Assembly (NCBI GenBank): GCA_001275005.1
Contig: JWZX01003203.1
Location: 1-64,000, forward strand
Direction of reading: 5' to 3'
DNA length: 64,000 nt
From: Chrysochromulina tobinii
Taxonomy: Eukaryota
Part shown: piece by piece, positions 1 to 64,000 of the stretch
How positions within the stretch are numbered: the stretch's first letter is position 1
Layout of the letters: each line of letters starts with the position of its first letter
Notes under the pieces: model-generated
Told to the model about the DNA's origin: nothing
The model's database searches: none
Seen by the model: the letters and a program-made list of their open reading frames with translations, nothing else
Translations under genes and position numbers: made by a program

Positions 1-1323
1 GATGGTGGCCGAGAAGCCGGCCGAGCTGCCCGATGAGTGGTTTCGGCGGTGGCTCTTCCCTTTTTGGGAGAGCAGCCCTGTGGGGAGGTCGTGATGCGTC
101 TTGCCACGTGAAAGGCGGGCAGTTCCCTTGAGGAGAGTCATCGAGCCCTCGTCCTCGTCCGGCTCGTCCACAACCTCGGGGGTGGCCGCGCCGGCCGCAC
201 CGGCCACACCGGCAGGAGGATTCCCGGATGACGCCGTCGTTGGCTGGTCTCCACTGGACGGCTGTCGGCGGTGAGAGGCGACGGCTTCGTCACTGGGCCG
301 CCTGTGCTCCGCCTCCCTGCCGCCCAGTGACGACACCTCTCTGCCGCGAGGGGTGGTCGGGTTCGAACGCGAGGTGCGCGCGCCACCTGCGACGGCAAAG
401 TCGGGCGGCGGCAGGCCCGGCATCGTGCCTCCGACGGGGCCCCGTGGTGGCGAGGAAGGCCAACCCCCCGCTGAGCCGCCCGGTAAGCTTACCGGTACAG
501 CGAGTGGAATCACGGGCGGTCGGTTCAAGGCGAGGCGAGGCACGCCGACGCCCCCGGCTGGCACGCCTCCAGGCAACACGCCACTGGCCGCGCCGGCGGG
601 GCTCGTCGGCTGTCCACCCGTCAGCTGTCCACCACACGACCAACAAAAGCGGGCACCTGCAACGATCGGCGCGTTGCAGTGGGGGCACGCACACCCGACG
701 GGCAAAGTCGCGGGCGACATCGGGCTGGTGCCAGGCGGTGGCGCGGGCACCGCCGTCGGCTGCTGCGGAGCCGCCGCCGACTCGGGCAGCGGCCAGGGCA
801 ACGACGACGAGAACACGTCGTCGTCACTCGTGGCGCCGCTGCCGCCGCCGCCGCCGCCGCCGTCGCTGCCCACCGCCGTCGCTGGCCACGACGTGGGCGC
901 GAATGCGGGCGTGGCGGCCGAGAGGCGGAGCGGCGGCACTTGCGGTGGAGAGCCTGGCGGCCGCAACGGCACCACCACCCGGCATGGCGACGAGGGCTTG
1001 TTGCATCGGCCTGCCGTGAAGCTCCCCGACCGCAAGGTCCGCAGAAGACTGTCCAGGTTGCCGTGCAGCTCGGCGCCGTTCGCTCGCGCAGCGGCCACCG
1101 CCGTGGCGGCCGTTGCCCCCTGCCCCAGTGCTTCAACAATCGCCTCCGGCGCCGGCGCCGCTGCTGCCGGTTGCCGCTGCTCCCCAGCGACATCTACCTC
1201 CTCGCCGTCGGCGTCTTCCTCGGCGTCGCCGTCGCTCGTGGGGAGCGCCGCATGGAGGCCACGCGCGAAGTCGAGCGGCGGGGTACCGAAGTTGTCAGCG
1301 TCGGCGGAATCCGGCTCTGGCAT
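1..1323 (-). CDS. Partial gene (runs off window start); low-complexity protein with a zinc-ribbon motif
   Basis: Absent from the ORF track because it has no stop in the window. ATG at 1323-1321 (MPEPDSADADNFGTPPLDF...); I read the frame to position 1 with no stop. Contains CPHCNAPIVAGARFCWSCG (CxxC...CxxC). Divergent from the proteasome gene. Confidence 0.6.
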   Translation of the reverse strand, partial: MPEPDSADADNFGTPPLDFARGLHAALPTSDGDAEEDADGEEVDVAGEQRQPAAAAPAPEAIVEALGQGATAATAVAAARANGAELHGNLDSLLRTLRSGSFTAGRCNKPSSPCRVVVPLRPPGSPPQVPPLRLSAATPAFAPTSWPATAVGSDGGGGGGGSGATSDDDVFSSSLPWPLPESAAAPQQPTAVPAPPPGTSPMSPATLPVGCACPHCNAPIVAGARFCWSCGGQLTGGQPTSPAGAASGVLPGGVPAGGVGVPRLALNRPPVIPLAVPVSLPGGSAGGWPSSPPRGPVGGTMPGLPPPDFAVAGGARTSRSNPTTPRGREVSSLGGREAEHRRPSDEAVASHRRQPSSGDQPTTASSGNPPAGVAGAAGAATPEVVDEPDEDEGSMTLLKGTARLSRGKTHHDLPTGLLSQKGKSHRRNHSSGSSAGFSATI

Positions 1324-1535
1324 CGCGCGATAGGGCGCCGCGAACCTTGACACGCTTGCGGCCGTCAAGAGACTGTCAAGAGAGGAATCGCGTACCGGTA
1401 GCACAAAAATGAAAGCCACAGGGACTTTATATTTTCTGACATTCTTTCGAGGAGGGACCGTTTGATGCGTGGGCGAACTTGGCCATTCGTTCACTTCAAC
1501 TTCACAGTGGCTCGGCACAGGGCCCTCGCCGAATA

Positions 1536-2445
1536 ATGGCTCGGGTTCGCGCCGCACGCCTCGCACAGCCTGCTCGCACTGCCTGCCCGTCGTCGCCTGA
1601 GCCTCTGACCCACTCTGCACACCTGCCCACTCCGCAGTACGACCGAGCGATCACTGTCTTCTCGCCCGATGGGCACCTCTTCCAAGTGGAGGTGCGATGC
1701 CGCCAGCGCAACGTGCCGGCCCCTCAGCATTGGTTGACCCGCTGTGCCCGTGCATTCGTGCGCACAGTACGCCATGGAGGCCGTGCGCAAGGGCACGACG
1801 GCGGTCGGCGTGCGCAGCCCGGACCACATTGTCTTTGCGGTCGAGCGCAAGTCGACGGCCAAGCTGCAGGACCCGCGCACGGTGCGCAAGATCCACAAGC
1901 TGGACGAGAACATCGTGCTCTCGTTTGCGGGCCTGACGGCCGACGCGCGCGTGCTCATCAACCGCGCGCGCATCGAGTGCCAGAGCTATCGGCTCACGTT
2001 TGAGGATGCGCCGACCGTCGAGCACATCGCCGAGTACGTCTCCGGCATCCAGCAGCGGTACACGCAGAGCGGCGGCGTGCGGCCGTTTGGTATCTCGACG
2101 CTCATCATGGGCTTCGACGCGGACGGCGAGCCACGCCTCTACCAGACCGAGCCCTCGGGCAACCACACCGCCTGGAAGGCGGTCGCGACCGGCCGAAACC
2201 AGAAGACCGTCAAGGAGTTCCTTGAGAAGAATTACAATGAGGAGACGGCGGTGGATGGCGTGAAGCTGGCGTGTCGCGCGCTGCTCGAGGTCGTCGAGGC
2301 GGGCGGCAAGAACATTGAGGTCGCCGTGCTCCGCAAGGGGCAGCCGTTGCGTATGCTGCCCGACGAGGAGGTCGAGGCGCTGTGCGAAGCCCTCGAGGCT
2401 GAGAAGAAGGCGGCGGAGGCGGCCGCCAAGGGCGGCAAAGACTAG
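1536..2445 (+). CDS. PSMA7: 20S proteasome subunit alpha-4 (PSMA7/PRE6 type); exons 1536-1544, 1638-1691, 1768-2445
   Basis: Spliced product [36 protein letters not shown]...[14 protein letters not shown] matches the alpha-4 signature; two GT-AG introns keep the frame. Confidence 0.95.
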
Positions 2446-2798
2446 CGGCGCACGTGCGAGCGAACGCCGGGACGGGCGCGCTCGCAGCAGGACAAGCGCG
2501 CTGGCGCCCCACACCCAGAGCGCGGGGTCTTTTACGTCGCGGATCCACACGCACCTTGGTCCGCCCTCGCCCCGCTCGGCCGCGGCCGCCCGGCGCCAAT
2601 TCTGCAGCGTGTGTGCACAGTCGACCCGGAGTCCGTGAGGGGGTCCCGGTCATCAATGTAATTTTCACAGCTGCGGACCGCGTGTTCACGCTGTGGACCA
2701 TTTTCGACGTCACATGGTACAAGTCAACCATTTCGACTTCGTGCGCGTGCAGTCGCGGACTGCTCCGCGAGCGCGGCTACGGCGGGCGGGCGGAGCAC

Positions 2799-3848
2799 AT
2801 GACGCTCCTCGATGGTTCGGGCTCCGATGGTGACGTGGAGTGCCGCGCGCTGCGCGGCCGTGGCCAGCCGAACGTCGAGGATGACTTGGCCGCGCTGCCG
2901 CCGCTTCCCGAGCAGGACCTCTGCCAGATGCGCGCCGAGGCGTCGTGCGGCAACTCGCTCGTGCTCTTCCTCATATTCCTCTTCGTCGCGCCGATGCAGG
3001 CCTATGCCAACACGCAGGCCAACCTCACGATGTTGCAGCGCGCCTGGATCTTTGCGATCTACGCAGAGGCGGCGACCGCCATCTTCTGCCTGCTCGGCCT
3101 GATGTGGGACGACCCGGGCACGATCAAGCGCACGGCCGAGAACTGCTTCCCGCTGCCCGACATCGTCGCCGAGAAACTCGCCAACGGCCAATCGCTCGAG
3201 TCCGTCGGCAACGTGACGGGCGAGGACGGGCGCGTCTTCTGCATCCGATGCCTCGTGTGGCGGCCTGACGACGGCGGGAATACGCACCACTGCTCGACAT
3301 GCCAGCGCTGCGTCTGCGAATTCGACCACCACTGCGGGGTGCGCGCCGCGCGAGCATCGCTTGCGCGGAACACTTGGCCGCCTCCCTACCGCCTCCCGAC
3401 GACGCGAGCGATCCAACGCCTCCCTCTTCCCCCTCATTGCATGCTGATTGCCTCCCTCATCATGGGGGGAATGGGCAGATGAGCGATCCAACGCCTCCCT
3501 CTTCCCCCCATCTGCCCACGCCGCGCTCGCCCCATGCTACGCCCCCGCGCCACCTTCGACGCCACCTATGCCTGTTTCCTTTCCCACATTTCCCACAGGT
3601 CTTCGGCCGGTGCATCGCGGGCGACGGCTGCGGCGGCAACATGGGGTACTTCAAAACTCTCATCTTGATGGGCGTCCTCGGCTGCGGTACGTGTGTCTCT
3701 TTGATGGTCGTCTCGAGCGCCTGGACTGCAGGAGGCCCTGCATGCAAGTGCTCACCACGGCGCCCTCCTCCCCACAGGTACGTGCGTCTCTTTCATGGTC
3801 GTCTCGAGCGCCCCCTCAGGGAGCTACCCGCGCCACCGAGTAGGCTAG
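2799..3848 (+). CDS. DHHC-type S-palmitoyltransferase; exons 2799-3338, 3599-3686, 3778-3848
   Basis: FCIRCLVWRP...HHCSTCQRCVCEFDHHCG|VFGRCIAG...GNMGYF is the DHHC Cys-rich domain split by intron 3339-3598; hydrophobic segments flank it. Start codon and last intron are inferred. Confidence 0.85.
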
Positions 3849-4591
3849 CATGTCTGCACCCGAGGCTAGCATGGCAGCATGTACTTCTGGGGGTCGAGAG
3901 AGTTCCCCGTCCTGGTGCAGAGCCACATGACACACTGTGCACCCGCACAACCTGCGCACTCCGCGGACCGCCCCCCGCACACGCTCTCACGGACCGGCGG
4001 TCGCTTGGCTGACGACTGCTCATTTGGGCTTTGGGGGGGGAGCACAAGCAGGCGGGCGGGGTCTCCACGGTAATCGCGGGGTCTCCACGGTCGCACGTCG
4101 TCTCGCTGGGTGCGTCCCTCGCGACCGCGCGCGCGCGGCGGCTGTTACCGGGACTGTGACCGCCGGCGGGTCCAAGCCGGACTGTGTGGTCTCGCCGTCA
4201 CGAACCCTACAGCTTATTTTGACTAGATCACGTGCTGCCCACAACGCGACCACAGCGCCGACCAACGAACGGAATAAACGCAGTCCCTTTGTGCAGTCCC
4301 CGGCTCGAAGACGCACGGGGACGCGCGCCGCCGGTCCCAGGCCCGCGACGGACGAGACGATACGTCGAACCACGAACGTGGCTGCCTCCTAGCATCTAGA
4401 CGTGCAACGTGAGAGTACACATGCGCGCCGGGCTCGCCCCTGTTGAGAATGCGCACCCTGTTCACATCCCTCAAACCCACAATGACGATCATGGCAGGAA
4501 TGGGCGAAGTGCTCATTCCTAATTGCCACATCTCCCGATCCCGCCTGTCCATGATTCGCACCACTCGATATGCTGCCACTTCCGTCGAAGT

Positions 4592-4992
4592 TTAGAGCTC
4601 CTTCTTCGCCTTGATCTTGGGGCCGACCACCTTGCAGATCTCTCTGCAGGGAAGCGAGGAGGGATACAAGGGGGGCGCGCGTGAGCAGTTCGTAGCGGTC
4701 GCAAGGTTGGGTTGGGAATCACGCTGCGCAGCGTACCCGTGGCCCTCGATCTTGTAGCCGCCGCCCGCACAGCACGTGGCGTCTGCGCAGCAAGATTCGA
4801 GAGCACAACAGAAATAAGCATCGGCCCAGTGCACGCTCGTACGGTGGCGCGGGCGCGTGCAAAGAGCGCGAGCGCACAGTTTAGCTCAGCGTAGTCCTCG
4901 GCGAGGCACGGGTCGGACTCCTTCGGCGCGGCCGACACGGCCGACACCGACAAGATCGCGACGACGAGGAAGAGCAACTTGGAGAGCAGCAT
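4592..4992 (-). CDS. 70-aa secretory-pathway Cys-containing peptide ending KKEL; exons 4992-4878, 4782-4737, 4643-4592
   Basis: Two GT-AG introns join in frame to give MLLSKLLFLVVAILSVSAVSAAPKESDPCLAEDYAELNYATCCAGGGYKIEGHGEICKVVGPKIKAKKEL*; signal-peptide-like N-terminus and KDEL-like C-terminus. Confidence 0.7.
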
Positions 4993-5297
4993 CGTCGGGA
5001 AAGTACAAGCGTCCGCTGCAGCAGTGTGTACCCTCTGTGACGTGGCGAAAATCCCCCAACCTTCAAACCGACTGCCGCCGGGAAGAGAGCCGCTGAGCTC
5101 GGCCCCGTGTAGAGTACATGTATCTTCAAACGCGCTTTGCGCCCCCCACGATGGGTCTCCACGGGACCTGTGGCTGTGCGTCTCGCCGTGATGGCCAATT
5201 AACGTGAACGTGAACTTCAAACAGAAGGTGAGCTAAGTTGCACCCACGATCTTACACGATCATTGACAGTGATCTCGCGCCGAAGGGGCCTCGCGCA

Positions 5298-5970
5298 ATG
5301 GGTGGTGGCGAGCTCATGGCCGCAACGGCCGCCAAGTCGGCGCTCAAGTGGCTCCTGTCGATCTTGACCGCGCCGCTCTGGTTCTTTGACCGCGTCGACA
5401 AAGAGGCCTTCATCCTCTCCTTGCCCTTGGGCTTCCGCAGGCGCATGCTCAAGGTCATGTTCTGGCCCACGCTCGCGTGGACGATCCTGCTGCACCGGGC
5501 GATGCCCGACCAGCGCCGATGGTACGACCGCGTGGACAGCCGCGTCATCATCGGCGCGCTGCCGCTCAGGCGCCACCTCGACACGCTCGCGCGCGTCGAG
5601 CACGTCACCGGCCTCATCAACTTTTGCGACGAGTGGGAGGGGCACGCCGACTACCCACGGCTGGGCATGCGCCAGCTGCGGCTGCCGACGCTCGACTACT
5701 GCGCGCCGACGACGCAGCAGCTCGAGGCGGGCCTCGACTTTATCCGCCGCCAGCCGCCCGGCGGCAGCGTCTACGTCCACTGCAAGGCAGGCCGCGGCCG
5801 CGCGGGCACGATGCTCATGGCGTATCTCATGGACGAGAACGGGTGGGCGCCAGCGGACGCACAGGCGAAGCTGTCGGCCGTCCGGCCGCACGTGAGCCCG
5901 CGCCTCTGGAAGCGCCCGTCCGTCCGCGAGCTCCACCGACGAGCACAGCAGCGCGCACTGATGGCAGCCC

Positions 5971-6016
<46 letters not shown>

Positions 6017-6245
6017 ACAACCGCCGCCGGGGCACATGGGCGGGTGGGTCATTCCTCCGAGAGGAGGACCGAGCATCCGGGGGGGGGGCGCCACTGGCGC
6101 GGGCGCGGGCGCGACGGCAAGGGCCAAGCGCGCTGGATGCCATCAATGGACCTCAAGTGGCCGCAGAACAAGCGTCCACCTGGCCCTTTCCCGATGCGCG
6201 CGCCGATGGGCGGCAGCATGGCACCACCGGGGATGGCGCCCATAG
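5298..6245 (+). CDS. PTPMT1: PTPMT1-like dual-specificity (phosphatidylglycerophosphate) phosphatase, followed by polyQ; may continue to 7186 through a frameshift
   Basis: WYDRVDSRVIIGALP, LPTLDYCAP and catalytic loop VYVHCKAGRGRA resemble PTPMT1 (VYVHCKAGRSRS). Confidence 0.8.
5972..6014 (+). repeat. (CAG)n microsatellite encoding polyglutamine
   Basis: Uninterrupted run of about 14 CAG codons in the phosphatase frame. Confidence 0.9.
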
Positions 6246-7186
6246 GCGCACCCGGCGGGGGCATGCTCCCCCAGCATGGAGCGCCGGGCGGCGCGTACAA
6301 CCCCGCGATGTTCCCCTACGATGCGACTGGAGGTTGCGGCCCTTACCAGGGCGGCAGCGGCCCTACTATGGGCAGCGGCCCTAATATGGGCAGCGGTCCG
6401 GCCGATCCGAATATGGGCATCTGTCCGCTTGGCACGCAGCCCACGGGCGCCATGCCGGGCGCCATGCCGGGCGCCATGCCGGGCGCCATGCCGGGCGCAA
6501 TGCCGGGCGCCATGCCGGGCACAATGCCGGGCGCCGGCCTGGCACCGCCGCCTGGGCCCTCGATGCCCATATTAGGACCGCCAGGGCCCATGCGCCCCGC
6601 CGGGGCCTATTCTCCGGGCGGCCCTAATATGGGCAACGGTCCTAATATGGGCAGCGGACCTAATATGGGCGCCTATTCTCCGGGAGGGCCGCAGCCGCTG
6701 CTCCACAGCAACCTCATGCTCGTGCAGAGCCCCGGCCCAACGGCTGCCAGCCCCGGCCCAACGGCTGCCAGCCCGAGTGGTACCAAGGCTCCGGCCAATA
6801 CCGGTCAACCGCTTAGGCCCGTCAAGATGACCGAACTCCTCCAGTCTGTGGTGGACCGGCTGATCAGCGCCGGCGACCAGGGCAAGTCGCTGACCGTTCT
6901 GGAGATCGCAGCTCGGTACAAGGGCGGCGAGGCCACCTACCAACAGGCGATGTTGACGATGACCGGCGTGGTGGGCAGGGAAATGCTGGTGCAGGAGGTG
7001 TGCCGGCTGTCCCAGATTTCGCACATCTCTGAGTTCACCTCAAGCACCGGCACATCCATGACGAGCACGGCGTCGCCGAGCGGGGGCGGCGCCGGTACGA
7101 CCTGCACGATGGGCGCGCCGACGACAGCCCCGATGGTGGCTTTGCGGAGCGACAGCGAGCAGCAGAGACCAGGGGCGGAAAGATGA
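6086..7186 (+). CDS. Pro/Gly/Met-rich region with C-terminal RST-like helical domain (either the phosphatase C-terminus after a frameshift or a separate gene)
   Basis: Frame of ORF 5477..7186 gives (GAMP)n, (GPNMGS)n and (SPGPTAA)2 repeats, then PVKMTELLQSVV...ARYKGGEATYQQAMLTMTGVVGREMLVQEVCRL, which resembles RST domains by eye only. Confidence 0.5.
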   Translation, partial: GRHWRGRGRDGKGQARWMPSMDLKWPQNKRPPGPFPMRAPMGGSMAPPGMAPIGAPGGGMLPQHGAPGGAYNPAMFPYDATGGCGPYQGGSGPTMGSGPNMGSGPADPNMGICPLGTQPTGAMPGAMPGAMPGAMPGAMPGAMPGTMPGAGLAPPPGPSMPILGPPGPMRPAGAYSPGGPNMGNGPNMGSGPNMGAYSPGGPQPLLHSNLMLVQSPGPTAASPGPTAASPSGTKAPANTGQPLRPVKMTELLQSVVDRLISAGDQGKSLTVLEIAARYKGGEATYQQAMLTMTGVVGREMLVQEVCRLSQISHISEFTSSTGTSMTSTASPSGGGAGTTCTMGAPTTAPMVALRSDSEQQRPGAER

Positions 7187-7447
7187 TCGTTCGACTGAGA
7201 TCTGCTTCGGCTTCTGCTTCGTGCTTCCGGAGCGCGGAGGCCGCCGCGCTGCTCCGGGGTTCATCCTTGTGCTCAGACTCCAGGCGAGTGTATAGGCTGT
7301 TTGAAATGTGGAAAACAAGTGGTTGCATACCCACGGAGAAGCCAGTCAGGAACGTACTACTACATCCGGGAAAAAAGCGCCGGCGTGGGCGAGCTCGCGA
7401 GATCTGGAGTGGCGAGCACTCCTCCCTCGTGGTTTTTTCCGTCTAGG

Positions 7448-7913
7448 ATGGTGGCTCGACTCACGCTGCTGCTCGCGCTGTGCTCGATGCTCCAAGCCAC
7501 CGTCGCGCTGACGGTCGCGCCGATGCGGGTATGCGCGGCCACGCGCGGGTCGGTCGCGATGGCTGAGGGCATGCGGTCAGGCGATAGCGTGAAGGTCATC
7601 TCCGGCGCCTCCAAGGTGTGTGCTATTGAGGCCCAATCTATGTGGCCCCGTCCACGATCGCCCAGCCCTATGCCGACCGCCCCGCCCCCTCGCAACGTTG
7701 TATCGCCAGGGTATGGTTGCGAAGCTGCTCATGCTTGACATGAAGAAGGGCAAGGCGATCGTTGAGGGCGTCAACATGCGCTCGAAGCACGTGAAGCCGA
7801 TGAAGGAGGGCGAGTCGGGCAGGATCCTGAAGAAGGAGTTCCCGATTGCGATCAGCAACATCAAGCTTGAGAGTGCCGCAGAAAAGGCCCCCGCGGCCGC
7901 ACCTGCGGCATAG
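7448..7913 (+). CDS. rpl24: Nuclear-encoded plastid-type 50S ribosomal protein L24 with bipartite targeting peptide; exons 7448-7615, 7710-7913
   Basis: GDSVKVISGASK|GMVAKLL...AIVEGVNMRSKHVKP...GRILKKEFPIAISNI is a bacterial-type uL24 KOW domain; N-terminal signal peptide plus Ala/Arg-rich transit-like segment. Confidence 0.9.
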
Positions 7914-8683
7914 GCGCTCGACGAGGCTCAAGACTACGATGAGCTGCATCCGGCGCGTCGGCGGCTCTGAGCCGCTGATGGAGCGCCCTCGACAGATAAT
8001 CACGTCCACGCGAGCAGCCCGGCCATTGCGGCCACTGCCTCGTGTAGTCTGTGCGGCTAGGCGAGGCGTCTGCCGCACGCCGGCGTGCGCCCTCTGGATG
8101 TGTTAACCCTGGTATGGTCGCGTACGCGCATGCGTTTTAGATGTCGTGTCCCGCGCGTGGTCGCGTCGTGTTTCTACTCGGGTTCGTCCCTCACGTCACG
8201 GCTGTTGTTCTGTCCTATGGATATGGCTTTATGCACACGAGCATGTGCTTCTTGACTGGGCCCTACGCCCCGCGCCGGCGAGACACTCAGCCCGCACGGC
8301 ACAGGAGGATGGTTGCACGCGTCGCCGTCGGCCACAAGCACGGAACAACCGAACGAAGTAACCGCGCGACGATGAACTCACCGTGTCGACGCGGAGGGCT
8401 CACACACGCGGCGGGGCCCGCCTCTTTAACTCGTAGCGTCGATATTTGGAGGCGACCGTACGCTCCAATCACACGGCCTGGAGGCGCTGGGCGTCGCCCC
8501 AGACCCGCGCCGGCCGCCGCGACCACACGGAGCGCGAGAGCGCTCAGGAGAGCGCTTTCGCCGTGCGCGGCTTCCGTCATCGTTGTTCATGCGCGCACGC
8601 CGTCGTGCGCGCCTAGCTCGCTCATTGCGGGAGTGTGGGTCTAGCTCGTCGTCGCTCGCCCTTGCGACGGCGCGCCCGCGCCA

Positions 8684-9643
8684 TCATGTCCTGTCATCGT
8701 GCTGCACCTCCTCCGGCGCCGCCAGCCGCGCCGTGAGAGTCCCGTCGAGAGGTACGGAGCCGCCCCGAATCTTTTCGTAGTAGGTCTTCCGGAGGGTGAC
8801 GTACGTGTAATTGCAGCCATCCTTGACCAGCCCGGGCAGCATCTTCCAGTACTGGATCTGTGGGAACGCCGTGAGCCCCGGCTTCTTGCCGACCAACTTG
8901 ACGTTGTAAATGCAGCCGCCCACCACATAGAGAAGGAAGAGCACCGGGAGCGTGATGAGGATGATCCAGCCGATGGACATCGGCTTGACCCACAGCACGC
9001 CGCACGCGGCCGCGCCCGAGAAGGTGATCACGTATTGAAGGCTACCTTGGTCCTGGCCCTGGACGGTGGGATTGCCCGGGGCGCACGTGTAGATGATGTC
9101 GACTCTGCGCTCGAGGGACTTATCTGCGTCGCCGTGCACGAAACCGCACAAGAGCCCAAACTTGCCCGCTGTCTCCGTGAGCGTGCAATTGTCCCAATTG
9201 AATTCGCCGAGCGACGCGCAGTCATCCGAGAAATGGCCGGGCGGCTCGGGCGGGCCAAAGTACTGTACCGCGGCGGAGGTCGATTTCTGTCTACATGTGA
9301 CCGCAGTCAACGCCATGCATGGCATCGTGTAGAAGCTATCTCCCGCGGGTACGTACGGGCCGTTACCGTTTTCCTGCTGCAGCTTGGTCTGGAACGGAGT
9401 TAGGTCGAACTGGTAGATGGGCAGGTCGCCGCCAGGCGGTCCGTCGCACTCGACGTTGCATGGCTTGCTCAGGTCGAGCGGCTTGCAGTAGCGCGGGGTT
9501 CCAGCGGGTGGCACGGGGGGCTCGCTGGCGCCCACGGACGCGGCCGAGCATAGCAGGAGCAGGTACTGAAGCGGCGCGGGCGCACGCGCGAGCGAGCTCG
9601 GCGGCGCGCGCATCCTCGGTAGTCCCGATGGCGTCCCTTTCAT
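8684..9643 (-). CDS. Mannose-6-phosphate receptor / ATG27-like type I membrane protein
   Basis: Signal peptide, Cys-spaced luminal domain, TM segment (IGWIILITLPVLFLLYVVGGCIYN) and the family-typical tail FPQIQYWKMLPGLVKDG. Confidence 0.8.
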   Translation of the reverse strand: MKGTPSGLPRMRAPPSSLARAPAPLQYLLLLCSAASVGASEPPVPPAGTPRYCKPLDLSKPCNVECDGPPGGDLPIYQFDLTPFQTKLQQENGNGPYVPAGDSFYTMPCMALTAVTCRQKSTSAAVQYFGPPEPPGHFSDDCASLGEFNWDNCTLTETAGKFGLLCGFVHGDADKSLERRVDIIYTCAPGNPTVQGQDQGSLQYVITFSGAAACGVLWVKPMSIGWIILITLPVLFLLYVVGGCIYNVKLVGKKPGLTAFPQIQYWKMLPGLVKDGCNYTYVTLRKTYYEKIRGGSVPLDGTLTARLAAPEEVQHDDRT

Positions 9644-9808
9644 CGCATGCGCCCGTCTCAGCGGACGAATTATCGTGCCATTACAGAGCCTTTACTGCCT
9701 ACTTCGGAAGATCCTGAGTCACGTTACATGTATCCAACGTCCCTCGTAGAGAGGCAGGAGCCAAAGTACAAACGGCGCCGTTCGGGGCGCTTGACGTTTG
9801 TTTTACTC

Positions 9809-12759
9809 ATGGCGAGTCACTCCGCAGTCCTGCTTCCCTCGCCTCCGCAACACCGGACCAGCGCACGCTCACGCCTTGGTGCCGCTGCTCGCCGCTCACA
9901 GGCGGACGGGGACGACTTCGAGAGCCTCGGGTTCGACGACGCTGCCTTCGCGGCACTCGAGACTGACTTTGAGAACGTGAGGCCGCCACCAGCCGCACCT
10001 GGCGCACTGGCCTGGGCATCAGCAGACGCCCAAGTTCGCACTGAGCCGCCGCCTCTGCTACGTTCGTGTTGCAGGTTCTTCAAGAGCTCGGCGCCGACTC
10101 GCAGCTCGAGCGCTTCCGCCTCGAGTACGAGACGCTGTACCGTGCGCTCAAGAAGTCGCACGAATCGGAGAAGCGTCTGGTGAAAAAGTGCCGCGAGCTG
10201 GTGACGGACATCACGGGCACAAAGAACAAGACGGAGAATGCCGTCAAGCTCTCGGCCGAGGATCAGACCATGATCGCGCAGCTGCGTACCGACATCGTGC
10301 GCACGTCGACCGCGGTTGAGACGTCGCTCCTCAAAGAGAAGGACACGAAGGAGGAGCTCGAGCAGCTCAGGATCGAGATCGAGGAGCTGCGGCAGGAGGT
10401 CAAGGCGGGCGCGGGCTCATCGGTCGCGCAAGAGAACCGGCTGCGCGACCTGATCACCACAAAGGATGAGACGGCGCGCGAGGCCGCCGCGGCGGCCCAC
10501 CACGTCACGCAGCTGCGCGCAGAGATCATGGACCTGACCGAGCGGCTCAAATTAGTCGATGCGGAGAAGTTGAAGTCGGACGGCGAGGTGGCCGAGCTGA
10601 AGCGCGAGATCGATGAGAAGCGCGCCGCCACTGACAAGGAGCGGCGGCGCAAGGAGGCGGCCGAGGCGAAGCTCAAGGAGCTCAAGGCGGTCCTCGAGCA
10701 GAGGGCCGCCGAGCTGAGGCAGAAGCAGGAGTTGGTGGTCAAGGGGGCCAGCTACGAGGGCAAGCTGGAGACGGAGCTGCGCGAGCAGAAGCAGACGACC
10801 GACCGCGCGCTCAAGGAGATGGATGCGTACGTGGGCAAGGTGGCCAAGCTCAGCGACGAGCTCAAGGAGCAGGTGACGCGCAACGCGAGCGTCGCGAGTG
10901 AGTGCCGGGTCAAAGTTGCGGACATTGCGAGCAAGAATGAGGAGAACGCGGCGCTGCAGGTGGAGACGAAGCGGATCTGCGACCTGAAGGACAAGCTGCA
11001 GAAGCGCATCGACCAGCTAGAGGCTCAGACGGCCGAGACGAATGCGTCGCTGCACAAGCTCACGCAGGAGATTGCGATGATGGACGTGGAGATCACAAAG
11101 GAGAAGCGCGAGCGCGAGACGGAGCGCAAGCAGACGGACGACCTGTCGCGCGAGCGCGAGATCTTGAACAAGAACCTCGTCAAGGCCCAGGTTGGAACTA
11201 CCCTCCAGGTCGATCTCATCCGGACGCAGGAGAACACGAAGGCCAATCTCGAGGTCGAGATCGCGGGCTACCGCACCACGGCGGGCGATCTCGGTCGCCA
11301 GATCAAGAAGCTCACGGCCGAGAAGGACAAGTACAGCGCGGAGGCGCAGGACGCGGCCGACCGCTACGCGCAGGCACTCGACGCAGTCAAGGAGCGCGAG
11401 ATCAACGTGCTACAGCTGCAGAAGAAGATCGCCGAGGGTGAGGCGAAGCTCAAGCAGCAGCAGAACCTCTACGAGGCCGTGCGCTCGGATCGGAACCTGT
11501 ACGCGAAGAACTTGATTGAGTCGCAGGACGAGATCGCCGAGATGAAGCGCAAGTTCAAGGTGATGACGCGCCAGATCGAGCAGCTCAAGGATGAGATCCA
11601 GACCAAAGATACGTCGCTTGTGCGCGAGCACTTCGAGAAGATGAAGGTGGTGCAGGACCGCGAGTCTCTGCGCGAGCTACTCAACAACACGCTCAAGAAG
11701 GAAGAGGACATGGCACGCGAGGAGAAGCTGTTCAAGGCTGAGGTGGCCAAGCTCAACCAGATCATCAACGAGGCCGAGGCGGAGCGCTCCAAGCAGCAAA
11801 AGGAGTTTGAGGTCGTCGTCAACGAGCGCGACATTCTCGGCACGCAGCTCATCCGACGTAACGACGAGCTCTCGGCACTGTACGAGAAGATCAAGCTGCA
11901 GCAGTGCACACTCGCTCAGGGCGAGCGCGCGTACGAGGAGCGGCTGGGCGATCAGCAGGCATTGCTCAAGGACGTTCAGCTGCTCCGCTCAGAGCTCTTT
12001 GCGCTCAAGTCATCCATTTTAAACCTGGAGGCTCTGCGGAATGAGACCTTCGCGCTCAACCGCGAGCTGCTGCACGAGCGCACCAAGGTGCGTGCGCTCT
12101 CGGAGGAGCTCGAGAACCAGATGAACGTGCACCGCTGGCGCAAGCTCGAGGGCTCCGACCCGGCCACGTACGCGATGATCCAGCGCGCGCACAAGCTGCA
12201 GAAGACGTTGATCAAGAAGACGGAGGAGGTGGCGGTCAAGGACGCGCTGATCCAGCAGAAGGAGAAATTGTACGTGGAGCTGCGCGCGATCCTGGCGCGC
12301 CAGCCGGGGCCCGAGGTGGCTGAGCAGCTCAACTTGTACCAGGCCAACCTCGCCGAAAAGACGAAGCAGCTGAAGAGCATGTCCTCGGAGCTCATCTTGC
12401 ACAGGCAGCAGTGCAATGACCTCAAGATCGATCAGGAGGCGTTGGCGGGTAAGATCGCACAGCTCAAGAAGCGCTTCTTCGCGCAGCGGCTCAAGATGCG
12501 CACGCAGGCGCAGGGCGGAGGCGGCTATGGCGGCATGCCCAGCGGCATGCCCAGCGGCGGCGGCGGCGGCGGCGGCGGCGGCATTGCAGGCGGCATTGCA
12601 GGCGGCATTGCAGGCGGGGTGCCTGGCTACGAGGGGGCAGGCTCGTACGACCTGTCCGACTTCACGGCCGCGCCGGGCACCGCCGACTTTGGTGACTTCC
12701 TGCCGCACGCGCCGGATGGACCGGGCGGACCCGACGACGGGCCGGACGGAGCCTCATGA
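9809..12759 (+). CDS. CFAP58: Cilia- and flagella-associated protein 58 (CCDC147); exons 9809-9811, 9902-9976, 10075-12759
   Basis: AFAALETDFEN|VLQELGADSQLERFRLEYETL...KSHESEKRL, LYEAVRSDRNLY, ERDILGTQLIRRNDEL, MNVHRWRKLEGSDP and ILARQPGPE are CFAP58 motifs. First intron is GC-AG (or retained, 90 nt in frame). Confidence 0.92.
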
Positions 12760-13529
12760 AATGAAGCCCTCGCACATTGAGATTGAGTTCTCCCTTCTCG
12801 CCTCTGTCAACACTGAGCTGTAGTACCGTCAGGCTGTAGTAATTGTGTCATGCATGTATGCCATGGGGTAGCGCACCAGCACGGCGATCGCCACTGTTGG
12901 TCGTGGGGGAGAAACGTGGACAACGGTGTGTTGTTTGCGGTGTACCTTACGCGCGGCGCTTGTTCCGTTGGGCGCTTAACCATTGCGCTTAACGCGCCTC
13001 GTAACGCTCGACGTAACGCGATACCGATAATGCGATGTTTTCCGGTCCGGAAACGAACGCGGCCCATGGGCCATGCCGTGTTAATTCTTAATATGGCTTA
13101 TGCCGGTGATGTGCGGGCTGACGCGGACGTGCGGTCGGATAGTCGTGACTCACTGACCCGACCCGCGCGGGTCGCCCCGGGTACCTCGCCCCGCCCGGAT
13201 GCGGATCGGATGAGCGATCACAATTCACCGTGAGAGATCATGACCGCGGAAAGTCATCGGCTAACGAGGCCACAAGAGCCAAGGACACACGTGCGTCGTG
13301 GCGGACTGAATGTTCTCTCCGCCCCTTCTTGCCGTTGCCGTACCGTATTTGCGCCTTTGCGCCGCCCCGGCCCACTGCACACCCATCGCACGTGAAGCGT
13401 GATTCACAGCTCCGGTTGTCCACCTTATCCAGACCATGCTGTGTTGGCTACGACCTTGACTCGCTCCGTTGGCGTCGCTCATCTTGGCCTTTTTTCGTGC
13501 CTGGGGCCCGCCGAGTTCCGTTCCTGCTC

Positions 13530-15453
13530 CTAACCCTCCTCATCATCCTCATCTTCGCCCTCCTCGTCCTCGTCCTCGCCCTCGTCCTCCTCCTCGCCCT
13601 CCTCCTCGCCCTCCTCCTCACCCTCCTCCCGAAGATTGCCATCTTCTCCTTCAAGTTCGTTGCGCACGGCGTCCATGGCGGCCATCAGCACGAGCAGATG
13701 GCTGCTGATGCACGCGAGCTGACAGCCCCGCGCCGTGGTCGCGTACTCACCATCTCCGAACCGTACGCTGTCGGCCGCCTTGGCAGCCGCGCACGCCTCC
13801 TCGAGCCGTTCAGGTGCGTCCTCGCCATCAAGGTTCAGGTCGGGCAACTCCAGCTGCTTGCTCACCGCGTCGAACGCCATCCCAATCCATTTCTCGATGA
13901 GCTCGAGGGCAGCAAGGTCCGTCTCGGATAACCTAGGGCGATCGACCTTCGCACCATTTGCGAGCATATCCATCTCTGCAAAGACCTCCCGGACCGCCTG
14001 TGCTCGCGCGTGCATCGTCACGTCGACACCGCCTTCGATCTCGACTCCAACCTCGCCTCCACACTCGTAGACCGTACTCCACTTTCGGACAAACTCCTCC
14101 TCAGTCATGCATGCGGCGCGAGCTAGGGCAAGTAGGTATGAGGGTAATGGGTCCGAGTGGCTCAGGCGGCCGCACTCGTTGAGCGCATCTGGCGCTTCGA
14201 AGGCTGCTCGAAATGCATGCAGCTCACCCTCGAACCCTTGACGATGCACCTCACGTTGCACCTGGCCCTCCACGTCACCCTGCCGTGTGATGGCAGCGAC
14301 GGCCTCCAGCAGCGCACTTGGCACGAGCGTGGCGAGGTTGACGACCTCGTAGGGATTATCCCACATCGCAAAGCCGTAGTGGACGAGCGACAGGTTCGGC
14401 TTCGTGCCGTAGCTGAACAGCACGTCCGCCCCCCGCTTGATCGGCACCTGCACGAGCATCCGTCCAGTTGCTCTATATGGCTCCGCCTCGAGGCCGCTGC
14501 CGCCAGTGCTTGTGCCGCCATTGCTTGTGCGTGGGCCGTCGCTGGATGGGTCGCGCAATTGGTCGTGCGATGGAGCAGGGCGGCTTTGGTTTGGCCAGCC
14601 TGTATTGCATTGCCCGTGATCGTGGTTGAGCATGTCGAGCAGAGGGATCATGACCCCATCCTCGAGATCGTCGCTCGCCTGATGAGGGAGGCAATCAGAG
14701 GCAATCAGCAGCCATCAGCGGGAACATCACCCCGTCATCGAGATTGCTTCTCGCCTGCTCTCCGAAGACGCCTGCGGGGAAGCTGCGTGTAGAGTATGAC
14801 GAGTGCGACCAGAGCCAGGCGGCGCGCGTGAAGATATGAGCTGGGAACAACGTCGGGTGGGCGTCAGACAGGGTGGGGAAGAGACTGTCGTATTGTCCGT
14901 TCAAATGCAGCTCGAGCGCCTCGACCTCTGTGCGTATCGCCATGTGCCCGATCTGGTTGGGAGACGAGTACCATGTGAAGGGTGTGGTGTAATCGGTCGG
15001 GAGCGAAGCTGCATACGGCTCCCATGCAGCCCCCTTTGCTTCGACGAACCGCTGATGAATCAGGTAGGCGTATAAGACTGATCGGCGTGAGATTATCCGC
15101 ACGCTCACATCGTCATCATCGTTGTCGCGGTCGCCCCGTCGACGCTCCGCCCATGCCCGTCGCTCCGCCTCGAGATTGGAAGCGACACGCAACGTTGGGC
15201 ATGCAATGATCGATTCGCCCACCGTCGACTTCATGGCCACCTCGGTCGTCACGAAGAGAGCGTGAGGAATTGATATGGCGCAGTGGCCAGGCAGGAGGTT
15301 TTTGGTCGCAATGAAGCCGCGCATGCTAGGACCTTGAACGAGCTCGCATCCGTCAAGGGCGGCACCGTTACGGATGCACCACTCGAGCAACTCAGCGTCA
15401 CTATTCTTCGCGGCGTTAGCCTTGCGCGCGCGCTTGCGCGAGGAAGTCTTCAT
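13530..15453 (-). CDS. SET-domain protein lysine/histidine methyltransferase (SETD3/Rubisco-LSMT-like); exons 15453-14755, 14678-13530
   Basis: RGFIATKNL, WEPYAASLP, STRSF, MIPLLDMLNH, VLFSYGTKPNLSLVHYGF motifs; a 76-nt intron joins the two ORFs in frame; acidic tail. Confidence 0.88.
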
Positions 15454-15668
15454 GAGACTTAGCCGCCCCTCTTGCGTCTCTTCTTGCTTCTTGGGCGCTG
15501 TGGTCCGCGTGTGCGCGAATTGGTTGCCTCATTTAGAAATCGACCGTGAATGCGTTCAAGAGAATGGAACTCAGTCTTTCAGACAGTAGCCCCGGTCACA
15601 ACTCGAGCAAGCGTGTTCACACCGGGGAAGCGAATTTGGTCGGAATCTGTCGGAATTCTTGTCGGAAT

Positions 15669-15705
15669 AGTCAAGTCAAGACTTGACTTGACTTGACTTG
15701 ACTTG
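15669..15705. promoter_or_regulatory. Inverted (GTCAA)n/(TTGAC)n pentamer array in a divergent promoter
   Basis: AGTCAAGTCAAG-A-CTTGACTTGACT (12-bp arms), then further ACTTG units; lies between the SET and DnaJ start codons. Regulatory role is inference. Confidence 0.4.
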
Positions 15706-15800
15706 TCGGAATATCGAAGTGCTCGGAAGGTCGCGAGAAACCGAGGCTTGCTTACCGAGGTGGGCGGTCCCCGCACCCGCTTACAAAGCGCGCGATCGCG

Positions 15801-16553
15801 ATGGACGACACGTACTACGAAGAGCTCGGCGTATCGCGCGGCGCCTCGGAGGCTGAGATCAAGAAGGCGTACCGCAAGCTGGCCATCAAGTGGCACCCGG
15901 ACAAGAACCCAGAGGCGCGCGACGAGGCTGAAGCCAAATTCAAATCGATTGCTGAGGCCTACGATGTGCTATCCAACCCAGAAAAGCGGGCCGCCTACGA
16001 CCGGTACGGCAAGGACGGTGCCGCCAGCCGCGGCCGTGCTTCCGCTGGTGGGTTCCGTGGTGGCGGTGTGAACAGCTTTGCCGACGCCGACGAGATCTTT
16101 CAGCGATTCTTTGGCGGCCGCGATCCTTTTGCAGACTTCTTCGGCGACGAGGCCGACAGCCCGTTTGGAAGCGTCTTGGGCGGGCGCGGTGTCGGTGGCT
16201 TTAGCGCTGGCTTTGGCGGGCGCAGCAGCCTTCACAACGATTTCTTCGGCGGCGGCTTTGGCAGCGGCTTTGGCGGCGGCTTTGGCGGCGGCTTTGGCGG
16301 CGGCTTTGGCGGCGCTGGCTTCTCGTCCTTCAGCTCGAGCAGTTTTGGCGGCATGGGCGGTGGCTGCTTCTCGTCCTCGCAGAGCATCTCGACGAGCGTC
16401 GAGAATGGCGTGCGAGTCACGCGCAAGACGACGACCAAGACGACTGCCGACGGACAGACGACCACCACCGTCGAGGAAAGCCGCACGACCCCTGACGGCC
16501 GCACTGAGACGCGCACACTCCAGGGCGGCGAGGCGGGTGCCAGGCTTCGCTGA
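15801..16553 (+). CDS. DnaJ/Hsp40 class B (DNAJB6-like)
   Basis: J domain with HPD (KWHPDKNP), G/F-rich linker and S/T-rich C-terminus; intronless. Confidence 0.92.
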
Positions 16554-17622
16554 TGAGAGACGGCGGAGTTGCAGCGGTGTCTTTGGCACTGTAAGTAGTC
16601 GCGCTCTCGATGGGAACGTCGACGAGCTTGAGCTAGCATGTCGTGTGTGGCAGCTGGCACAGGGCCTCACACCTCACACGCGGGGCGAGAGCGCGCGCAG
16701 CGCACGATGTTGCCTTGGCTTAGCTTGGCTTGGCTTGGCTTGTTGCGCCTCGAGTGCGACGCCGCGCGAAACCGGAAACGTAGGGTGTTAGACCAGTAGT
16801 ATCCCGCGCGTTTTGTAGATTGTCGACGTCCTGCGAGTAGTCGTGTGTGTGGGTATGTGTGTGTGAAGTTACCAAACCGGGTCGCATGCCGCGGTCGACA
16901 TTTTTTGCATTTTGGCATGATCATGTTTGGCATACAGGCATACAGCGTGGGTCCGTCCACGCGCGCAGGCCGCAGCCTTTGTGGTCGTTGTGCTTCGTGA
17001 CCGATTGCACCCAAAGTTAAACCCAAAGGCGAAAGGACGTACGGTAACTGGGGAGGTGTTCCCGGCTGTCCTGTGCGCTGTGGCTGGATGACTGGATCTC
17101 GCTGGACGATCTTCACACAATCAATCCCCACCACCAGATTTGAACTGAGTAGTATTGACCCAAAGGGAGATGGGGAGGTCTTGATTCCCACACTATCGCC
17201 CCACCACCTGACAAAATTTTGAACTGAGCGGACGGCGGCGCGCTCATGCGACAGCGAGCGGGAGCCCGGCCGCCCCGGGGGCCGCGGTTGGGCGGGGCGC
17301 GCTAAGCTCCAAGGCGCTTACATGTGACTACTGGCAGGTGGAGGTGCAGCAAGCGGGGCGCCGATAAGGCACAAGCGAAAGTCCACAAGGTGGTCGGGTG
17401 AAATTTCTTGGAGCGCGGGGAGGGACCGCTAATAACTGACTGACTGACTGACGTGACTCGACTGGCTTAGTGGCTTTCCCCAGTGCCATGGCCACGACGT
17501 TTCGTTTGCTTGGTTTGCACGACGTCGAATCCTCGCCTCGGGCTCGCACACCCGGACACGCAGATGGAGATGCCGGATGGCGAGGCGACAGGCGTGGAGC
17601 GCCGCGCCGACCACTGTGAGTG

Positions 17623-17624
<2 letters not shown>

Positions 17625-17666
<42 letters not shown>
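17625..17666 (+). repeat. (GA)21 microsatellite
   Basis: Directly visible. Confidence 0.97.
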
Positions 17667-17670
<4 letters not shown>

Positions 17671-18721
17671 AGTATCTTACAGTCACAAGCTCGCCCGCTG
17701 CCGCTTGTCACTCGAGTAACTCAGAGAACTCCTGTAAACGAACCAAACATGAACATGACACACCTGGAGCGCGACTCACCTGTCCTCCTCGAGGCCCGTC
17801 TCCAACTCGAGGAAGGGGTCGTCATCCCAGAACAACCCCGGTGGGATAGTCGGCCATCGCCCTGACGCGAGCACTCGCGACTGCTGGAGAGGGTCCAGAG
17901 CTTGAGGCTGCGATACACAGATTGGAATCGAGCACGGTATACTTCCGGTGGCAAGCACCTTGACAGCTGCTGGTTTCGGCAACGCTGGGTGGAACTCGAG
18001 CGCGTCTCCTTCGCTCGGTGTCCAGGTTGCGGGTGGCTCTGGCACCCTGCCGTTCGAGAGCACCTTGGGCATGCAACACGCGCGTCCGTGCGTCGTGTTG
18101 AGGCGTTCGCAACACGAAAGTCTGCACGACCTTTTCTGCTGTGACCCGAGCTGTGAATGGCGCCCTGTCGGGCTCCCCTCTATCCGCGTTTTATTAACGA
18201 CCGTCCCCGTCCCCCCCCCAGGCCCACGCCCATTCGCGCATCGATACGCGTTGCCAAGTTTTGAGTTGCTTTTGTCCAAAGTCGAGCGTGCTGCACAGTC
18301 GCGCTCGGAAAGCACACTGGCTCGTAAAAGCTCTCGAGGTGCGCCCCTCAATGACGGCGAACTCGAAGTCGGGGACGGCGGCCGTGTCGCGTGTGTCGGG
18401 GCGAATGAGCGTCCTTTGGGAGCCCGTCGACTGATGCCCCGCGAGCTCGCGACCGTGTGCGCCTGTTGGCGAGCGGCGCGCGGCCTTGATCACCACCTCT
18501 AAAGAATCATCCTGCCCGCATCACCCTCCGCTGCAGCTTGGTCGAGCCGGCAACAACGGGAGTGATACCCGCAGCTTTTGCAACACGCTGGTGAGCTGTG
18601 CCAGTTGCCATCGGTTTGAAGTCTCCGACGACACATGTTTCGGTGTTGCATACCACTGTCTTGCCCTTGTCCGGCGAAGGAAGGAGCGCCATTGACCGAC
18701 GAAGGAAGGAGGGACATTCGA

Positions 18722-19108
18722 ATGGTTTGGACGTGCCCCACCTGTACGCTCGAGAACAGCGACGGCGCGCGCGTGTGCGACGCGTGCGGCAAAACACGGC
18801 CCAGCGCGGTTGAGCAACCTGCTGTCACGCTGCTGCCGCCGCCGCCGCCTCAACAGGACGTGCTGCACCACCTGCGTTCCGCCATCGCCAGCGCTGATGT
18901 GGACAAGGCACGCCGTATCCTCGCTCGGCTGGGAATCATGCTGCCCGAGTACACCGAGGATGATCCACCGACACCGCCACACCGACACCGCCACACCGAC
19001 ACCGTCCCGGAAGGCCTGCCTGTTACACCGCCTGTTACACAGCCTGTTACACCGAAGAGGGTGATCCACCGACACCGCCGCCTCCTGTCCCGATTGGCCT
19101 GCCTGTGA
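18722..19108 (+). CDS. Small RanBP2-type zinc-finger ORF, possibly a degenerate fragment
   Basis: MVWTCPTCTLENSDGARVCDACG matches W-x-C-x2-C-x3-N-x6-C-x2-C; the 3' part contains an internal duplication (ACACCGAG..GATCCACCGACACCGCC at ~18951 and ~19048) that shifts frame. Confidence 0.45.
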   Translation: MVWTCPTCTLENSDGARVCDACGKTRPSAVEQPAVTLLPPPPPQQDVLHHLRSAIASADVDKARRILARLGIMLPEYTEDDPPTPPHRHRHTDTVPEGLPVTPPVTQPVTPKRVIHRHRRLLSRLACL

Positions 19109-19971
19109 GTCCAAGATGATTCTATTGAAATCCGCTCAGAGAGCGTCAACAGAACCAATTTCAACATGTGCGACATGAAAGGCACGGCGCAAGGCGATTT
19201 CTCGAAGAACAGATTAGAAAGTCTGTGAGGGAGTTCAAAGCATCGAAGAAGTAGCTGGAATGATGACCAAGCCATCATCAAGAAGAGGTGCTTTCAAGGT
19301 GCGCGCGCGGATCTTTGCGCCATATTATTGTCGGATCTTTCGCTTTCGACCCATCCGAAAAAGATATTGGGCGACAAAACCCCAACATAAAGATGACATG
19401 GTCCACCAGTGTCACGGGGCATGATGTTTTGTCTTTTTCCTACTGCCACACCGATTTACACATACTTGGTGCATTTTAGAAAGTTTTTTGGAGATCGTTA
19501 TAGGATACTGTGTGCTGGTAAGCTATGCCGCAGTGCGCGCAATTGGTGCGCGGGATTGAAAAATGCTCTCTTTTTTCGCATTTCGGGTATCTAAGCTTTC
19601 ACGTTTCAGAACGAGTCACCGGGCCGCTGCGGCTAGCCCAAATCCGATCGTAGGGAAATGATTACGAAATGGGAATCGAAGACAGGACATGTACCCCGCC
19701 AAGCCGCCAAGGAGCCGCCATGGCACCCAGCACACAAGACCTATGAAGTATGATGTGTATCATTAAGTAGCTCGACACGGCGCCTTTTTACGCGCCGAAA
19801 ACGATGACGGAACTAAACGAATTCAGTCGAGTAGTATCCGATCCGAGTTGTGCGCAGGTCTGATGTCTCTGTCTCAGATCCATCGGGAGTCACACCTTGT
19901 TCACCGCGCCGCACACAGCTGTATGAGTACGGCTATGTATCCAAGGTCCAAAGCTGTGCGTCACCCCTTCG

Positions 19972-22096
19972 TCACAACGGCTCGCCCCACGGAAGGCGCC
20001 GGCCGAGCAGATCGAACAGCTTCTGGTTGAACGGCAGAAAGTAACGGTGGAGCAGCGCCGCGGTCTCGTCTGTCATCTTGTAACGGCTCACGCCATCCTT
20101 GCCTTTGATCACCTCGCCTTCCCTTCGCGCCGCGCACGGGCCAAGAATGTCGTCACCATCGTCGCCGTCGTCGCCGCCCTCGTCGCTCGAGCCGTCCAGT
20201 CGACCTGCTCGCCATTCTCGAACGGGCGACGCCACGTCGTGTGGGTTAGTCGCGCTCGAGGCCGCCTTACCCACCACACACAGCCTGTGGCCCGAAGGAG
20301 GGAGGGGGCGCAACGGTGAGAAAGGCACGTGAGAAAGGCACGTGAGAAAGGCACGTGAGAAAGGCACGTGAGAAAGGCATTCCCACAGGGGCCTAGGCGT
20401 GCAGGCGGCGAGCGGCCACGTCACCGGTCGTGCTTGGGCTTTGGCAGCTCCATCTCTCGTAGGCCCAGGAAGCTGATGACGTCCTTCATCACTGCGGTCG
20501 CGTCGCGCTCGAGCTCCTCGGTCGCAAGCACCTTGATCTGTGAGCGCGGGAAGGCAGCGTACCACGCCGCCAAATTGGATGCATAGCGCGACGAGCGCCA
20601 CACACCTGATGAGGGATGCAATCAGCATGCAATCAGCATGCAATCAGCATGCAATCAGCATGAAATCAGCCCGCCACACACCAGCCCCAGGTACGAGCAT
20701 GTACTGCTGATGAGGGATGCTATCAGCATGCAATCAGCATGCAATCAGCATGCAATCAGCATGCAATCAGCATGCAATCAGCATGCAATCAGCATGCAAT
20801 CAGCATGCAATCAGCCCGCCACACACCCGCCCCAGGTACGAGCATGTACTGCGAGCATGCGCTGACTCGACGCATGCCCTCGGCGTAGGCGTCGCGCTCG
20901 GCGTCGGTGCGCCGGCCCGCCAGCGCCTGGCGCGTGCGGAAGAGCGCCGCGACGTCCTCGCCTAGCGACGTGGAGAGGATGCATGCCTTGGTCTCGTTGG
21001 AGAGGGTCACCTCATCGCCGCCGTATTGGCCCCATCCCAAGGACGCACCGCACTCGCGTAATGCGACCTCGACGAGACCGAGGCGCGCCTGCGCGTCGAA
21101 GGAGAAGACCTCGCGCATCATGCGGATCTCGGGCAACGGCTGGGGCTTGAAGAAGCCTGTGGCGCGCGCCAGCGACGCGTTCGCGGGCATGGCCGGTGCG
21201 ACGAAACATGACGAATCCTTGAGCCAATCGACCCCGGCGCGCCAGTGGGAGTACGTGCGTTGGATGGGATCGCGGAGCAGGACGAGATGCTTCGCCTCGG
21301 GTACCCATTTCTTCACCCAGAGCGGCGCGAGCAGCGGCGCGTTGAAGACCGTCGGTGAGGCGTCGAGGGTGATCGCGCGCGCGTCTTGGCGGGCGACCGG
21401 CGCAAAGTTGGCCGCGTAGCTCGAGCCCGTGTGGTACCTGTAGTTGGGCAACGTGAGGTAGCGAGGCTCCTTGTTGAGGGGAGCCTCGACGTCCGGGTGG
21501 CTCAGCAGCCGCGCGTACAGGCTCGTCGTGCCGCAGCGCATCTCGCCAAGCAGGTATACGGCCGGCAGGCATGAGACGTTGCCGCTCTCCTCAACCCAGC
21601 ACGGGTTGGCGCGCGGGAGACGCTGGCCGCAGACGGTCGTCGCGCGCATTGCGTCGAGGTGATCAGCGGCCGGGTGCACGCATGATGAGTTGGCTGAGGC
21701 CGCCTGTGACCCGGGCTCGCACGACTCCTTTTGCAGCGAGTAGCATCCACCACTTCCCGCGGCCGCAGCCCGCTTGCGTGAGCGCCTGCGGTTGCGAGCA
21801 CGGCGCGCCCTTAGCCGAGCGTGATCGAGCTTGTTGGCCATGACCGGATCGAAGCGCGAGGCGCCGCGGCCGGCCAGATCGACCACGCGGCGGTAGGAGA
21901 CACGGCTAGCCTGCTCGCGCTGCATAACACCGGTCGGAGAGGGCCCTCGCCGACGCGTGATCAGGTGCATGCAGGCGGCAGCGGTTGCCGCAACGAAGAG
22001 CACGGCTAAAAAGGCCTGCGCAGTGCTCAGGCCTTGACGCTGAGGAGGGTCGTCCTCGTCTTCCGATCGCGCAGGCCGAGGCCGAGGCGCGTCCAT
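19972..22096 (-). CDS. Type II membrane sulfotransferase (heparan-sulfate 3-O/N-sulfotransferase-like); exons 22096-20827, 20605-20425, 20284-19972
   Basis: N-terminal TM, 5'-PSB-like LLGEMRCGTTSLY, 3'-PB LLRDPIQRTYSHW, and C-terminal YFLPFNQKLFDLLG; both introns keep the frame. Confidence 0.85.
20316..20379 (-). repeat. 13-nt tandem repeat (GTGCCTTTCTCAC in sense, ~5 copies) inside sulfotransferase intron 2
   Basis: GTGAGAAAGGCAC units visible on the + strand. Confidence 0.9.
20606..20826 (-). repeat. Repeat-filled intron: two (GCATGCTGATT)n arrays each ending CCCTCATCAG, separated by a copy of the upstream exon end
   Basis: 11-nt unit AATCAGCATGC on the + strand; internal exon-junction copy at 20672-20706. 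Confidence 0.9.
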
Positions 22097-22309
22097 TTGC
22101 AGTTTGACACGTGGCAGCGAACACCCAGACTTTCAATGTCCCCAGCTCGCAGCTAAACGCAAGTTGTCTCGTGCTCTCTTTTTTCTTCACGCTTTCGCAT
22201 GATTTTGAGAACACAAGTGTGGTGCCCCCAGCATGCCCCCAGGCTGGTGGAGCCTTTTTCTCGAGAAATGGAGAGTGATCTGCGAGATGCCCCTTGGTAG
22301 CTGGGCTGT

Positions 22310-22864
22310 TTACTTTTTCTTGCTCGTTGGTCTGCGGCCAGCGCCTCGCTTCTCGCTCGCGGCAGCCTCCTCTGCGAGCAGCGCGGCGGCAGCAGCCTCA
22401 GCTCGAGCCTCCGCGGCCATGCGCTCCTCAGCCTCGACCTCAGCGGCCCGCTCAGCCGCGGTGTCAATGCGCCCCCGCACTGTACTGATCTCGGTCCCAT
22501 CAGGCAAACGCACGGAATAGTAGGGCGGCGGGTTGTCATAATATACGTGAGTGACGTGCACGAACTCCTTGCGCGTGCGGTGCCAGCAACGCTCACCGAC
22601 AGCGATGGGTGGCCGAAAATTGCGAGCAGCCTCGTTTGCGTCCTCTATGGGCGCTTCTGCTCCTTTCTTTGATGGCTTGTGGCGACGCTTCTTTGACGAA
22701 GGCGACGGCTGGCTTCCGCTGTCAGCGGCGCCTTCGGCGAAATCTTCAGCGGCACCTTCGGTGGCAGTGCCATGAGCCATCTTGCTGGACCGGCGCACGT
22801 AGAGGGTCGCCGCTGCTATCGCCACGGATGTCGCCACTCCGATAAGCCACCACGGGGATTCCAT
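22310..22864 (-). CDS. Membrane-anchored protein with a small SH3/Tudor-like beta domain
   Basis: N-terminal hydrophobic anchor; VGERCWHR...VHVTHVYYDNPPPYYSVRLPDGTEIST; coiled C-terminus. Fold call by eye. Confidence 0.65.
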   Translation of the reverse strand: MESPWWLIGVATSVAIAAATLYVRRSSKMAHGTATEGAAEDFAEGAADSGSQPSPSSKKRRHKPSKKGAEAPIEDANEAARNFRPPIAVGERCWHRTRKEFVHVTHVYYDNPPPYYSVRLPDGTEISTVRGRIDTAAERAAEVEAEERMAAEARAEAAAAALLAEEAAASEKRGAGRRPTSKKK

Positions 22865-23020
22865 GGATGCCTGTACTTTTTTTCGGGCTCCAGAGCGTCT
22901 AAGCGGCGATGCCGCGGCAGCCGTGTGGCACGTGAATCGATAACTTTTCAGTCAGTGAGAACGTGAAACTTGTGAAGACACAGTGTGAAGACACAGACCG
23001 AGTCCAGAAGAACCCGTCTC

Positions 23021-23926
23021 TCAGCAGATGCAGCTAAACCGCTTGCAGAACTCGCACTTCTTCTTCTCTGCTTTGCGCTCTGCCACTTCCTGCGCCGCCT
23101 CGTGCGCCCGCCGCTTGCGCCGCGCCTCCTCCTCGTCGTCAAACTCGCGGAAGCCGCCGGCCTCACCCGTGCGCTTCATGTCGCGCCCGGCCGTCGAATA
23201 GGACTTGGTGTCGAGCCCTACAGAGTGGTTGAGTTTCTGATCGACCTTGCCTGTCGCCGCGTCGCGGGGGTAGGCATTTGACCGGTCAGGCGACCTGGAG
23301 TGGGAGAGGGAGCGCTGGGGCCGCGCGTACTTGGTGGCAGCGGTGCGCGCGTCGGGTGCTTCGCGCCGCATTTGTTGCACTCGTTCCGCCGTGCCCAATT
23401 CCAATTCTGGCAGCCGGTGCACTGTGAGTCCACAGCGGTTCCACAGGGTGGGGACCCGCGTCACATACGAACCGAGAGAGGTAACGCGGCGCAAGGATTG
23501 TGGGCAGAGAGTGGGCGTGTGGCCATGCACCTGCCAGTCGCCCGCGCTCGGATCCACGTTCGGAGGCGGTGGCCTGCCTACTATGGGGAGGCCGCTGTGG
23601 GATGATGGTTCCGATGAGGATGAGCGGCCGCCGGAGCGGCCGCCAAATTGCGACGGGAAGACGTCGCCAGATCGTGAACTTTCGGATGGCCCACGTTCAA
23701 ACTGGCGGCGCTCATCTGGCGGCCGAGGGCGCGGCCCGTCATCATCCAGTCCATGCGGCTTCTTTGTTGGGCACCTGTTACACTGAAATCGTTTCGCCCT
23801 GCGTGGGACCAGCAATCCGACCGTTCAGAGGCAGTTCAGGGCGGGCGGTGGTGGTCGTGAAGTGAACACGCGCCAGTTGAGGTTGCCACAGCCGGGGCAG
23901 TGCCAGTCGCCCGGGTCGAGACTCAT
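23021..23926 (-). CDS. RanBP2-type zinc-finger RNA-binding protein (ZRANB2-like); exons 23926-23874, 23798-23531, 23421-23331, 23250-23021
   Basis: PGDWHCPGCGNLNW|AKRFQCNRC and AGDWQ|CTGCQNWNWARRNECNKC; RTGEAGGFREFD. Intron 1 is GC-AG and is needed to build the first finger. Confidence 0.85.
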
Positions 23927-24375
23927 CGCGATGATGACGTGCGCGCAGCAGCAGGTCGAGCAGATCGTGCAAAATCTCTCCCAGGAGTTCCAGGGCGAGC
24001 TCAGAACGACGCGTAAGGAAGTTCAAGTTCAAGTTCAGGATCCAGTTCAAGTTCAAAAGAACCGGAAACGGCGACGCGGCCACTACCACACAGCACGCAA
24101 ACCACTTTCCATGAAAAGGTCAGCTCAGTAAGAGCGTTGCCTCTTGGGGAGGCGAGCGCGGGAGGCCTGCGTGCCCTCGAGCCTCGTCGCTGTCGTCGCC
24201 CATGTGGTCGCGCCTCGACCGCTCGAAGATGAGGTTCATCCAATGCGAGAGAGATGCGCTTAGCCCCGCGCGGGCGGCTAGTTTTATATTGATACATGTA
24301 CACGACAACCGCACGCTCGGGGCCCCCGGGTGGTCGAAGCCTAGGCTCGCACCTCGCAGTGCCCCTGCACTGTGG

Positions 24376-26238
24376 CTAACTTGGAGGTCTTGTACCCCTC
24401 GCCCGTCCCGTCGAGTTTCCAGGCGTCAAGGGCTGCCGTCCGCTCAAGCTAGCAGCCGTGCGCGCGGTGGTGCCCCCGGCCGTGCGCGCGGTGGCGCCCT
24501 TCGTGAACGAGTCACCTGCGTCCGAAAACGAGTCCTCAAGCGAGTCGGCCTCGCCCGTCATCAATTGATGGCTCAGCCGCACGAGCGCCGCCGTGTGGGA
24601 GCCGCCGCATGCAACCCACGCGACGCGCGCGCCGAGAGCCGCCACCTTCCGGGGCTCGAGCTCCGTCTGGACGCCGCCGTGCCCGAGCTGCCCATTCTGG
24701 TTCTTACCCCAGGTATACAAGCTGCCGTCGTCGCACACGGCCGCGCTGTGGGCGCCGCCGCACGCGACCAACACGGCTGTCTCGTCGGAGAGGGCGTCGA
24801 CCTCGATGAACCGCTTGAGAGGTTCGTTGCCAAAGCGGGCTCCGTGACCGAGCTGGCCGTGCAGGTTGCACCCGCAAGACCACACTTCACTCCGCTCGCC
24901 GAGGACGAGGGTGTGTCGCCCGCCGCAGGCCACCTGCAGCGGCCCCGATGTAAACGTCCAAGGGACCTTGTGAGGGAACGCGCGGTCGTCGAAATCGCCC
25001 ATCCCGAGCTGCCCGTCGGCGTTGGCGCCCCAGGCGAACAGCTGCCCGTCCGCCGTGCTCGCGACTGTGTGGTAGTTGCCACAGCTGATCGAAGCCACCC
25101 GCAGCGGAGTATGCCTACGCCCACGTACCATGAAGCTGCGCCCCCCCACGTCCGCGGCCGAGATGAGCATCTGTACTTTAGCCTCCAGCTCAGCACGCCC
25201 TTCGAAGGCGCTCGAGGCGAGCAGGTGTGGCACGGACACGGCAGGCGGCGGCGGCGGCGTGTCGGCCGCTCCCTGAAGACGACCGGCCTTGCCGCCGCCG
25301 AAGCCGCGCACGCCGCCGCCGAAGCCGAAGCCGCCTACGCCGACGCCGCCGCCTACGCCTCCGCCGCCGACGCCGCCGACGCCGGCGCCGGCGCCCAAGC
25401 CCAAGCCGAAGCCCAAGCCGCCAGCACCAGCGCCTGCTAGCTCGTTGGGCTCGGGCGGTGCAGCGAGGAATGCCGGCAGGCCGAGCTGGCCACGCCCGTT
25501 GTCGCCCCAGACGAACACGTGTCCATGGGACGAGAGCGCAGCCGAATGCAGCCCGCCTGCGCTCACCGTCACCGGCGGTAGCTCCCCCGGCAAGTAGAGT
25601 GCATGGCCGCAGATGGGCGAGGCATCGCACAGAGCGCCAGGGCCGAGGCCGAGCTGGCCTTCGCGCCCGCGTCCGACGGCGAAGAGCGCCGGCTCGTCCC
25701 GGGACGTACGCGGCATCGTCATGAGCACCGTGTGCATGCCACCACACGAGACGGCCTGGATGGCCACCGCGCCCTCGCCCTCGCACAGGCCGGCCACCAC
25801 CGGAGTGAGCACGCAGCCACCGCCACGCGGCGAAGCCTCTATGTGGGCCGCGGCGCTCGGATGGAGGCCGAGCTGGCCCTCATGGGCGCGGCCCCACCCA
25901 CGTGCCCGCAGGTCGCCCGTCACGGCAACAGTGTGGTCGAAACCGCAGCTGATGAGCAGCGTGCCGCCGTGCTTGCGCAGCGCGCTCACGAGGTATGGCG
26001 AGAGCTCGTCCCGAAAAGCACCGTTGCCCAGCGCGCCTTGACCGCCGAAGCCCCATGTGTACACGTCGTGGGGCTCACGCGTCGCGGGCGGCTTTGGCAG
26101 CTTAGTCTTCTCCGGCTTGGCTCTCACGCTCTTGCTCTCGCCTCCGGAACGGCGCGAATCCGTCGTCTTTTCGGAGCGCCCCGTCGTCTTTTCGGAGCGC
26201 CGCGAGTCCGCCACGAGCCGGCTAGAGCTGGTGGACAT
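24376..26238 (-). CDS. RCC1-repeat beta-propeller protein with a Gly-rich insertion
   Basis: Repeated CGxxHT...WGxNxxGQLG motifs (about 7); ORF open upstream to 26358; ATG at 26238 chosen. Confidence 0.88.
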   Translation of the reverse strand: MSTSSSRLVADSRRSEKTTGRSEKTTDSRRSGGESKSVRAKPEKTKLPKPPATREPHDVYTWGFGGQGALGNGAFRDELSPYLVSALRKHGGTLLISCGFDHTVAVTGDLRARGWGRAHEGQLGLHPSAAAHIEASPRGGGCVLTPVVAGLCEGEGAVAIQAVSCGGMHTVLMTMPRTSRDEPALFAVGRGREGQLGLGPGALCDASPICGHALYLPGELPPVTVSAGGLHSAALSSHGHVFVWGDNGRGQLGLPAFLAAPPEPNELAGAGAGGLGFGLGLGAGAGVGGVGGGGVGGGVGVGGFGFGGGVRGFGGGKAGRLQGAADTPPPPPAVSVPHLLASSAFEGRAELEAKVQMLISAADVGGRSFMVRGRRHTPLRVASISCGNYHTVASTADGQLFAWGANADGQLGMGDFDDRAFPHKVPWTFTSGPLQVACGGRHTLVLGERSEVWSCGCNLHGQLGHGARFGNEPLKRFIEVDALSDETAVLVACGGAHSAAVCDDGSLYTWGKNQNGQLGHGGVQTELEPRKVAALGARVAWVACGGSHTAALVRLSHQLMTGEADSLEDSFSDAGDSFTKGATARTAGGTTARTAASLSGRQPLTPGNSTGRARGTRPPS

Positions 26239-26445
26239 CCGACGCACGCACGCACGCCTTTCGCGACCTCCACGACCTCCGCCGTGCGAGTCACAGTTTT
26301 GGACATGGAAGGCTCCCCACGTTGAACGCAGAGGCCTGTGCCTCGACTTTTTGATCACGCGATTCCCATCTGCCTCTGAAAATAGTGAAATTTGGAGTAC
26401 TTTTCACACTCTCTTCTCAGCCCCTGTCGCGCCCCGACAAAGGCA

Positions 26446-27774
26446 ATGTCCTCTCTCGCAGCCGCTCGCGCGGACAACTTCTACCACCCGCCGGATTGGG
26501 ACCCACGCAAGCAGTCGCGCGGCGAGCATGCCGCCGGAGGCGGTGCCAAGCTCTCCAAGGAGGACAAGTGGAAGGCCCACCCACTGCGCGAGCGTGCGAA
26601 GCGGCTGGCCACGGAGGGCGTGCTGATCATCCGGTTTGAGATGCCGTTCAACGTACGGTGCAACGGCTGCGGGAACCACATTGGCAAGGGCGTGCGTTAT
26701 GATGCTGAGAAGCGCAAGATTGGCAAGTACTTTTCTACGAGCATCTACTCCTTCCGGATGCTGTGCCACTGCGAGGACGGCACTTCACGGACGTGCCAGC
26801 GGCGCAACCCGCACTGGATCGAGATCCAGACCGACCCGAAGAATGCGGACTACGTCATTACCGAGGGCGCCGCGCGCCTCGCCGAGCCATCGGCAGACGA
26901 CGCCGAGGCGCTCGGCGTCGAGCGCGCCCTCGACCCCAACGAAGCTTCGAAGCGGAGCGCCAACCCTTTTTACCGGCTGGAAGCGACCGGCGGTGGCGCG
27001 GCGGCGCGCAAGCCGTGGCTCGAGCGGCTGCAGGAGCAGCGCGATGACCGTTGGCACGACGACTATGAAACGAATCGCTCGCTCCGCCGCGCTCATCGCT
27101 CACAGCGTCAGGAGGCCTTTGTGGAAGCTGCTGTGCATCAGGCCAGGGGAGTACGCGTACCACTGCTCCCTGAGCACCCGGCCGACGTACTCGCCGCGCA
27201 ACTTGCGCCGCTCCAGGCTGCACGACGAGCCTCCGACGTACGCGCGAGCGAGCGCCTCCATCAGCTCACGAACGGCTCGATCTTCGGAAGCTCTACGAAA
27301 GCGAGCGCCGTTGGCGCCGTGCCGAGCAGCACGAGCGCCGTAGCGAGCACATCGGGCGCGGCCGGCGCCTCCGTCGGCGGCGGCCGGGGCGGCCGAGCAT
27401 CGGCGCAGTGGCACACGCAGGAAGCGCAGCGGCTCCTGCGGCTCCAGCTCCGCCGTGAGCGCGACATGTGCATCACCGTCGTCCCTGCCGTGAGCCGCGT
27501 GGCACGCCCACAGATGGCGCCGCCCGTGGCGCTCGTGTGCGTGGCGGCGGCACCCGTGGCGTCGGACGCGACGAAGTCGGTCGCGACGGAGGCGATCGAG
27601 ACGGAGGCGGTCAAGTCGGAGGCCGACGTGGTGGACGGGTCACCGAGCCTAAGGGCGGCCAGTAGGAAGCGCGAACGAAACACAAACAGTGACGACGGTA
27701 GATGCAGGCTCGGAGTCCGATTAGTGGCGTACTCGGACTCCGATGATGAAGCAGAGGGCTGGGATTCGTCGTAA
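26446..27774 (+). CDS. YJU2B: Splicing factor CCDC130/YJU2B (Saf4/Yju2 family)
   Basis: ADNFYHPPDWDP, LIIRFEMPFNVRCNGCGNHIGKGVRYDAEK, IEIQTDPKNADY. Confidence 0.9.
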   Translation: MSSLAAARADNFYHPPDWDPRKQSRGEHAAGGGAKLSKEDKWKAHPLRERAKRLATEGVLIIRFEMPFNVRCNGCGNHIGKGVRYDAEKRKIGKYFSTSIYSFRMLCHCEDGTSRTCQRRNPHWIEIQTDPKNADYVITEGAARLAEPSADDAEALGVERALDPNEASKRSANPFYRLEATGGGAAARKPWLERLQEQRDDRWHDDYETNRSLRRAHRSQRQEAFVEAAVHQARGVRVPLLPEHPADVLAAQLAPLQAARRASDVRASERLHQLTNGSIFGSSTKASAVGAVPSSTSAVASTSGAAGASVGGGRGGRASAQWHTQEAQRLLRLQLRRERDMCITVVPAVSRVARPQMAPPVALVCVAAAPVASDATKSVATEAIETEAVKSEADVVDGSPSLRAASRKRERNTNSDDGRCRLGVRLVAYSDSDDEAEGWDSS

Positions 27775-27859
27775 CTCTGTGAAGGCTGACCTTTTCGCGT
27801 TGAAGGGCCCTAGCCGGCCCTGGTGTGATTGCTTGCGCCGGACGATTTTCACGCCAAAA

Positions 27860-28454
27860 ATGGAGAAGAAGAACGTGGGCGGCATCACGTACATCAAGCA
27901 GGTGCCCAACTTCCTGAAGCAAATGATGCAGCTTGACGAGTCCGGGGTGCGCGCGCGCAGTCATCCTTGATCATTCATGCCTCCGCCATGGCTCTCCACC
28001 TCCCCCGCTCCTTTCCTCCACGCAATTGCTGCAGATTGATGGGGCCGTGCGCAAGGCGGAGAAGCAGCCAGAGAAGCAGGAGCGAGAGGACACTGAAGAC
28101 GAGAAGCCTGTGGTCGTGGGCGATGCTGAAGCGCTGCCATCACAGCAACGTGGAAAGGAGATGAAGAGTGGAGGCTCGTTGCGGTTCAAAGGTGATGACG
28201 ATGCAACCGCATCGTCGAGGTTTCGTGAGTCTGCCCGTGAGCGCGTGCTGCAAGCGGAACGTGAAGCTTTTGCGGTGGCGGACGAATCAGACGCAGCTCA
28301 AGCGTCGGGAAAGGTCGTGTTCAATGCTGCAGTGCAAAAGAAGAGAAAGCACGTCGACGGCACCGCGAGCAGCTCCAAGGGCGTGGGTGTGGGCGCCGCG
28401 AAGGCTGTCAAGAACACCAAGCTGCTGTCTTTCGACGCGGAGGATTGTACATAG
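27860..28454 (+). CDS. DUF4604 / KIAA1143-like protein; exons 27860-27946, 28035-28454
   Basis: N-terminal ITYIKQVPNFLK and C-terminal VKNTKLLSFDAED resemble that family; GT-AG intron in frame. Confidence 0.65.
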
Positions 28455-28679
28455 TGAGAGTGTCTTCTTTACATCTTAAATAGCGCGAATAGCAACAGAC
28501 TAGGTCTAGGAAAAACGCTGCCGCTCAATGACCCGGCAACGGGACTGCGACGCTCGCTCCGGGCGCGCGGGCCTCTTGTGTGGGCACCCCGCTCCGTTCG
28601 CGATTCGGTTGTAACACTCGTACAGGTATGATTGCTTGTGATGGCCGTCGTGATTGCTTGTGGCATCTTGCACATCTCG

Positions 28680-31505
28680 TTAGGGATTGCCAATTATGGC
28701 TTCTGATATATGGTCTGCCTCGGCTGCTCCGCGGCGAGAAACGTCGTCGACGATGTCAACTCCGCTGCTCGTGCTCCCAGCCGGTGTGGGGCCCTCGGTC
28801 GGGCCCCTCGGCGACACGATGGCGATGGTCTGTGCGTCGCCCCCGCCTGGCCCGTCGTCGTCATTTTCGTGCAACTCCGCATCCACTTCGATGGACGAGT
28901 CGAACATCGACGTGCGGTTTTTGCCGCGCTTGCCGCCGCCCTCCGCATTGCTCTCGATTATCTGGTACTTGAACACCCACTTCATCGTGCCGCTCTGCGA
29001 ATCTATCTGGCGCTCGCCGCAGTTCAGGTTGAGCCAGCCCCATCGCTGGAGCGTATAAATCTGAAGCTCGAGCCGGAGTACCTGGCGCGCGTAGGCGACC
29101 CGCCACTCGAGCGTCGCGTTCCGCATCGTATTCGCATACGTTTCGCCCATCATCGCGATCAGGAGATTGAGCAGCAGCACGAGCGCCATGATATAGTACA
29201 TGATGACGCTAAGGAGGAAGGCGAGGAAGGCCAAATTTTTCCACACGGCCTTGGCCGAGCTGGTGTCGAAGCCGTTCCACGCGGCGATGTCGAGTGCGAT
29301 ACGTTCGCCGATGAGACCGGCCTCGATCAAGCTCCAGAAAGCTGGCCAGAATTTCTCGAAGTTGGGGACGGGGTCCGCCGTCGCTAGCATCGAGTCGCTG
29401 AAGTTGGGCGGGTAGCACACGTACATGACTACCCCGTAGTTGAGAATGAAGATGGCGAAGAGCACTAGCCAGTTGCTCACGTCCTTGCCGAGCATCTTGA
29501 AGCACACTGTGTACAAAACGCCGAGCCTCTCCAGGGGCGAGAGGAGCGCTTGAAAGAAGGCGCTTGTGTGGAGCAGAAGCCCGATTGCGAGCGGCACGAG
29601 CAGGCTCGTGAGCTGCTCCGCGGGCTGGTCGTGCGTGGCCGCGTCCCACCACGGCTCGTTGGGCTCGCGCTTCGAGGCCGCGCGGAAGGAATGGAGCTGA
29701 AGCACCACGAGGATGGCGCACAGCCATCCGATTACGCGCATGAGCATCTGGTTCGAGCTGCACCACCGGAGGAGGAGCAGAATATCAGACCAACTCCGCG
29801 CGCGGAAGCTCTCGTCAGCTTGCTTAGCCGCGACCCGCTCCGTCAACCACCAACCGACTGCCGAGCGCACGTCCTCTTCGAGCATCGGCACGATGCACGC
29901 GAGCGTTGCGTATGGCAGGTAGTGCGCCACCAGCCGGGTACCCACGTCGCCGTCGGCTCCACCTGCGTCATCGTCGTCCGCAAAGTACAGCATCGCTTGC
30001 GGATAATTCTTAATTAGCATGGTCGTTGCGCAGAGGCAGAGGAGGTACGCGAGGTCGAGCACGCGCATGATGATGAAGATGGCGCGGCCGTAGCGCTGGA
30101 ACTTTTGGGTCAAGAGCTTGTGGAAGATGCCGTCGACGAAGCTGTCGAGCAGCATTTCCTGCGTTTCGGGTAGCGCGTCAAGCTTGCCCAGGAGCTCCAG
30201 GATGCTCCTGGGCTCACGCCACTGGGTCCCGATGGAATCGATGCCACGCATGTCGATGTACCAGCTCGAGACTGGACCCCACACCCACTCGCAGGTGGAC
30301 TGCTTGCGCAGGATATACTGCACGATGCGCTTGTCGCCTAGCTTGACACCGAGACCCAGTGGCGTGAGCGCCGCCCACTGATGTCTGTGTCCTTGCTGCG
30401 AGAGCGCGAACGGACTCGCGCACACCTTGTCGAACGTGATCGGCAGCCCGGGCAAGTCGATCAGGAAGTTGAACATGCCCGTGAGCGAGTTGGCGACGGC
30501 CACGTGCAGGGGTAGGAAGCCGGTGAGCGGGCATGCGTTCTTCGGGTCGTTCAAGTCCACCAGGCCCGCCATCCCCGGCTCACGCTGGCTCGCGAGCAGC
30601 AGCGTGGTGAGTGCGCGCTGCAGCGAGAAGGAGACGAAGTACGAAAATGGATTCGACCCATAAAAGTCCATCGGATCGCTCGTAAAGAAGACGCCAGAGG
30701 TGACCGCGCGGAACGTCTCGCGCAGCGCCTCCGGGTGCAACTCGCTCATAGCGATCACAATCACCCGGCACAGCTCGTCCTCCCTCTTGTTCACGGCGAG
30801 GATGTGCAGCGCGTTCTCGCCCTCAAAGGGTTGGCCAATGTGACGGAGCGGGATGAGCCCCGGGCGCGCTTCGAAGGCCTTGAGCACGAGCTCGAGCGAT
30901 GCGGGCACGTTCGAGACGAGCAGCCCGTGATGTGGCCGCGCGCCCGCGCCGTCGAGTCTGCGCGCGAAGCAACGCCTATCCGGCATCGAGTCGTCCTCTT
31001 CAAGCAGCAGCGCGAGCAGCAGCTTCTCGAGCACGTAGAGCGATGAGACGCTGGGAACGACGGCCTTGTCCTTGCGAAGGTGGTCAAAGTAGACGCGCGG
31101 GTAGCGGTACAGGTTGCAGTACCCCGGTTGAAGCGTTGCTGGCTTGCCGTTGATGGGGAAAGGCAGCCTTATGGGCTTGGCCCATGTGACTGAGTGCTGC
31201 GCGTCGGTGCGCCCCGATAAGGTGACCTCTACCTCTATCTCGCAAGACAACTGCCCATCCGGTGCGCGGAACGGCACGAGCACCGTGTGTGCCATCCGCC
31301 CGTCGCTGAAGAGCACCTCTACCTGTAGCTGCTTTCTGGCCCATAAACCTCGTTTCTGCGGAGACGACGAGCCCTTTCCACGATCACTCCGTCCTAGAGT
31401 GGACTTGGAGGGTGACTGCATCGGCGACTGCGACGGCTCATCGCCAGAGGTCGCGGCAGAGGCGACCTCGGCTTTGGAGACCGGCCGGACCTTCGCCAGC
31501 CTCAT
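28680..31505 (-). CDS. TRPV-like cation channel with ankyrin repeats
   Basis: GENALHILAV, LPLHVAV, LTPLGL ankyrin motifs; WVWGPV; multiple TM segments; S6 and TRP box LLLNLLIAMMGETY...LEWRVAYARQVLRLE; intronless. Confidence 0.9.
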   Translation of the reverse strand: MRLAKVRPVSKAEVASAATSGDEPSQSPMQSPSKSTLGRSDRGKGSSSPQKRGLWARKQLQVEVLFSDGRMAHTVLVPFRAPDGQLSCEIEVEVTLSGRTDAQHSVTWAKPIRLPFPINGKPATLQPGYCNLYRYPRVYFDHLRKDKAVVPSVSSLYVLEKLLLALLLEEDDSMPDRRCFARRLDGAGARPHHGLLVSNVPASLELVLKAFEARPGLIPLRHIGQPFEGENALHILAVNKREDELCRVIVIAMSELHPEALRETFRAVTSGVFFTSDPMDFYGSNPFSYFVSFSLQRALTTLLLASQREPGMAGLVDLNDPKNACPLTGFLPLHVAVANSLTGMFNFLIDLPGLPITFDKVCASPFALSQQGHRHQWAALTPLGLGVKLGDKRIVQYILRKQSTCEWVWGPVSSWYIDMRGIDSIGTQWREPRSILELLGKLDALPETQEMLLDSFVDGIFHKLLTQKFQRYGRAIFIIMRVLDLAYLLCLCATTMLIKNYPQAMLYFADDDDAGGADGDVGTRLVAHYLPYATLACIVPMLEEDVRSAVGWWLTERVAAKQADESFRARSWSDILLLLRWCSSNQMLMRVIGWLCAILVVLQLHSFRAASKREPNEPWWDAATHDQPAEQLTSLLVPLAIGLLLHTSAFFQALLSPLERLGVLYTVCFKMLGKDVSNWLVLFAIFILNYGVVMYVCYPPNFSDSMLATADPVPNFEKFWPAFWSLIEAGLIGERIALDIAAWNGFDTSSAKAVWKNLAFLAFLLSVIMYYIMALVLLLNLLIAMMGETYANTMRNATLEWRVAYARQVLRLELQIYTLQRWGWLNLNCGERQIDSQSGTMKWVFKYQIIESNAEGGGKRGKNRTSMFDSSIEVDAELHENDDDGPGGGDAQTIAIVSPRGPTEGPTPAGSTSSGVDIVDDVSRRGAAEADHISEAIIGNP

Positions 31506-32168
31506 GCAAGAAAAACCTCGTACCGGTAAATTGTACCGAACAGTCGCCGCGATATGTGTTGCCGTTGGCTTGTTGGATCAACATCGATATTTCTAGACCA
31601 TGAAACCGACGACGGAAAAATGTGTTCGTGGGCCCTCTTATTTTGACTTTTAAAACAATTGTCTGCGACGACTTGCCTCGCGGGTCGCGCAGCCTGCGCC
31701 CTCTTGATTCTGAGTAACGGAGCAGTACCGCCAGTAACGGAGCAGTACCGGTAGTGTCCCGGCTCCCCCCGGTGTCTTTTTACCTGGTAGTACCCGTTGT
31801 CGCGCGTTTCTGTGTTCAAGTCAAGTCAAGACTACTGCACTGTACACAGAGAAATATAAAGCGTAGCAAAATTTCTAGTTCCCGGTTCACCAGCCCGCAC
31901 GCCCACAGCGGGCCAGGGTGTGGCCGCTGGGCCAAATTGCGCTGGGCGGAGGGTGCTTGTGTTTCACGAGAACATCGGTGTAGTGCGTCGTGTGTGCGTG
32001 CAAAACTTGCCTTGCCCCGTGCCTTGCCTTCAGTCACGCCTGACAAGAACGTGTCTCTTCGGAGTACATGCCTCCGGATAAAAGGTAAACAGGAAGAAAA
32101 ACGCAAGTTTGGAAGCCCTTGTGACGTAGCCGCGACGACCTTCACTGCCTGCGCTGCCCGGCCGTGCC

Positions 32169-35100
32169 ATGCCCAAAACCGGCAGCAAGAAGTCGAAGAA
32201 GAAGCATGCCCAGCAGCCCGCGTCGCAAGCCGACGCCGACGATGAGACGTTCGATGATCACAACGAGTTTGACGACGATGCCGGCCCCGCCTCGCTCACT
32301 GCACCCACGGGCTTTGACAACACCGTCGCCTTTCCGGGCGCCGAAGACGACGAGGACGACGACGAGAACGATGGCGCGGACGGCGACGACGGACCGCGCA
32401 AGCCCAAGGGCAAGGGCAAGACGGGCGGCTTCCAATCCATGGGGCTCAGCCCGTATATTTACCGGTCGGTGATGCGCAAGGGCTACCGTGTGCCGACGCC
32501 CATCCAGCGCAAGGCGATCCCACCGATCCTGGCCGGGCGCGACGTGGTCGCAATGGCGCGCACGGGTTCGGGCAAGACGGCCGCCTTCCTGATCCCGCTC
32601 ATCGAGAAGCTCGGCGCGCACGCGTCCGTGGTCGGCGTGCGCGGTCTCGTGCTATCGCCCACGCGCGAGCTCGCGATGCAGGTGCGCTGCTTGCCGAGGA
32701 TTGCCGCTGGTTGCCGCTGATGGCCATGGTTGTCACTGACCATCGCGCTCTTGCTCTCCCATTCACGCTCGCGCGCGTACCGGTACCAGACACATAAGTT
32801 CTGTCTCGAGCTCTCACACTTCGTGCAGCCTCCGATGCGCTTCGCTCTGGTGGTGGGCGGAGACGCGATCGAGGAGCAGTTCGAGACGCTCGCGCGCAAC
32901 CCCGACGTGCTCGTCGGCACTCCTGGCCGTCTGCAGCACGTCCTCGTCGACGCGCAGCTCTCGCTGCAGGTGCCGCTGAGTGCCGCTGAGTGCCGCTGAA
33001 TGCTGTTGAGTGTTGTTGAGTGCTGCTGATGACCACCGATGGCTCTCGTCGCAGCGTGTGGAGTACGTGGTGTGCGACGAGGCTGATCGTCTCTTCGAGA
33101 TGGGCTTTGCCGCGCAGCTCGATGCAATCTTGCAATCTGTGCCGCCCACGCGCCAGACGCTGCTCTTCTCGGCTACGATGCCGGCGTTGCTGGCCGACTT
33201 CACACGCGCGAACCTGCATGACCCTCAGCTCATCCGCCTCGGTGCGCGCATGGTGGCCTCTGATGCCCTCTGCTGCCCTCTGATGGTCTCTGATGGTTCC
33301 TGATGGCCTCTGCTGCCCTCTGATGGTCTCTGCTCGCAGACCTGGACACCAAAGTGTCGGACACCCTCGAAATACACTTTCTGCGCGTGCGGCCACAGGA
33401 GAAACTCGGCGCGCTCCTGGTGCTCCTCGGGCAGGTAACCGCGTGATAGCCGCTCATGGCCGCTCGTGGCCGCTTATGGTCTCTGATTGCGATCGGATTG
33501 CTCGTGGTCTCTGATTGCGATCGGATTGCTCGTGGTCTCTGATTGCGATCGGATTGCTCATGGTCTCTGATTGCGATCGGATTGCTTGTGGTCTCTGATT
33601 GCGATCGGATTGCTCATGGTCTCTGATTGCGATCGGATTGCTCGTGGCAGACCTTGCCGCGCGATCAGCAGACGATCGTCTTTGCGTCCACCCGCCATCA
33701 TGTCGAGATGCTCTACGAGCTCCTTCTCACGGCTGGGTATGCATGCGCTGCCATTTATGGGTCACTCGACCCGGCGGCCCGCAAGATCGCCTTGGGCAAA
33801 TTCCGGGCGGGCAAGGCGAAGGTTCTGATTGTGACCGACGTGGCGGCGCGTGGCATCGACGTGCCGCTGCTCGACAACGTGGTCAACTTCGACTTCCCGA
33901 CGAAACCCAAATTATTCGTCCATCGTGCGGGGCGTGCGGGGCGTGCGGGGCGTGCCGGGACCGCCTTCTCGCTCGTCGAGCCCGAAGAGCTCCCCTATCT
34001 CGTCGATCTCCACCTCTATCTCGGCCGCAGATTGCGCCCAGTGCCGCTCGGGGGACTGCCCAGCGCCGGCGAGGGCGAGGGCGAGGGCGAGGGCGAGGGC
34101 GGCAGTGCTCTGGCACCGACCGACGTGCCGTTTGCCGTCTTCCCACCAACACTGCTCGAGAATGTGTGCTGAGTGCCGCAGAGTGCCTTTGGATGCCTCT
34201 GAGCGCCTCCTAGCGCCTCTGAGCGCCTCTGAGCGCCTCTGATTGCCTCCCTCATCAGGAGGTCGAGTACGCCCAACGGCTGCTCGATGCGAACCCGGAC
34301 CTCGGCCAGCTCTTCGGCGTCGCCCAGCGCTCGCTGCAGATGGTGCGCAAGACGCGTGCGGCGGCCTCGAGGGCGAGCGTCTCGCGTGCTCGTGAGCTGC
34401 CCGAGACGCTCGGGATCCATCCGCTCCTCGCGCATAGGTCACGCTGATTGCCCTCTGATTACCCTCTGATTACCCTCTGATTACCCTCTGATTACCCTCT
34501 GATTACCTTCTAGCTCTATGACGAGACTCGAACTGTCTTCCTCCATGGAAGTTTACACCACAAAACTGATTTAATGAATCCGAGAGCTTTATGTCCCACC
34601 AATGCCAACGAGTGCCAACGAGTGTGAACGAGTGTGAACGAGTGCCATGAGAGCTCACGATTGGCAACCGTCCATTCCTCCTCGTAGGGTTGACGTCGGT
34701 GCCGAGGCGCGCCGCTCAGCCATGCTCACCGAGCTCAAGACATTCAAACCGGGGCGGGAGTCTACCGCGGTGAAGAGCCTCGCTGTGAACTCATGGCCAC
34801 CTTGCTCGTCTGCTTGATTGCCTCCTTGATTGCCTCCTTGATTGCCTCCCTGATGCCTCACGGATTGCCTCCCTGATTGCCTCCTTCATCAGGTGAACAG
34901 CCTCAAGGGTAACAAATTGGCCGAAGCAGGCAAGCGGGCGCCGTCGCTTCCGCCGCCGCCCACGTACGCTGCAGTAGCAGCTGCGGCCGCGGGCATAGCT
35001 GCCAAGGCTGGAGGGACGAGCAAGCGGGCATCTGCTGCTGCCGCCGCCGCCGCGGGTGATCCAGGCGCTCGCCACGGCGCTCTGGACGCCGACGCGGCGG

Positions 35101-36228
35101 GCCCATCTCACGGCGCCCGCCACGGCGCGGGGCCATCGCACGGCGGGGCCGAGATCTCGGAGATCTCCATGTTTGGCGAGTCGAAGGGCACCGATCGCTC
35201 CACCACGGCGCCCACCACGGCGCTGCCGCGCCAAAAACGCAAGCGCGAGCCCAACGACTACCGCGACAGCGCCTTCTACATGGCGCATGAACGGCCGGTC
35301 GATAAGGGGGCGCTCGCAGCCGCAGCGTCGGACGAGTACTTGCGCGTGCATGCGGGCGAGCGCAAGCTTGATGAGGCGGTGCTCGACCTCGTCGAGGACG
35401 AGCGCGACGGCCTCAAGAAGCGCCGCTCCGTCCTCAAGTGGGACCAAAAGAAGCGAAAGTATGTTCGCGAGGTGCTCGGACAGACGGGTGTTGGCGCTGC
35501 TGTGGGCGTGGCCGACCGTGGCAAGAAGCGGCTGCGGGATGAGAGTGGACAGCTGGTCAAGGAGAAAGCCAATCTGTAAGTGCCTCTGATGGCCTCGCTG
35601 ATGGCCTCGCTGATGGCCTCACTGATGGCCTCTCTGATGGCCTCGCTGATGGCCTCACTAATGGCCTCGCTGATGGCCTCTCTGATGGCCCCTGATCGCC
35701 CCCCTCATCAGGTACGAGGAGTGGAAGAAGAAATCGAAACGTCGCATCCAGCAGCCCGGTGAAGCAGAGAGCTCCGAGGCGGGTGAGTCGTACGAGCTGC
35801 GGAAGCGCACCAAAGGCGGCCGCTTCTACCATACGTTGACGAAGCCGTTGCCTAATGCGGACGTCAAGAGCGAGCTGCGATCTGAGCAGCAGATTGCGAA
35901 GATGCGCAAGGAAGAGGCGAAAAAGGGAGCCAAGGGCGGCGGCAAGGGCGGCGGCAAAGGAGGCGGCGGCAAGGGCGGTGGCGGCAAAGGGGGCGGCGGG
36001 AAAGGAGGCGGTGGCGGAAAGGGCGGCGGCGGAAAGGGCGGCGGCAAGTTTGGCAGCGGCAAGGGCAGCAGCAAGAGCGGTGGAAAGGGTGGCGGCAAGG
36101 GTGGCGGCAAGGGCGGCGGCAAGGGCGGTGGCGGCAAGGGCGGTGGTGGCAAGGGCATGGGCAAAGGCGGCGGCAAGGGCGGCAAAGGCGGTGGCGGTCG
36201 TGGCATAGGCAAGAAGGGCCGAAGGTGA
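32169..36228 (+). CDS. DDX54: DEAD-box RNA helicase DDX54/DBP10; 9 exons: 32169-32681, 32790-32969, 33055-33241, 33340-33434, 33651-34163, 34259-34437, 34688-34769, 34893-35575, 35712-36228
   Basis: [66 protein letters not shown], and DBP10-type C-terminal [10 protein letters not shown] and [10 protein letters not shown]; all eight GT-AG introns preserve the frame. Confidence 0.93.
33477..33646 (+). repeat. 28-nt minisatellite (~6 copies, TGGTCTCTGATTGCGATCGGATTGCTCG) filling DDX54 intron 4
   Basis: Directly visible. Confidence 0.92.
34512..34588 (+). ncRNA. Intronic box C/D snoRNA, snR51/SNORD57(U57)-like, predicted guide for 18S rRNA Am100 (yeast numbering)
   Basis: Terminal stem AGCTC (34512-16)/GAGCT (34584-88); box C variant ATGACGA 34518-24; box D variant CCGA 34580-83; guide AACTGATTTAATGA (34564-77) is complementary to conserved 18S UCAUUAAAUCAGUU; the D+5 base (T34575) pairs with the A of GGCUCA, the known Am100/Am99 site. 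Located in intron 6 of a ribosome-biogenesis gene. Confidence 0.85.
35586..35700 (+). repeat. 12-nt minisatellite (CTGATGGCCTCG, ~9 copies) filling DDX54 intron 8
   Basis: Directly visible; the intron ends CCCTCATCAG. Confidence 0.92.
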
Positions 36229-36521
36229 ATACAACTGAAAAGCAGATGTGGACGTGCGGCGGTGCGTGCGGGTGGCCTCTTACGGCTGGCCCCGACCGCG
36301 GGAGCTGTTAAAAATGAGCGAGGTTAGGCAGGTTTGAAAGTGGTGCCTCGCGAACGAACGCTCATCACGGAACTCAAAGTCTCAACAACGAGCGCGCGCT
36401 CGCTTAATTAAGTTTTTCGTCCGTCCCACCCGCGCCTTACTGGCACATCGGTCATCGCAGGGAGCGCCGAGTGCCACATCTCGTCTACGGCGTACGGTAC
36501 CAAGAAATCCTGCTACGTACG

Positions 36522-36616
36522 GTACATTGAATCCTCAAAGCCACCCTAATGATGACCGCAATCCTGATACGTACATTGAATCCTCAAAGCCACCCTTAGA
36601 TGATGACCGCAATCCA
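36522..36616 (+). repeat. ~45-nt tandem duplication (period 49) just past the GT77 stop codon
   Basis: GTACATTGAATCCTCAAAGCCACCCT..ATGATGACCGCAATCC occurs twice. Confidence 0.9.
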
Positions 36617-36627
36617 GCGCAAAGCAT

Positions 36628-38680
36628 TCAATCCGAGGTGATGATGGCTGCCTGTCGGAGAGCCGTCTCGACCCAGCTGAGCTGCGGCTCTCCTCGCCAC
36701 GCCCTCTGTCCCTCGAGCGGCGGCAGCAGGTAGGGCACGAGCCCCGCCGAGCGCCGGAAGCGCTCGTCCGAGGTACAGCACCAGCCGCCGAGCAACTGCT
36801 GCGCGTCGCGGTGGAACGGGACGAGATAGCGCGAGGGCGTTCCGTCGGGTTCGTCACTCAACCGCCCGAGGGCATGAGAGGCGTCCTCCAGGTGAATACG
36901 TGGCGTCGCGGCGAAGGGAGCGAGCGCAGCGAGTACTGCGCCCGATGAGGGCGCAGGTGGCAGCTCGATGCGCGCCACTTTGCTGTTGCTGCCATCGCTA
37001 CTGCTGCTGCTGCCGCTGCTCTTGCTGCCGCTGCTGCTGCTGCCGCTGCTGCTGCTGCCGCTGCCGCTGCTGCCGCTTCTGGCCGCCGCGCTGCCGCCGG
37101 CGGCGACACCCACGAGCAAAACCAGCTCCTTGACAGCGCGCGGTGTGCGTTCGGCGCGTAAAAAGGAGCGTTCGCGCAGGACGAAGGGCGACTTGCCGAA
37201 GTGCTCGGGCATCAGCCAATGGTCGATGGTGCAGTTGTATGGGATCGGGGTGCTCGGGTGGCCAGCGCCCCGGCAATCCGGCTGCACGTGACGCGGATGA
37301 AAGCCATACTCGCACGCACAAAGCACCGGTTCCGGCAGCACGAGGGCGCGATGTAGCAGGCGCGCGAGGAAGAGGGCGTTGCGCAGTTGCGCGATCTGCA
37401 AGCGCATGAGCCGCAGGCCTGGTCAGTGGCAACTGGTCAATGGCAACCCGTGGCGATCAAATGCACTCAGATGCAATCAATGGACCTCCATGAGCAGCAC
37501 TGACCTGCACGCGCATGAGCCGCAGATGAGTCCTTGGTAGCGTCGTCCCGCCGTCTGATCGACGTGGCAGCTCCGACGGCGCCACGAGCAGTGGAGCGGG
37601 AATCTGAGGCGTGTACGAGAGGTATCCTGCCCACGAGCCCCCCTCGCCGCCCTCGCCGGCTCGATGACGGTGCCGGCCTGCCATTGCGCCTCGGCTCGCC
37701 GTCGCGCCTCGGCCCGGCGTCGCGCCTCGCGCGTGGACGACCTCCGCTTCGTCATTCCACAGCCCTGCCTCACGAAGCCTTGCCAGCTTTACGGCCGGCT
37801 GCTGTACCCGCGCAAAGGTCGCATGGACGGCGTAGGGCAGCACATGCGCGGCCGCGTGCAGGCGCAGCACGCCGTGCGTGAGCAAGTTCCCAAACTGCGC
37901 GATCGGAAGCACGCCCGCGACCACAGTCCCATTCACAAGGCCGCAAAGACGTCGCCCACGAGCGTCCGAGATGGCGAAGAGCGTACGGCGCCAGCGCCAC
38001 CGGTCCGCCCCCTTCTTCCAGCGGTAGTTGATCGGCCCCTGGTCGACGCGTCGCAAATTGCCGGGCAGCAGCAGATGCGCCATCGCCTCGCGGATGGCGC
38101 GAATGGCGCCGTCGCGAGCGCCCGGAGGGAAGTGCATCAGACCGATATTGAGCGACTCATGGCAAGCGCGTGCGTGCTCGAGGTCGAGGTCGCCGCCGTC
38201 GCCGCTTTCAACGGCGTCACCAACGCTCGGGCTGAGACGCTGGGCGTCAGTGGGGCCTTGCGCATCGCTCGAGATGGCCAGGTCCATGAGCGGATGCGCC
38301 GCCTCGAGCTGAAGGAGGTACGGCCTCGGGTCTCGCAAAAAGACGACATCACAGTCCGAGAGCAGGACACGCGCGCCTGTCCGGAGCAGCGGTAGCACGT
38401 GGAACCAGCGGCCGCCCTGCGCGTTCGAGCCCGCTTCCTTCGACACCGCCGAGAAGCCGATCGCTCCATATGGCCGCAGCGCAAGATTCATGCCAGCGAA
38501 CGTCTGCGTTGCCGGCGACGCCTGCAGCAACCCGACCAGTATCCCGCGCACTCCGGCGCGGTGCAAATGGGCCGCCCAGTTGACCGCGAAACTCAACGCT
38601 TTGACATTGGCGAAGGTTACCACGATGGTGTTGTCGACGGCGTGCCTTGAGACGAGCCGGCGAAGGTCGTCGACCGCCAT
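36628..38680 (-). CDS. Nucleotide-diphospho-sugar transferase (GT77, XEG113 arabinosyltransferase-like); intron 37504-37396; true start uncertain (frame open to 38857)
   Basis: IVVTFAN, VLLSDCDVVFLRDP (DxD), LNIG, DQGPIN, YAVHATF, KLARLREAGLW, QLRNALFLARLLHRALVLP. Confidence 0.82.
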
Positions 38681-38844
38681 ATCGTCACACCGCAGCTCCA
38701 GTGTGAAACGGCTGTGCGGTACCTGAAGGTACTTCACAAGGCACCGAGAAGGCACCACTGCTGCTCGGGTCTCGATACGTCTCCTGCCATTTTTGTGGAA
38801 AAAAAAGGTCACGCTTGGGAAAGCGATCACCACGAGTACGTGGT

Positions 38845-40617
38845 ATGCGCCAGCCACGCTGTTCGGCAGCGCAGCTGTCCCAGCTGTCCGCGGACGCGGA
38901 GCGCTCGGTGGGCATCTGCGAGTATGTGTCTCAGGCGCTGCCGGGTTTAGGCGGCGTTGTCAAAGCGCGTCCGTCCGACTTTCAGGTCAACGAGATCTCC
39001 ATAGCTGGAAACGAGGTCATCATCTCTGAAGCAGCTATCGACGAGGGCCGTGCAGACGAACAGTCTGAAAGCACTGATGATGCGCCCGATCAGTTCACTC
39101 GTTTCACGCTTCGCAAGGAGCGTATGGATACTTTCGGCGCCATCGCCGAGATGGCGCGTCAGCTCGAGGTGCCGGCACGCTCGTTTGGGTTTGCAGGCCT
39201 CAAGGACTTCCGAGCCGTGACGACCCAGGAGATGACCGTGCGAGGTGTGCCACCCGCGGCGGTGCGCGTCTTGGTGCACTCGCATTTGCAAGTTAGCTCG
39301 TGCCGCAAAGTGGCGCGCTCGCTGCGGCTGGGACAGCTCAGCGGCAACCGCTTCCGAATCGTCCTGCGTTCGTGCCACGGGACCGCCGCCGAGGTGGAGG
39401 CAGCGCTGTCGGCACTGGCGCGCCGCGGCTTCGTCAACTACTTTGGCATGCAGCGCTTCGGCGAGACCGCCGCGCGCAACGACGAGGTGGGCAAGCACCT
39501 CCTCCTCGGCCAGTACGCCGCAGCGGTCGATGCGCTGCTCAAGCCCCGCCCTGACGACGCGAGAACGGGCGGCGCAGAGGCAGAGGCGAGGGAGGCGTGG
39601 GAGCGTTCCAATGACGTGCGCACCGTGCTCAAGCTGATGCCACGGGTGCGCAGCGTCGAGCGCGAGGTGCTCAGCGCGCTCGCGCGTACGCTCGGCGAGA
39701 CCCAAACACTCTCTTATGAAGAGCGCTGCCGCTTGGCGGTGCTCTCGCTGCCCCTCAACCTACGTCGTCTGCTCGCGCATGCTTACTTCTCCCGGCTATG
39801 GAACCTGGCGGCGTCGGAGCGGCTGCGTCAGCATGGGCTCCGGCGCGCGCTCGAGGGCGAGTTCGTGCTTCCCAGGGGCAAGCGCTTCGCGCGTCTCATG
39901 CGACGGGGGTCTGGCGCACGTCGCGATGCAGTGCACGTGGTGACGGCGGAGGAGGCGGCCGCAGGCACTTACAGCGTGCGCCGAGTTGTGCTGCCGCTGC
40001 CCGGACGGTTGATCGAGATGCCGCGCACCGCGGTGGGTCGCTTCTACTCGCAACTGCTTGATCTGGACGGCGTGGAGACGCCGAGCCTCGAGCGCTCCGC
40101 CAAACGGGCCCGTTGTGGCGCAGATGCTCCGGCGGATGGTGCTCACGTGGGTGCTAGGGAGGAGGAGGAGGAGGAGGAGGAGGAGGAGGAGGAAGGGCCT
40201 TGGGAATCGGATGTTGCGGATCATGGGGCGAGCAATATGGACGCTGACAACGACGATGCAGCAGCGGAGGGGAAGGAGCTGCCGGACGCGGCATGGCAGG
40301 CGATGGACGAGGTCCATGCCGATTCGGATCCCAGCAGCAGCAGTAGCGACAGTTGGAGTTGGTTCGAGCTCAATGGTGACTACCGCCCATTGCTGCTACG
40401 GCCGCGCCGGATGACGTGGCAGGTCAAGGACGCGGTCTCCCTCAACGAGATTAGTGAATTTAAGAACTTGTCGTTAGTCACCGCCGGCTCCGCTCTGGGC
40501 GCGCACGACGTTTTCCTCCAATTTGATCTGCCGCCGGGTGCGTACGCGACGATCGCCTTGAGAGAAGTGCAAAAGGAGAACCCAGCGCCGACGCGGAAGA
40601 CGCACATTCGGTTCTGA
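38845..40617 (+). CDS. PUS7: Pseudouridine synthase PUS7 (TruD family)
   Basis: KARPSDFQVNEI, FAGLKDFRAVTTQ (catalytic Asp), LSGNRFRIVLR, GFVNYFGMQRFG, GDYRPL, FDLPPGAYATIALRE. Confidence 0.93.
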   Translation: MRQPRCSAAQLSQLSADAERSVGICEYVSQALPGLGGVVKARPSDFQVNEISIAGNEVIISEAAIDEGRADEQSESTDDAPDQFTRFTLRKERMDTFGAIAEMARQLEVPARSFGFAGLKDFRAVTTQEMTVRGVPPAAVRVLVHSHLQVSSCRKVARSLRLGQLSGNRFRIVLRSCHGTAAEVEAALSALARRGFVNYFGMQRFGETAARNDEVGKHLLLGQYAAAVDALLKPRPDDARTGGAEAEAREAWERSNDVRTVLKLMPRVRSVEREVLSALARTLGETQTLSYEERCRLAVLSLPLNLRRLLAHAYFSRLWNLAASERLRQHGLRRALEGEFVLPRGKRFARLMRRGSGARRDAVHVVTAEEAAAGTYSVRRVVLPLPGRLIEMPRTAVGRFYSQLLDLDGVETPSLERSAKRARCGADAPADGAHVGAREEEEEEEEEEEEGPWESDVADHGASNMDADNDDAAAEGKELPDAAWQAMDEVHADSDPSSSSSDSWSWFELNGDYRPLLLRPRRMTWQVKDAVSLNEISEFKNLSLVTAGSALGAHDVFLQFDLPPGAYATIALREVQKENPAPTRKTHIRF

Positions 40618-40997
40618 TGGGGTGTAACGTGGGTCGTGGGTCATAGGGATATGCTCATAGGCTTGGATTGGATTGGATTTTGGTTCGATTCGGCGCCGAT
40701 GATCATCCGCCGCGCGTTACGCAATTTTTGGTATTAATAAAAGTAGTCTCAAAAAGTACGTGCTGCGAACAGGTCGCGCACCTGAGCCGAGATAAACAGA
40801 AGTGATGCATCTTCGGTATCTGTACCAGATCTGTACGCGGTGTCGAAAGCCACAGGCAGCGAGGCAGGTATCTGCTGGAGATAGTGCGGTTGTGATGTCT
40901 TGTACCCGGACACACGACAGGAGTAGGCAATACGACGTGATCGCTCAGTGAACCACTCCGTAACCACTCCATACATGTAGGTGTTCGGCGGGCTCAC

Positions 40998-42122
40998 TCA
41001 CACCCAAAAGTGGGCCCGCACACCTCGCGAGCGCAGCTTGTGCATCAGCCGCAGTGCCTCGTCGACTGTGTGGTTAAAGTGCGTTTCCTTCCATCCAAAC
41101 TCAACGCCGTGGTCGAATCGGAAGTGGTATTCAAACCAGAGTTCGTCCACGAGCGCGAGCAGCCGTGAGTCCGCCGCGATCGCATGCATGATCGAGAGCT
41201 CTGTCGGGCTGTGGTCGATGTCGAGCTTCAGCACTACGAAATCGTCAGGCGTGACAGTATGCTTCAGCCAGGACAGCACGCTCATGCCCGTGGGCGGCGC
41301 GTCGGCGGTCGCCGGCGCCTCGGGCTCCGCGTCCACGCGTACGTTGTAAAAGGACGTGCGCATGCGCATGAGCGGCGTGAGCGTCGCCCACCACGCGGGC
41401 TGGTTGTATGGCCTCGCCTCCCATGCGAAGATGCGGTCAAAGTGGATGCAGCGGCGCGCGTATCTGTCGATCCATGAAGGCACTGAGGCGCCTCCGCGGT
41501 AGCGTGTCGCCTTGCACTCTCTTGCTGCGCTTTTAGAGTCGTGATGGCCGAGGCGTGAGCTTAGAGTGCCCGCGCTGGCGTTGGTATGGTCGAGGATGGC
41601 CTCGGCCTTGATCGCGAACAGCTTCTCGCGGCACTTGAGCCACTCGACCTCATTCGGGCCGCCGGCACCCACGTCGAAGAGCACGCTGCGTGCCAGCGGC
41701 GGCCGCCCGCACCAGTTGAGCGGCACGAGATGCGACGTGCTGGACACATCTACTCCGGGCAAGCCCATGGGTTGAGCACAACGGCGACGCCAGGCATTTT
41801 GGTTGACAAGGCAGCCAACGCGGGCGCACGGATGCCGTGCCATGCCTGTGAGAGGCTCAAGATGGCTACGCGGAAGCTCGTCTCCGGAGCAGGAGAGCGT
41901 CGAAATGGCGTCTGCTTCTGCGCCGTCGCGAGGCTTACGATCGCCATTCTCGCCAGAAACATCGGCTGCATACGGCAACCAGCCATCGTGTGCGACATTA
42001 GATTGCAACATCGTTGTCACGCAGATGCGGTTGACAGCACTTCGCGAGAGCCATTGTGCCTCGATCTTCGACGAGACGTACTGGGGCGCGGCGCAGGGAG
42101 GATACCGGTAGCGGGCCGCCAT
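40998..42122 (-). CDS. FkbM-like SAM-dependent methyltransferase
   Basis: LFDVGAG, IFAWEA, DFVVLKLDID, LVDELWFEYH; start uncertain. Confidence 0.75.
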   Translation of the reverse strand: MAARYRYPPCAAPQYVSSKIEAQWLSRSAVNRICVTTMLQSNVAHDGWLPYAADVSGENGDRKPRDGAEADAISTLSCSGDELPRSHLEPLTGMARHPCARVGCLVNQNAWRRRCAQPMGLPGVDVSSTSHLVPLNWCGRPPLARSVLFDVGAGGPNEVEWLKCREKLFAIKAEAILDHTNASAGTLSSRLGHHDSKSAARECKATRYRGGASVPSWIDRYARRCIHFDRIFAWEARPYNQPAWWATLTPLMRMRTSFYNVRVDAEPEAPATADAPPTGMSVLSWLKHTVTPDDFVVLKLDIDHSPTELSIMHAIAADSRLLALVDELWFEYHFRFDHGVEFGWKETHFNHTVDEALRLMHKLRSRGVRAHFWV

Positions 42123-42700
42123 GAGCAACCTCAGCCGTGCACCCCAGCAGGCCACCGCTCAGCCTCCGAGACACGCAGTCTGGAACAAACTTCCTGTCCT
42201 GCAAAAAAGGAGGCATGCATGTACCGGTACAAACAAGCCCCACTCGCCAACATACTTGTGTTGTTTCGACTCATTAGCTTGCTTGCTTGCTTGCCAGCCG
42301 TGGGCGTGGCCGGCTCCCCATAAGGGGCCGGTCACGACGAGTTCCACCACGACGCCTCGCCATACGGCGCGTCGCCCCCCATCACGGGGGCGACCGTGAC
42401 ATGCAGCGGCAAAATCCTCCCCGTGAGGCGGCTCGAAAGCGCTTGTAAGCGATACTCCAGGTTCACTGTACGGTCCGGTTACGTTCCGATCGAAACAAAA
42501 GATAAACAAAAGAAAGCTTTCTACACCAACTCTTCGTATACACCGATCTCCGTTCATGTAGTACTGTAACGTACCGGTTTGTCAGCTTGTTCCAGTCCTG
42601 GTTGGTCTCTTGGTAGCCGAAGAAAAGGATCAACCTCTTCTACCGCTCCGGCTGCACGATCGTGCGCCGCGTCGGCGCGCGCTAGCGAGCTAGAGGACAG

Positions 42701-43705
42701 CTATGTAGGAACGGCCTCGGCTGGGTACAAAGGATAGCCAGGCGCACCTGTCAACGCTTGCTCAGAATGTTGGTTAATGCTTGGGCATGGCCCGCCATAA
42801 CCTTTGCTACGCAGCGCGGCAACCTTAGCGTGGCGGTGGAATTCGAGCACAAGCGTCGTGCGCGTATGATTCCCTTGGTGCATGCCACGGTGCAGAGCAT
42901 TTGTGTCGAAGATAAAGCCACCACCTGCTCGCCCCACCATCGGCACCACCCTGCCACTCTTCAACGCGTACTCGGGAGAGAATCGAGATACGCCAAGCAC
43001 AGCAGTATGGTAGTACCATGTGCCATGTGTGCCCTCTGAAATGAGCGTCGGACGCCCGTCTTCTGCCACGTCATGCAAAAAGATGAACAACTTGAGCCGC
43101 CGGCCACAGCGGTCGTGGTGCCAGAGCGCCGAAACGTAGCTACTAGGATGGGTATCTTCGCCAATGTGCAGCAGGACGTGGCCCTCATATCGAACGGGCC
43201 CACCTAGGTACCGCTCGAGTAGTCTTGCGACACTCACGTTTGCCAGCAGGGGCTCGAGGGCTGGCATTTGAGGCTGCTTGATGCTGAGCACCCCGACCTT
43301 ATGATTGCCGGCGGTAAGGTTAGCCAGAAGCGCTGTGCTTTGCGCTTGAAGGGCCCGTAAGTCGAGTCCCCAGTCGTCAATGCCAACCCACCCTCGATCA
43401 CGCAGTTGAGAACTGTGCGGATCATCCCACGGCTGTGTACACGCATCCTCAGGTGTCAAGTAGTCGAGCTGAAACATGATAGGAGTGACACGGTCTCCTG
43501 CAGAAGCGTTGACAAGGTCAAGAACGGCTTGCTCACGCATCTTGGCGGCGCATGGCCTGGCGCCAAACTCAATACCCAGAGCATTAGCATGGAATGAGGT
43601 TGACGAAAGCAGTTCAGCAACACGGCCACCACGAAAAGCATGCCATCCGCGTGTAGCTGCCACCGCAATGGACCGGTATTGAGAATGGAAGGCGAGCGGA
43701 TCCAT
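42701..43705 (-). CDS. Phytanoyl-CoA dioxygenase (PhyH)-like 2OG-Fe(II) oxygenase
   Basis: WHHD...LKLFIFLHDV...GTH...IFDTNALHRG gives the HxD...H triad; start uncertain. Confidence 0.78.
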   Translation of the reverse strand: MDPLAFHSQYRSIAVAATRGWHAFRGGRVAELLSSTSFHANALGIEFGARPCAAKMREQAVLDLVNASAGDRVTPIMFQLDYLTPEDACTQPWDDPHSSQLRDRGWVGIDDWGLDLRALQAQSTALLANLTAGNHKVGVLSIKQPQMPALEPLLANVSVARLLERYLGGPVRYEGHVLLHIGEDTHPSSYVSALWHHDRCGRRLKLFIFLHDVAEDGRPTLISEGTHGTWYYHTAVLGVSRFSPEYALKSGRVVPMVGRAGGGFIFDTNALHRGMHQGNHTRTTLVLEFHRHAKVAALRSKGYGGPCPSINQHSEQALTGAPGYPLYPAEAVPT

Positions 43706-44246
43706 TCGGCGTGATACCAAGCAAGCAAGCGATAAGACTGACAGGCCACGACCTTTTCAACTGTGAGTTCTGCTGGTGCTGCTGTGAAACACACGACGCG
43801 CACACTCTCCGGTGAGTGCTGCTAAGGCTGTTCAACACAACGCGCACACGCTCCGGACCTGTGAGTTGGTGCCAGTCAGTCAGTCAGTCAGTTTCATCGC
43901 GGCCCCCCCGCGCTCACCACACCGACTCATGGGACGGCTCCGAGTTGGTGCCTTCTCGGGACCACACGCTCCGGCTCACAGCCGTTTCACACAGAGCTGA
44001 AGCGAACATGAACGATTTACCTAGGATCCCTACCCGTTCCCTCACGACAAAGCCGCTTTTTCCCAAGGGGAAGTCAGGGGAGGACCAGAACACCCCAATC
44101 GCACGGGCGGAGGATTTGCCGATGCGTGTCACCGGCCCGCCCCCCGGGTGGAGGGCGTCGCGCCGCTGCGAGGATTTTCGGTTGCGGGGCTCCAATACAG
44201 GACAGTACTTAGGACACACAATCGTGTGAGTTAGATAACCCTTTGG

Positions 44247-47200
44247 TCACAAGCTGCCCCGTTTGGGGCTCACCATCCTGGGACGATATCCCAGACGAGG
44301 AGAGCTCAGCAAAGGCGTTCCTGTAGCTTCATGAATGCGCCAAAGTGAAACCGGACTAGATGCAGAGATGGCGCCGAAATGGTGATCTTGCAGGTTGGTG
44401 CCTGTCGGAAGAGGCGTGTGCACCCGCCCGTACAGACGCGCGGTGAACGGCGGAAGGGCAGGAGGTCGTACTCGAGGGCTGGGCGTGCTCATCACCTCCA
44501 AGAAAGGCTGGTAGCCATTAAATCTGGGTCCGAGGCTGAGCGGCACGATAGTGCTGGTGGTGCGCGGCCGAAGGGTATCCGGGTCTATCGGTGCGTGCAC
44601 GCGAGCGTCGGCAAAGCCATGGTGGGTCTGTGGCCTGCGCGAGGGTGGGCCAACCTGCAATCCATAAAAGGCGGGTGTGCAGGCGCGAAAGCTCTGCACG
44701 TGGTGATGGAGGCCTCTCGGCGTATCCCAGACCGGCGCGTTTGGCAGGTGCGCTGAGGGGCGCTTCGACGGTCGTTCCAACTGAGGCAATGGTCGCAGGT
44801 CAGGCTGAGGTGGCAACGGTAACGCAATGGGCTTTCCGCTGGAATCCAATGGGATCACTGCCAACAGACCATCGCGGTCCGCATCGTCGCCACGATGTAC
44901 GGTTTCATCGCCACTGCCATTGTCAATTCCCTTGCGATGATGTTCATTGACAGGTCCTTCGCCACGGCTGCGGCCACGCTTCCCCGTCTCATTCGCACGA
45001 ATGTTCCTTCCGGTCGGCCCGTGGTTGCCATCCTTGCTCGCCGTAGTAGCAAGGGGCTCGTCGGGGCCGAGGTCCATGTGCGTCTCGCGCTCGTGCATGG
45101 CCTTCTTACTTGCCGTTGCCGGGGAGTGCTTGTCGAACTTGCGGTGGGGCGGACGCTCATGAGGGGCGTGGTCCTGTGGTGGTATTGGCACCTCGCAGCT
45201 GTCGGCGACCGACGGAAAACCACGTGTCATCAGCGAGCCTGCCTGTCCTCCCGTGTTGCGCCAACCATGTGCTCGCCCGTCGTTATTGAAGGCGGCTTTG
45301 ACGTCGTTGTAACCAACCGTGTTCATGGGCGTGGCGTGCCATCCCTCGTCATCAGTCTCCTGCCCAGGCATGTCAAGGACCATGTAAATCTTGGCGCCTC
45401 CGTCCCAGAAGGATTCTTGACCTGGACGCAGTTCAGATTTCTGCGGGACTTTCAGAATGACAGCATCGTGCGTGCGCACGCCGGCGCTTCTGAGCGCCTG
45501 GGTGTCTCGCACGATCTCTGAATTGAACGTGATGGTTTGATGATTTGGTTGCGCCCCGATGATGTCGCAGATGGCGCCCTTGAGGTCTCGCCCAGTGGCA
45601 GCGGTGGTGACCTCCGCTTTGGGGTCCCTCCTGGGCTCGGGCGGGAGCGACACCTGTAGCGTTTTGCCGTACAGCGCGTGGAGAGATGCCGGCAGACATA
45701 CCCTCAGTATGAAAGCTTGCATAGGTGGTGCTCCTTTTTGGATCAACGATAAGATGTCGCCAGAGCATATGCCAAGCGAGTCAAGGCTCTGTGACTCGTC
45801 CCGGAACACTTCATTGAACGAGCTGAACTGCATAGCTGCAAGACTCGTTCCCGCGCGCAGCTCGACGGTCTTCTTGACTTTGGCTAGGCTTTCTTTAAGC
45901 TTGACGGGGATGGAAAGGGTCATACCAATCACGTTGACGATGATGAAGGGTCCCCCTTCAACTGGCGCCAGAGTGACGTAGTCGGTTGTGTGAATATTCT
46001 TCAACTTGTAGATTTGGACCTCCATGGCAGTAAGTTCGCTGCGCTCGCGAAGCGTCTTAGCCAGGATGGCAGTTGTGATGTCTCTGCCTTCCTTCGGCTT
46101 CACCGTGACCGGCTTAAACCTCAAGCCGGAGGGAGGAGCAGCCTTGCGCTGCCTGTGGGCAGCTTCTGCCTTCTTCTTCTTCTCCTCCTCTGCTGCCGCG
46201 GCTGCCGCGACAGCCGCGGCAGCCGCGGCTGTCGCGGCCTCTTCTGTCTTCCTCTTCTCCATCATCTCTTCGTTCTTCGAGTTGTATGTTTTCTTCCGTT
46301 CAATGCTGCCGCGGGCGTGAGCCTGAATGGTTGCTGTGGCTTCCGATCGCTCTTGTGCCTCCTTCCTGGCAGTCCTGCCACGCACGAGGGCCTGGATCTT
46401 GGCGGCCGACTTCCGCCGTTTCTTGATCTCATCCTTCTTGCGCATCTTTGGACTCGGTGGGGCTTGCGTCCACTGAGCGAGTGGCCGCAACTCAGCGAGT
46501 GGCTGCAACTCAGCGAGTGGCCGCAACTCAGCGAGTTGCGTCAACTCTGCGAGTTGCGTCAACTCTGCGAGCTCATCTGGCGCGCGGATGGCCTCACCAC
46601 TTACTTTCAGTGGCGGCTTTGGAATACCTTCATCCTCGTCCATGAACCTCTCGTCAAAGGATAGCGAATCGAGGCTTGCCCAATTGCCGGCGTCGAGGCG
46701 GCCGCCCATCAGCGTGGTGAATAGGTCCATCAAGAAGTCATAATATTCTTGCTCATCAATCTTATGGGTCCACGTATCAGCCAGCTCGAACAGGCTGTCG
46801 AAAAAGTCCTCTTTGGTCAAGATCTGATTGCCTCTGCAATCGTGAAGCCAATCTTCTTCAACGGATGCTTCGGCGTCGTCGCCATCTGGGTCCCAGCCTT
46901 CAAGCATCACCTTATAGATGCGACGGTAGAGTTCTCGGTGACCTTCTTTGGTAATGCTCCCTTGGCTAGCTTGGCTGTTGAAGTTCTTGATTTCGACCGC
47001 TTTCCTGCCAGCGCCTCGTATCCCGCCAGCAGCGGCTGAGTCTCGAATCGCTGCGCTGCCTGCAACTGCAGCGTTCCAGAATAACTCCAAGGCTTTGAGG
47101 ATGAGCGGCGACCACCTCAATTTGAAGCGTTTCCTCAGGCTTTCGGTCGTGCTCAGGGAAGCGTCGCCCTGCTGCCAGAAGGCTGACATGCTCTCTCCTG

Positions 47201-47483
47201 TACAGGTACGTTCAGTTTCCACTCTACCCGATTTCATGGCCATCATCGCAGCGAGCGCGGCACGATGCACTTGGGCATCGGTTAACGCCCCGGTTGATAC
47301 CTGCACAATGTGAACGCCTCTTCTGAGCTTGTCGAGGTAGTTCTTGTGCCTCTTGAACTTGCGCTCATCGAGGTTCTCGATGACCGCAACAAAGAAGTTG
47401 GCGACCATCAACCCCGATCGAATCTTTTCGAAACCTTTGCGCCATCGTACGAGTATTTCAGCACTCTTTTTCCAGACCGTCAT
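44247..47483 (-). CDS. 1078-aa protein: EF-hand-like helical domain, two IQ motifs, two ubiquitin-like domains
   Basis: EDFFDSLFELADTW region; IQALVRGRTARK and IQAHARGSIERK; two ubiquitin-fold-like segments (SLAKVKKTVE...LDSLGICSGDILSL; DLKGAI...HQTITFN...LRSAGV); 18-nt coding tandem repeat AEL(T/R/Q)(Q/P)L near 46475-46572. Confidence 0.7.
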   Translation of the reverse strand: MTVWKKSAEILVRWRKGFEKIRSGLMVANFFVAVIENLDERKFKRHKNYLDKLRRGVHIVQVSTGALTDAQVHRAALAAMMAMKSGRVETERTCTGESMSAFWQQGDASLSTTESLRKRFKLRWSPLILKALELFWNAAVAGSAAIRDSAAAGGIRGAGRKAVEIKNFNSQASQGSITKEGHRELYRRIYKVMLEGWDPDGDDAEASVEEDWLHDCRGNQILTKEDFFDSLFELADTWTHKIDEQEYYDFLMDLFTTLMGGRLDAGNWASLDSLSFDERFMDEDEGIPKPPLKVSGEAIRAPDELAELTQLAELTQLAELRPLAELQPLAELRPLAQWTQAPPSPKMRKKDEIKKRRKSAAKIQALVRGRTARKEAQERSEATATIQAHARGSIERKKTYNSKNEEMMEKRKTEEAATAAAAAAVAAAAAAEEEKKKKAEAAHRQRKAAPPSGLRFKPVTVKPKEGRDITTAILAKTLRERSELTAMEVQIYKLKNIHTTDYVTLAPVEGGPFIIVNVIGMTLSIPVKLKESLAKVKKTVELRAGTSLAAMQFSSFNEVFRDESQSLDSLGICSGDILSLIQKGAPPMQAFILRVCLPASLHALYGKTLQVSLPPEPRRDPKAEVTTAATGRDLKGAICDIIGAQPNHQTITFNSEIVRDTQALRSAGVRTHDAVILKVPQKSELRPGQESFWDGGAKIYMVLDMPGQETDDEGWHATPMNTVGYNDVKAAFNNDGRAHGWRNTGGQAGSLMTRGFPSVADSCEVPIPPQDHAPHERPPHRKFDKHSPATASKKAMHERETHMDLGPDEPLATTASKDGNHGPTGRNIRANETGKRGRSRGEGPVNEHHRKGIDNGSGDETVHRGDDADRDGLLAVIPLDSSGKPIALPLPPQPDLRPLPQLERPSKRPSAHLPNAPVWDTPRGLHHHVQSFRACTPAFYGLQVGPPSRRPQTHHGFADARVHAPIDPDTLRPRTTSTIVPLSLGPRFNGYQPFLEVMSTPSPRVRPPALPPFTARLYGRVHTPLPTGTNLQDHHFGAISASSPVSLWRIHEATGTPLLSSPRLGYRPRMVSPKRGSL

Positions 47484-47759
47484 GGCGCCGGGTAGCGAAG
47501 CTCACGCGCAGAGGTGCAGCTCGCAACCCGTACTGCCCTGCAACTCGCACTGCATGGATTGAGGACCCAGGGACCGGCTGACAAAGTTGCAAAAGTCGCT
47601 GAAACAGCTTTCATCCGAAGACGACACCTATACAACGAACCCCAAACCTATACTCCTTGAGGCCCATGTCATGTCTCTCCTCAATACCAATCCTGTGTGC
47701 CCAACCTTAGAAATGTAACAGCCGATTCACACTGGATTGAGCCTGTTCACACTTGTGTG

Positions 47760-48953
47760 ATGGCCTCCTCGTTCGAACCTCTCAGTGGCGGCAGGGTACG
47801 GCACGGCAAATGGGTCCCGGACCATCGGTGTCGTATGCATTCTCGGCTCAACGTGACAGCGCCGCCAACGCCGCTGCCATGGAATGCGCCTCGCATGCTG
47901 CTAGCTTACAATGCCTCCCGAGACCATGAGGCAGAGGATGGCGCACGGGGCCGATTGTATAACGTGATGTCCGTGGGCCAATCCGCAAAACAATGCGCTG
48001 AACGACCCGGGCCCAGCACACGGCATCCCGCACCTTCGACGTGGCGCTGTGAGAGCAGCACTTTTGTGGGCATGCGTCTCCTCCTCGGTGTAGTCACAGC
48101 ACCTCGGAACCGCATGCGGCGGGACGCCATACGCGGCAGCTGGTCGAAATGGCCTGGTCGTGCGTCCCTCGTCTGCTTTGCCGTCGGGGTTGGTGGGCTA
48201 GCGCCGGCGCTGCGCACAGGCCTCAACGCGGAACAAGCCGAGTTTGGTGACCTAGTGATGCTGCCGGAGGTCAGCGACGTGTGCCATGCATCGATCGCAA
48301 AGGCACACGCGTGGTGGCGCTTTGCAGCCAGCACCGGCGTGCCGTACGTCGGTCGGGTCGACGACGACACCTTCGTGCACGTGCCCAATCTTGAGAGCGA
48401 TCTCGAGAGCCTCTATTGCCACCCGCAGCTTGTTTATGGTGTCTCGGCCTTTGTGGGCTACAACCCGACGACTTTTCGCAAGTGTGGCTACTCCTGGAGC
48501 GGGAATCGCGCGTGGCGCAAGTACGGCTGCGGCGCGACCGGCGCGCACGAGGCGACTCCCTTCGTCTCCGGCATGCTCCAAGTGCTCTCCCGCGGCCTGG
48601 CGCACACGGTGGCTAGCTCAGAGGAAGTGCGCGCCTTTGTCGCACGCGCGAGCGCCGTCATCGACATGGTGACCTGGGATAAGACCGAGGACGTGGTGCT
48701 CGGCTACTGGCTCGTGCAGCTGCTCCTGAGCGGCGCCATCGCACCGCTCGTGCACCTCGCAGCCCTTGAGCCCGGCCGTGGGCACAACCTGGGATGCCGC
48801 AAGCAAGAAGGGTTCTATCAGCGCCCCTCCAACCGCTCAAGGGCCATTCACTTCGTGAAGAAGCCGCAGGGAATGATGTACCTGTATGGGGTGATGCGCG
48901 GGCAGCACGCGCACGAGATTACGGCGTGCCGCAAGGCGGCTGGCGTCGATTGA
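47760..48953 (+). CDS. Galactosyltransferase, GT31 family
   Basis: LLLGVVTAP..RRDAIRGSW, EQAEFGDLV, RVDDDTFV, PFVSGMLQVLS, EDVVLGYWL; start uncertain. Confidence 0.82.
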   Translation: MASSFEPLSGGRVRHGKWVPDHRCRMHSRLNVTAPPTPLPWNAPRMLLAYNASRDHEAEDGARGRLYNVMSVGQSAKQCAERPGPSTRHPAPSTWRCESSTFVGMRLLLGVVTAPRNRMRRDAIRGSWSKWPGRASLVCFAVGVGGLAPALRTGLNAEQAEFGDLVMLPEVSDVCHASIAKAHAWWRFAASTGVPYVGRVDDDTFVHVPNLESDLESLYCHPQLVYGVSAFVGYNPTTFRKCGYSWSGNRAWRKYGCGATGAHEATPFVSGMLQVLSRGLAHTVASSEEVRAFVARASAVIDMVTWDKTEDVVLGYWLVQLLLSGAIAPLVHLAALEPGRGHNLGCRKQEGFYQRPSNRSRAIHFVKKPQGMMYLYGVMRGQHAHEITACRKAAGVD

Positions 48954-49590
48954 GTAGGAAGGAGGGGCTAGCACACATCAAGCTGCAAAGATTCTAAGGT
49001 AGGCCAACGGTATAACGCTCTATTCCGTATCGCTGATGTGCGTTACATCAGTAAGGAAACGCGGAGGTAGAAGCGTTTGCGATATCCGATAAGAATGACT
49101 TTTATATAACCCGTACCCGAGCCCCTGTGAGCTGACAGCTGTGTGCTGAGAAAAATCCAATTGGAAAGATCCGGAAACCGGGGAAAGCCCCGGTTTGGGG
49201 TTCGGAAGGAAAAAGGGAGGTTGTACTATCGAGTACACTCCACAGCGTACGGCTGTGAAACCTGTGTACGAGCGGGGCCGAAACTAATACACGTGGCTGC
49301 GTGAGGTGTGACTCTCGTCTATCGTGAACCCATGCGTGCTCCGCGCGACATGCGGGCTGGCGGGCTCTTCTTGCTACTACCATAGGTAGATCATCATCGC
49401 CTCCTCCCCCTGCGTGACCGATGTTCAGCATTCGCGTGCCAGCACGTGCCGGTGCCGCCAACGGCTGACACGTGCCACTCGTTGCGCGGCTCTCGACTAC
49501 GGTATCGTGCGTGTGCTATCGCTGCAGTCCGAGGCACGGCGAGCTTGCACATGCGGCCGCACTTCGCTCGCCCTCCTACTCAAGTCTCGT

Positions 49591-52024
49591 CTAGACCCGC
49601 TTGCTGCGAAAGTGGATGTCGAACTCGCCGATGCACCTTTGAACGTCCGCCTTCAGAGCCTCGAGCGCTGCGGCGGCGACCGGCCGCAGCTCAGGCTCCT
49701 TGACCTCTGCCTTGTAGGTATGCGTCGCGTCAGCACAGCCGGCGCCGCTCACAGTGCCTGGGGTTGCGGTCGGGCTCACCTCGGCGTAGTGCAGCGTGCC
49801 CGAGCATAGCTTTGTCTCGATGACCTTGGCATCGACCGCGGGCGGGACGCCGGGGGGAGGAAGCTCCGCAAGCCGCTTCGCCTTCCATTCGAGCTCGAGA
49901 GCGTACTCATAGATGTGGCGCACCTGGCCGCGCGAGGCGACGACCGAGGCGGTACCCTCGACACTCTTGACCTTGGTGATCGAGATCTGCACCTGTTCGG
50001 CAGAGCCGCGCGCCGTCTCGAGCACCTTTGTAAGCTCGGCCTTACACCAATCGCCCATCTCCTTCTCCTCCCACGTGCCGCCAGCATTCCAGGCCGATCC
50101 GGCGGCAGCCTGCTGCCGTGCCTCTTCCGCGCTCGCGGGCGCCGCCTCCGCCCCGCCCGCCGACAGTCGCTTCGGTTTCTTCTGCTCGTCGAGGAGCGCC
50201 TTCGTCTTCTCGTCAATCTGACGATCAAAATAGGAAGTTTTCGAGCCGTCAGCGCGGATCTTGTACCCCTTCATATCGAGGCCCTCCTCGCCGCTCACGG
50301 TCACCTTCTCGGCCTTGCGCGCGCGCCGCCGCTCCGCGTCCGCCTCCTCCTTGGCCTTCTTCTGGAGTGCCTCGACTCGCTCCCTGTCCTTCTTCTCCTC
50401 ATCCTTCTTTTGCTGTTTGTAGACCTCAAAGGAGATGGGCTCGTCGACCTCCATCGCCTCCATCGCCGCCGTCGCTCCCTGCGCCTCATCCGCACCCTCG
50501 TTCGCACCAGCAGCAGCCGGCGGCGATGGCGTCACCGGCGGTGCGGACTCCTCCGCGAGCGCGCTAGTGGGCACCTCCTCGAGCGCCTGGGCAAAGTCAG
50601 ACAGCGCGTCACTCACCACCGTCTTGAGAATTTCGAGGGCGCTCAGCGTGCGCTCCTCGGGCAGAGTCTTGGCGCCCGGCACGGCGCCCATGTCCTCGTC
50701 GTCGTCGTCCCCCGTCCCTTCCTTGTCCTTGGGCGGTGGCGGCGGCGGCGGGAGGATCATCGTGTGGTTCACCTCGCCGATCGAGATGTACGCGCCGTCT
50801 CGAGCGCCGTCTGGCGCAGGCATCACCTCACTGTACACGAGCGTGCCCGAGCTCTCACCACGCTCAGTGGCGACGGCGTCGGCGGCGTCACCTTCAGGCG
50901 ACTTGAGCGGGCCGCTCACCGTCCAGTCGAGCGAGAAGGCGTACTCAAAGAACCGCCGGCCGGTGGCGCCACCAAGGAGCGTCGAGGTCAGAGCCATCGA
51001 GCCCCCGCACGGCCGTTACCCGAGCGACACAGCCGTCCAAGTCGGCGTGACAGCGGAGGAGGCGAGGGGTGAGGTCAGCGCGCGCCCATGCGCTCAGGTC
51101 CACACCCGCCGCCGTGCCCGCCGCCGTGCCCGCCGCCGTGCCGGCCGCACCCGCCGCCGCGCCGGCGCCCTCGGCCGCACCCGCCACCGCTTCCACAGAG
51201 GAGGCATCCTCACCGAGGAATTTCCGCAGCCGCGCTCGTCGAGTCTCCTCGCGCTGCGCCTTCTGCCGCTGGCGCAGCCTGTCGCACTCGACGCGCCACT
51301 CGGCGCGCAGCCTCTCCTCGGCGAGTGCCTTGAGTCGCGCCTCTTCTTGCTTGCGCGCCCTCTCCGCCGCCTCCTCCTTCGCCACCGCCTTCTCGGCGGC
51401 CGCCCCGAATTTCGCCGAGAAGCTCGACTTGAGGCCATCGCGCTGCACCTTGAGCGCCGCCTGTACCGTGACCAGCTCGGCGCGCGCATTCTTGTCCTTC
51501 GGGTCCGCCTTGCATGCGGCCAGCAGGTCCTGCTGCGCCGACGAAAGCTGGCCCAGCTTACCCCTAGCCATGCCGCGCCGGAAGAGCGCCTTCGAGTTGT
51601 CCGCCTCGAGCTCGAGCACCTGGGAAGCGCTCGCCTCGGCCGCCTCCCACGCCTCGAGCTTAATCTGCGCGGCCGCCGAGTTGTTGTGCAGCGAGATGAG
51701 CACCGGCTTGAGCAGCTCCTTCGCCTCATTGGAGGTGGGCGCGTCCTTCACCGCGTTGAGCGCCTCATCATACGTGGCAATGGCCGCCGCATTGTCGCCC
51801 GCCTTGAAGAGCGCGTTGCCCGCGTCCTTGAGCCGCGTCGCATCCTCCAGCAACGACTGCGCCATCGCGGCCGAAAGCTGCTCCTCCTCCTGCTCGGCGC
51901 CCGTCTTCTTCTTAGCTTCCGCTGCCTCCTCCTCTGGGTCCACGGGGTCTGGAAAGCCATCGTCGTCGTCTTCATTGTCGCCCGCAGACAGATCCATTGG
52001 TTCTGGCTTCGTCTCTGAGGACAT
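49591..52024 (-). CDS. TPR + double AHA1-N Hsp90 co-chaperone; apparent frameshift near 50990
   Basis: Three TPRs (LKDAGNALFKAG, LHNNSAAAQIKLE, KALFRRGMA); first Aha1-N-like domain split across two frames (VDLSAWAR...VRGLDGS / RRFFEYAFSLDW); second intact (SAWNAGGTWEEK...HIYEYALELEW). Confidence 0.78.
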
Positions 52025-52467
52025 GTAATAGGAGGCTGCACGGCTAGAGAGACTGGAGAGATAGAAGCTGGTGAGCCTTGACGCCAATACTAGTGTGCGT
52101 CTCGAAGTGCAAAAAGATTCCGCCACGTGGCGGAATCCTGGTTCATTCACAGCTATGTTTCTTGAACAGAAGAGTGAAAGCCGGAACGGAGGGAAATGTC
52201 GTCGTATGCATGCAAATCCAGGGAAGCAGGGATGCAAATGCGTGCTCTTTTCGGTTCGAGATGGCAGACATTCGCGACGACTCGCCCGGCCAAGATAATC
52301 TCAGTTTTATGTGTCTGCCACGCCAGCCCCTGGGGGCCTGGCCCTGGGCCATAGGAAACGTGTTGATATTTTCAGGTGAATCAGATGATTAGATTTCGCG
52401 GATTTGAGCTACACTTTCCCGCAGAGGTAGAGCCCAATTTCTATAAGACACCATCTGAACTGAACTT

Positions 52468-55400
52468 TCAAATGATGCTGCGCTCGCCAGGTGTGCGCGA
52501 CTTGAACGGTGCAGCCACAGCGCTGAGGGCCCCCCAAGAGCGCTGCGTGCGACCCTTGCCAAGATCCGGAGAAGATGCCGCGTGGTCAGGCACCTTGAGG
52601 ACGTGTGGCCGAGAAGGCTGAAGAAGAGCTCGGGAGTTCGACGTATCTCCTCGGAAACGCTCGCATAATTCCTGGTAGTTTAGCGAGCCGGAGCGATCTT
52701 GGTCGAGCGAGTCAAAGGCGGCGTCGGCTTCGGCACTGGTGGCAACGATGACCATCTTCCGCAGCACGAGCCTGAATTCCTGCTTTTCAATCTGGCCCGA
52801 TAGGTCCTGGTCGAACGCGCGGAATATGTCGATGATCCTCTTGGGCTCCCTCGCAAACTTATTCTTGAGCTGGCCGACGATGTCGGTCATGTTCCGCACG
52901 ACCTTGATCACGACCCGCAGCTTGTCGGTCGTGAGAAGCTCAGCAAAGTCTGTATCTTCCGCGACGGGGCGGCCGCCCACGGCCAGAAGCCGATCATTGA
53001 TCTCAAGCCTCGGGTCACTATAGGCTGCGGGTGAGCCCGGCTTGATCGCGAGGACCAGCACGGCCCCGTCTTGGAAGCCCACTCCAAGTCCGAGTGACTC
53101 GTCCTTTGTACGCTTCCAGAGCGTAGCGTTGAAGACCTGGTCGATGTCCTTCTTAGGAAAGGAAGGAACATGCGGGGCCATCTGCTCCACCGTTGCCTCC
53201 TCCTTCAACTTCGCTTTGGGCGGCGCAAGGTCAAGGGTCTCCCTATTTAGGATTGACTCTTCAACCGGCGCGGCCTTTTCGGCAGGCGGTCGAGGAGGCG
53301 GCGTCTCGGCTGGCGGCCGAGGAGGCGGCGCCTCGGTGCGAAAGAGGGCTCCAAAACCTTGTCCCACTGCGCCGCCCCAGGCCTGCAGCCCTTGCCCTAC
53401 GTTTTTGACGCCCTGCTCCCACTGCGACACGACTCCGCCCTGCTGGACCCCCTGGCCGACATCGGCCGCTGACACACCCTTGGTGGCAGCCGCAGCCTTC
53501 GCAGCCGCTGCTTCCTTGTAAGCGATTGCCGCCCTCTCGGCCGCTGCCACTCTCTCGGCCGCTGCCGCCCTCTCGGCCGCTGCCGCCGCCTCAGCCGCGG
53601 CCTTCTCGGCCGCTGCCGCCGCCTCGGCCGCCGCCAGGTCGAGCATCGTCAGGGGGGTGAGCCTTTGAACTGTGGGACGCTCCCACTGCGAAGTTCCGTC
53701 ATCCGACCAGTAATAGACGCCGCCACCAGCGGAGGCCTCCGCGTGCCAGCTTGGCGGCAGATCCGTGTCCAGCTTTGAGCTTGCATCTCGGCCATTTGAG
53801 CTGGCATCTCGGCTTGATGGCAGATCCGCCGCCAGCTCGGCCATCAAGGCAGCGACGTCCGCGGAGCGCCGAAGAGCGAACTTGTCCGTGCTCCCCGCCG
53901 TCGTGCTGGTCTCATTGTAGCCCGGGCTGCTCGCGCTGCGGACGGTGCCCGTGCTCCGGACCGAGGAGGTTTCGCTCTGCGCCACCTCTTGCGCGAGCAG
54001 CCTTCGCTCACGAGCAAGCCGCTGCTCCTCTGCATGCAACCGTGCAACCTCCGCTGCTCGCTCCGCCGCCCAGCGCCGCTGCGCCTCCTCATGAGCCCGT
54101 CGCTGCTCAGCGATGGCCATCTGGTCATTGGCCATCCTCGCCGCCGCCGCCAGCTGCGCCTCGATGACAGCCTGCTGCTGCCGCGTGGCCGCGAGCGCAG
54201 CCTCGAGAAGCCGAACACCTTCGTCGGCAGGGGAGGCGGCTGCGACCGCCATCGCCGACGCCTTTCGCATCAGCTCGCTCACGTCGCTCAGCCTGCCGTT
54301 TGACGAGATCGTCGGCAACACTGTGAGCTCCATGGGAGCTCTGATCGTGCTCGATGTCGTCGCGGCGGTGGCGGCGGGGGAGGGGGGAGTGGGGGACACG
54401 TCTTCATAAGTGGCCGTTGGGGCGGGCGCAGGCGGGGCATTCGCGAGCTTATGCTGCTCCGTCTGCTTCACGATGAACTTGCCCATCCCCTCGTATCGAA
54501 TCGTGTAGAGTGGGGGCGCGGTCTCGCGGTGCACCTCAACGATCTCGGCGCGGATCTGCGTGCCATGGGCCGTGCGGTAGAGGACGATGTCGCCCTTGGA
54601 GAAGGGGGCGCGCGGGCTCGACGTGCCGTGTGCGGTGGCAGTGCTGTTGAGCGAACGACGCGGCGGCGGCGGGGGTGCTTCATCATCAGAGGAGGGCTCA
54701 GAGAAGGAGGGCTGCCAGATGAGCTGCGAGGCGGAGGGCTGCGAGGCGGAGGGCTGCGAGGTGGAGGGCTGCGAGGCGGAGGGCTGCGAGGTGGAGGGCT
54801 GCGAGGCGCCGATGCGAGGAGAGGGCTGCGAGGCGGATGCGTTCAACGAGGTCTGTGAGGGGCCGCGGCGCTCGTCACGGTGCTCGAGGGGGCTGGTACG
54901 AGTCTGAACATTGGTCTGAAGATCCAGCGACCAGATCCGACTAGATCCCACAGGCGCGGCCAGGTGTACCTGAGCTGTTGGGTCTTTCTGTGCGCCGGCC
55001 CATGGGTCCGTTGCGATCCTGGGACGGTCGGGCAGCGCGCTCGAGCGTTCGAGCGTCGCGCGCTGCTCGGCGATCAGACGGGAGAGAAGCGATTCGTCCA
55101 CGTCAGGGCTCAAGCCCTCTGGCGAATCGGGCCGCGGTGAGAGTGACGCAACGCTCGAAATGCTCTCAAAGGGCGAATCAGGCTGCGAAGATTGGAGCGC
55201 CTCCACGATGGCACGTGCAGCCTGCGCGCTCACCGCCGCCCGATGCCCCTCGCTGGCGGCGAGCTCTGCGGCGGCGGCAAGCTCAGCGGACGCACAAAAG
55301 TCCATGTCGTCCTCCACTGAGGATTCAGTGTCGAGGACGCGCATGAGATCGAATGTCACCGTCATCGCGTCCTTGAGGGCGCCAAAGTTGGACGCAGAGC

Positions 55401-57336
55401 TAACCGGCACGCCGTCAATTGCCATCACGCGATCGCCGATGCGCAGCCGCCCGCAGCGCATCGCCGGCGTGTCCTCGCCGATGGCTGAGAGCGTGACCAC
55501 GTCGCCGCCGTCGAAGCCGAGGCCCAGCCCGAAACCCTCGTACGGGTCGCGCTCTAACGTCACGCGCAGCTTCTCAACGAGCGGCTTGGGCACTTGTTCA
55601 TGATGCACCGTGACGTCGGCAGTGGGCATCGGAGGTAATCTCGGAGGCAGGTCGACGGGGCCCGCCGCGGTGGATGTTTTCATGCCTCGACGCAAGAGTC
55701 GCGCCGGAGAGAGTATACTCGTGAGGCGGGAGGCGGCGCCATGCAGGGTCGCCTTGTGGGATGTCTTGGGCTTGGCGAGATCAACAGAACTGGCGGCATC
55801 GACGACGCGCGTGAGCACGAAAGTGACCGTGGTGGCATCCTTGAGTGCGGACAAGATGTCCAGGTATGAGGTGTCGGACTGGTGACGCACCGGAACGCCG
55901 TTGATCGCCACTACGCGATCGCCCTTGCGCAGCTGCCCGCAGCGCATCGCCGGCGTACCCTCGGCAATCGACGACAGCAGCACCGCCGTCCCGTCGAAGC
56001 CAAGGCCCAGCCCGAAACCCTCGTACGGGTCGCGCTCTAACGTCACGCGCAGGACCTCGACGTCCGGTTTGGGCATGGCAGAGGCCGACTCCGGGGACGC
56101 GACCGCGACCGCGGTGCTGGCCGAACTAGCCTTCTTTCTGCGCAAGCTCGTCAAGCTCAAGCTTCGCCATGACCGGCGTGCCTCCTTGCGCTTCGGAGTG
56201 CCAAAAAGGACGGATTCGACCTCTGTGGAAGAGTCCATTGGAGCGGGCTGCACCGCAGGGCTATTCTTTGGCTTGACCACGATCGCGTCTCCACCCAAGT
56301 CGACCACCCGTACCCAGCGCGCCTTGCCGTTCGCGAGCGCCGGGCTCCCGTGTCGCCCATTATGGCTCACCTTCGGGCTCCCCTGTCGCCCATCGGGCGC
56401 CGAGGCGACAAACCGGAGCGCGCGCTCCTGCGCCTCGCCATCAGCCTCATCGCGTTCGTCGCTGCTGATCAACTCCGAGATCATGCGCTTCTCATTGTCC
56501 TCAAGCCAGGCAAGTTGACCCTCCATCGGGCGATTGCCGCGCTCGGGCGGTTGCAATCGCAAAGGCGGCGGTGACGTCGCGAGCTGGGGCTTCTGAAGCT
56601 GGGGTGGCCCGGGGGCAAGCTGGGGTGGCCCGAGGGTGGGGATGCCTCCGATGGGGATGAACGTGCGGTCGGGGATGGTGATCGGCGTGACCACCTGGGA
56701 CATGCCGCGGCCACCATCTCGCGACCACTCGGGAGCTTGCGGTGGCGCCCGGGGAAGGGGGGGTGGGGAGCCCGCCTGTGATTCAGACGCAGCAGTGGTG
56801 CACGAGCGCTCCTTGGTAAACGAGCGAGCACGGAGAAGGCGCTCTTCAATGCGACTCCTCACGAGTCGTCCAGGGATACGTGCTGTAGCCGCGCGCACGC
56901 TTTCGAAGGAGACAGACCCTGGAGACACAAGTGGAGACAGCGGGGAAGTGTCCGCCTCCTCCTCGCTCGAAAACGAGCCGGTTTTGTTGGCCAACAGTAT
57001 TGTGGCTGACGTCTCCGGCTCTGGGCTCACCGCTTGGATTGTTGGCGTCTCCTGTGCGCCGCCAAAGCGGGGAAGATCTGGGAGCCCAAAGAATGACATC
57101 ACCGTTTTGCGCTCCCCGGGCTGCACGTCGGACTGCACGCTAGGCGTCTCGTTTGGCGTAATCTTATGCCGCCGATCCAGCTCGCCGAACGGCACGGGCA
57201 CCTCAATGCAGGCGCTGTGGCGGCGGCGCGGCGGCGGCGGCGGGGGGCTGCCGTCGCCATATGGGAACTCCCCTGCCAGCTCGCGCATGGTGGACTCATA
57301 TCCTGCCCCAGGGCTAGGCGCGCCCGTCGTCGACAT
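52468..57336 (-). CDS. 1622-aa scaffold: three PDZ domains, SH3/Tudor-like domain, WW domain, EF-hand pair
   Basis: GFGLGLG twice and SLGLGVG PDZ motifs; LPPSWHAE...VYYWSDDGTSQWERP; DQDLSGQIEKQE and DQDRSGSLNYQE loops; intronless ORF. Confidence 0.85.
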   Translation of the reverse strand: MSTTGAPSPGAGYESTMRELAGEFPYGDGSPPPPPPRRRHSACIEVPVPFGELDRRHKITPNETPSVQSDVQPGERKTVMSFFGLPDLPRFGGAQETPTIQAVSPEPETSATILLANKTGSFSSEEEADTSPLSPLVSPGSVSFESVRAATARIPGRLVRSRIEERLLRARSFTKERSCTTAASESQAGSPPPLPRAPPQAPEWSRDGGRGMSQVVTPITIPDRTFIPIGGIPTLGPPQLAPGPPQLQKPQLATSPPPLRLQPPERGNRPMEGQLAWLEDNEKRMISELISSDERDEADGEAQERALRFVASAPDGRQGSPKVSHNGRHGSPALANGKARWVRVVDLGGDAIVVKPKNSPAVQPAPMDSSTEVESVLFGTPKRKEARRSWRSLSLTSLRRKKASSASTAVAVASPESASAMPKPDVEVLRVTLERDPYEGFGLGLGFDGTAVLLSSIAEGTPAMRCGQLRKGDRVVAINGVPVRHQSDTSYLDILSALKDATTVTFVLTRVVDAASSVDLAKPKTSHKATLHGAASRLTSILSPARLLRRGMKTSTAAGPVDLPPRLPPMPTADVTVHHEQVPKPLVEKLRVTLERDPYEGFGLGLGFDGGDVVTLSAIGEDTPAMRCGRLRIGDRVMAIDGVPVSSASNFGALKDAMTVTFDLMRVLDTESSVEDDMDFCASAELAAAAELAASEGHRAAVSAQAARAIVEALQSSQPDSPFESISSVASLSPRPDSPEGLSPDVDESLLSRLIAEQRATLERSSALPDRPRIATDPWAGAQKDPTAQVHLAAPVGSSRIWSLDLQTNVQTRTSPLEHRDERRGPSQTSLNASASQPSPRIGASQPSTSQPSASQPSTSQPSASQPSASQLIWQPSFSEPSSDDEAPPPPPRRSLNSTATAHGTSSPRAPFSKGDIVLYRTAHGTQIRAEIVEVHRETAPPLYTIRYEGMGKFIVKQTEQHKLANAPPAPAPTATYEDVSPTPPSPAATAATTSSTIRAPMELTVLPTISSNGRLSDVSELMRKASAMAVAAASPADEGVRLLEAALAATRQQQAVIEAQLAAAARMANDQMAIAEQRRAHEEAQRRWAAERAAEVARLHAEEQRLARERRLLAQEVAQSETSSVRSTGTVRSASSPGYNETSTTAGSTDKFALRRSADVAALMAELAADLPSSRDASSNGRDASSKLDTDLPPSWHAEASAGGGVYYWSDDGTSQWERPTVQRLTPLTMLDLAAAEAAAAAEKAAAEAAAAAERAAAAERVAAAERAAIAYKEAAAAKAAAATKGVSAADVGQGVQQGGVVSQWEQGVKNVGQGLQAWGGAVGQGFGALFRTEAPPPRPPAETPPPRPPAEKAAPVEESILNRETLDLAPPKAKLKEEATVEQMAPHVPSFPKKDIDQVFNATLWKRTKDESLGLGVGFQDGAVLVLAIKPGSPAAYSDPRLEINDRLLAVGGRPVAEDTDFAELLTTDKLRVVIKVVRNMTDIVGQLKNKFAREPKRIIDIFRAFDQDLSGQIEKQEFRLVLRKMVIVATSAEADAAFDSLDQDRSGSLNYQELCERFRGDTSNSRALLQPSRPHVLKVPDHAASSPDLGKGRTQRSWGALSAVAAPFKSRTPGERSII

Positions 57337-57712
57337 GGCGCCCGCCTTCGCTCACCGGCACTTGAATCCCTCTGAAAAATTCTCGAAACTTGTGAACGGC
57401 CACTTACCTAAATTACAAAAAGTACAATGTGACCAAGAAGTTGGGTCAGCTCTGCTCTCGTGCATGCTTGATTGCGATTGAGAGTTCGAAAGGATAGTGT
57501 GTGCGCCGCGCCCGGGACGACGACTGTACGATCATTCCCCTTTCCTCGGAAAGACCCGCCTTCGCTCTTGGTAGGCTTTCGTGAAGGACCCCCAAACTTT
57601 ATTTCTAGAGGCCACATAGCGCTGGACGTTGACGTGACAAAAGAAGAGTGAGCGCGTGCGCGTTCACAGATGCACCCACGAGGTCGTGAAACCACATTTT
57701 GCGACCATTGTG

Positions 57713-59206
57713 ATGCCAAAGACCTTGCCTGTGCTGCCAATCACTTGCAACGCATCCGAGTTTGCAGAGGTGTACGCGCGCACGCGCGCCGTGCTTCTCC
57801 GCGGCGGCGGCGAGCACGCGGAGCGCCGCTTCGGTTTGGAGGAACTGCGCAGGCTTCCCGCGCACTCCGAGCTGTTGCGAGACGCGGGCGAAACCTTCAC
57901 CGTTGAGAATGCGCCGATTCGCGTCGCTGAATTCGTCGATGGCCGCGGCAAGCGCAAGCACGCACCCGAGGATGCCACGGCGGCGGTATTTGGACCGCGA
58001 ACGGCGTCTGAGCTCCTCGACAGCGCTTGCGCTCTTCCAGGAGCCTGGTATGCATCATGCGTGCTCGGAAGGGAGCCCGCCGCCATCGATGCGCTGCTCC
58101 GCGCCGTCCCTCTCGCCGTGCCGCCCTCTCTCGCAGATGCCCATGCGCGCCACTCGCGCGCAGTCTGGATCTTTATCGGCCGAAATGACGCGAGCGCTCC
58201 ACTGCCAGGCCGACCGGAGCACACGGATAGTGTGCAGCACGACGGCACTTGGCACTACCAGGCGGAGGGCGTCAAGGAGTGGCGTCTCCGTCCCACCGAC
58301 GAGCTCCTCGCGTCTGCGCCGCCGGGCACCCTCCCCTCCCGATGCCGCGTCCTCTGCGAGCGCGGCGACGTGCTGGTGATCTCGACGCGCGATTGGTGGC
58401 ATGCCACGTCACTGCCTCCTCAGACAAATGAGTCCAAGGTGTCGCTCTCATATGCGCGCGAGTTTCGACTGGGAGGAGCGGCAGCGGAGGGGCAGAAGAG
58501 GAAGCGCAAGCAGGCGGAGATGATGGGTGGGGAGGTAGAGGAGAAGGGGGAGGAGAAGAAGGAGGACGACGAGGAGAAGGCACGTGCGAGCGAGGACGAG
58601 GGTGACCACGAGGACGGCGATACTTTGCAGATGGGCAATGTGGATGGGCTGTGCGCGGGCATGGCCATCAAGGCGGGAGAGATCGTGCTGCGCGAGGCAC
58701 AGATGCCAGATTGCACTCTGCCGATGGGCGAGGTGTACAACGTCCAGGCCGAGCGCGTGCGCGTGCGCACGACGGTTGGTGGTCGCAGCAAGCGTGAGCA
58801 GGTGCTGATCGCAACTCGCGATATCAAGAGCGGGGAGGCTCTCATCCTGCCGCCAGCAGAGCTGCAGGAGTCTCTGGCAGAGGAGGACAGCGACGAGGAC
58901 GAGGAGCGGGATGAAGAGGACGAGGACGACGAGCAGGAGGGGAAGGTGGAGGGCGAGGATGGCGAGGATGGCGAGGGCAGTGACGACGACGAGGACGACG
59001 ACGACGACGTGGAGGAAGAGGCCGTCGTGCAATGCGACGGGCGCAAGTGTCGAAAGGAGATGAGCTCGCTCGACGAGATCGTGTTCACCAGCCGCTTCGG
59101 GCAGGACTACTGCGCGGCATGCGTGGCCACCTTTTCTGACTTGCGACGGGAGGGGCTGACGCGCTCAACGGTCGCGGAGCGCCTCCAAGCAGTGACGGTC
59201 GCATAA
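57713..59206 (+). CDS. JmjC/cupin-like oxygenase fused to a short SET-like segment, acidic tracts and a ZZ-like Cys cluster
   Basis: EHTDS...GVKEWRL...GDVLVI..WWHAT (HxD...H); GLCAGMAIKAGEIV and LIATRDIKSGEAL; VQCDGRKC...DYCAAC. Confidence 0.72.
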   Translation: MPKTLPVLPITCNASEFAEVYARTRAVLLRGGGEHAERRFGLEELRRLPAHSELLRDAGETFTVENAPIRVAEFVDGRGKRKHAPEDATAAVFGPRTASELLDSACALPGAWYASCVLGREPAAIDALLRAVPLAVPPSLADAHARHSRAVWIFIGRNDASAPLPGRPEHTDSVQHDGTWHYQAEGVKEWRLRPTDELLASAPPGTLPSRCRVLCERGDVLVISTRDWWHATSLPPQTNESKVSLSYAREFRLGGAAAEGQKRKRKQAEMMGGEVEEKGEEKKEDDEEKARASEDEGDHEDGDTLQMGNVDGLCAGMAIKAGEIVLREAQMPDCTLPMGEVYNVQAERVRVRTTVGGRSKREQVLIATRDIKSGEALILPPAELQESLAEEDSDEDEERDEEDEDDEQEGKVEGEDGEDGEGSDDDEDDDDDVEEEAVVQCDGRKCRKEMSSLDEIVFTSRFGQDYCAACVATFSDLRREGLTRSTVAERLQAVTVA

Positions 59207-59388
59207 CGGTCGCGGAGTGTCTCCAAGCCGCGCGCGAGGAGCCGTGAGAGCCACTCAGGCTGCCAGGTTTGGGTGAGATGTGGGCTCGACTCGACGAAGA
59301 AGTGCATGGATGGATGACTCGCAGACTGATACTGTGTGATATGATGAATGCCAGAGTTTCGGGACACCCACCGCACACTGCGAACCTG

Positions 59389-59452
59389 TGCGCCCTAATA
59401 TTCAGTACCGACATACAGCTGCGCCCTAATATTCAGTACCGACATACAGCTG
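59389..59452 (+). repeat. 31-nt perfect tandem duplication
   Basis: TGCGCCCTAATATTCAGTACCGACATACAGC twice. Confidence 0.93.
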
Positions 59453-60072
59453 AGCCTGTAAAGTTTGTGTACTGTACACTGTGAATACACTAGGTGTTCG
59501 TACGTATCACCCACCCTGCCGAGTATGTCGCGACTTTGACTTTATGGGCGAAACGAGGTGAAGAATCTCCAATCTGAATGTGATAACAATCCAGAAATAA
59601 TACTGTAGTATAGTACCTCTGGGTCACTAGCAACCGAGATTGTTAGGGATGGCGTACCTCACCGCGCACTGGACTGGTTTTACGTATACCACGAACCACA
59701 CGCGCCCAATTCCGGGAGGGTCCAGGATGCAGGAACGCGACGGAGACTCTGGCATGTTGCAAGATGCATGCGGGACCGGACAGTCAGCAGACCGGTCCCT
59801 AAACAGCTTACTTTTGGTCCGATAATTTCCACGTCACGTTCGCTCTTAAAGAAACCCTCGTCCACAGGACGATCAGGCGCAACCGCCCAGCAGCACCACC
59901 GCACGCACCTGCACGAGCACATGCACGAGCATCCGAGTAAGACCGCCGCCACTTCAGCTTGCAGCGAAGCGCCGCCACCACGCTCACGACCACACGAGAC
60001 CCGCGATCACGAAAAGCAGGTTCGTACCGTTCCGTGTCATCCCAAGGTGTGGGCGGGTAGATGTTTCCTCTG

Positions 60073-60404
60073 TTACAGTTTGCGCAGATCGGCTGGCTTC
60101 AAGGCTACCGTGCTCCCATGGTGCAGCCGCACAGAGTACCGCCCGCGCTCGCTGTCCCAACCGGCGGCCGTCCCCATCCTGTCGTTGAGCTCCGGCTTCA
60201 CCACGAGCCCATGCACCAGCACCTACTCGCAAACGAGCCCTTCAGCACTCGGGCCGGGTGATGACGAAGACGGCGCCGTCCCTAGGCACAGATTGTGTCC
60301 CTGGCTGTGGCTCCTGTGCAGTGTGTCAAGCTGTCGCAGGTTGGCTGGCTTCAAGAACAGCAAGCTCCCATCCTGCAGCCCCACAAAGTACCGCCCGCGC
60401 TCGC
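60073..60404 (-). pseudogene. One partial and one complete SH3-like module downstream of the TPR gene stop, interrupted by an in-frame TAG
   Basis: ERGRYFVGLQDGSLLFLKPANL...GLVCE*VLVHGLVVKPELNDRMGTAAGWDSERGRYSVRLHHGSTVALKPADLRKL*. Confidence 0.5.
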
Positions 60405-60434
60405 CTACGGATGAAATCCCATGGAGCTCAAACA

Positions 60435-62834
60435 TCAGTCATCACTATCGCGCAGCAGCGGCCGCGCCTCGTCGAGCTTGCCCTGATGAAACAGGAAGAA
60501 ACCCAATGCTCTCATGGAGTCGAGCGTGGTAGGGTGCCGATCGCCGAGCGTCGCACGCTGCGCCTCGAGCGCCTCGCGGTACAGCGGCTCCGCCTCATCG
60601 AGCTTGCCCTGGGCTTCCAGCAGATTCCCCAGATTGTACATGATTCTGAGCGTGTCAGAGTGCCTATCGCCGATCGTCGCACGCATCGCCTCGAGCGCCT
60701 CCCGGTACAGCGGCTCCGCCTCATCGCGCTTGCGCTGAGCCGACAGCAGATTCCCCAGATTGTTGATGGATCTGAGTGTGTCAGGGTGCCGATCGCCGAG
60801 CGTCGCACGCATCACCCCAAGCGCCTCGCGCACCAGCGGCTCCGCCTCGTCGAGCTTGCCCTGGGCCCGCAGCAGATTCCCCAGATTGTTCAAAAACTTG
60901 AGCGTGGTAGGGTCCCGATCGCCGAGCGTCGCACGCACTGCCTCGAGCGCCTCGCGGTACAGTGGCTCCGCCGCGTTCAGCTTGCCCTGGGCCTTCAGCA
61001 GCTGCCCCAGATTGTTCATGGAGATGAGCGTAGAAGGGTGCCGATCGCTGAGCGTCGCACGCTGCGCCTCGAGCGCCTCGCGCAGCAGCGGCTCCGCCTC
61101 GTCGAGCTTGCCCTGGTCCTGCAGCAGCGCCCCCAGGCGATTCTGCAGCGCCGACGTCGCCCGCTCCTCGCGCGGCATGCGCGCCAGCGCCGCGCGGCCC
61201 TCCGCCGCGAGCCACTCGCGCAGCGCCTCCGAGAGCCGCGCATCCAGCTCTGTGTGACCGCCTTTCAGCGTGCGATCGATCGCCGCGTGGACCATCGCCT
61301 GATCCTCCCGCGTGAAGCACTCGGCCGAGCGCGAGTCGATGTGTGCCACGCTTGCCGCGATCACGTCAAACTCATTCACCAGCGCCGCCTGAAAGTCGTC
61401 CGACTCCGCCGGCGGCAGCCGCACCCTCAGTGCGGACGACGCGCCGCCCTTTCCTCTTCGCGCCGTGAGAGTGCACAGCACCTCCCAGAGCATCCACGCG
61501 CGCCGAAGTGGCACCGCGTCCCGCCATGGCGCGAAGACGAGGCACGTGTGCCCGATCGCGGCCGTCGTGAGCTGGAAGACGACGTCCCAGTTGCAAGGCC
61601 GTTGCGCCGTGCCCACGTCGCCGATCCAGTGCTGGTACTGCGAAAAGATGTCGAGCCACACGTAATGCCGCTCGTGCTCCTCTTCAGGCAGCGACGACAC
61701 GTGCGCACACACGGCGTCGACGAGGTCGCGGAAAAGGTACTTGCGCGCGTGCGAGACGAAGATGGTCGGTGCGGCGGCCAACGGCACGCCCGTCACGGGG
61801 TCGACTGCCCCCAAGCGGACGAGGCACGCGGCCAGCGAGTCCCCTGCTGTCTCGGTGAGCGGCATGCACACGCGCTCGCACACGTCCTCAGTCGTGGCAT
61901 CGACGAGCAGTGCCTCGTGTGCCCGAGCGAATGCGCGCAGGCACGCGACCGACACGCCGAGAAACGGCCAGTTGGGCAGCACACCGATGGCCGCAGCAGA
62001 CACCACGCACTCCATCTGCGCATCCTTATCGCCGAGCCGCTCGAGGCGGACGCGCCACCGCCCGTCGGAAGATCCCAGCTTCTCGAGGAGGGTGACACCC
62101 TGAATGTGACAAAAGGACAGAGAGGGGCGCACGCGCGGTCAGCGCACATTGAATGCTGTGGTCCATGAATGCAGAGAGAAGACACTCGACTCGGGTCCAC
62201 GCACCTGGCCATTGAGCTCCGGCTCGTCCTGCAGGCCAAACAGCGCAGCCGGGTCGCCCACGGAGAGCGCCCTTGGGCTGCCGTAAATATCAAGCTCGAG
62301 CGACCCGATCCCGAGCCAGTCGGCCTTGCGCGCCGCTAGCCGCAGCGGCGCCAGGCGCACCGCCTTCATCCACATGTCGCGGCCCGCCCTCCACGAGAAT
62401 GTGACGTCGGATGCTGGCACGTTCATCTCCTTCACTGGTTGCTGATCGCCGCCAGTCTTGGCCCGAATGACCCACTCTCCCGGCCGGCCCTCGCGCAGAA
62501 GGTCGCCCTCCAGGCCGACACCGGCGACGGTGGCGACGACAGGATCGCCCGGCCGCAGCGGCTGGTGGCGCCGCCGCTCCACCACGACGTGGACGAGCGA
62601 GGTCACGCCGTCGGACGCGAGGACGTCGAAGCCATCCTCGGTCGTCTCAACGAGTGTCGCATCGAGCGGCACGCCGGGCAGGTACTCTTCCATGTCCTTT
62701 GCAGCCATGTAGGTGCGGCTCCAATCGTATGGCGGGGCGATTGCGAGGTGCCGCGTCGGGCAAGGACGGTCGGTCGGCACGCGCGCCGTCGTGATGGCGT
62801 CAAGCAGCGCGCGTTCCGCGAGGGAGTCCTCCAT
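60435..62834 (-). CDS. Kinesin-light-chain-type TPR repeat protein with N-terminal SH3-like module; exons 62834-62205, 62099-60435
   Basis: Intron 62204-62100 joins GLQDEPELNGQ|GVTLL...GRWRVRL; central FVSHARKYLFRDLV...WLDIFSQ...RRAWMLWE domain; about five 42-aa TPRs (NNLGNLL.AQGKLDEAEPLYREAL...LGDRHP.TL). Confidence 0.85.
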
Positions 62835-63214
62835 CTTGCGAGCGAGGCTTCCGTGATCGCCTTTTTTAGGTCAAGTCAAGTCTATAGCTGTGAATTTGAA
62901 CCTACCGGCGTGTACGGGGCCTTTTCGACATGATCTAACATGACTTGACTTTACCACAGTAACCAGTACTGTACTCTCTTCAGTCTGTCTTGAGAAAGGG
63001 TCAGTTGAATCGACACACAAGGTACCGACCAGCCACTACCACACGAAACACTGCCACGCAGTGATCGCGTCGCTCGGTGGACTAACACACCGGCGAGGAT
63101 TTTCAAGGATCCGGCCCCCACCCCCCGTCCCGGCCACGCTACATCTATCGGCCCCCGGCCGATAGTTCACGTGACCGGCCTCTTGTGAACGTTCACAAGA
63201 GCCTCGCCGCCTCA

Positions 63215-64000
63215 ATGCCTCCAAAGCCCACAGCCGGCTCCGGCTTTGCTGCGGCGAAGGCAGCTACTGCGCTCAAGCTCAGTGCTAAGGCAGCGACTGC
63301 GTCCAAAGGAAAACAGCCCGGACGTTCACTCGACGACGAGCTCGCCGCCGCTTGGATGGTGGCACCGACTCAAGGTGAGGAGACCTGCAGCTGCTCACAG
63401 CCGAGCTTGGCAGCGTTGTCACTTTCGACAGAGCTGGCTGCAAAGCTCAATGAACAGCCTGCGGACATGCAGCAGGCTGCTCGGAACTTGCTCGAGCTGC
63501 TCATGGCAACCTCTGCTGGCGTGCACGCCAGCGTGCTGCGATGGGAAAGCCTCAACGAGACCTCTGGATGCCGAGTTTGTTGGCTGCGCGTGACCGCGCT
63601 CGGTGAGCACCCCTCCCTCATCAGGCTCGGCCGCGTCGCTCTCGTACGCGCCGAGACCGCGCGGGCCACTCGCTTGGAGCCGAGTCGGCACTTGCCAACG
63701 GCGATCTCTCCGGTGCTCGTGCACCCGCCGCTCGCCGCCCAGAGGTGCGATCTCCCGCTGGCCTCTTGGCGATCGCTCGAGCCGTCGCGCTGCACCGAGG
63801 ACGGCGGGTTGCTCCAGACGTGGGCCGACCGGCTGGCCGCGTACCTCAAAGCCTCGGCGAGCCACGCACAGCACAGCGAGGCAGCCCTGTACAGCGTGCT
63901 CGAGGAGCTGTGGGATCTTGATGGTCCGTTGGCACGGCTCGCCGGTACGACCGCCGAGCGCACCGCCACGTCCAAAGCATGGCTTGCCGCACGGCTCGGT
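63215..64000 (+). CDS. Partial hypothetical protein (runs off window end)
   Basis: ATG 63215 (MPPKPTAGSGF...), 262 codons with no stop to the window end; absent from the ORF track for that reason; no recognisable domain. Confidence 0.55.
   Translation, partial: MPPKPTAGSGFAAAKAATALKLSAKAATASKGKQPGRSLDDELAAAWMVAPTQGEETCSCSQPSLAALSLSTELAAKLNEQPADMQQAARNLLELLMATSAGVHASVLRWESLNETSGCRVCWLRVTALGEHPSLIRLGRVALVRAETARATRLEPSRHLPTAISPVLVHPPLAAQRCDLPLASWRSLEPSRCTEDGGLLQTWADRLAAYLKASASHAQHSEAALYSVLEELWDLDGPLARLAGTTAERTATSKAWLAARLG

What the first reader, a model, noticed from the sequence alone, without database searches (positions are those of the whole stretch)
3406..37525. Candidate intron-generating system: repeat-filled introns flanked by variable-length exon duplications that supply one splice site
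Seen: in five unrelated genes (DHHC, SET, sulfotransferase, DDX54, GT77) one intron end copies the adjacent exon over roughly 10-39 nt. Most of these introns are filled with tandem units built on CTGA(T/G) (TGATTGCCTC, TGATTGCATGC, TGATGGCCTCGC, TGAGCGCCTC, TGATTACCCTC, TGAGTGCCGC), always in the transcribed orientation whichever strand the gene is on. Five introns end in a shared CTGAT(T/C)GCNNCC(C/T)TCATCAG (14679, 20606, 34258, 34892, 35711). Two mirror configurations occur: insert supplies the AG and the duplicate supplies the GT/GC, or insert supplies the GT and the duplicate supplies the AG. Either way splicing restores the original mRNA. Known: Introner elements of Micromonas and Aureococcus co-opt a splice site from a target-site duplication, but those are short DNA transposons with short fixed duplications and terminal inverted repeats. 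Inference: a conserved 3' end, ragged 5' end, variable repeat count and variable duplication length fit target-primed or telomerase-like repeat addition at staggered breaks, i.e. a different route to intron gain. I cannot tell from the sequence whether this family has already been described.
Basis: partly seen in the sequence, partly recalled or inferred. Interest (0 to 1): 0.9.

Follow-up and report, generated by a model that had tools for sequence, protein, structure and literature searches.

The report
Introns that seed new introns
In a freshwater haptophyte alga, many short introns are bracketed by 11-55-base copies of the neighbouring exon, and a few carry sequence taken from another intron, which likely means that existing intron ends are copied into new gene sites during DNA repair, a route to new introns that would need no transposon.

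Summary
Real, spliced and recurrent, but probably not telomerase or a retroelement. The host is a Prymnesiales haptophyte. RNA contigs join all four DDX54 introns tested. In 135 non-redundant metagenome sites ending in the same 3' motif, 118 are followed by GT/GC and 62 carry an upstream copy of the next exon's start (11-55 nt, median 25; swapped controls 3 of 799). A second, non-repetitive 3' cassette (20 of 31) and a donor-carrying mirror unit (12 of 16) show the same footprint. Four donor-acceptor pairs, two between unrelated genes and two within a gene, share 6-14 nt homology at a junction. Best reading: microhomology-primed copying of existing intron ends into a break or stalled fork, with selection keeping the spliceable outcomes. 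Unspliced ORFs of relatives lack introns at DDX54 positions i1-i6 (indirect). Two of the five motif introns have no duplication, and no strain polymorphism could be tested. Introner surveys filtered out low-complexity families. This scan noted the same footprint before on another piece of this genome (e1-2577349).

The parts
3406..3508 (+). Insertion inside older DHHC intron 1 (3339-3598): perfect 28-nt duplication (3406-3433, 3481-3508) around a 47-nt filler made of a motif-1 piece plus an inverted copy of the local flank; makes no new intron
   Evidence: sequence
3687..3777 (+). DHHC intron 2: 35-nt copy of the next exon's start supplies GT; second (non-repetitive) 3' cassette at about 3738-3777 supplies AG
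   Evidence: score 29, p<=0.0002; frame restored; splicing not tested with RNA
14679..14754 (-). GC-AG intron of the SET-like gene: degenerate 35-nt exon-start copy (27/35), 3 repeat words, motif-1 end
   Evidence: splicing not tested with RNA
20606..20826 (-). Sulfotransferase-like intron: 10-nt exon-start copy, 11-nt repeats, motif-1 end; a nested second event duplicates the previous exon end and donor inside it
   Evidence: splicing not tested with RNA
32682..33650 (+). DDX54 introns i1-i4 (32682-32789, 32970-33054, 33242-33339, 33435-33650): older repeat-filled introns; i2 has a 13-nt exon-end copy supplying AG
   Evidence: positions spanned without interruption by unspliced ORFs of relatives
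34164..34258 (+). DDX54 i5: repeats plus motif-1 end, no detectable duplication; spliced GT..AG
   Evidence: RNA joint in X18
34438..34687 (+). DDX54 i6: two repeat types around unique filler; spliced GT..AG; no significant anchored duplication
   Evidence: RNA joint in X15 and X18
34770..34892 (+). DDX54 i7: 12-nt exon-start copy (11/12) supplies GT, repeats, motif-1 end; spliced
   Evidence: RNA joint in X17 and X18
35576..35711 (+). DDX54 i8: 12-nt repeats plus motif-1 end, 3-nt match only; spliced
   Evidence: RNA joint in X15 and X18
37396..37504 (-). GT77-like intron, mirror form: own GT, degenerate repeats, then a 21-nt copy of the previous exon's end (20/21) that supplies the AG
   Evidence: p<=0.0002; only this AG restores the frame; splicing not tested with RNA

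Best explanation
These are spliced introns flanked by 11-55-nt duplications of the adjacent exon, likely made when a broken or stalled DNA end primes on an existing intron-exon junction through a few matching bases, copies part of that intron, and rejoins its own gene at a second short match. The stretch between the two matches would be duplicated, so its length varies with where homology is found. Inside exons, selection would keep only outcomes that splice cleanly: insert gives AG and duplicate gives GT/GC; insert gives GT and duplicate gives AG; or duplicate gives both. Insertions into older introns survive without that constraint and give the nested arrays. Because each product is itself a ready donor, rich in branch-point-like CTGA(T/G) words (a recalled consensus), a few intron-end cassettes would spread without a transposase or fixed element ends. 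Shown: the anatomy, its excess over chance, splicing of four introns, four donor-acceptor pairs. Inferred: the repair or template-switch chemistry, direction of copying, the role of selection, and net intron gain. Open: whether the template is DNA or unspliced pre-mRNA.
For: Footprint: 62 of 135 non-redundant motif-1 sites have an anchored exon-start copy scoring >=10, against 3 of 799 swapped and 0 of 404 dinucleotide-matched controls; 26 distinct lengths, 28 perfect copies; 118 of 135 are followed by GT/GC. Of 42 events whose first copy is not preceded by an older motif, 38 start GT/GC; a frame is open over 120 nt after removal in 33 and with the insert retained in 8. Not tied to the repeats: cassette 2, 20 of 31 against 0 of 573; donor-carrying mirror unit, 12 of 16 against 1 of 301, several of the 12 being nested or repeat-derived matches. 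Donor-acceptor pairs: L051 and L110, unrelated genes, share a 73-nt intron (2 differences) whose first 20 nt match L110's exon while L051's exon matches for 12 nt; L134 carries 9 nt of L074's exon-derived copy plus its insert, joined at a 13/14-nt match to L074's exon; two neighbouring introns in L094 share a unique 43-nt insert, with 6 and 3 nt of junction homology; L108 has an inverted copy resembling a nearby intron with 7 nt shared exon start, read through in frame. Same-locus intron tails are more alike than cross-locus tails (4 of 67 pairs against 0.9% of 9801 at score >=22; pairs not independent). The 5' junction falls inside a repeat word with >=2 bases from the duplicate in 10 of 63 events against 1.4% in controls. 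Splicing and real assembly. Unspliced ORFs of relatives (62-82% identical) run through DDX54 positions i1-i3 (P0122, P0128), i1-i4 (P0131, P0138) and i5-i6 (P0243) before ending in non-homologous, intron-like sequence.
Against: 73 of 135 motif-1 sites have no duplication scoring >=10, including two of five in the window. A first microhomology test by repeat period was not convincing (2 of 16 against 7% in controls), and 50 of 63 junctions show none in the second test. Only four donors were traced, from about 210 kb of loci selected by the motif itself. The 127:3 sense bias and the lack of arrays outside introns in the window are stronger than random repair predicts and need cis-templating or transcription coupling as well as selection. 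Intron absence in relatives is read from proteins whose DNA I could not see; i7 and i8 have no such test, and two relatives appear to have introns 1 and about 5 codons from i5 (P0280, P0244), which sliding of an old intron could also explain. No empty allele was seen: seven locus pairs from different assemblies differed only by substitutions and, in two pairs, repeat-length gaps, but they were selected for carrying the motif. The loci are assumed, not shown, to be the window's species (none overlaps the window).
Confidence: 0.58

Rival explanations
1. Target-primed reverse transcription: a LINE-type enzyme nicks at G(T/C) and copies intron-containing RNA (or a small non-autonomous element ending in the motif), giving variable duplications and ragged 5' ends.
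For: Variable duplication length, exact 3' end and 5' microhomology in a minority resemble non-LTR insertions (recalled). A sense pre-mRNA template could produce every configuration seen, including L108, and would help explain confinement to genes.
Against: No poly(A) or 3' repeat tail; the repeats lie upstream of the fixed end. No shared body among 141 sites beyond repeats and specific pairs. The mirror unit has a fixed 5' end. Median duplication 25 nt, up to 55, is longer than the roughly 7-20 nt I recall for L1. A crude RT motif scan of the window and loci found 0 hits, which is weak because the genome was not available.
Confidence: 0.2
2. Old introns remodelled: intron positions are ancient, minisatellites expand inside them, and local duplications across a splice junction followed by loss of the older part renew the intron without net gain.
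For: Nested events are common: 20 of 63 first copies follow an older motif, and many duplications overlap an existing donor. Relatives have introns close to i5.
Against: 43 of 63 first copies follow plain exon; 118 of 135 following exons start GT/GC, unlike most non-motif window introns; inserts move between unrelated genes; relatives' ORFs span i1-i6.
Confidence: 0.1
3. Telomerase-like repeat addition at staggered breaks.
For: A relative's read-through ORF (P0280) shows what is compatible with the same layout (five-residue exon-start copy, then LTLTLT, then the exon out of frame), i.e. CCCTAA-type repeats, the telomere motif reported for Phaeocystis globosa (PMC11347835, passages). L137 holds an intron-like run of CCCTAA ending in CTAACCAG, with no long duplication.
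Against: Here the unit differs from intron to intron (10-13 nt, many variants), a non-repetitive cassette behaves the same, and donors are specific introns. This organism's telomere repeat is unknown. The P0280 case is one protein, DNA unseen.
Confidence: 0.07
4. Ordinary DNA-transposon introners with decayed ends.
For: Introners are reported in many haptophyte genomes (PMC9860276, supplement rows); the 20-nt motif has 5-nt self-complementary ends.
Against: No fixed duplication length (26 lengths), no paired terminal repeats at both insert ends, no end-to-end family in most sites.
Confidence: 0.05

Closest known systems
Introner / introner-like elements (Polarella and Symbiodinium classes, bioRxiv 10.1101/2020.10.14.339549, parts 1-2 of 4 read; survey PMC9860276, passages and supplement rows; PMC12130899, passages)
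   Same: One or both splice sites are recruited from a target duplication and splicing restores the mRNA; all three geometries seen here are described there (element gives AG, element gives GT, both sites from the duplication). Haptophyte introners are listed, including a Chrysochromulina sp. family that carries its 5' site with a 4-bp duplication.
   Different: Described classes have fixed 3-9-nt duplications and end-to-end similar bodies, often with terminal inverted repeats. Here duplications are 11-55 nt and variable, one end is ragged, bodies are mosaics, and donors are ordinary introns joined at short homology. Both surveys say they removed families whose similarity came from simple repeats.
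[quoted passage not shown]
   Same: [quoted passage not shown]
   Different: There, sporadic gains with short repeats and mostly untraced filler. Here the filler is repeatedly an existing intron end, the repeats are long, and the process recurs at very many sites.
Intron transposition and intron transfer (definitions in PMC3296678, passages)
   Same: An existing intron is copied to a new position; L110 to L051 is such a pair.
   Different: Reverse splicing leaves no duplication and transfer needs a paralogue; here the genes are unrelated, homology is 6-14 nt, and usually only part of the donor is copied.
Tandem genomic duplication (definition in PMC3296678, passages)
   Same: A duplicated exon segment supplies splice sites; the 'both sites' class (12 of 127 hits) is close.
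   Different: A foreign filler carrying branch-point-like words lies between the copies (the scan required one, so filler-free cases were not counted).
Non-LTR retrotransposon / SINE insertion by TPRT, and interstitial telomeric insertions (recalled, not read here)
   Same: Variable duplications, a ragged end with microhomology, repeat filler.
   Different: No tail, body or single repeat unit; mirror polarity exists.

Membership tests
Introners (DNA-transposon type) | Splice site co-opted from a target duplication, mRNA restored | tested here: met
Introners (DNA-transposon type) | Fixed short duplication (3-9 nt) per family | tested here: not met
   11-55 nt, 26 distinct lengths among 62 events; duplications under about 10 nt are below my detection threshold
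Introners (DNA-transposon type) | End-to-end similar copies with defined boundaries at both ends, often terminal inverted repeats | tested here: not met
   one fixed and one ragged end; among 141 sites only repeats and a few specific pairs are shared
Introners (DNA-transposon type) | Absent from orthologous sites in relatives | tested here: inconclusive
   relatives' unspliced ORFs span DDX54 i1-i6; indirect, DNA unseen, i7-i8 untested
Introners (DNA-transposon type) | Mobilising transposase with matching ends | not testable with these tools
   no genome held
Non-LTR retroelement / SINE (TPRT) | Variable-length target duplication | tested here: met
Non-LTR retroelement / SINE (TPRT) | 3' poly(A) or simple-repeat tail abutting the duplication, and a shared body | tested here: not met
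   mirror unit with a fixed 5' end
Non-LTR retroelement / SINE (TPRT) | Partner reverse transcriptase/endonuclease | not testable with these tools
   crude motif scan of window and loci, 0 hits; genome not held
Telomerase-added interstitial repeats | Insert is one homogeneous unit equal to the telomere repeat | tested here: not met
   many units and a non-repetitive cassette; the telomere repeat itself was not determined
Intron gain by break repair with filler | Direct repeats overlapping splice sites | tested here: met
Intron gain by break repair with filler | Junction microhomology and traceable templated filler | tested here: inconclusive
   clear in four pairs; enriched in 10 of 63 junctions; not significant in the period test
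Intron gain by break repair with filler | Presence/absence polymorphism in populations | not testable with these tools
   joined forms in other runs not given; locus pairs pre-selected for presence

The most novel reading that the evidence does not exclude
Haptophyte introns propagate themselves without any transposon: intron ends act as autocatalytic donors that break repair or pre-mRNA-templated synthesis pastes into genes, on a genome-wide scale, with each lineage amplifying its own branch-point repeat (CTGATTGC-type here, telomeric CCCTAA in relatives). This would be a non-transposon engine of mass intron gain that introner surveys filtered out.
Probability: 0.35. Interest if true: 0.9.

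Novelty: new variant of a known kind. Interest (0 to 1): 0.72.

Why it matters
Where new spliceosomal introns come from is a long-standing question, and PMC12130899 (passages) states that introners are the only mechanism able to explain bursts of gain. Here the footprint recurs at dozens of sampled sites, with young perfect duplications and identifiable donor introns, so direction, template and junction rules can be tested directly in a culturable alga. It also affects gene annotation in haptophytes: exon-start copies inside introns and nested motifs invite wrong junctions.

Tried and rejected
No genome was held, so there was no genome-wide count, and the metagenome records could not be extended. 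Motif 1 and the CCCTAA-type pattern gave 0 hits in viral contigs; the latter gave 2 hits in prokaryote genome bins, probably foreign or chimeric contigs. Rfam: 0 matches in the window. Folding five introns: four no better than shuffles, one repeat array z -3.4, so no structured RNA element is claimed. A profile search with P0280 returned ordinary DDX54 proteins and no further read-through repeat introns among 426 stored proteins. The period-based microhomology test was not convincing. Drift of the 5' copy towards a better donor is suggestive only (19 of 315 mismatches at positions 2-6 against 43 of 1211 beyond). Assembly artefact was rejected for i5-i8 because DNA contigs hold the unspliced form and RNA contigs the joined form, though run X1 may be the window's own source. 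RNA was laid only on 34105-35925, so the other junctions rest on reading frames. Literature: ten searches found no description of this layout in haptophytes; PMC4580454 (passages) says nothing of it; the motifs were not found in the cut supplement table of PMC9860276, which showed no sequences in the rows seen; its appendix PDF, its sequence repository, the PMC12130899 datasets and the Emiliania genome paper (recalled to mention 10-11-bp intronic repeats) were not seen and may bear on novelty.
Full report
Host and setting. The window is eukaryotic, about 60-69% GC. The nearest named relatives of its proteasome alpha subunit are Haptolina brevifila at 93%, Prymnesium parvum at 88% and Emiliania huxleyi at 84%, so it is a Prymnesiales haptophyte; runs that hold it are mixed-culture and freshwater metagenomes. 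No whole genome was held.

Observation. I scored 16 window introns for anchored copies of the adjacent exon against 5000 random positions each. Five are clear: DHHC 3687-3777 (33/35), sulfotransferase-like 20606-20826 (10/10), DDX54 34770-34892 (11/12), GT77-like 37396-37504 (20/21 at the 3' end) and DDX54 32970-33054 (13 nt at the 3' end). The SET-like GC-AG intron has a degenerate 27/35 copy by direct reading. The five motif ends are as stated, but two of them have no real duplication. The DHHC intron has no repeats, and the feature at 3406-3508 is a 28-nt duplication around a 47-nt filler inside an older intron, part of the filler being an inverted copy of the local flank. Removing the introns restores long frames. 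On 34105-35925, RNA contigs skip all four introns as GT..AG (X18 four, X15 two, X17 one) while DNA run X1 holds the unspliced sequence; contigs cannot show splicing efficiency.

Beyond the window. Keeping only terminal motifs with 200 nt upstream and 70 nt downstream and removing redundant sites left 135: 118 are followed by GT or GC and 62 have an upstream copy of the next exon's start scoring 10 or more, against 3 of 799 swapped and 0 of 404 dinucleotide-matched controls; lengths are 11-55 nt, median 25, 28 perfect. In a near-identical set that included the window, 43 of 63 first copies follow plain exon and 20 follow an older motif. Of 42 fresh events with enough flank, 38 begin GT/GC, and a frame is open after removal in 33 against 8 with the insert kept. 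A general scan for duplications around repeat filler gave 127 hits: 49 where the duplicate gives the donor, 15 the acceptor, 12 both, 51 neither; the last group mixes insertions into older introns with repeat noise, and I did not curate these classes.

The repeats are not the cause. The DHHC intron ends in a second, non-repetitive cassette found 73 times in the same data (a few being loose matches); 20 of 31 terminal copies have the duplication, against 0 of 573 controls. A unit that starts with its own GT has a copy of the previous exon's end downstream in 12 of 16 sites against 1 of 301, several being nested or repeat-derived. So the fixed end is whichever end carries the splice site, which selection for exact splicing predicts without any polarity in the mechanism.

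Donors. L051 and L110 encode unrelated proteins yet share a 73-nt intron with two differences; its first 20 nt match L110's next exon, while L051's exon matches for only 12 nt. L134's insert begins with 9 nt that belong to L074's exon-derived copy, and the switch lies in a 13/14-nt match. Two neighbouring introns of L094 share a unique 43-nt insert, each with its own duplication (13 and 43 nt) and 6 nt of shared exon start. L108 has an inverted 78-nt insert plus duplication that resembles a nearby intron, shares 7 nt of exon start with it, and reads through in frame. Tails within a locus are more alike than between loci (non-independent pairs). Junction microhomology is enriched but present in a minority: 10 of 63 against 1.4%; an earlier period-based test gave 2 of 16 against 7%. 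Non-anchor arrays are 127 in the same orientation and 3 opposite.

Age. I could not fetch orthologous DNA. DDX54 homologues that end in non-homologous, intron-like sequence, and so appear to be called on unspliced DNA, run through i1-i3 (P0122, P0128), i1-i4 (P0131, P0138) and i5-i6 (P0243), and have their own breaks elsewhere. This fits lineage-specific gain but is indirect; i7 and i8 are untested, and P0280 and P0244 break within about five codons of i5. P0280 is compatible with the same layout built from CCCTAA-type repeats, the telomere motif reported for Phaeocystis globosa (PMC11347835, passages); this is one protein.

Mechanism. The simplest account of all of this is microhomology-primed templated insertion: an end primes on an existing intron-exon junction, copies part of the intron and returns at a second short match, duplicating the target between the two points; selection keeps the spliceable products, which become new donors. 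A DNA or a pre-mRNA template would both fit, and the strong sense bias and confinement to introns suggest local or transcription-linked templating. I give this 0.58, TPRT by a retroelement enzyme 0.2, remodelling of old introns 0.1, telomerase-like addition 0.07 and ordinary introners 0.05.

Relation to known systems. It works like an introner in how splice sites are recruited (10.1101/2020.10.14.339549, parts 1-2 read; PMC9860276, passages) but fails the fixed-duplication and defined-ends tests. It works like intron gain by break repair (PMC3020277, PMC3296678, passages) but with long duplications and intron-derived filler at many sites. Haptophyte introners are listed in PMC9860276's supplement, and both surveys removed low-complexity families, so this family would probably have been excluded; their sequence files were not seen. 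Ten searches found no description of it.

Verdict. A real and recurrent intron-generating footprint, best filed as a new variant joining break-repair gain and intron copying; interest 0.72.

Noticed in passing
   Followed up: partly
window 28626-28690 (+): Degenerate TGATTGC-type repeats right after a CAG|GT, downstream of a small gene's stop; possibly a 3' UTR intron.
   Followed up: no
window 34239-34258 and other motif-1 ends: The 20-nt motif has 5-nt self-complementary ends, and its last 7 nt are the reverse complement of a common repeat word, so antisense arrays also end in AG; a fold-back origin of the motif is possible.
   Followed up: partly
L001:1-374 / L112:250-440: Antisense motif-1 units with their own exon-like copy sit inside an intron of a plus-strand gene, like a captured piece of another gene's junction.
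   Followed up: partly
L137:640-725: Intron-like run of CCCTAA ending in CTAACCAG interrupts an ORF on a contig binned with an archaeon; probably eukaryotic or viral DNA.
   Followed up: partly
L138:1-31: CCCTAA repeats joined to a bacterial-type cyclophilin/FKBP-like gene at a contig end; probably a chimeric contig.
   Followed up: no
P0121 (matches window 32350-32640): A database protein joins a segment identical to this DDX54 with unrelated prokaryote-like sequence on both sides; probably an assembly chimera.
   Followed up: no
window 60448-61127 (-): 126-bp tandem coding repeat, about five copies, TPR-like by its 42-residue period (label recalled).
   Followed up: no
PMC11347835: Phaeocystis globosa strains carry rhodopsin genes with 0, 3, 7 or 10 introns, a ready test set for rapid intron turnover in haptophytes.
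   Followed up: no
window 35141-35784: Freshwater RNA run X18 differs from the window at 11 listed positions in DDX54 exons, so a distinct natural population splices the same junctions or lacks these introns; contigs cannot tell which.
   Followed up: no
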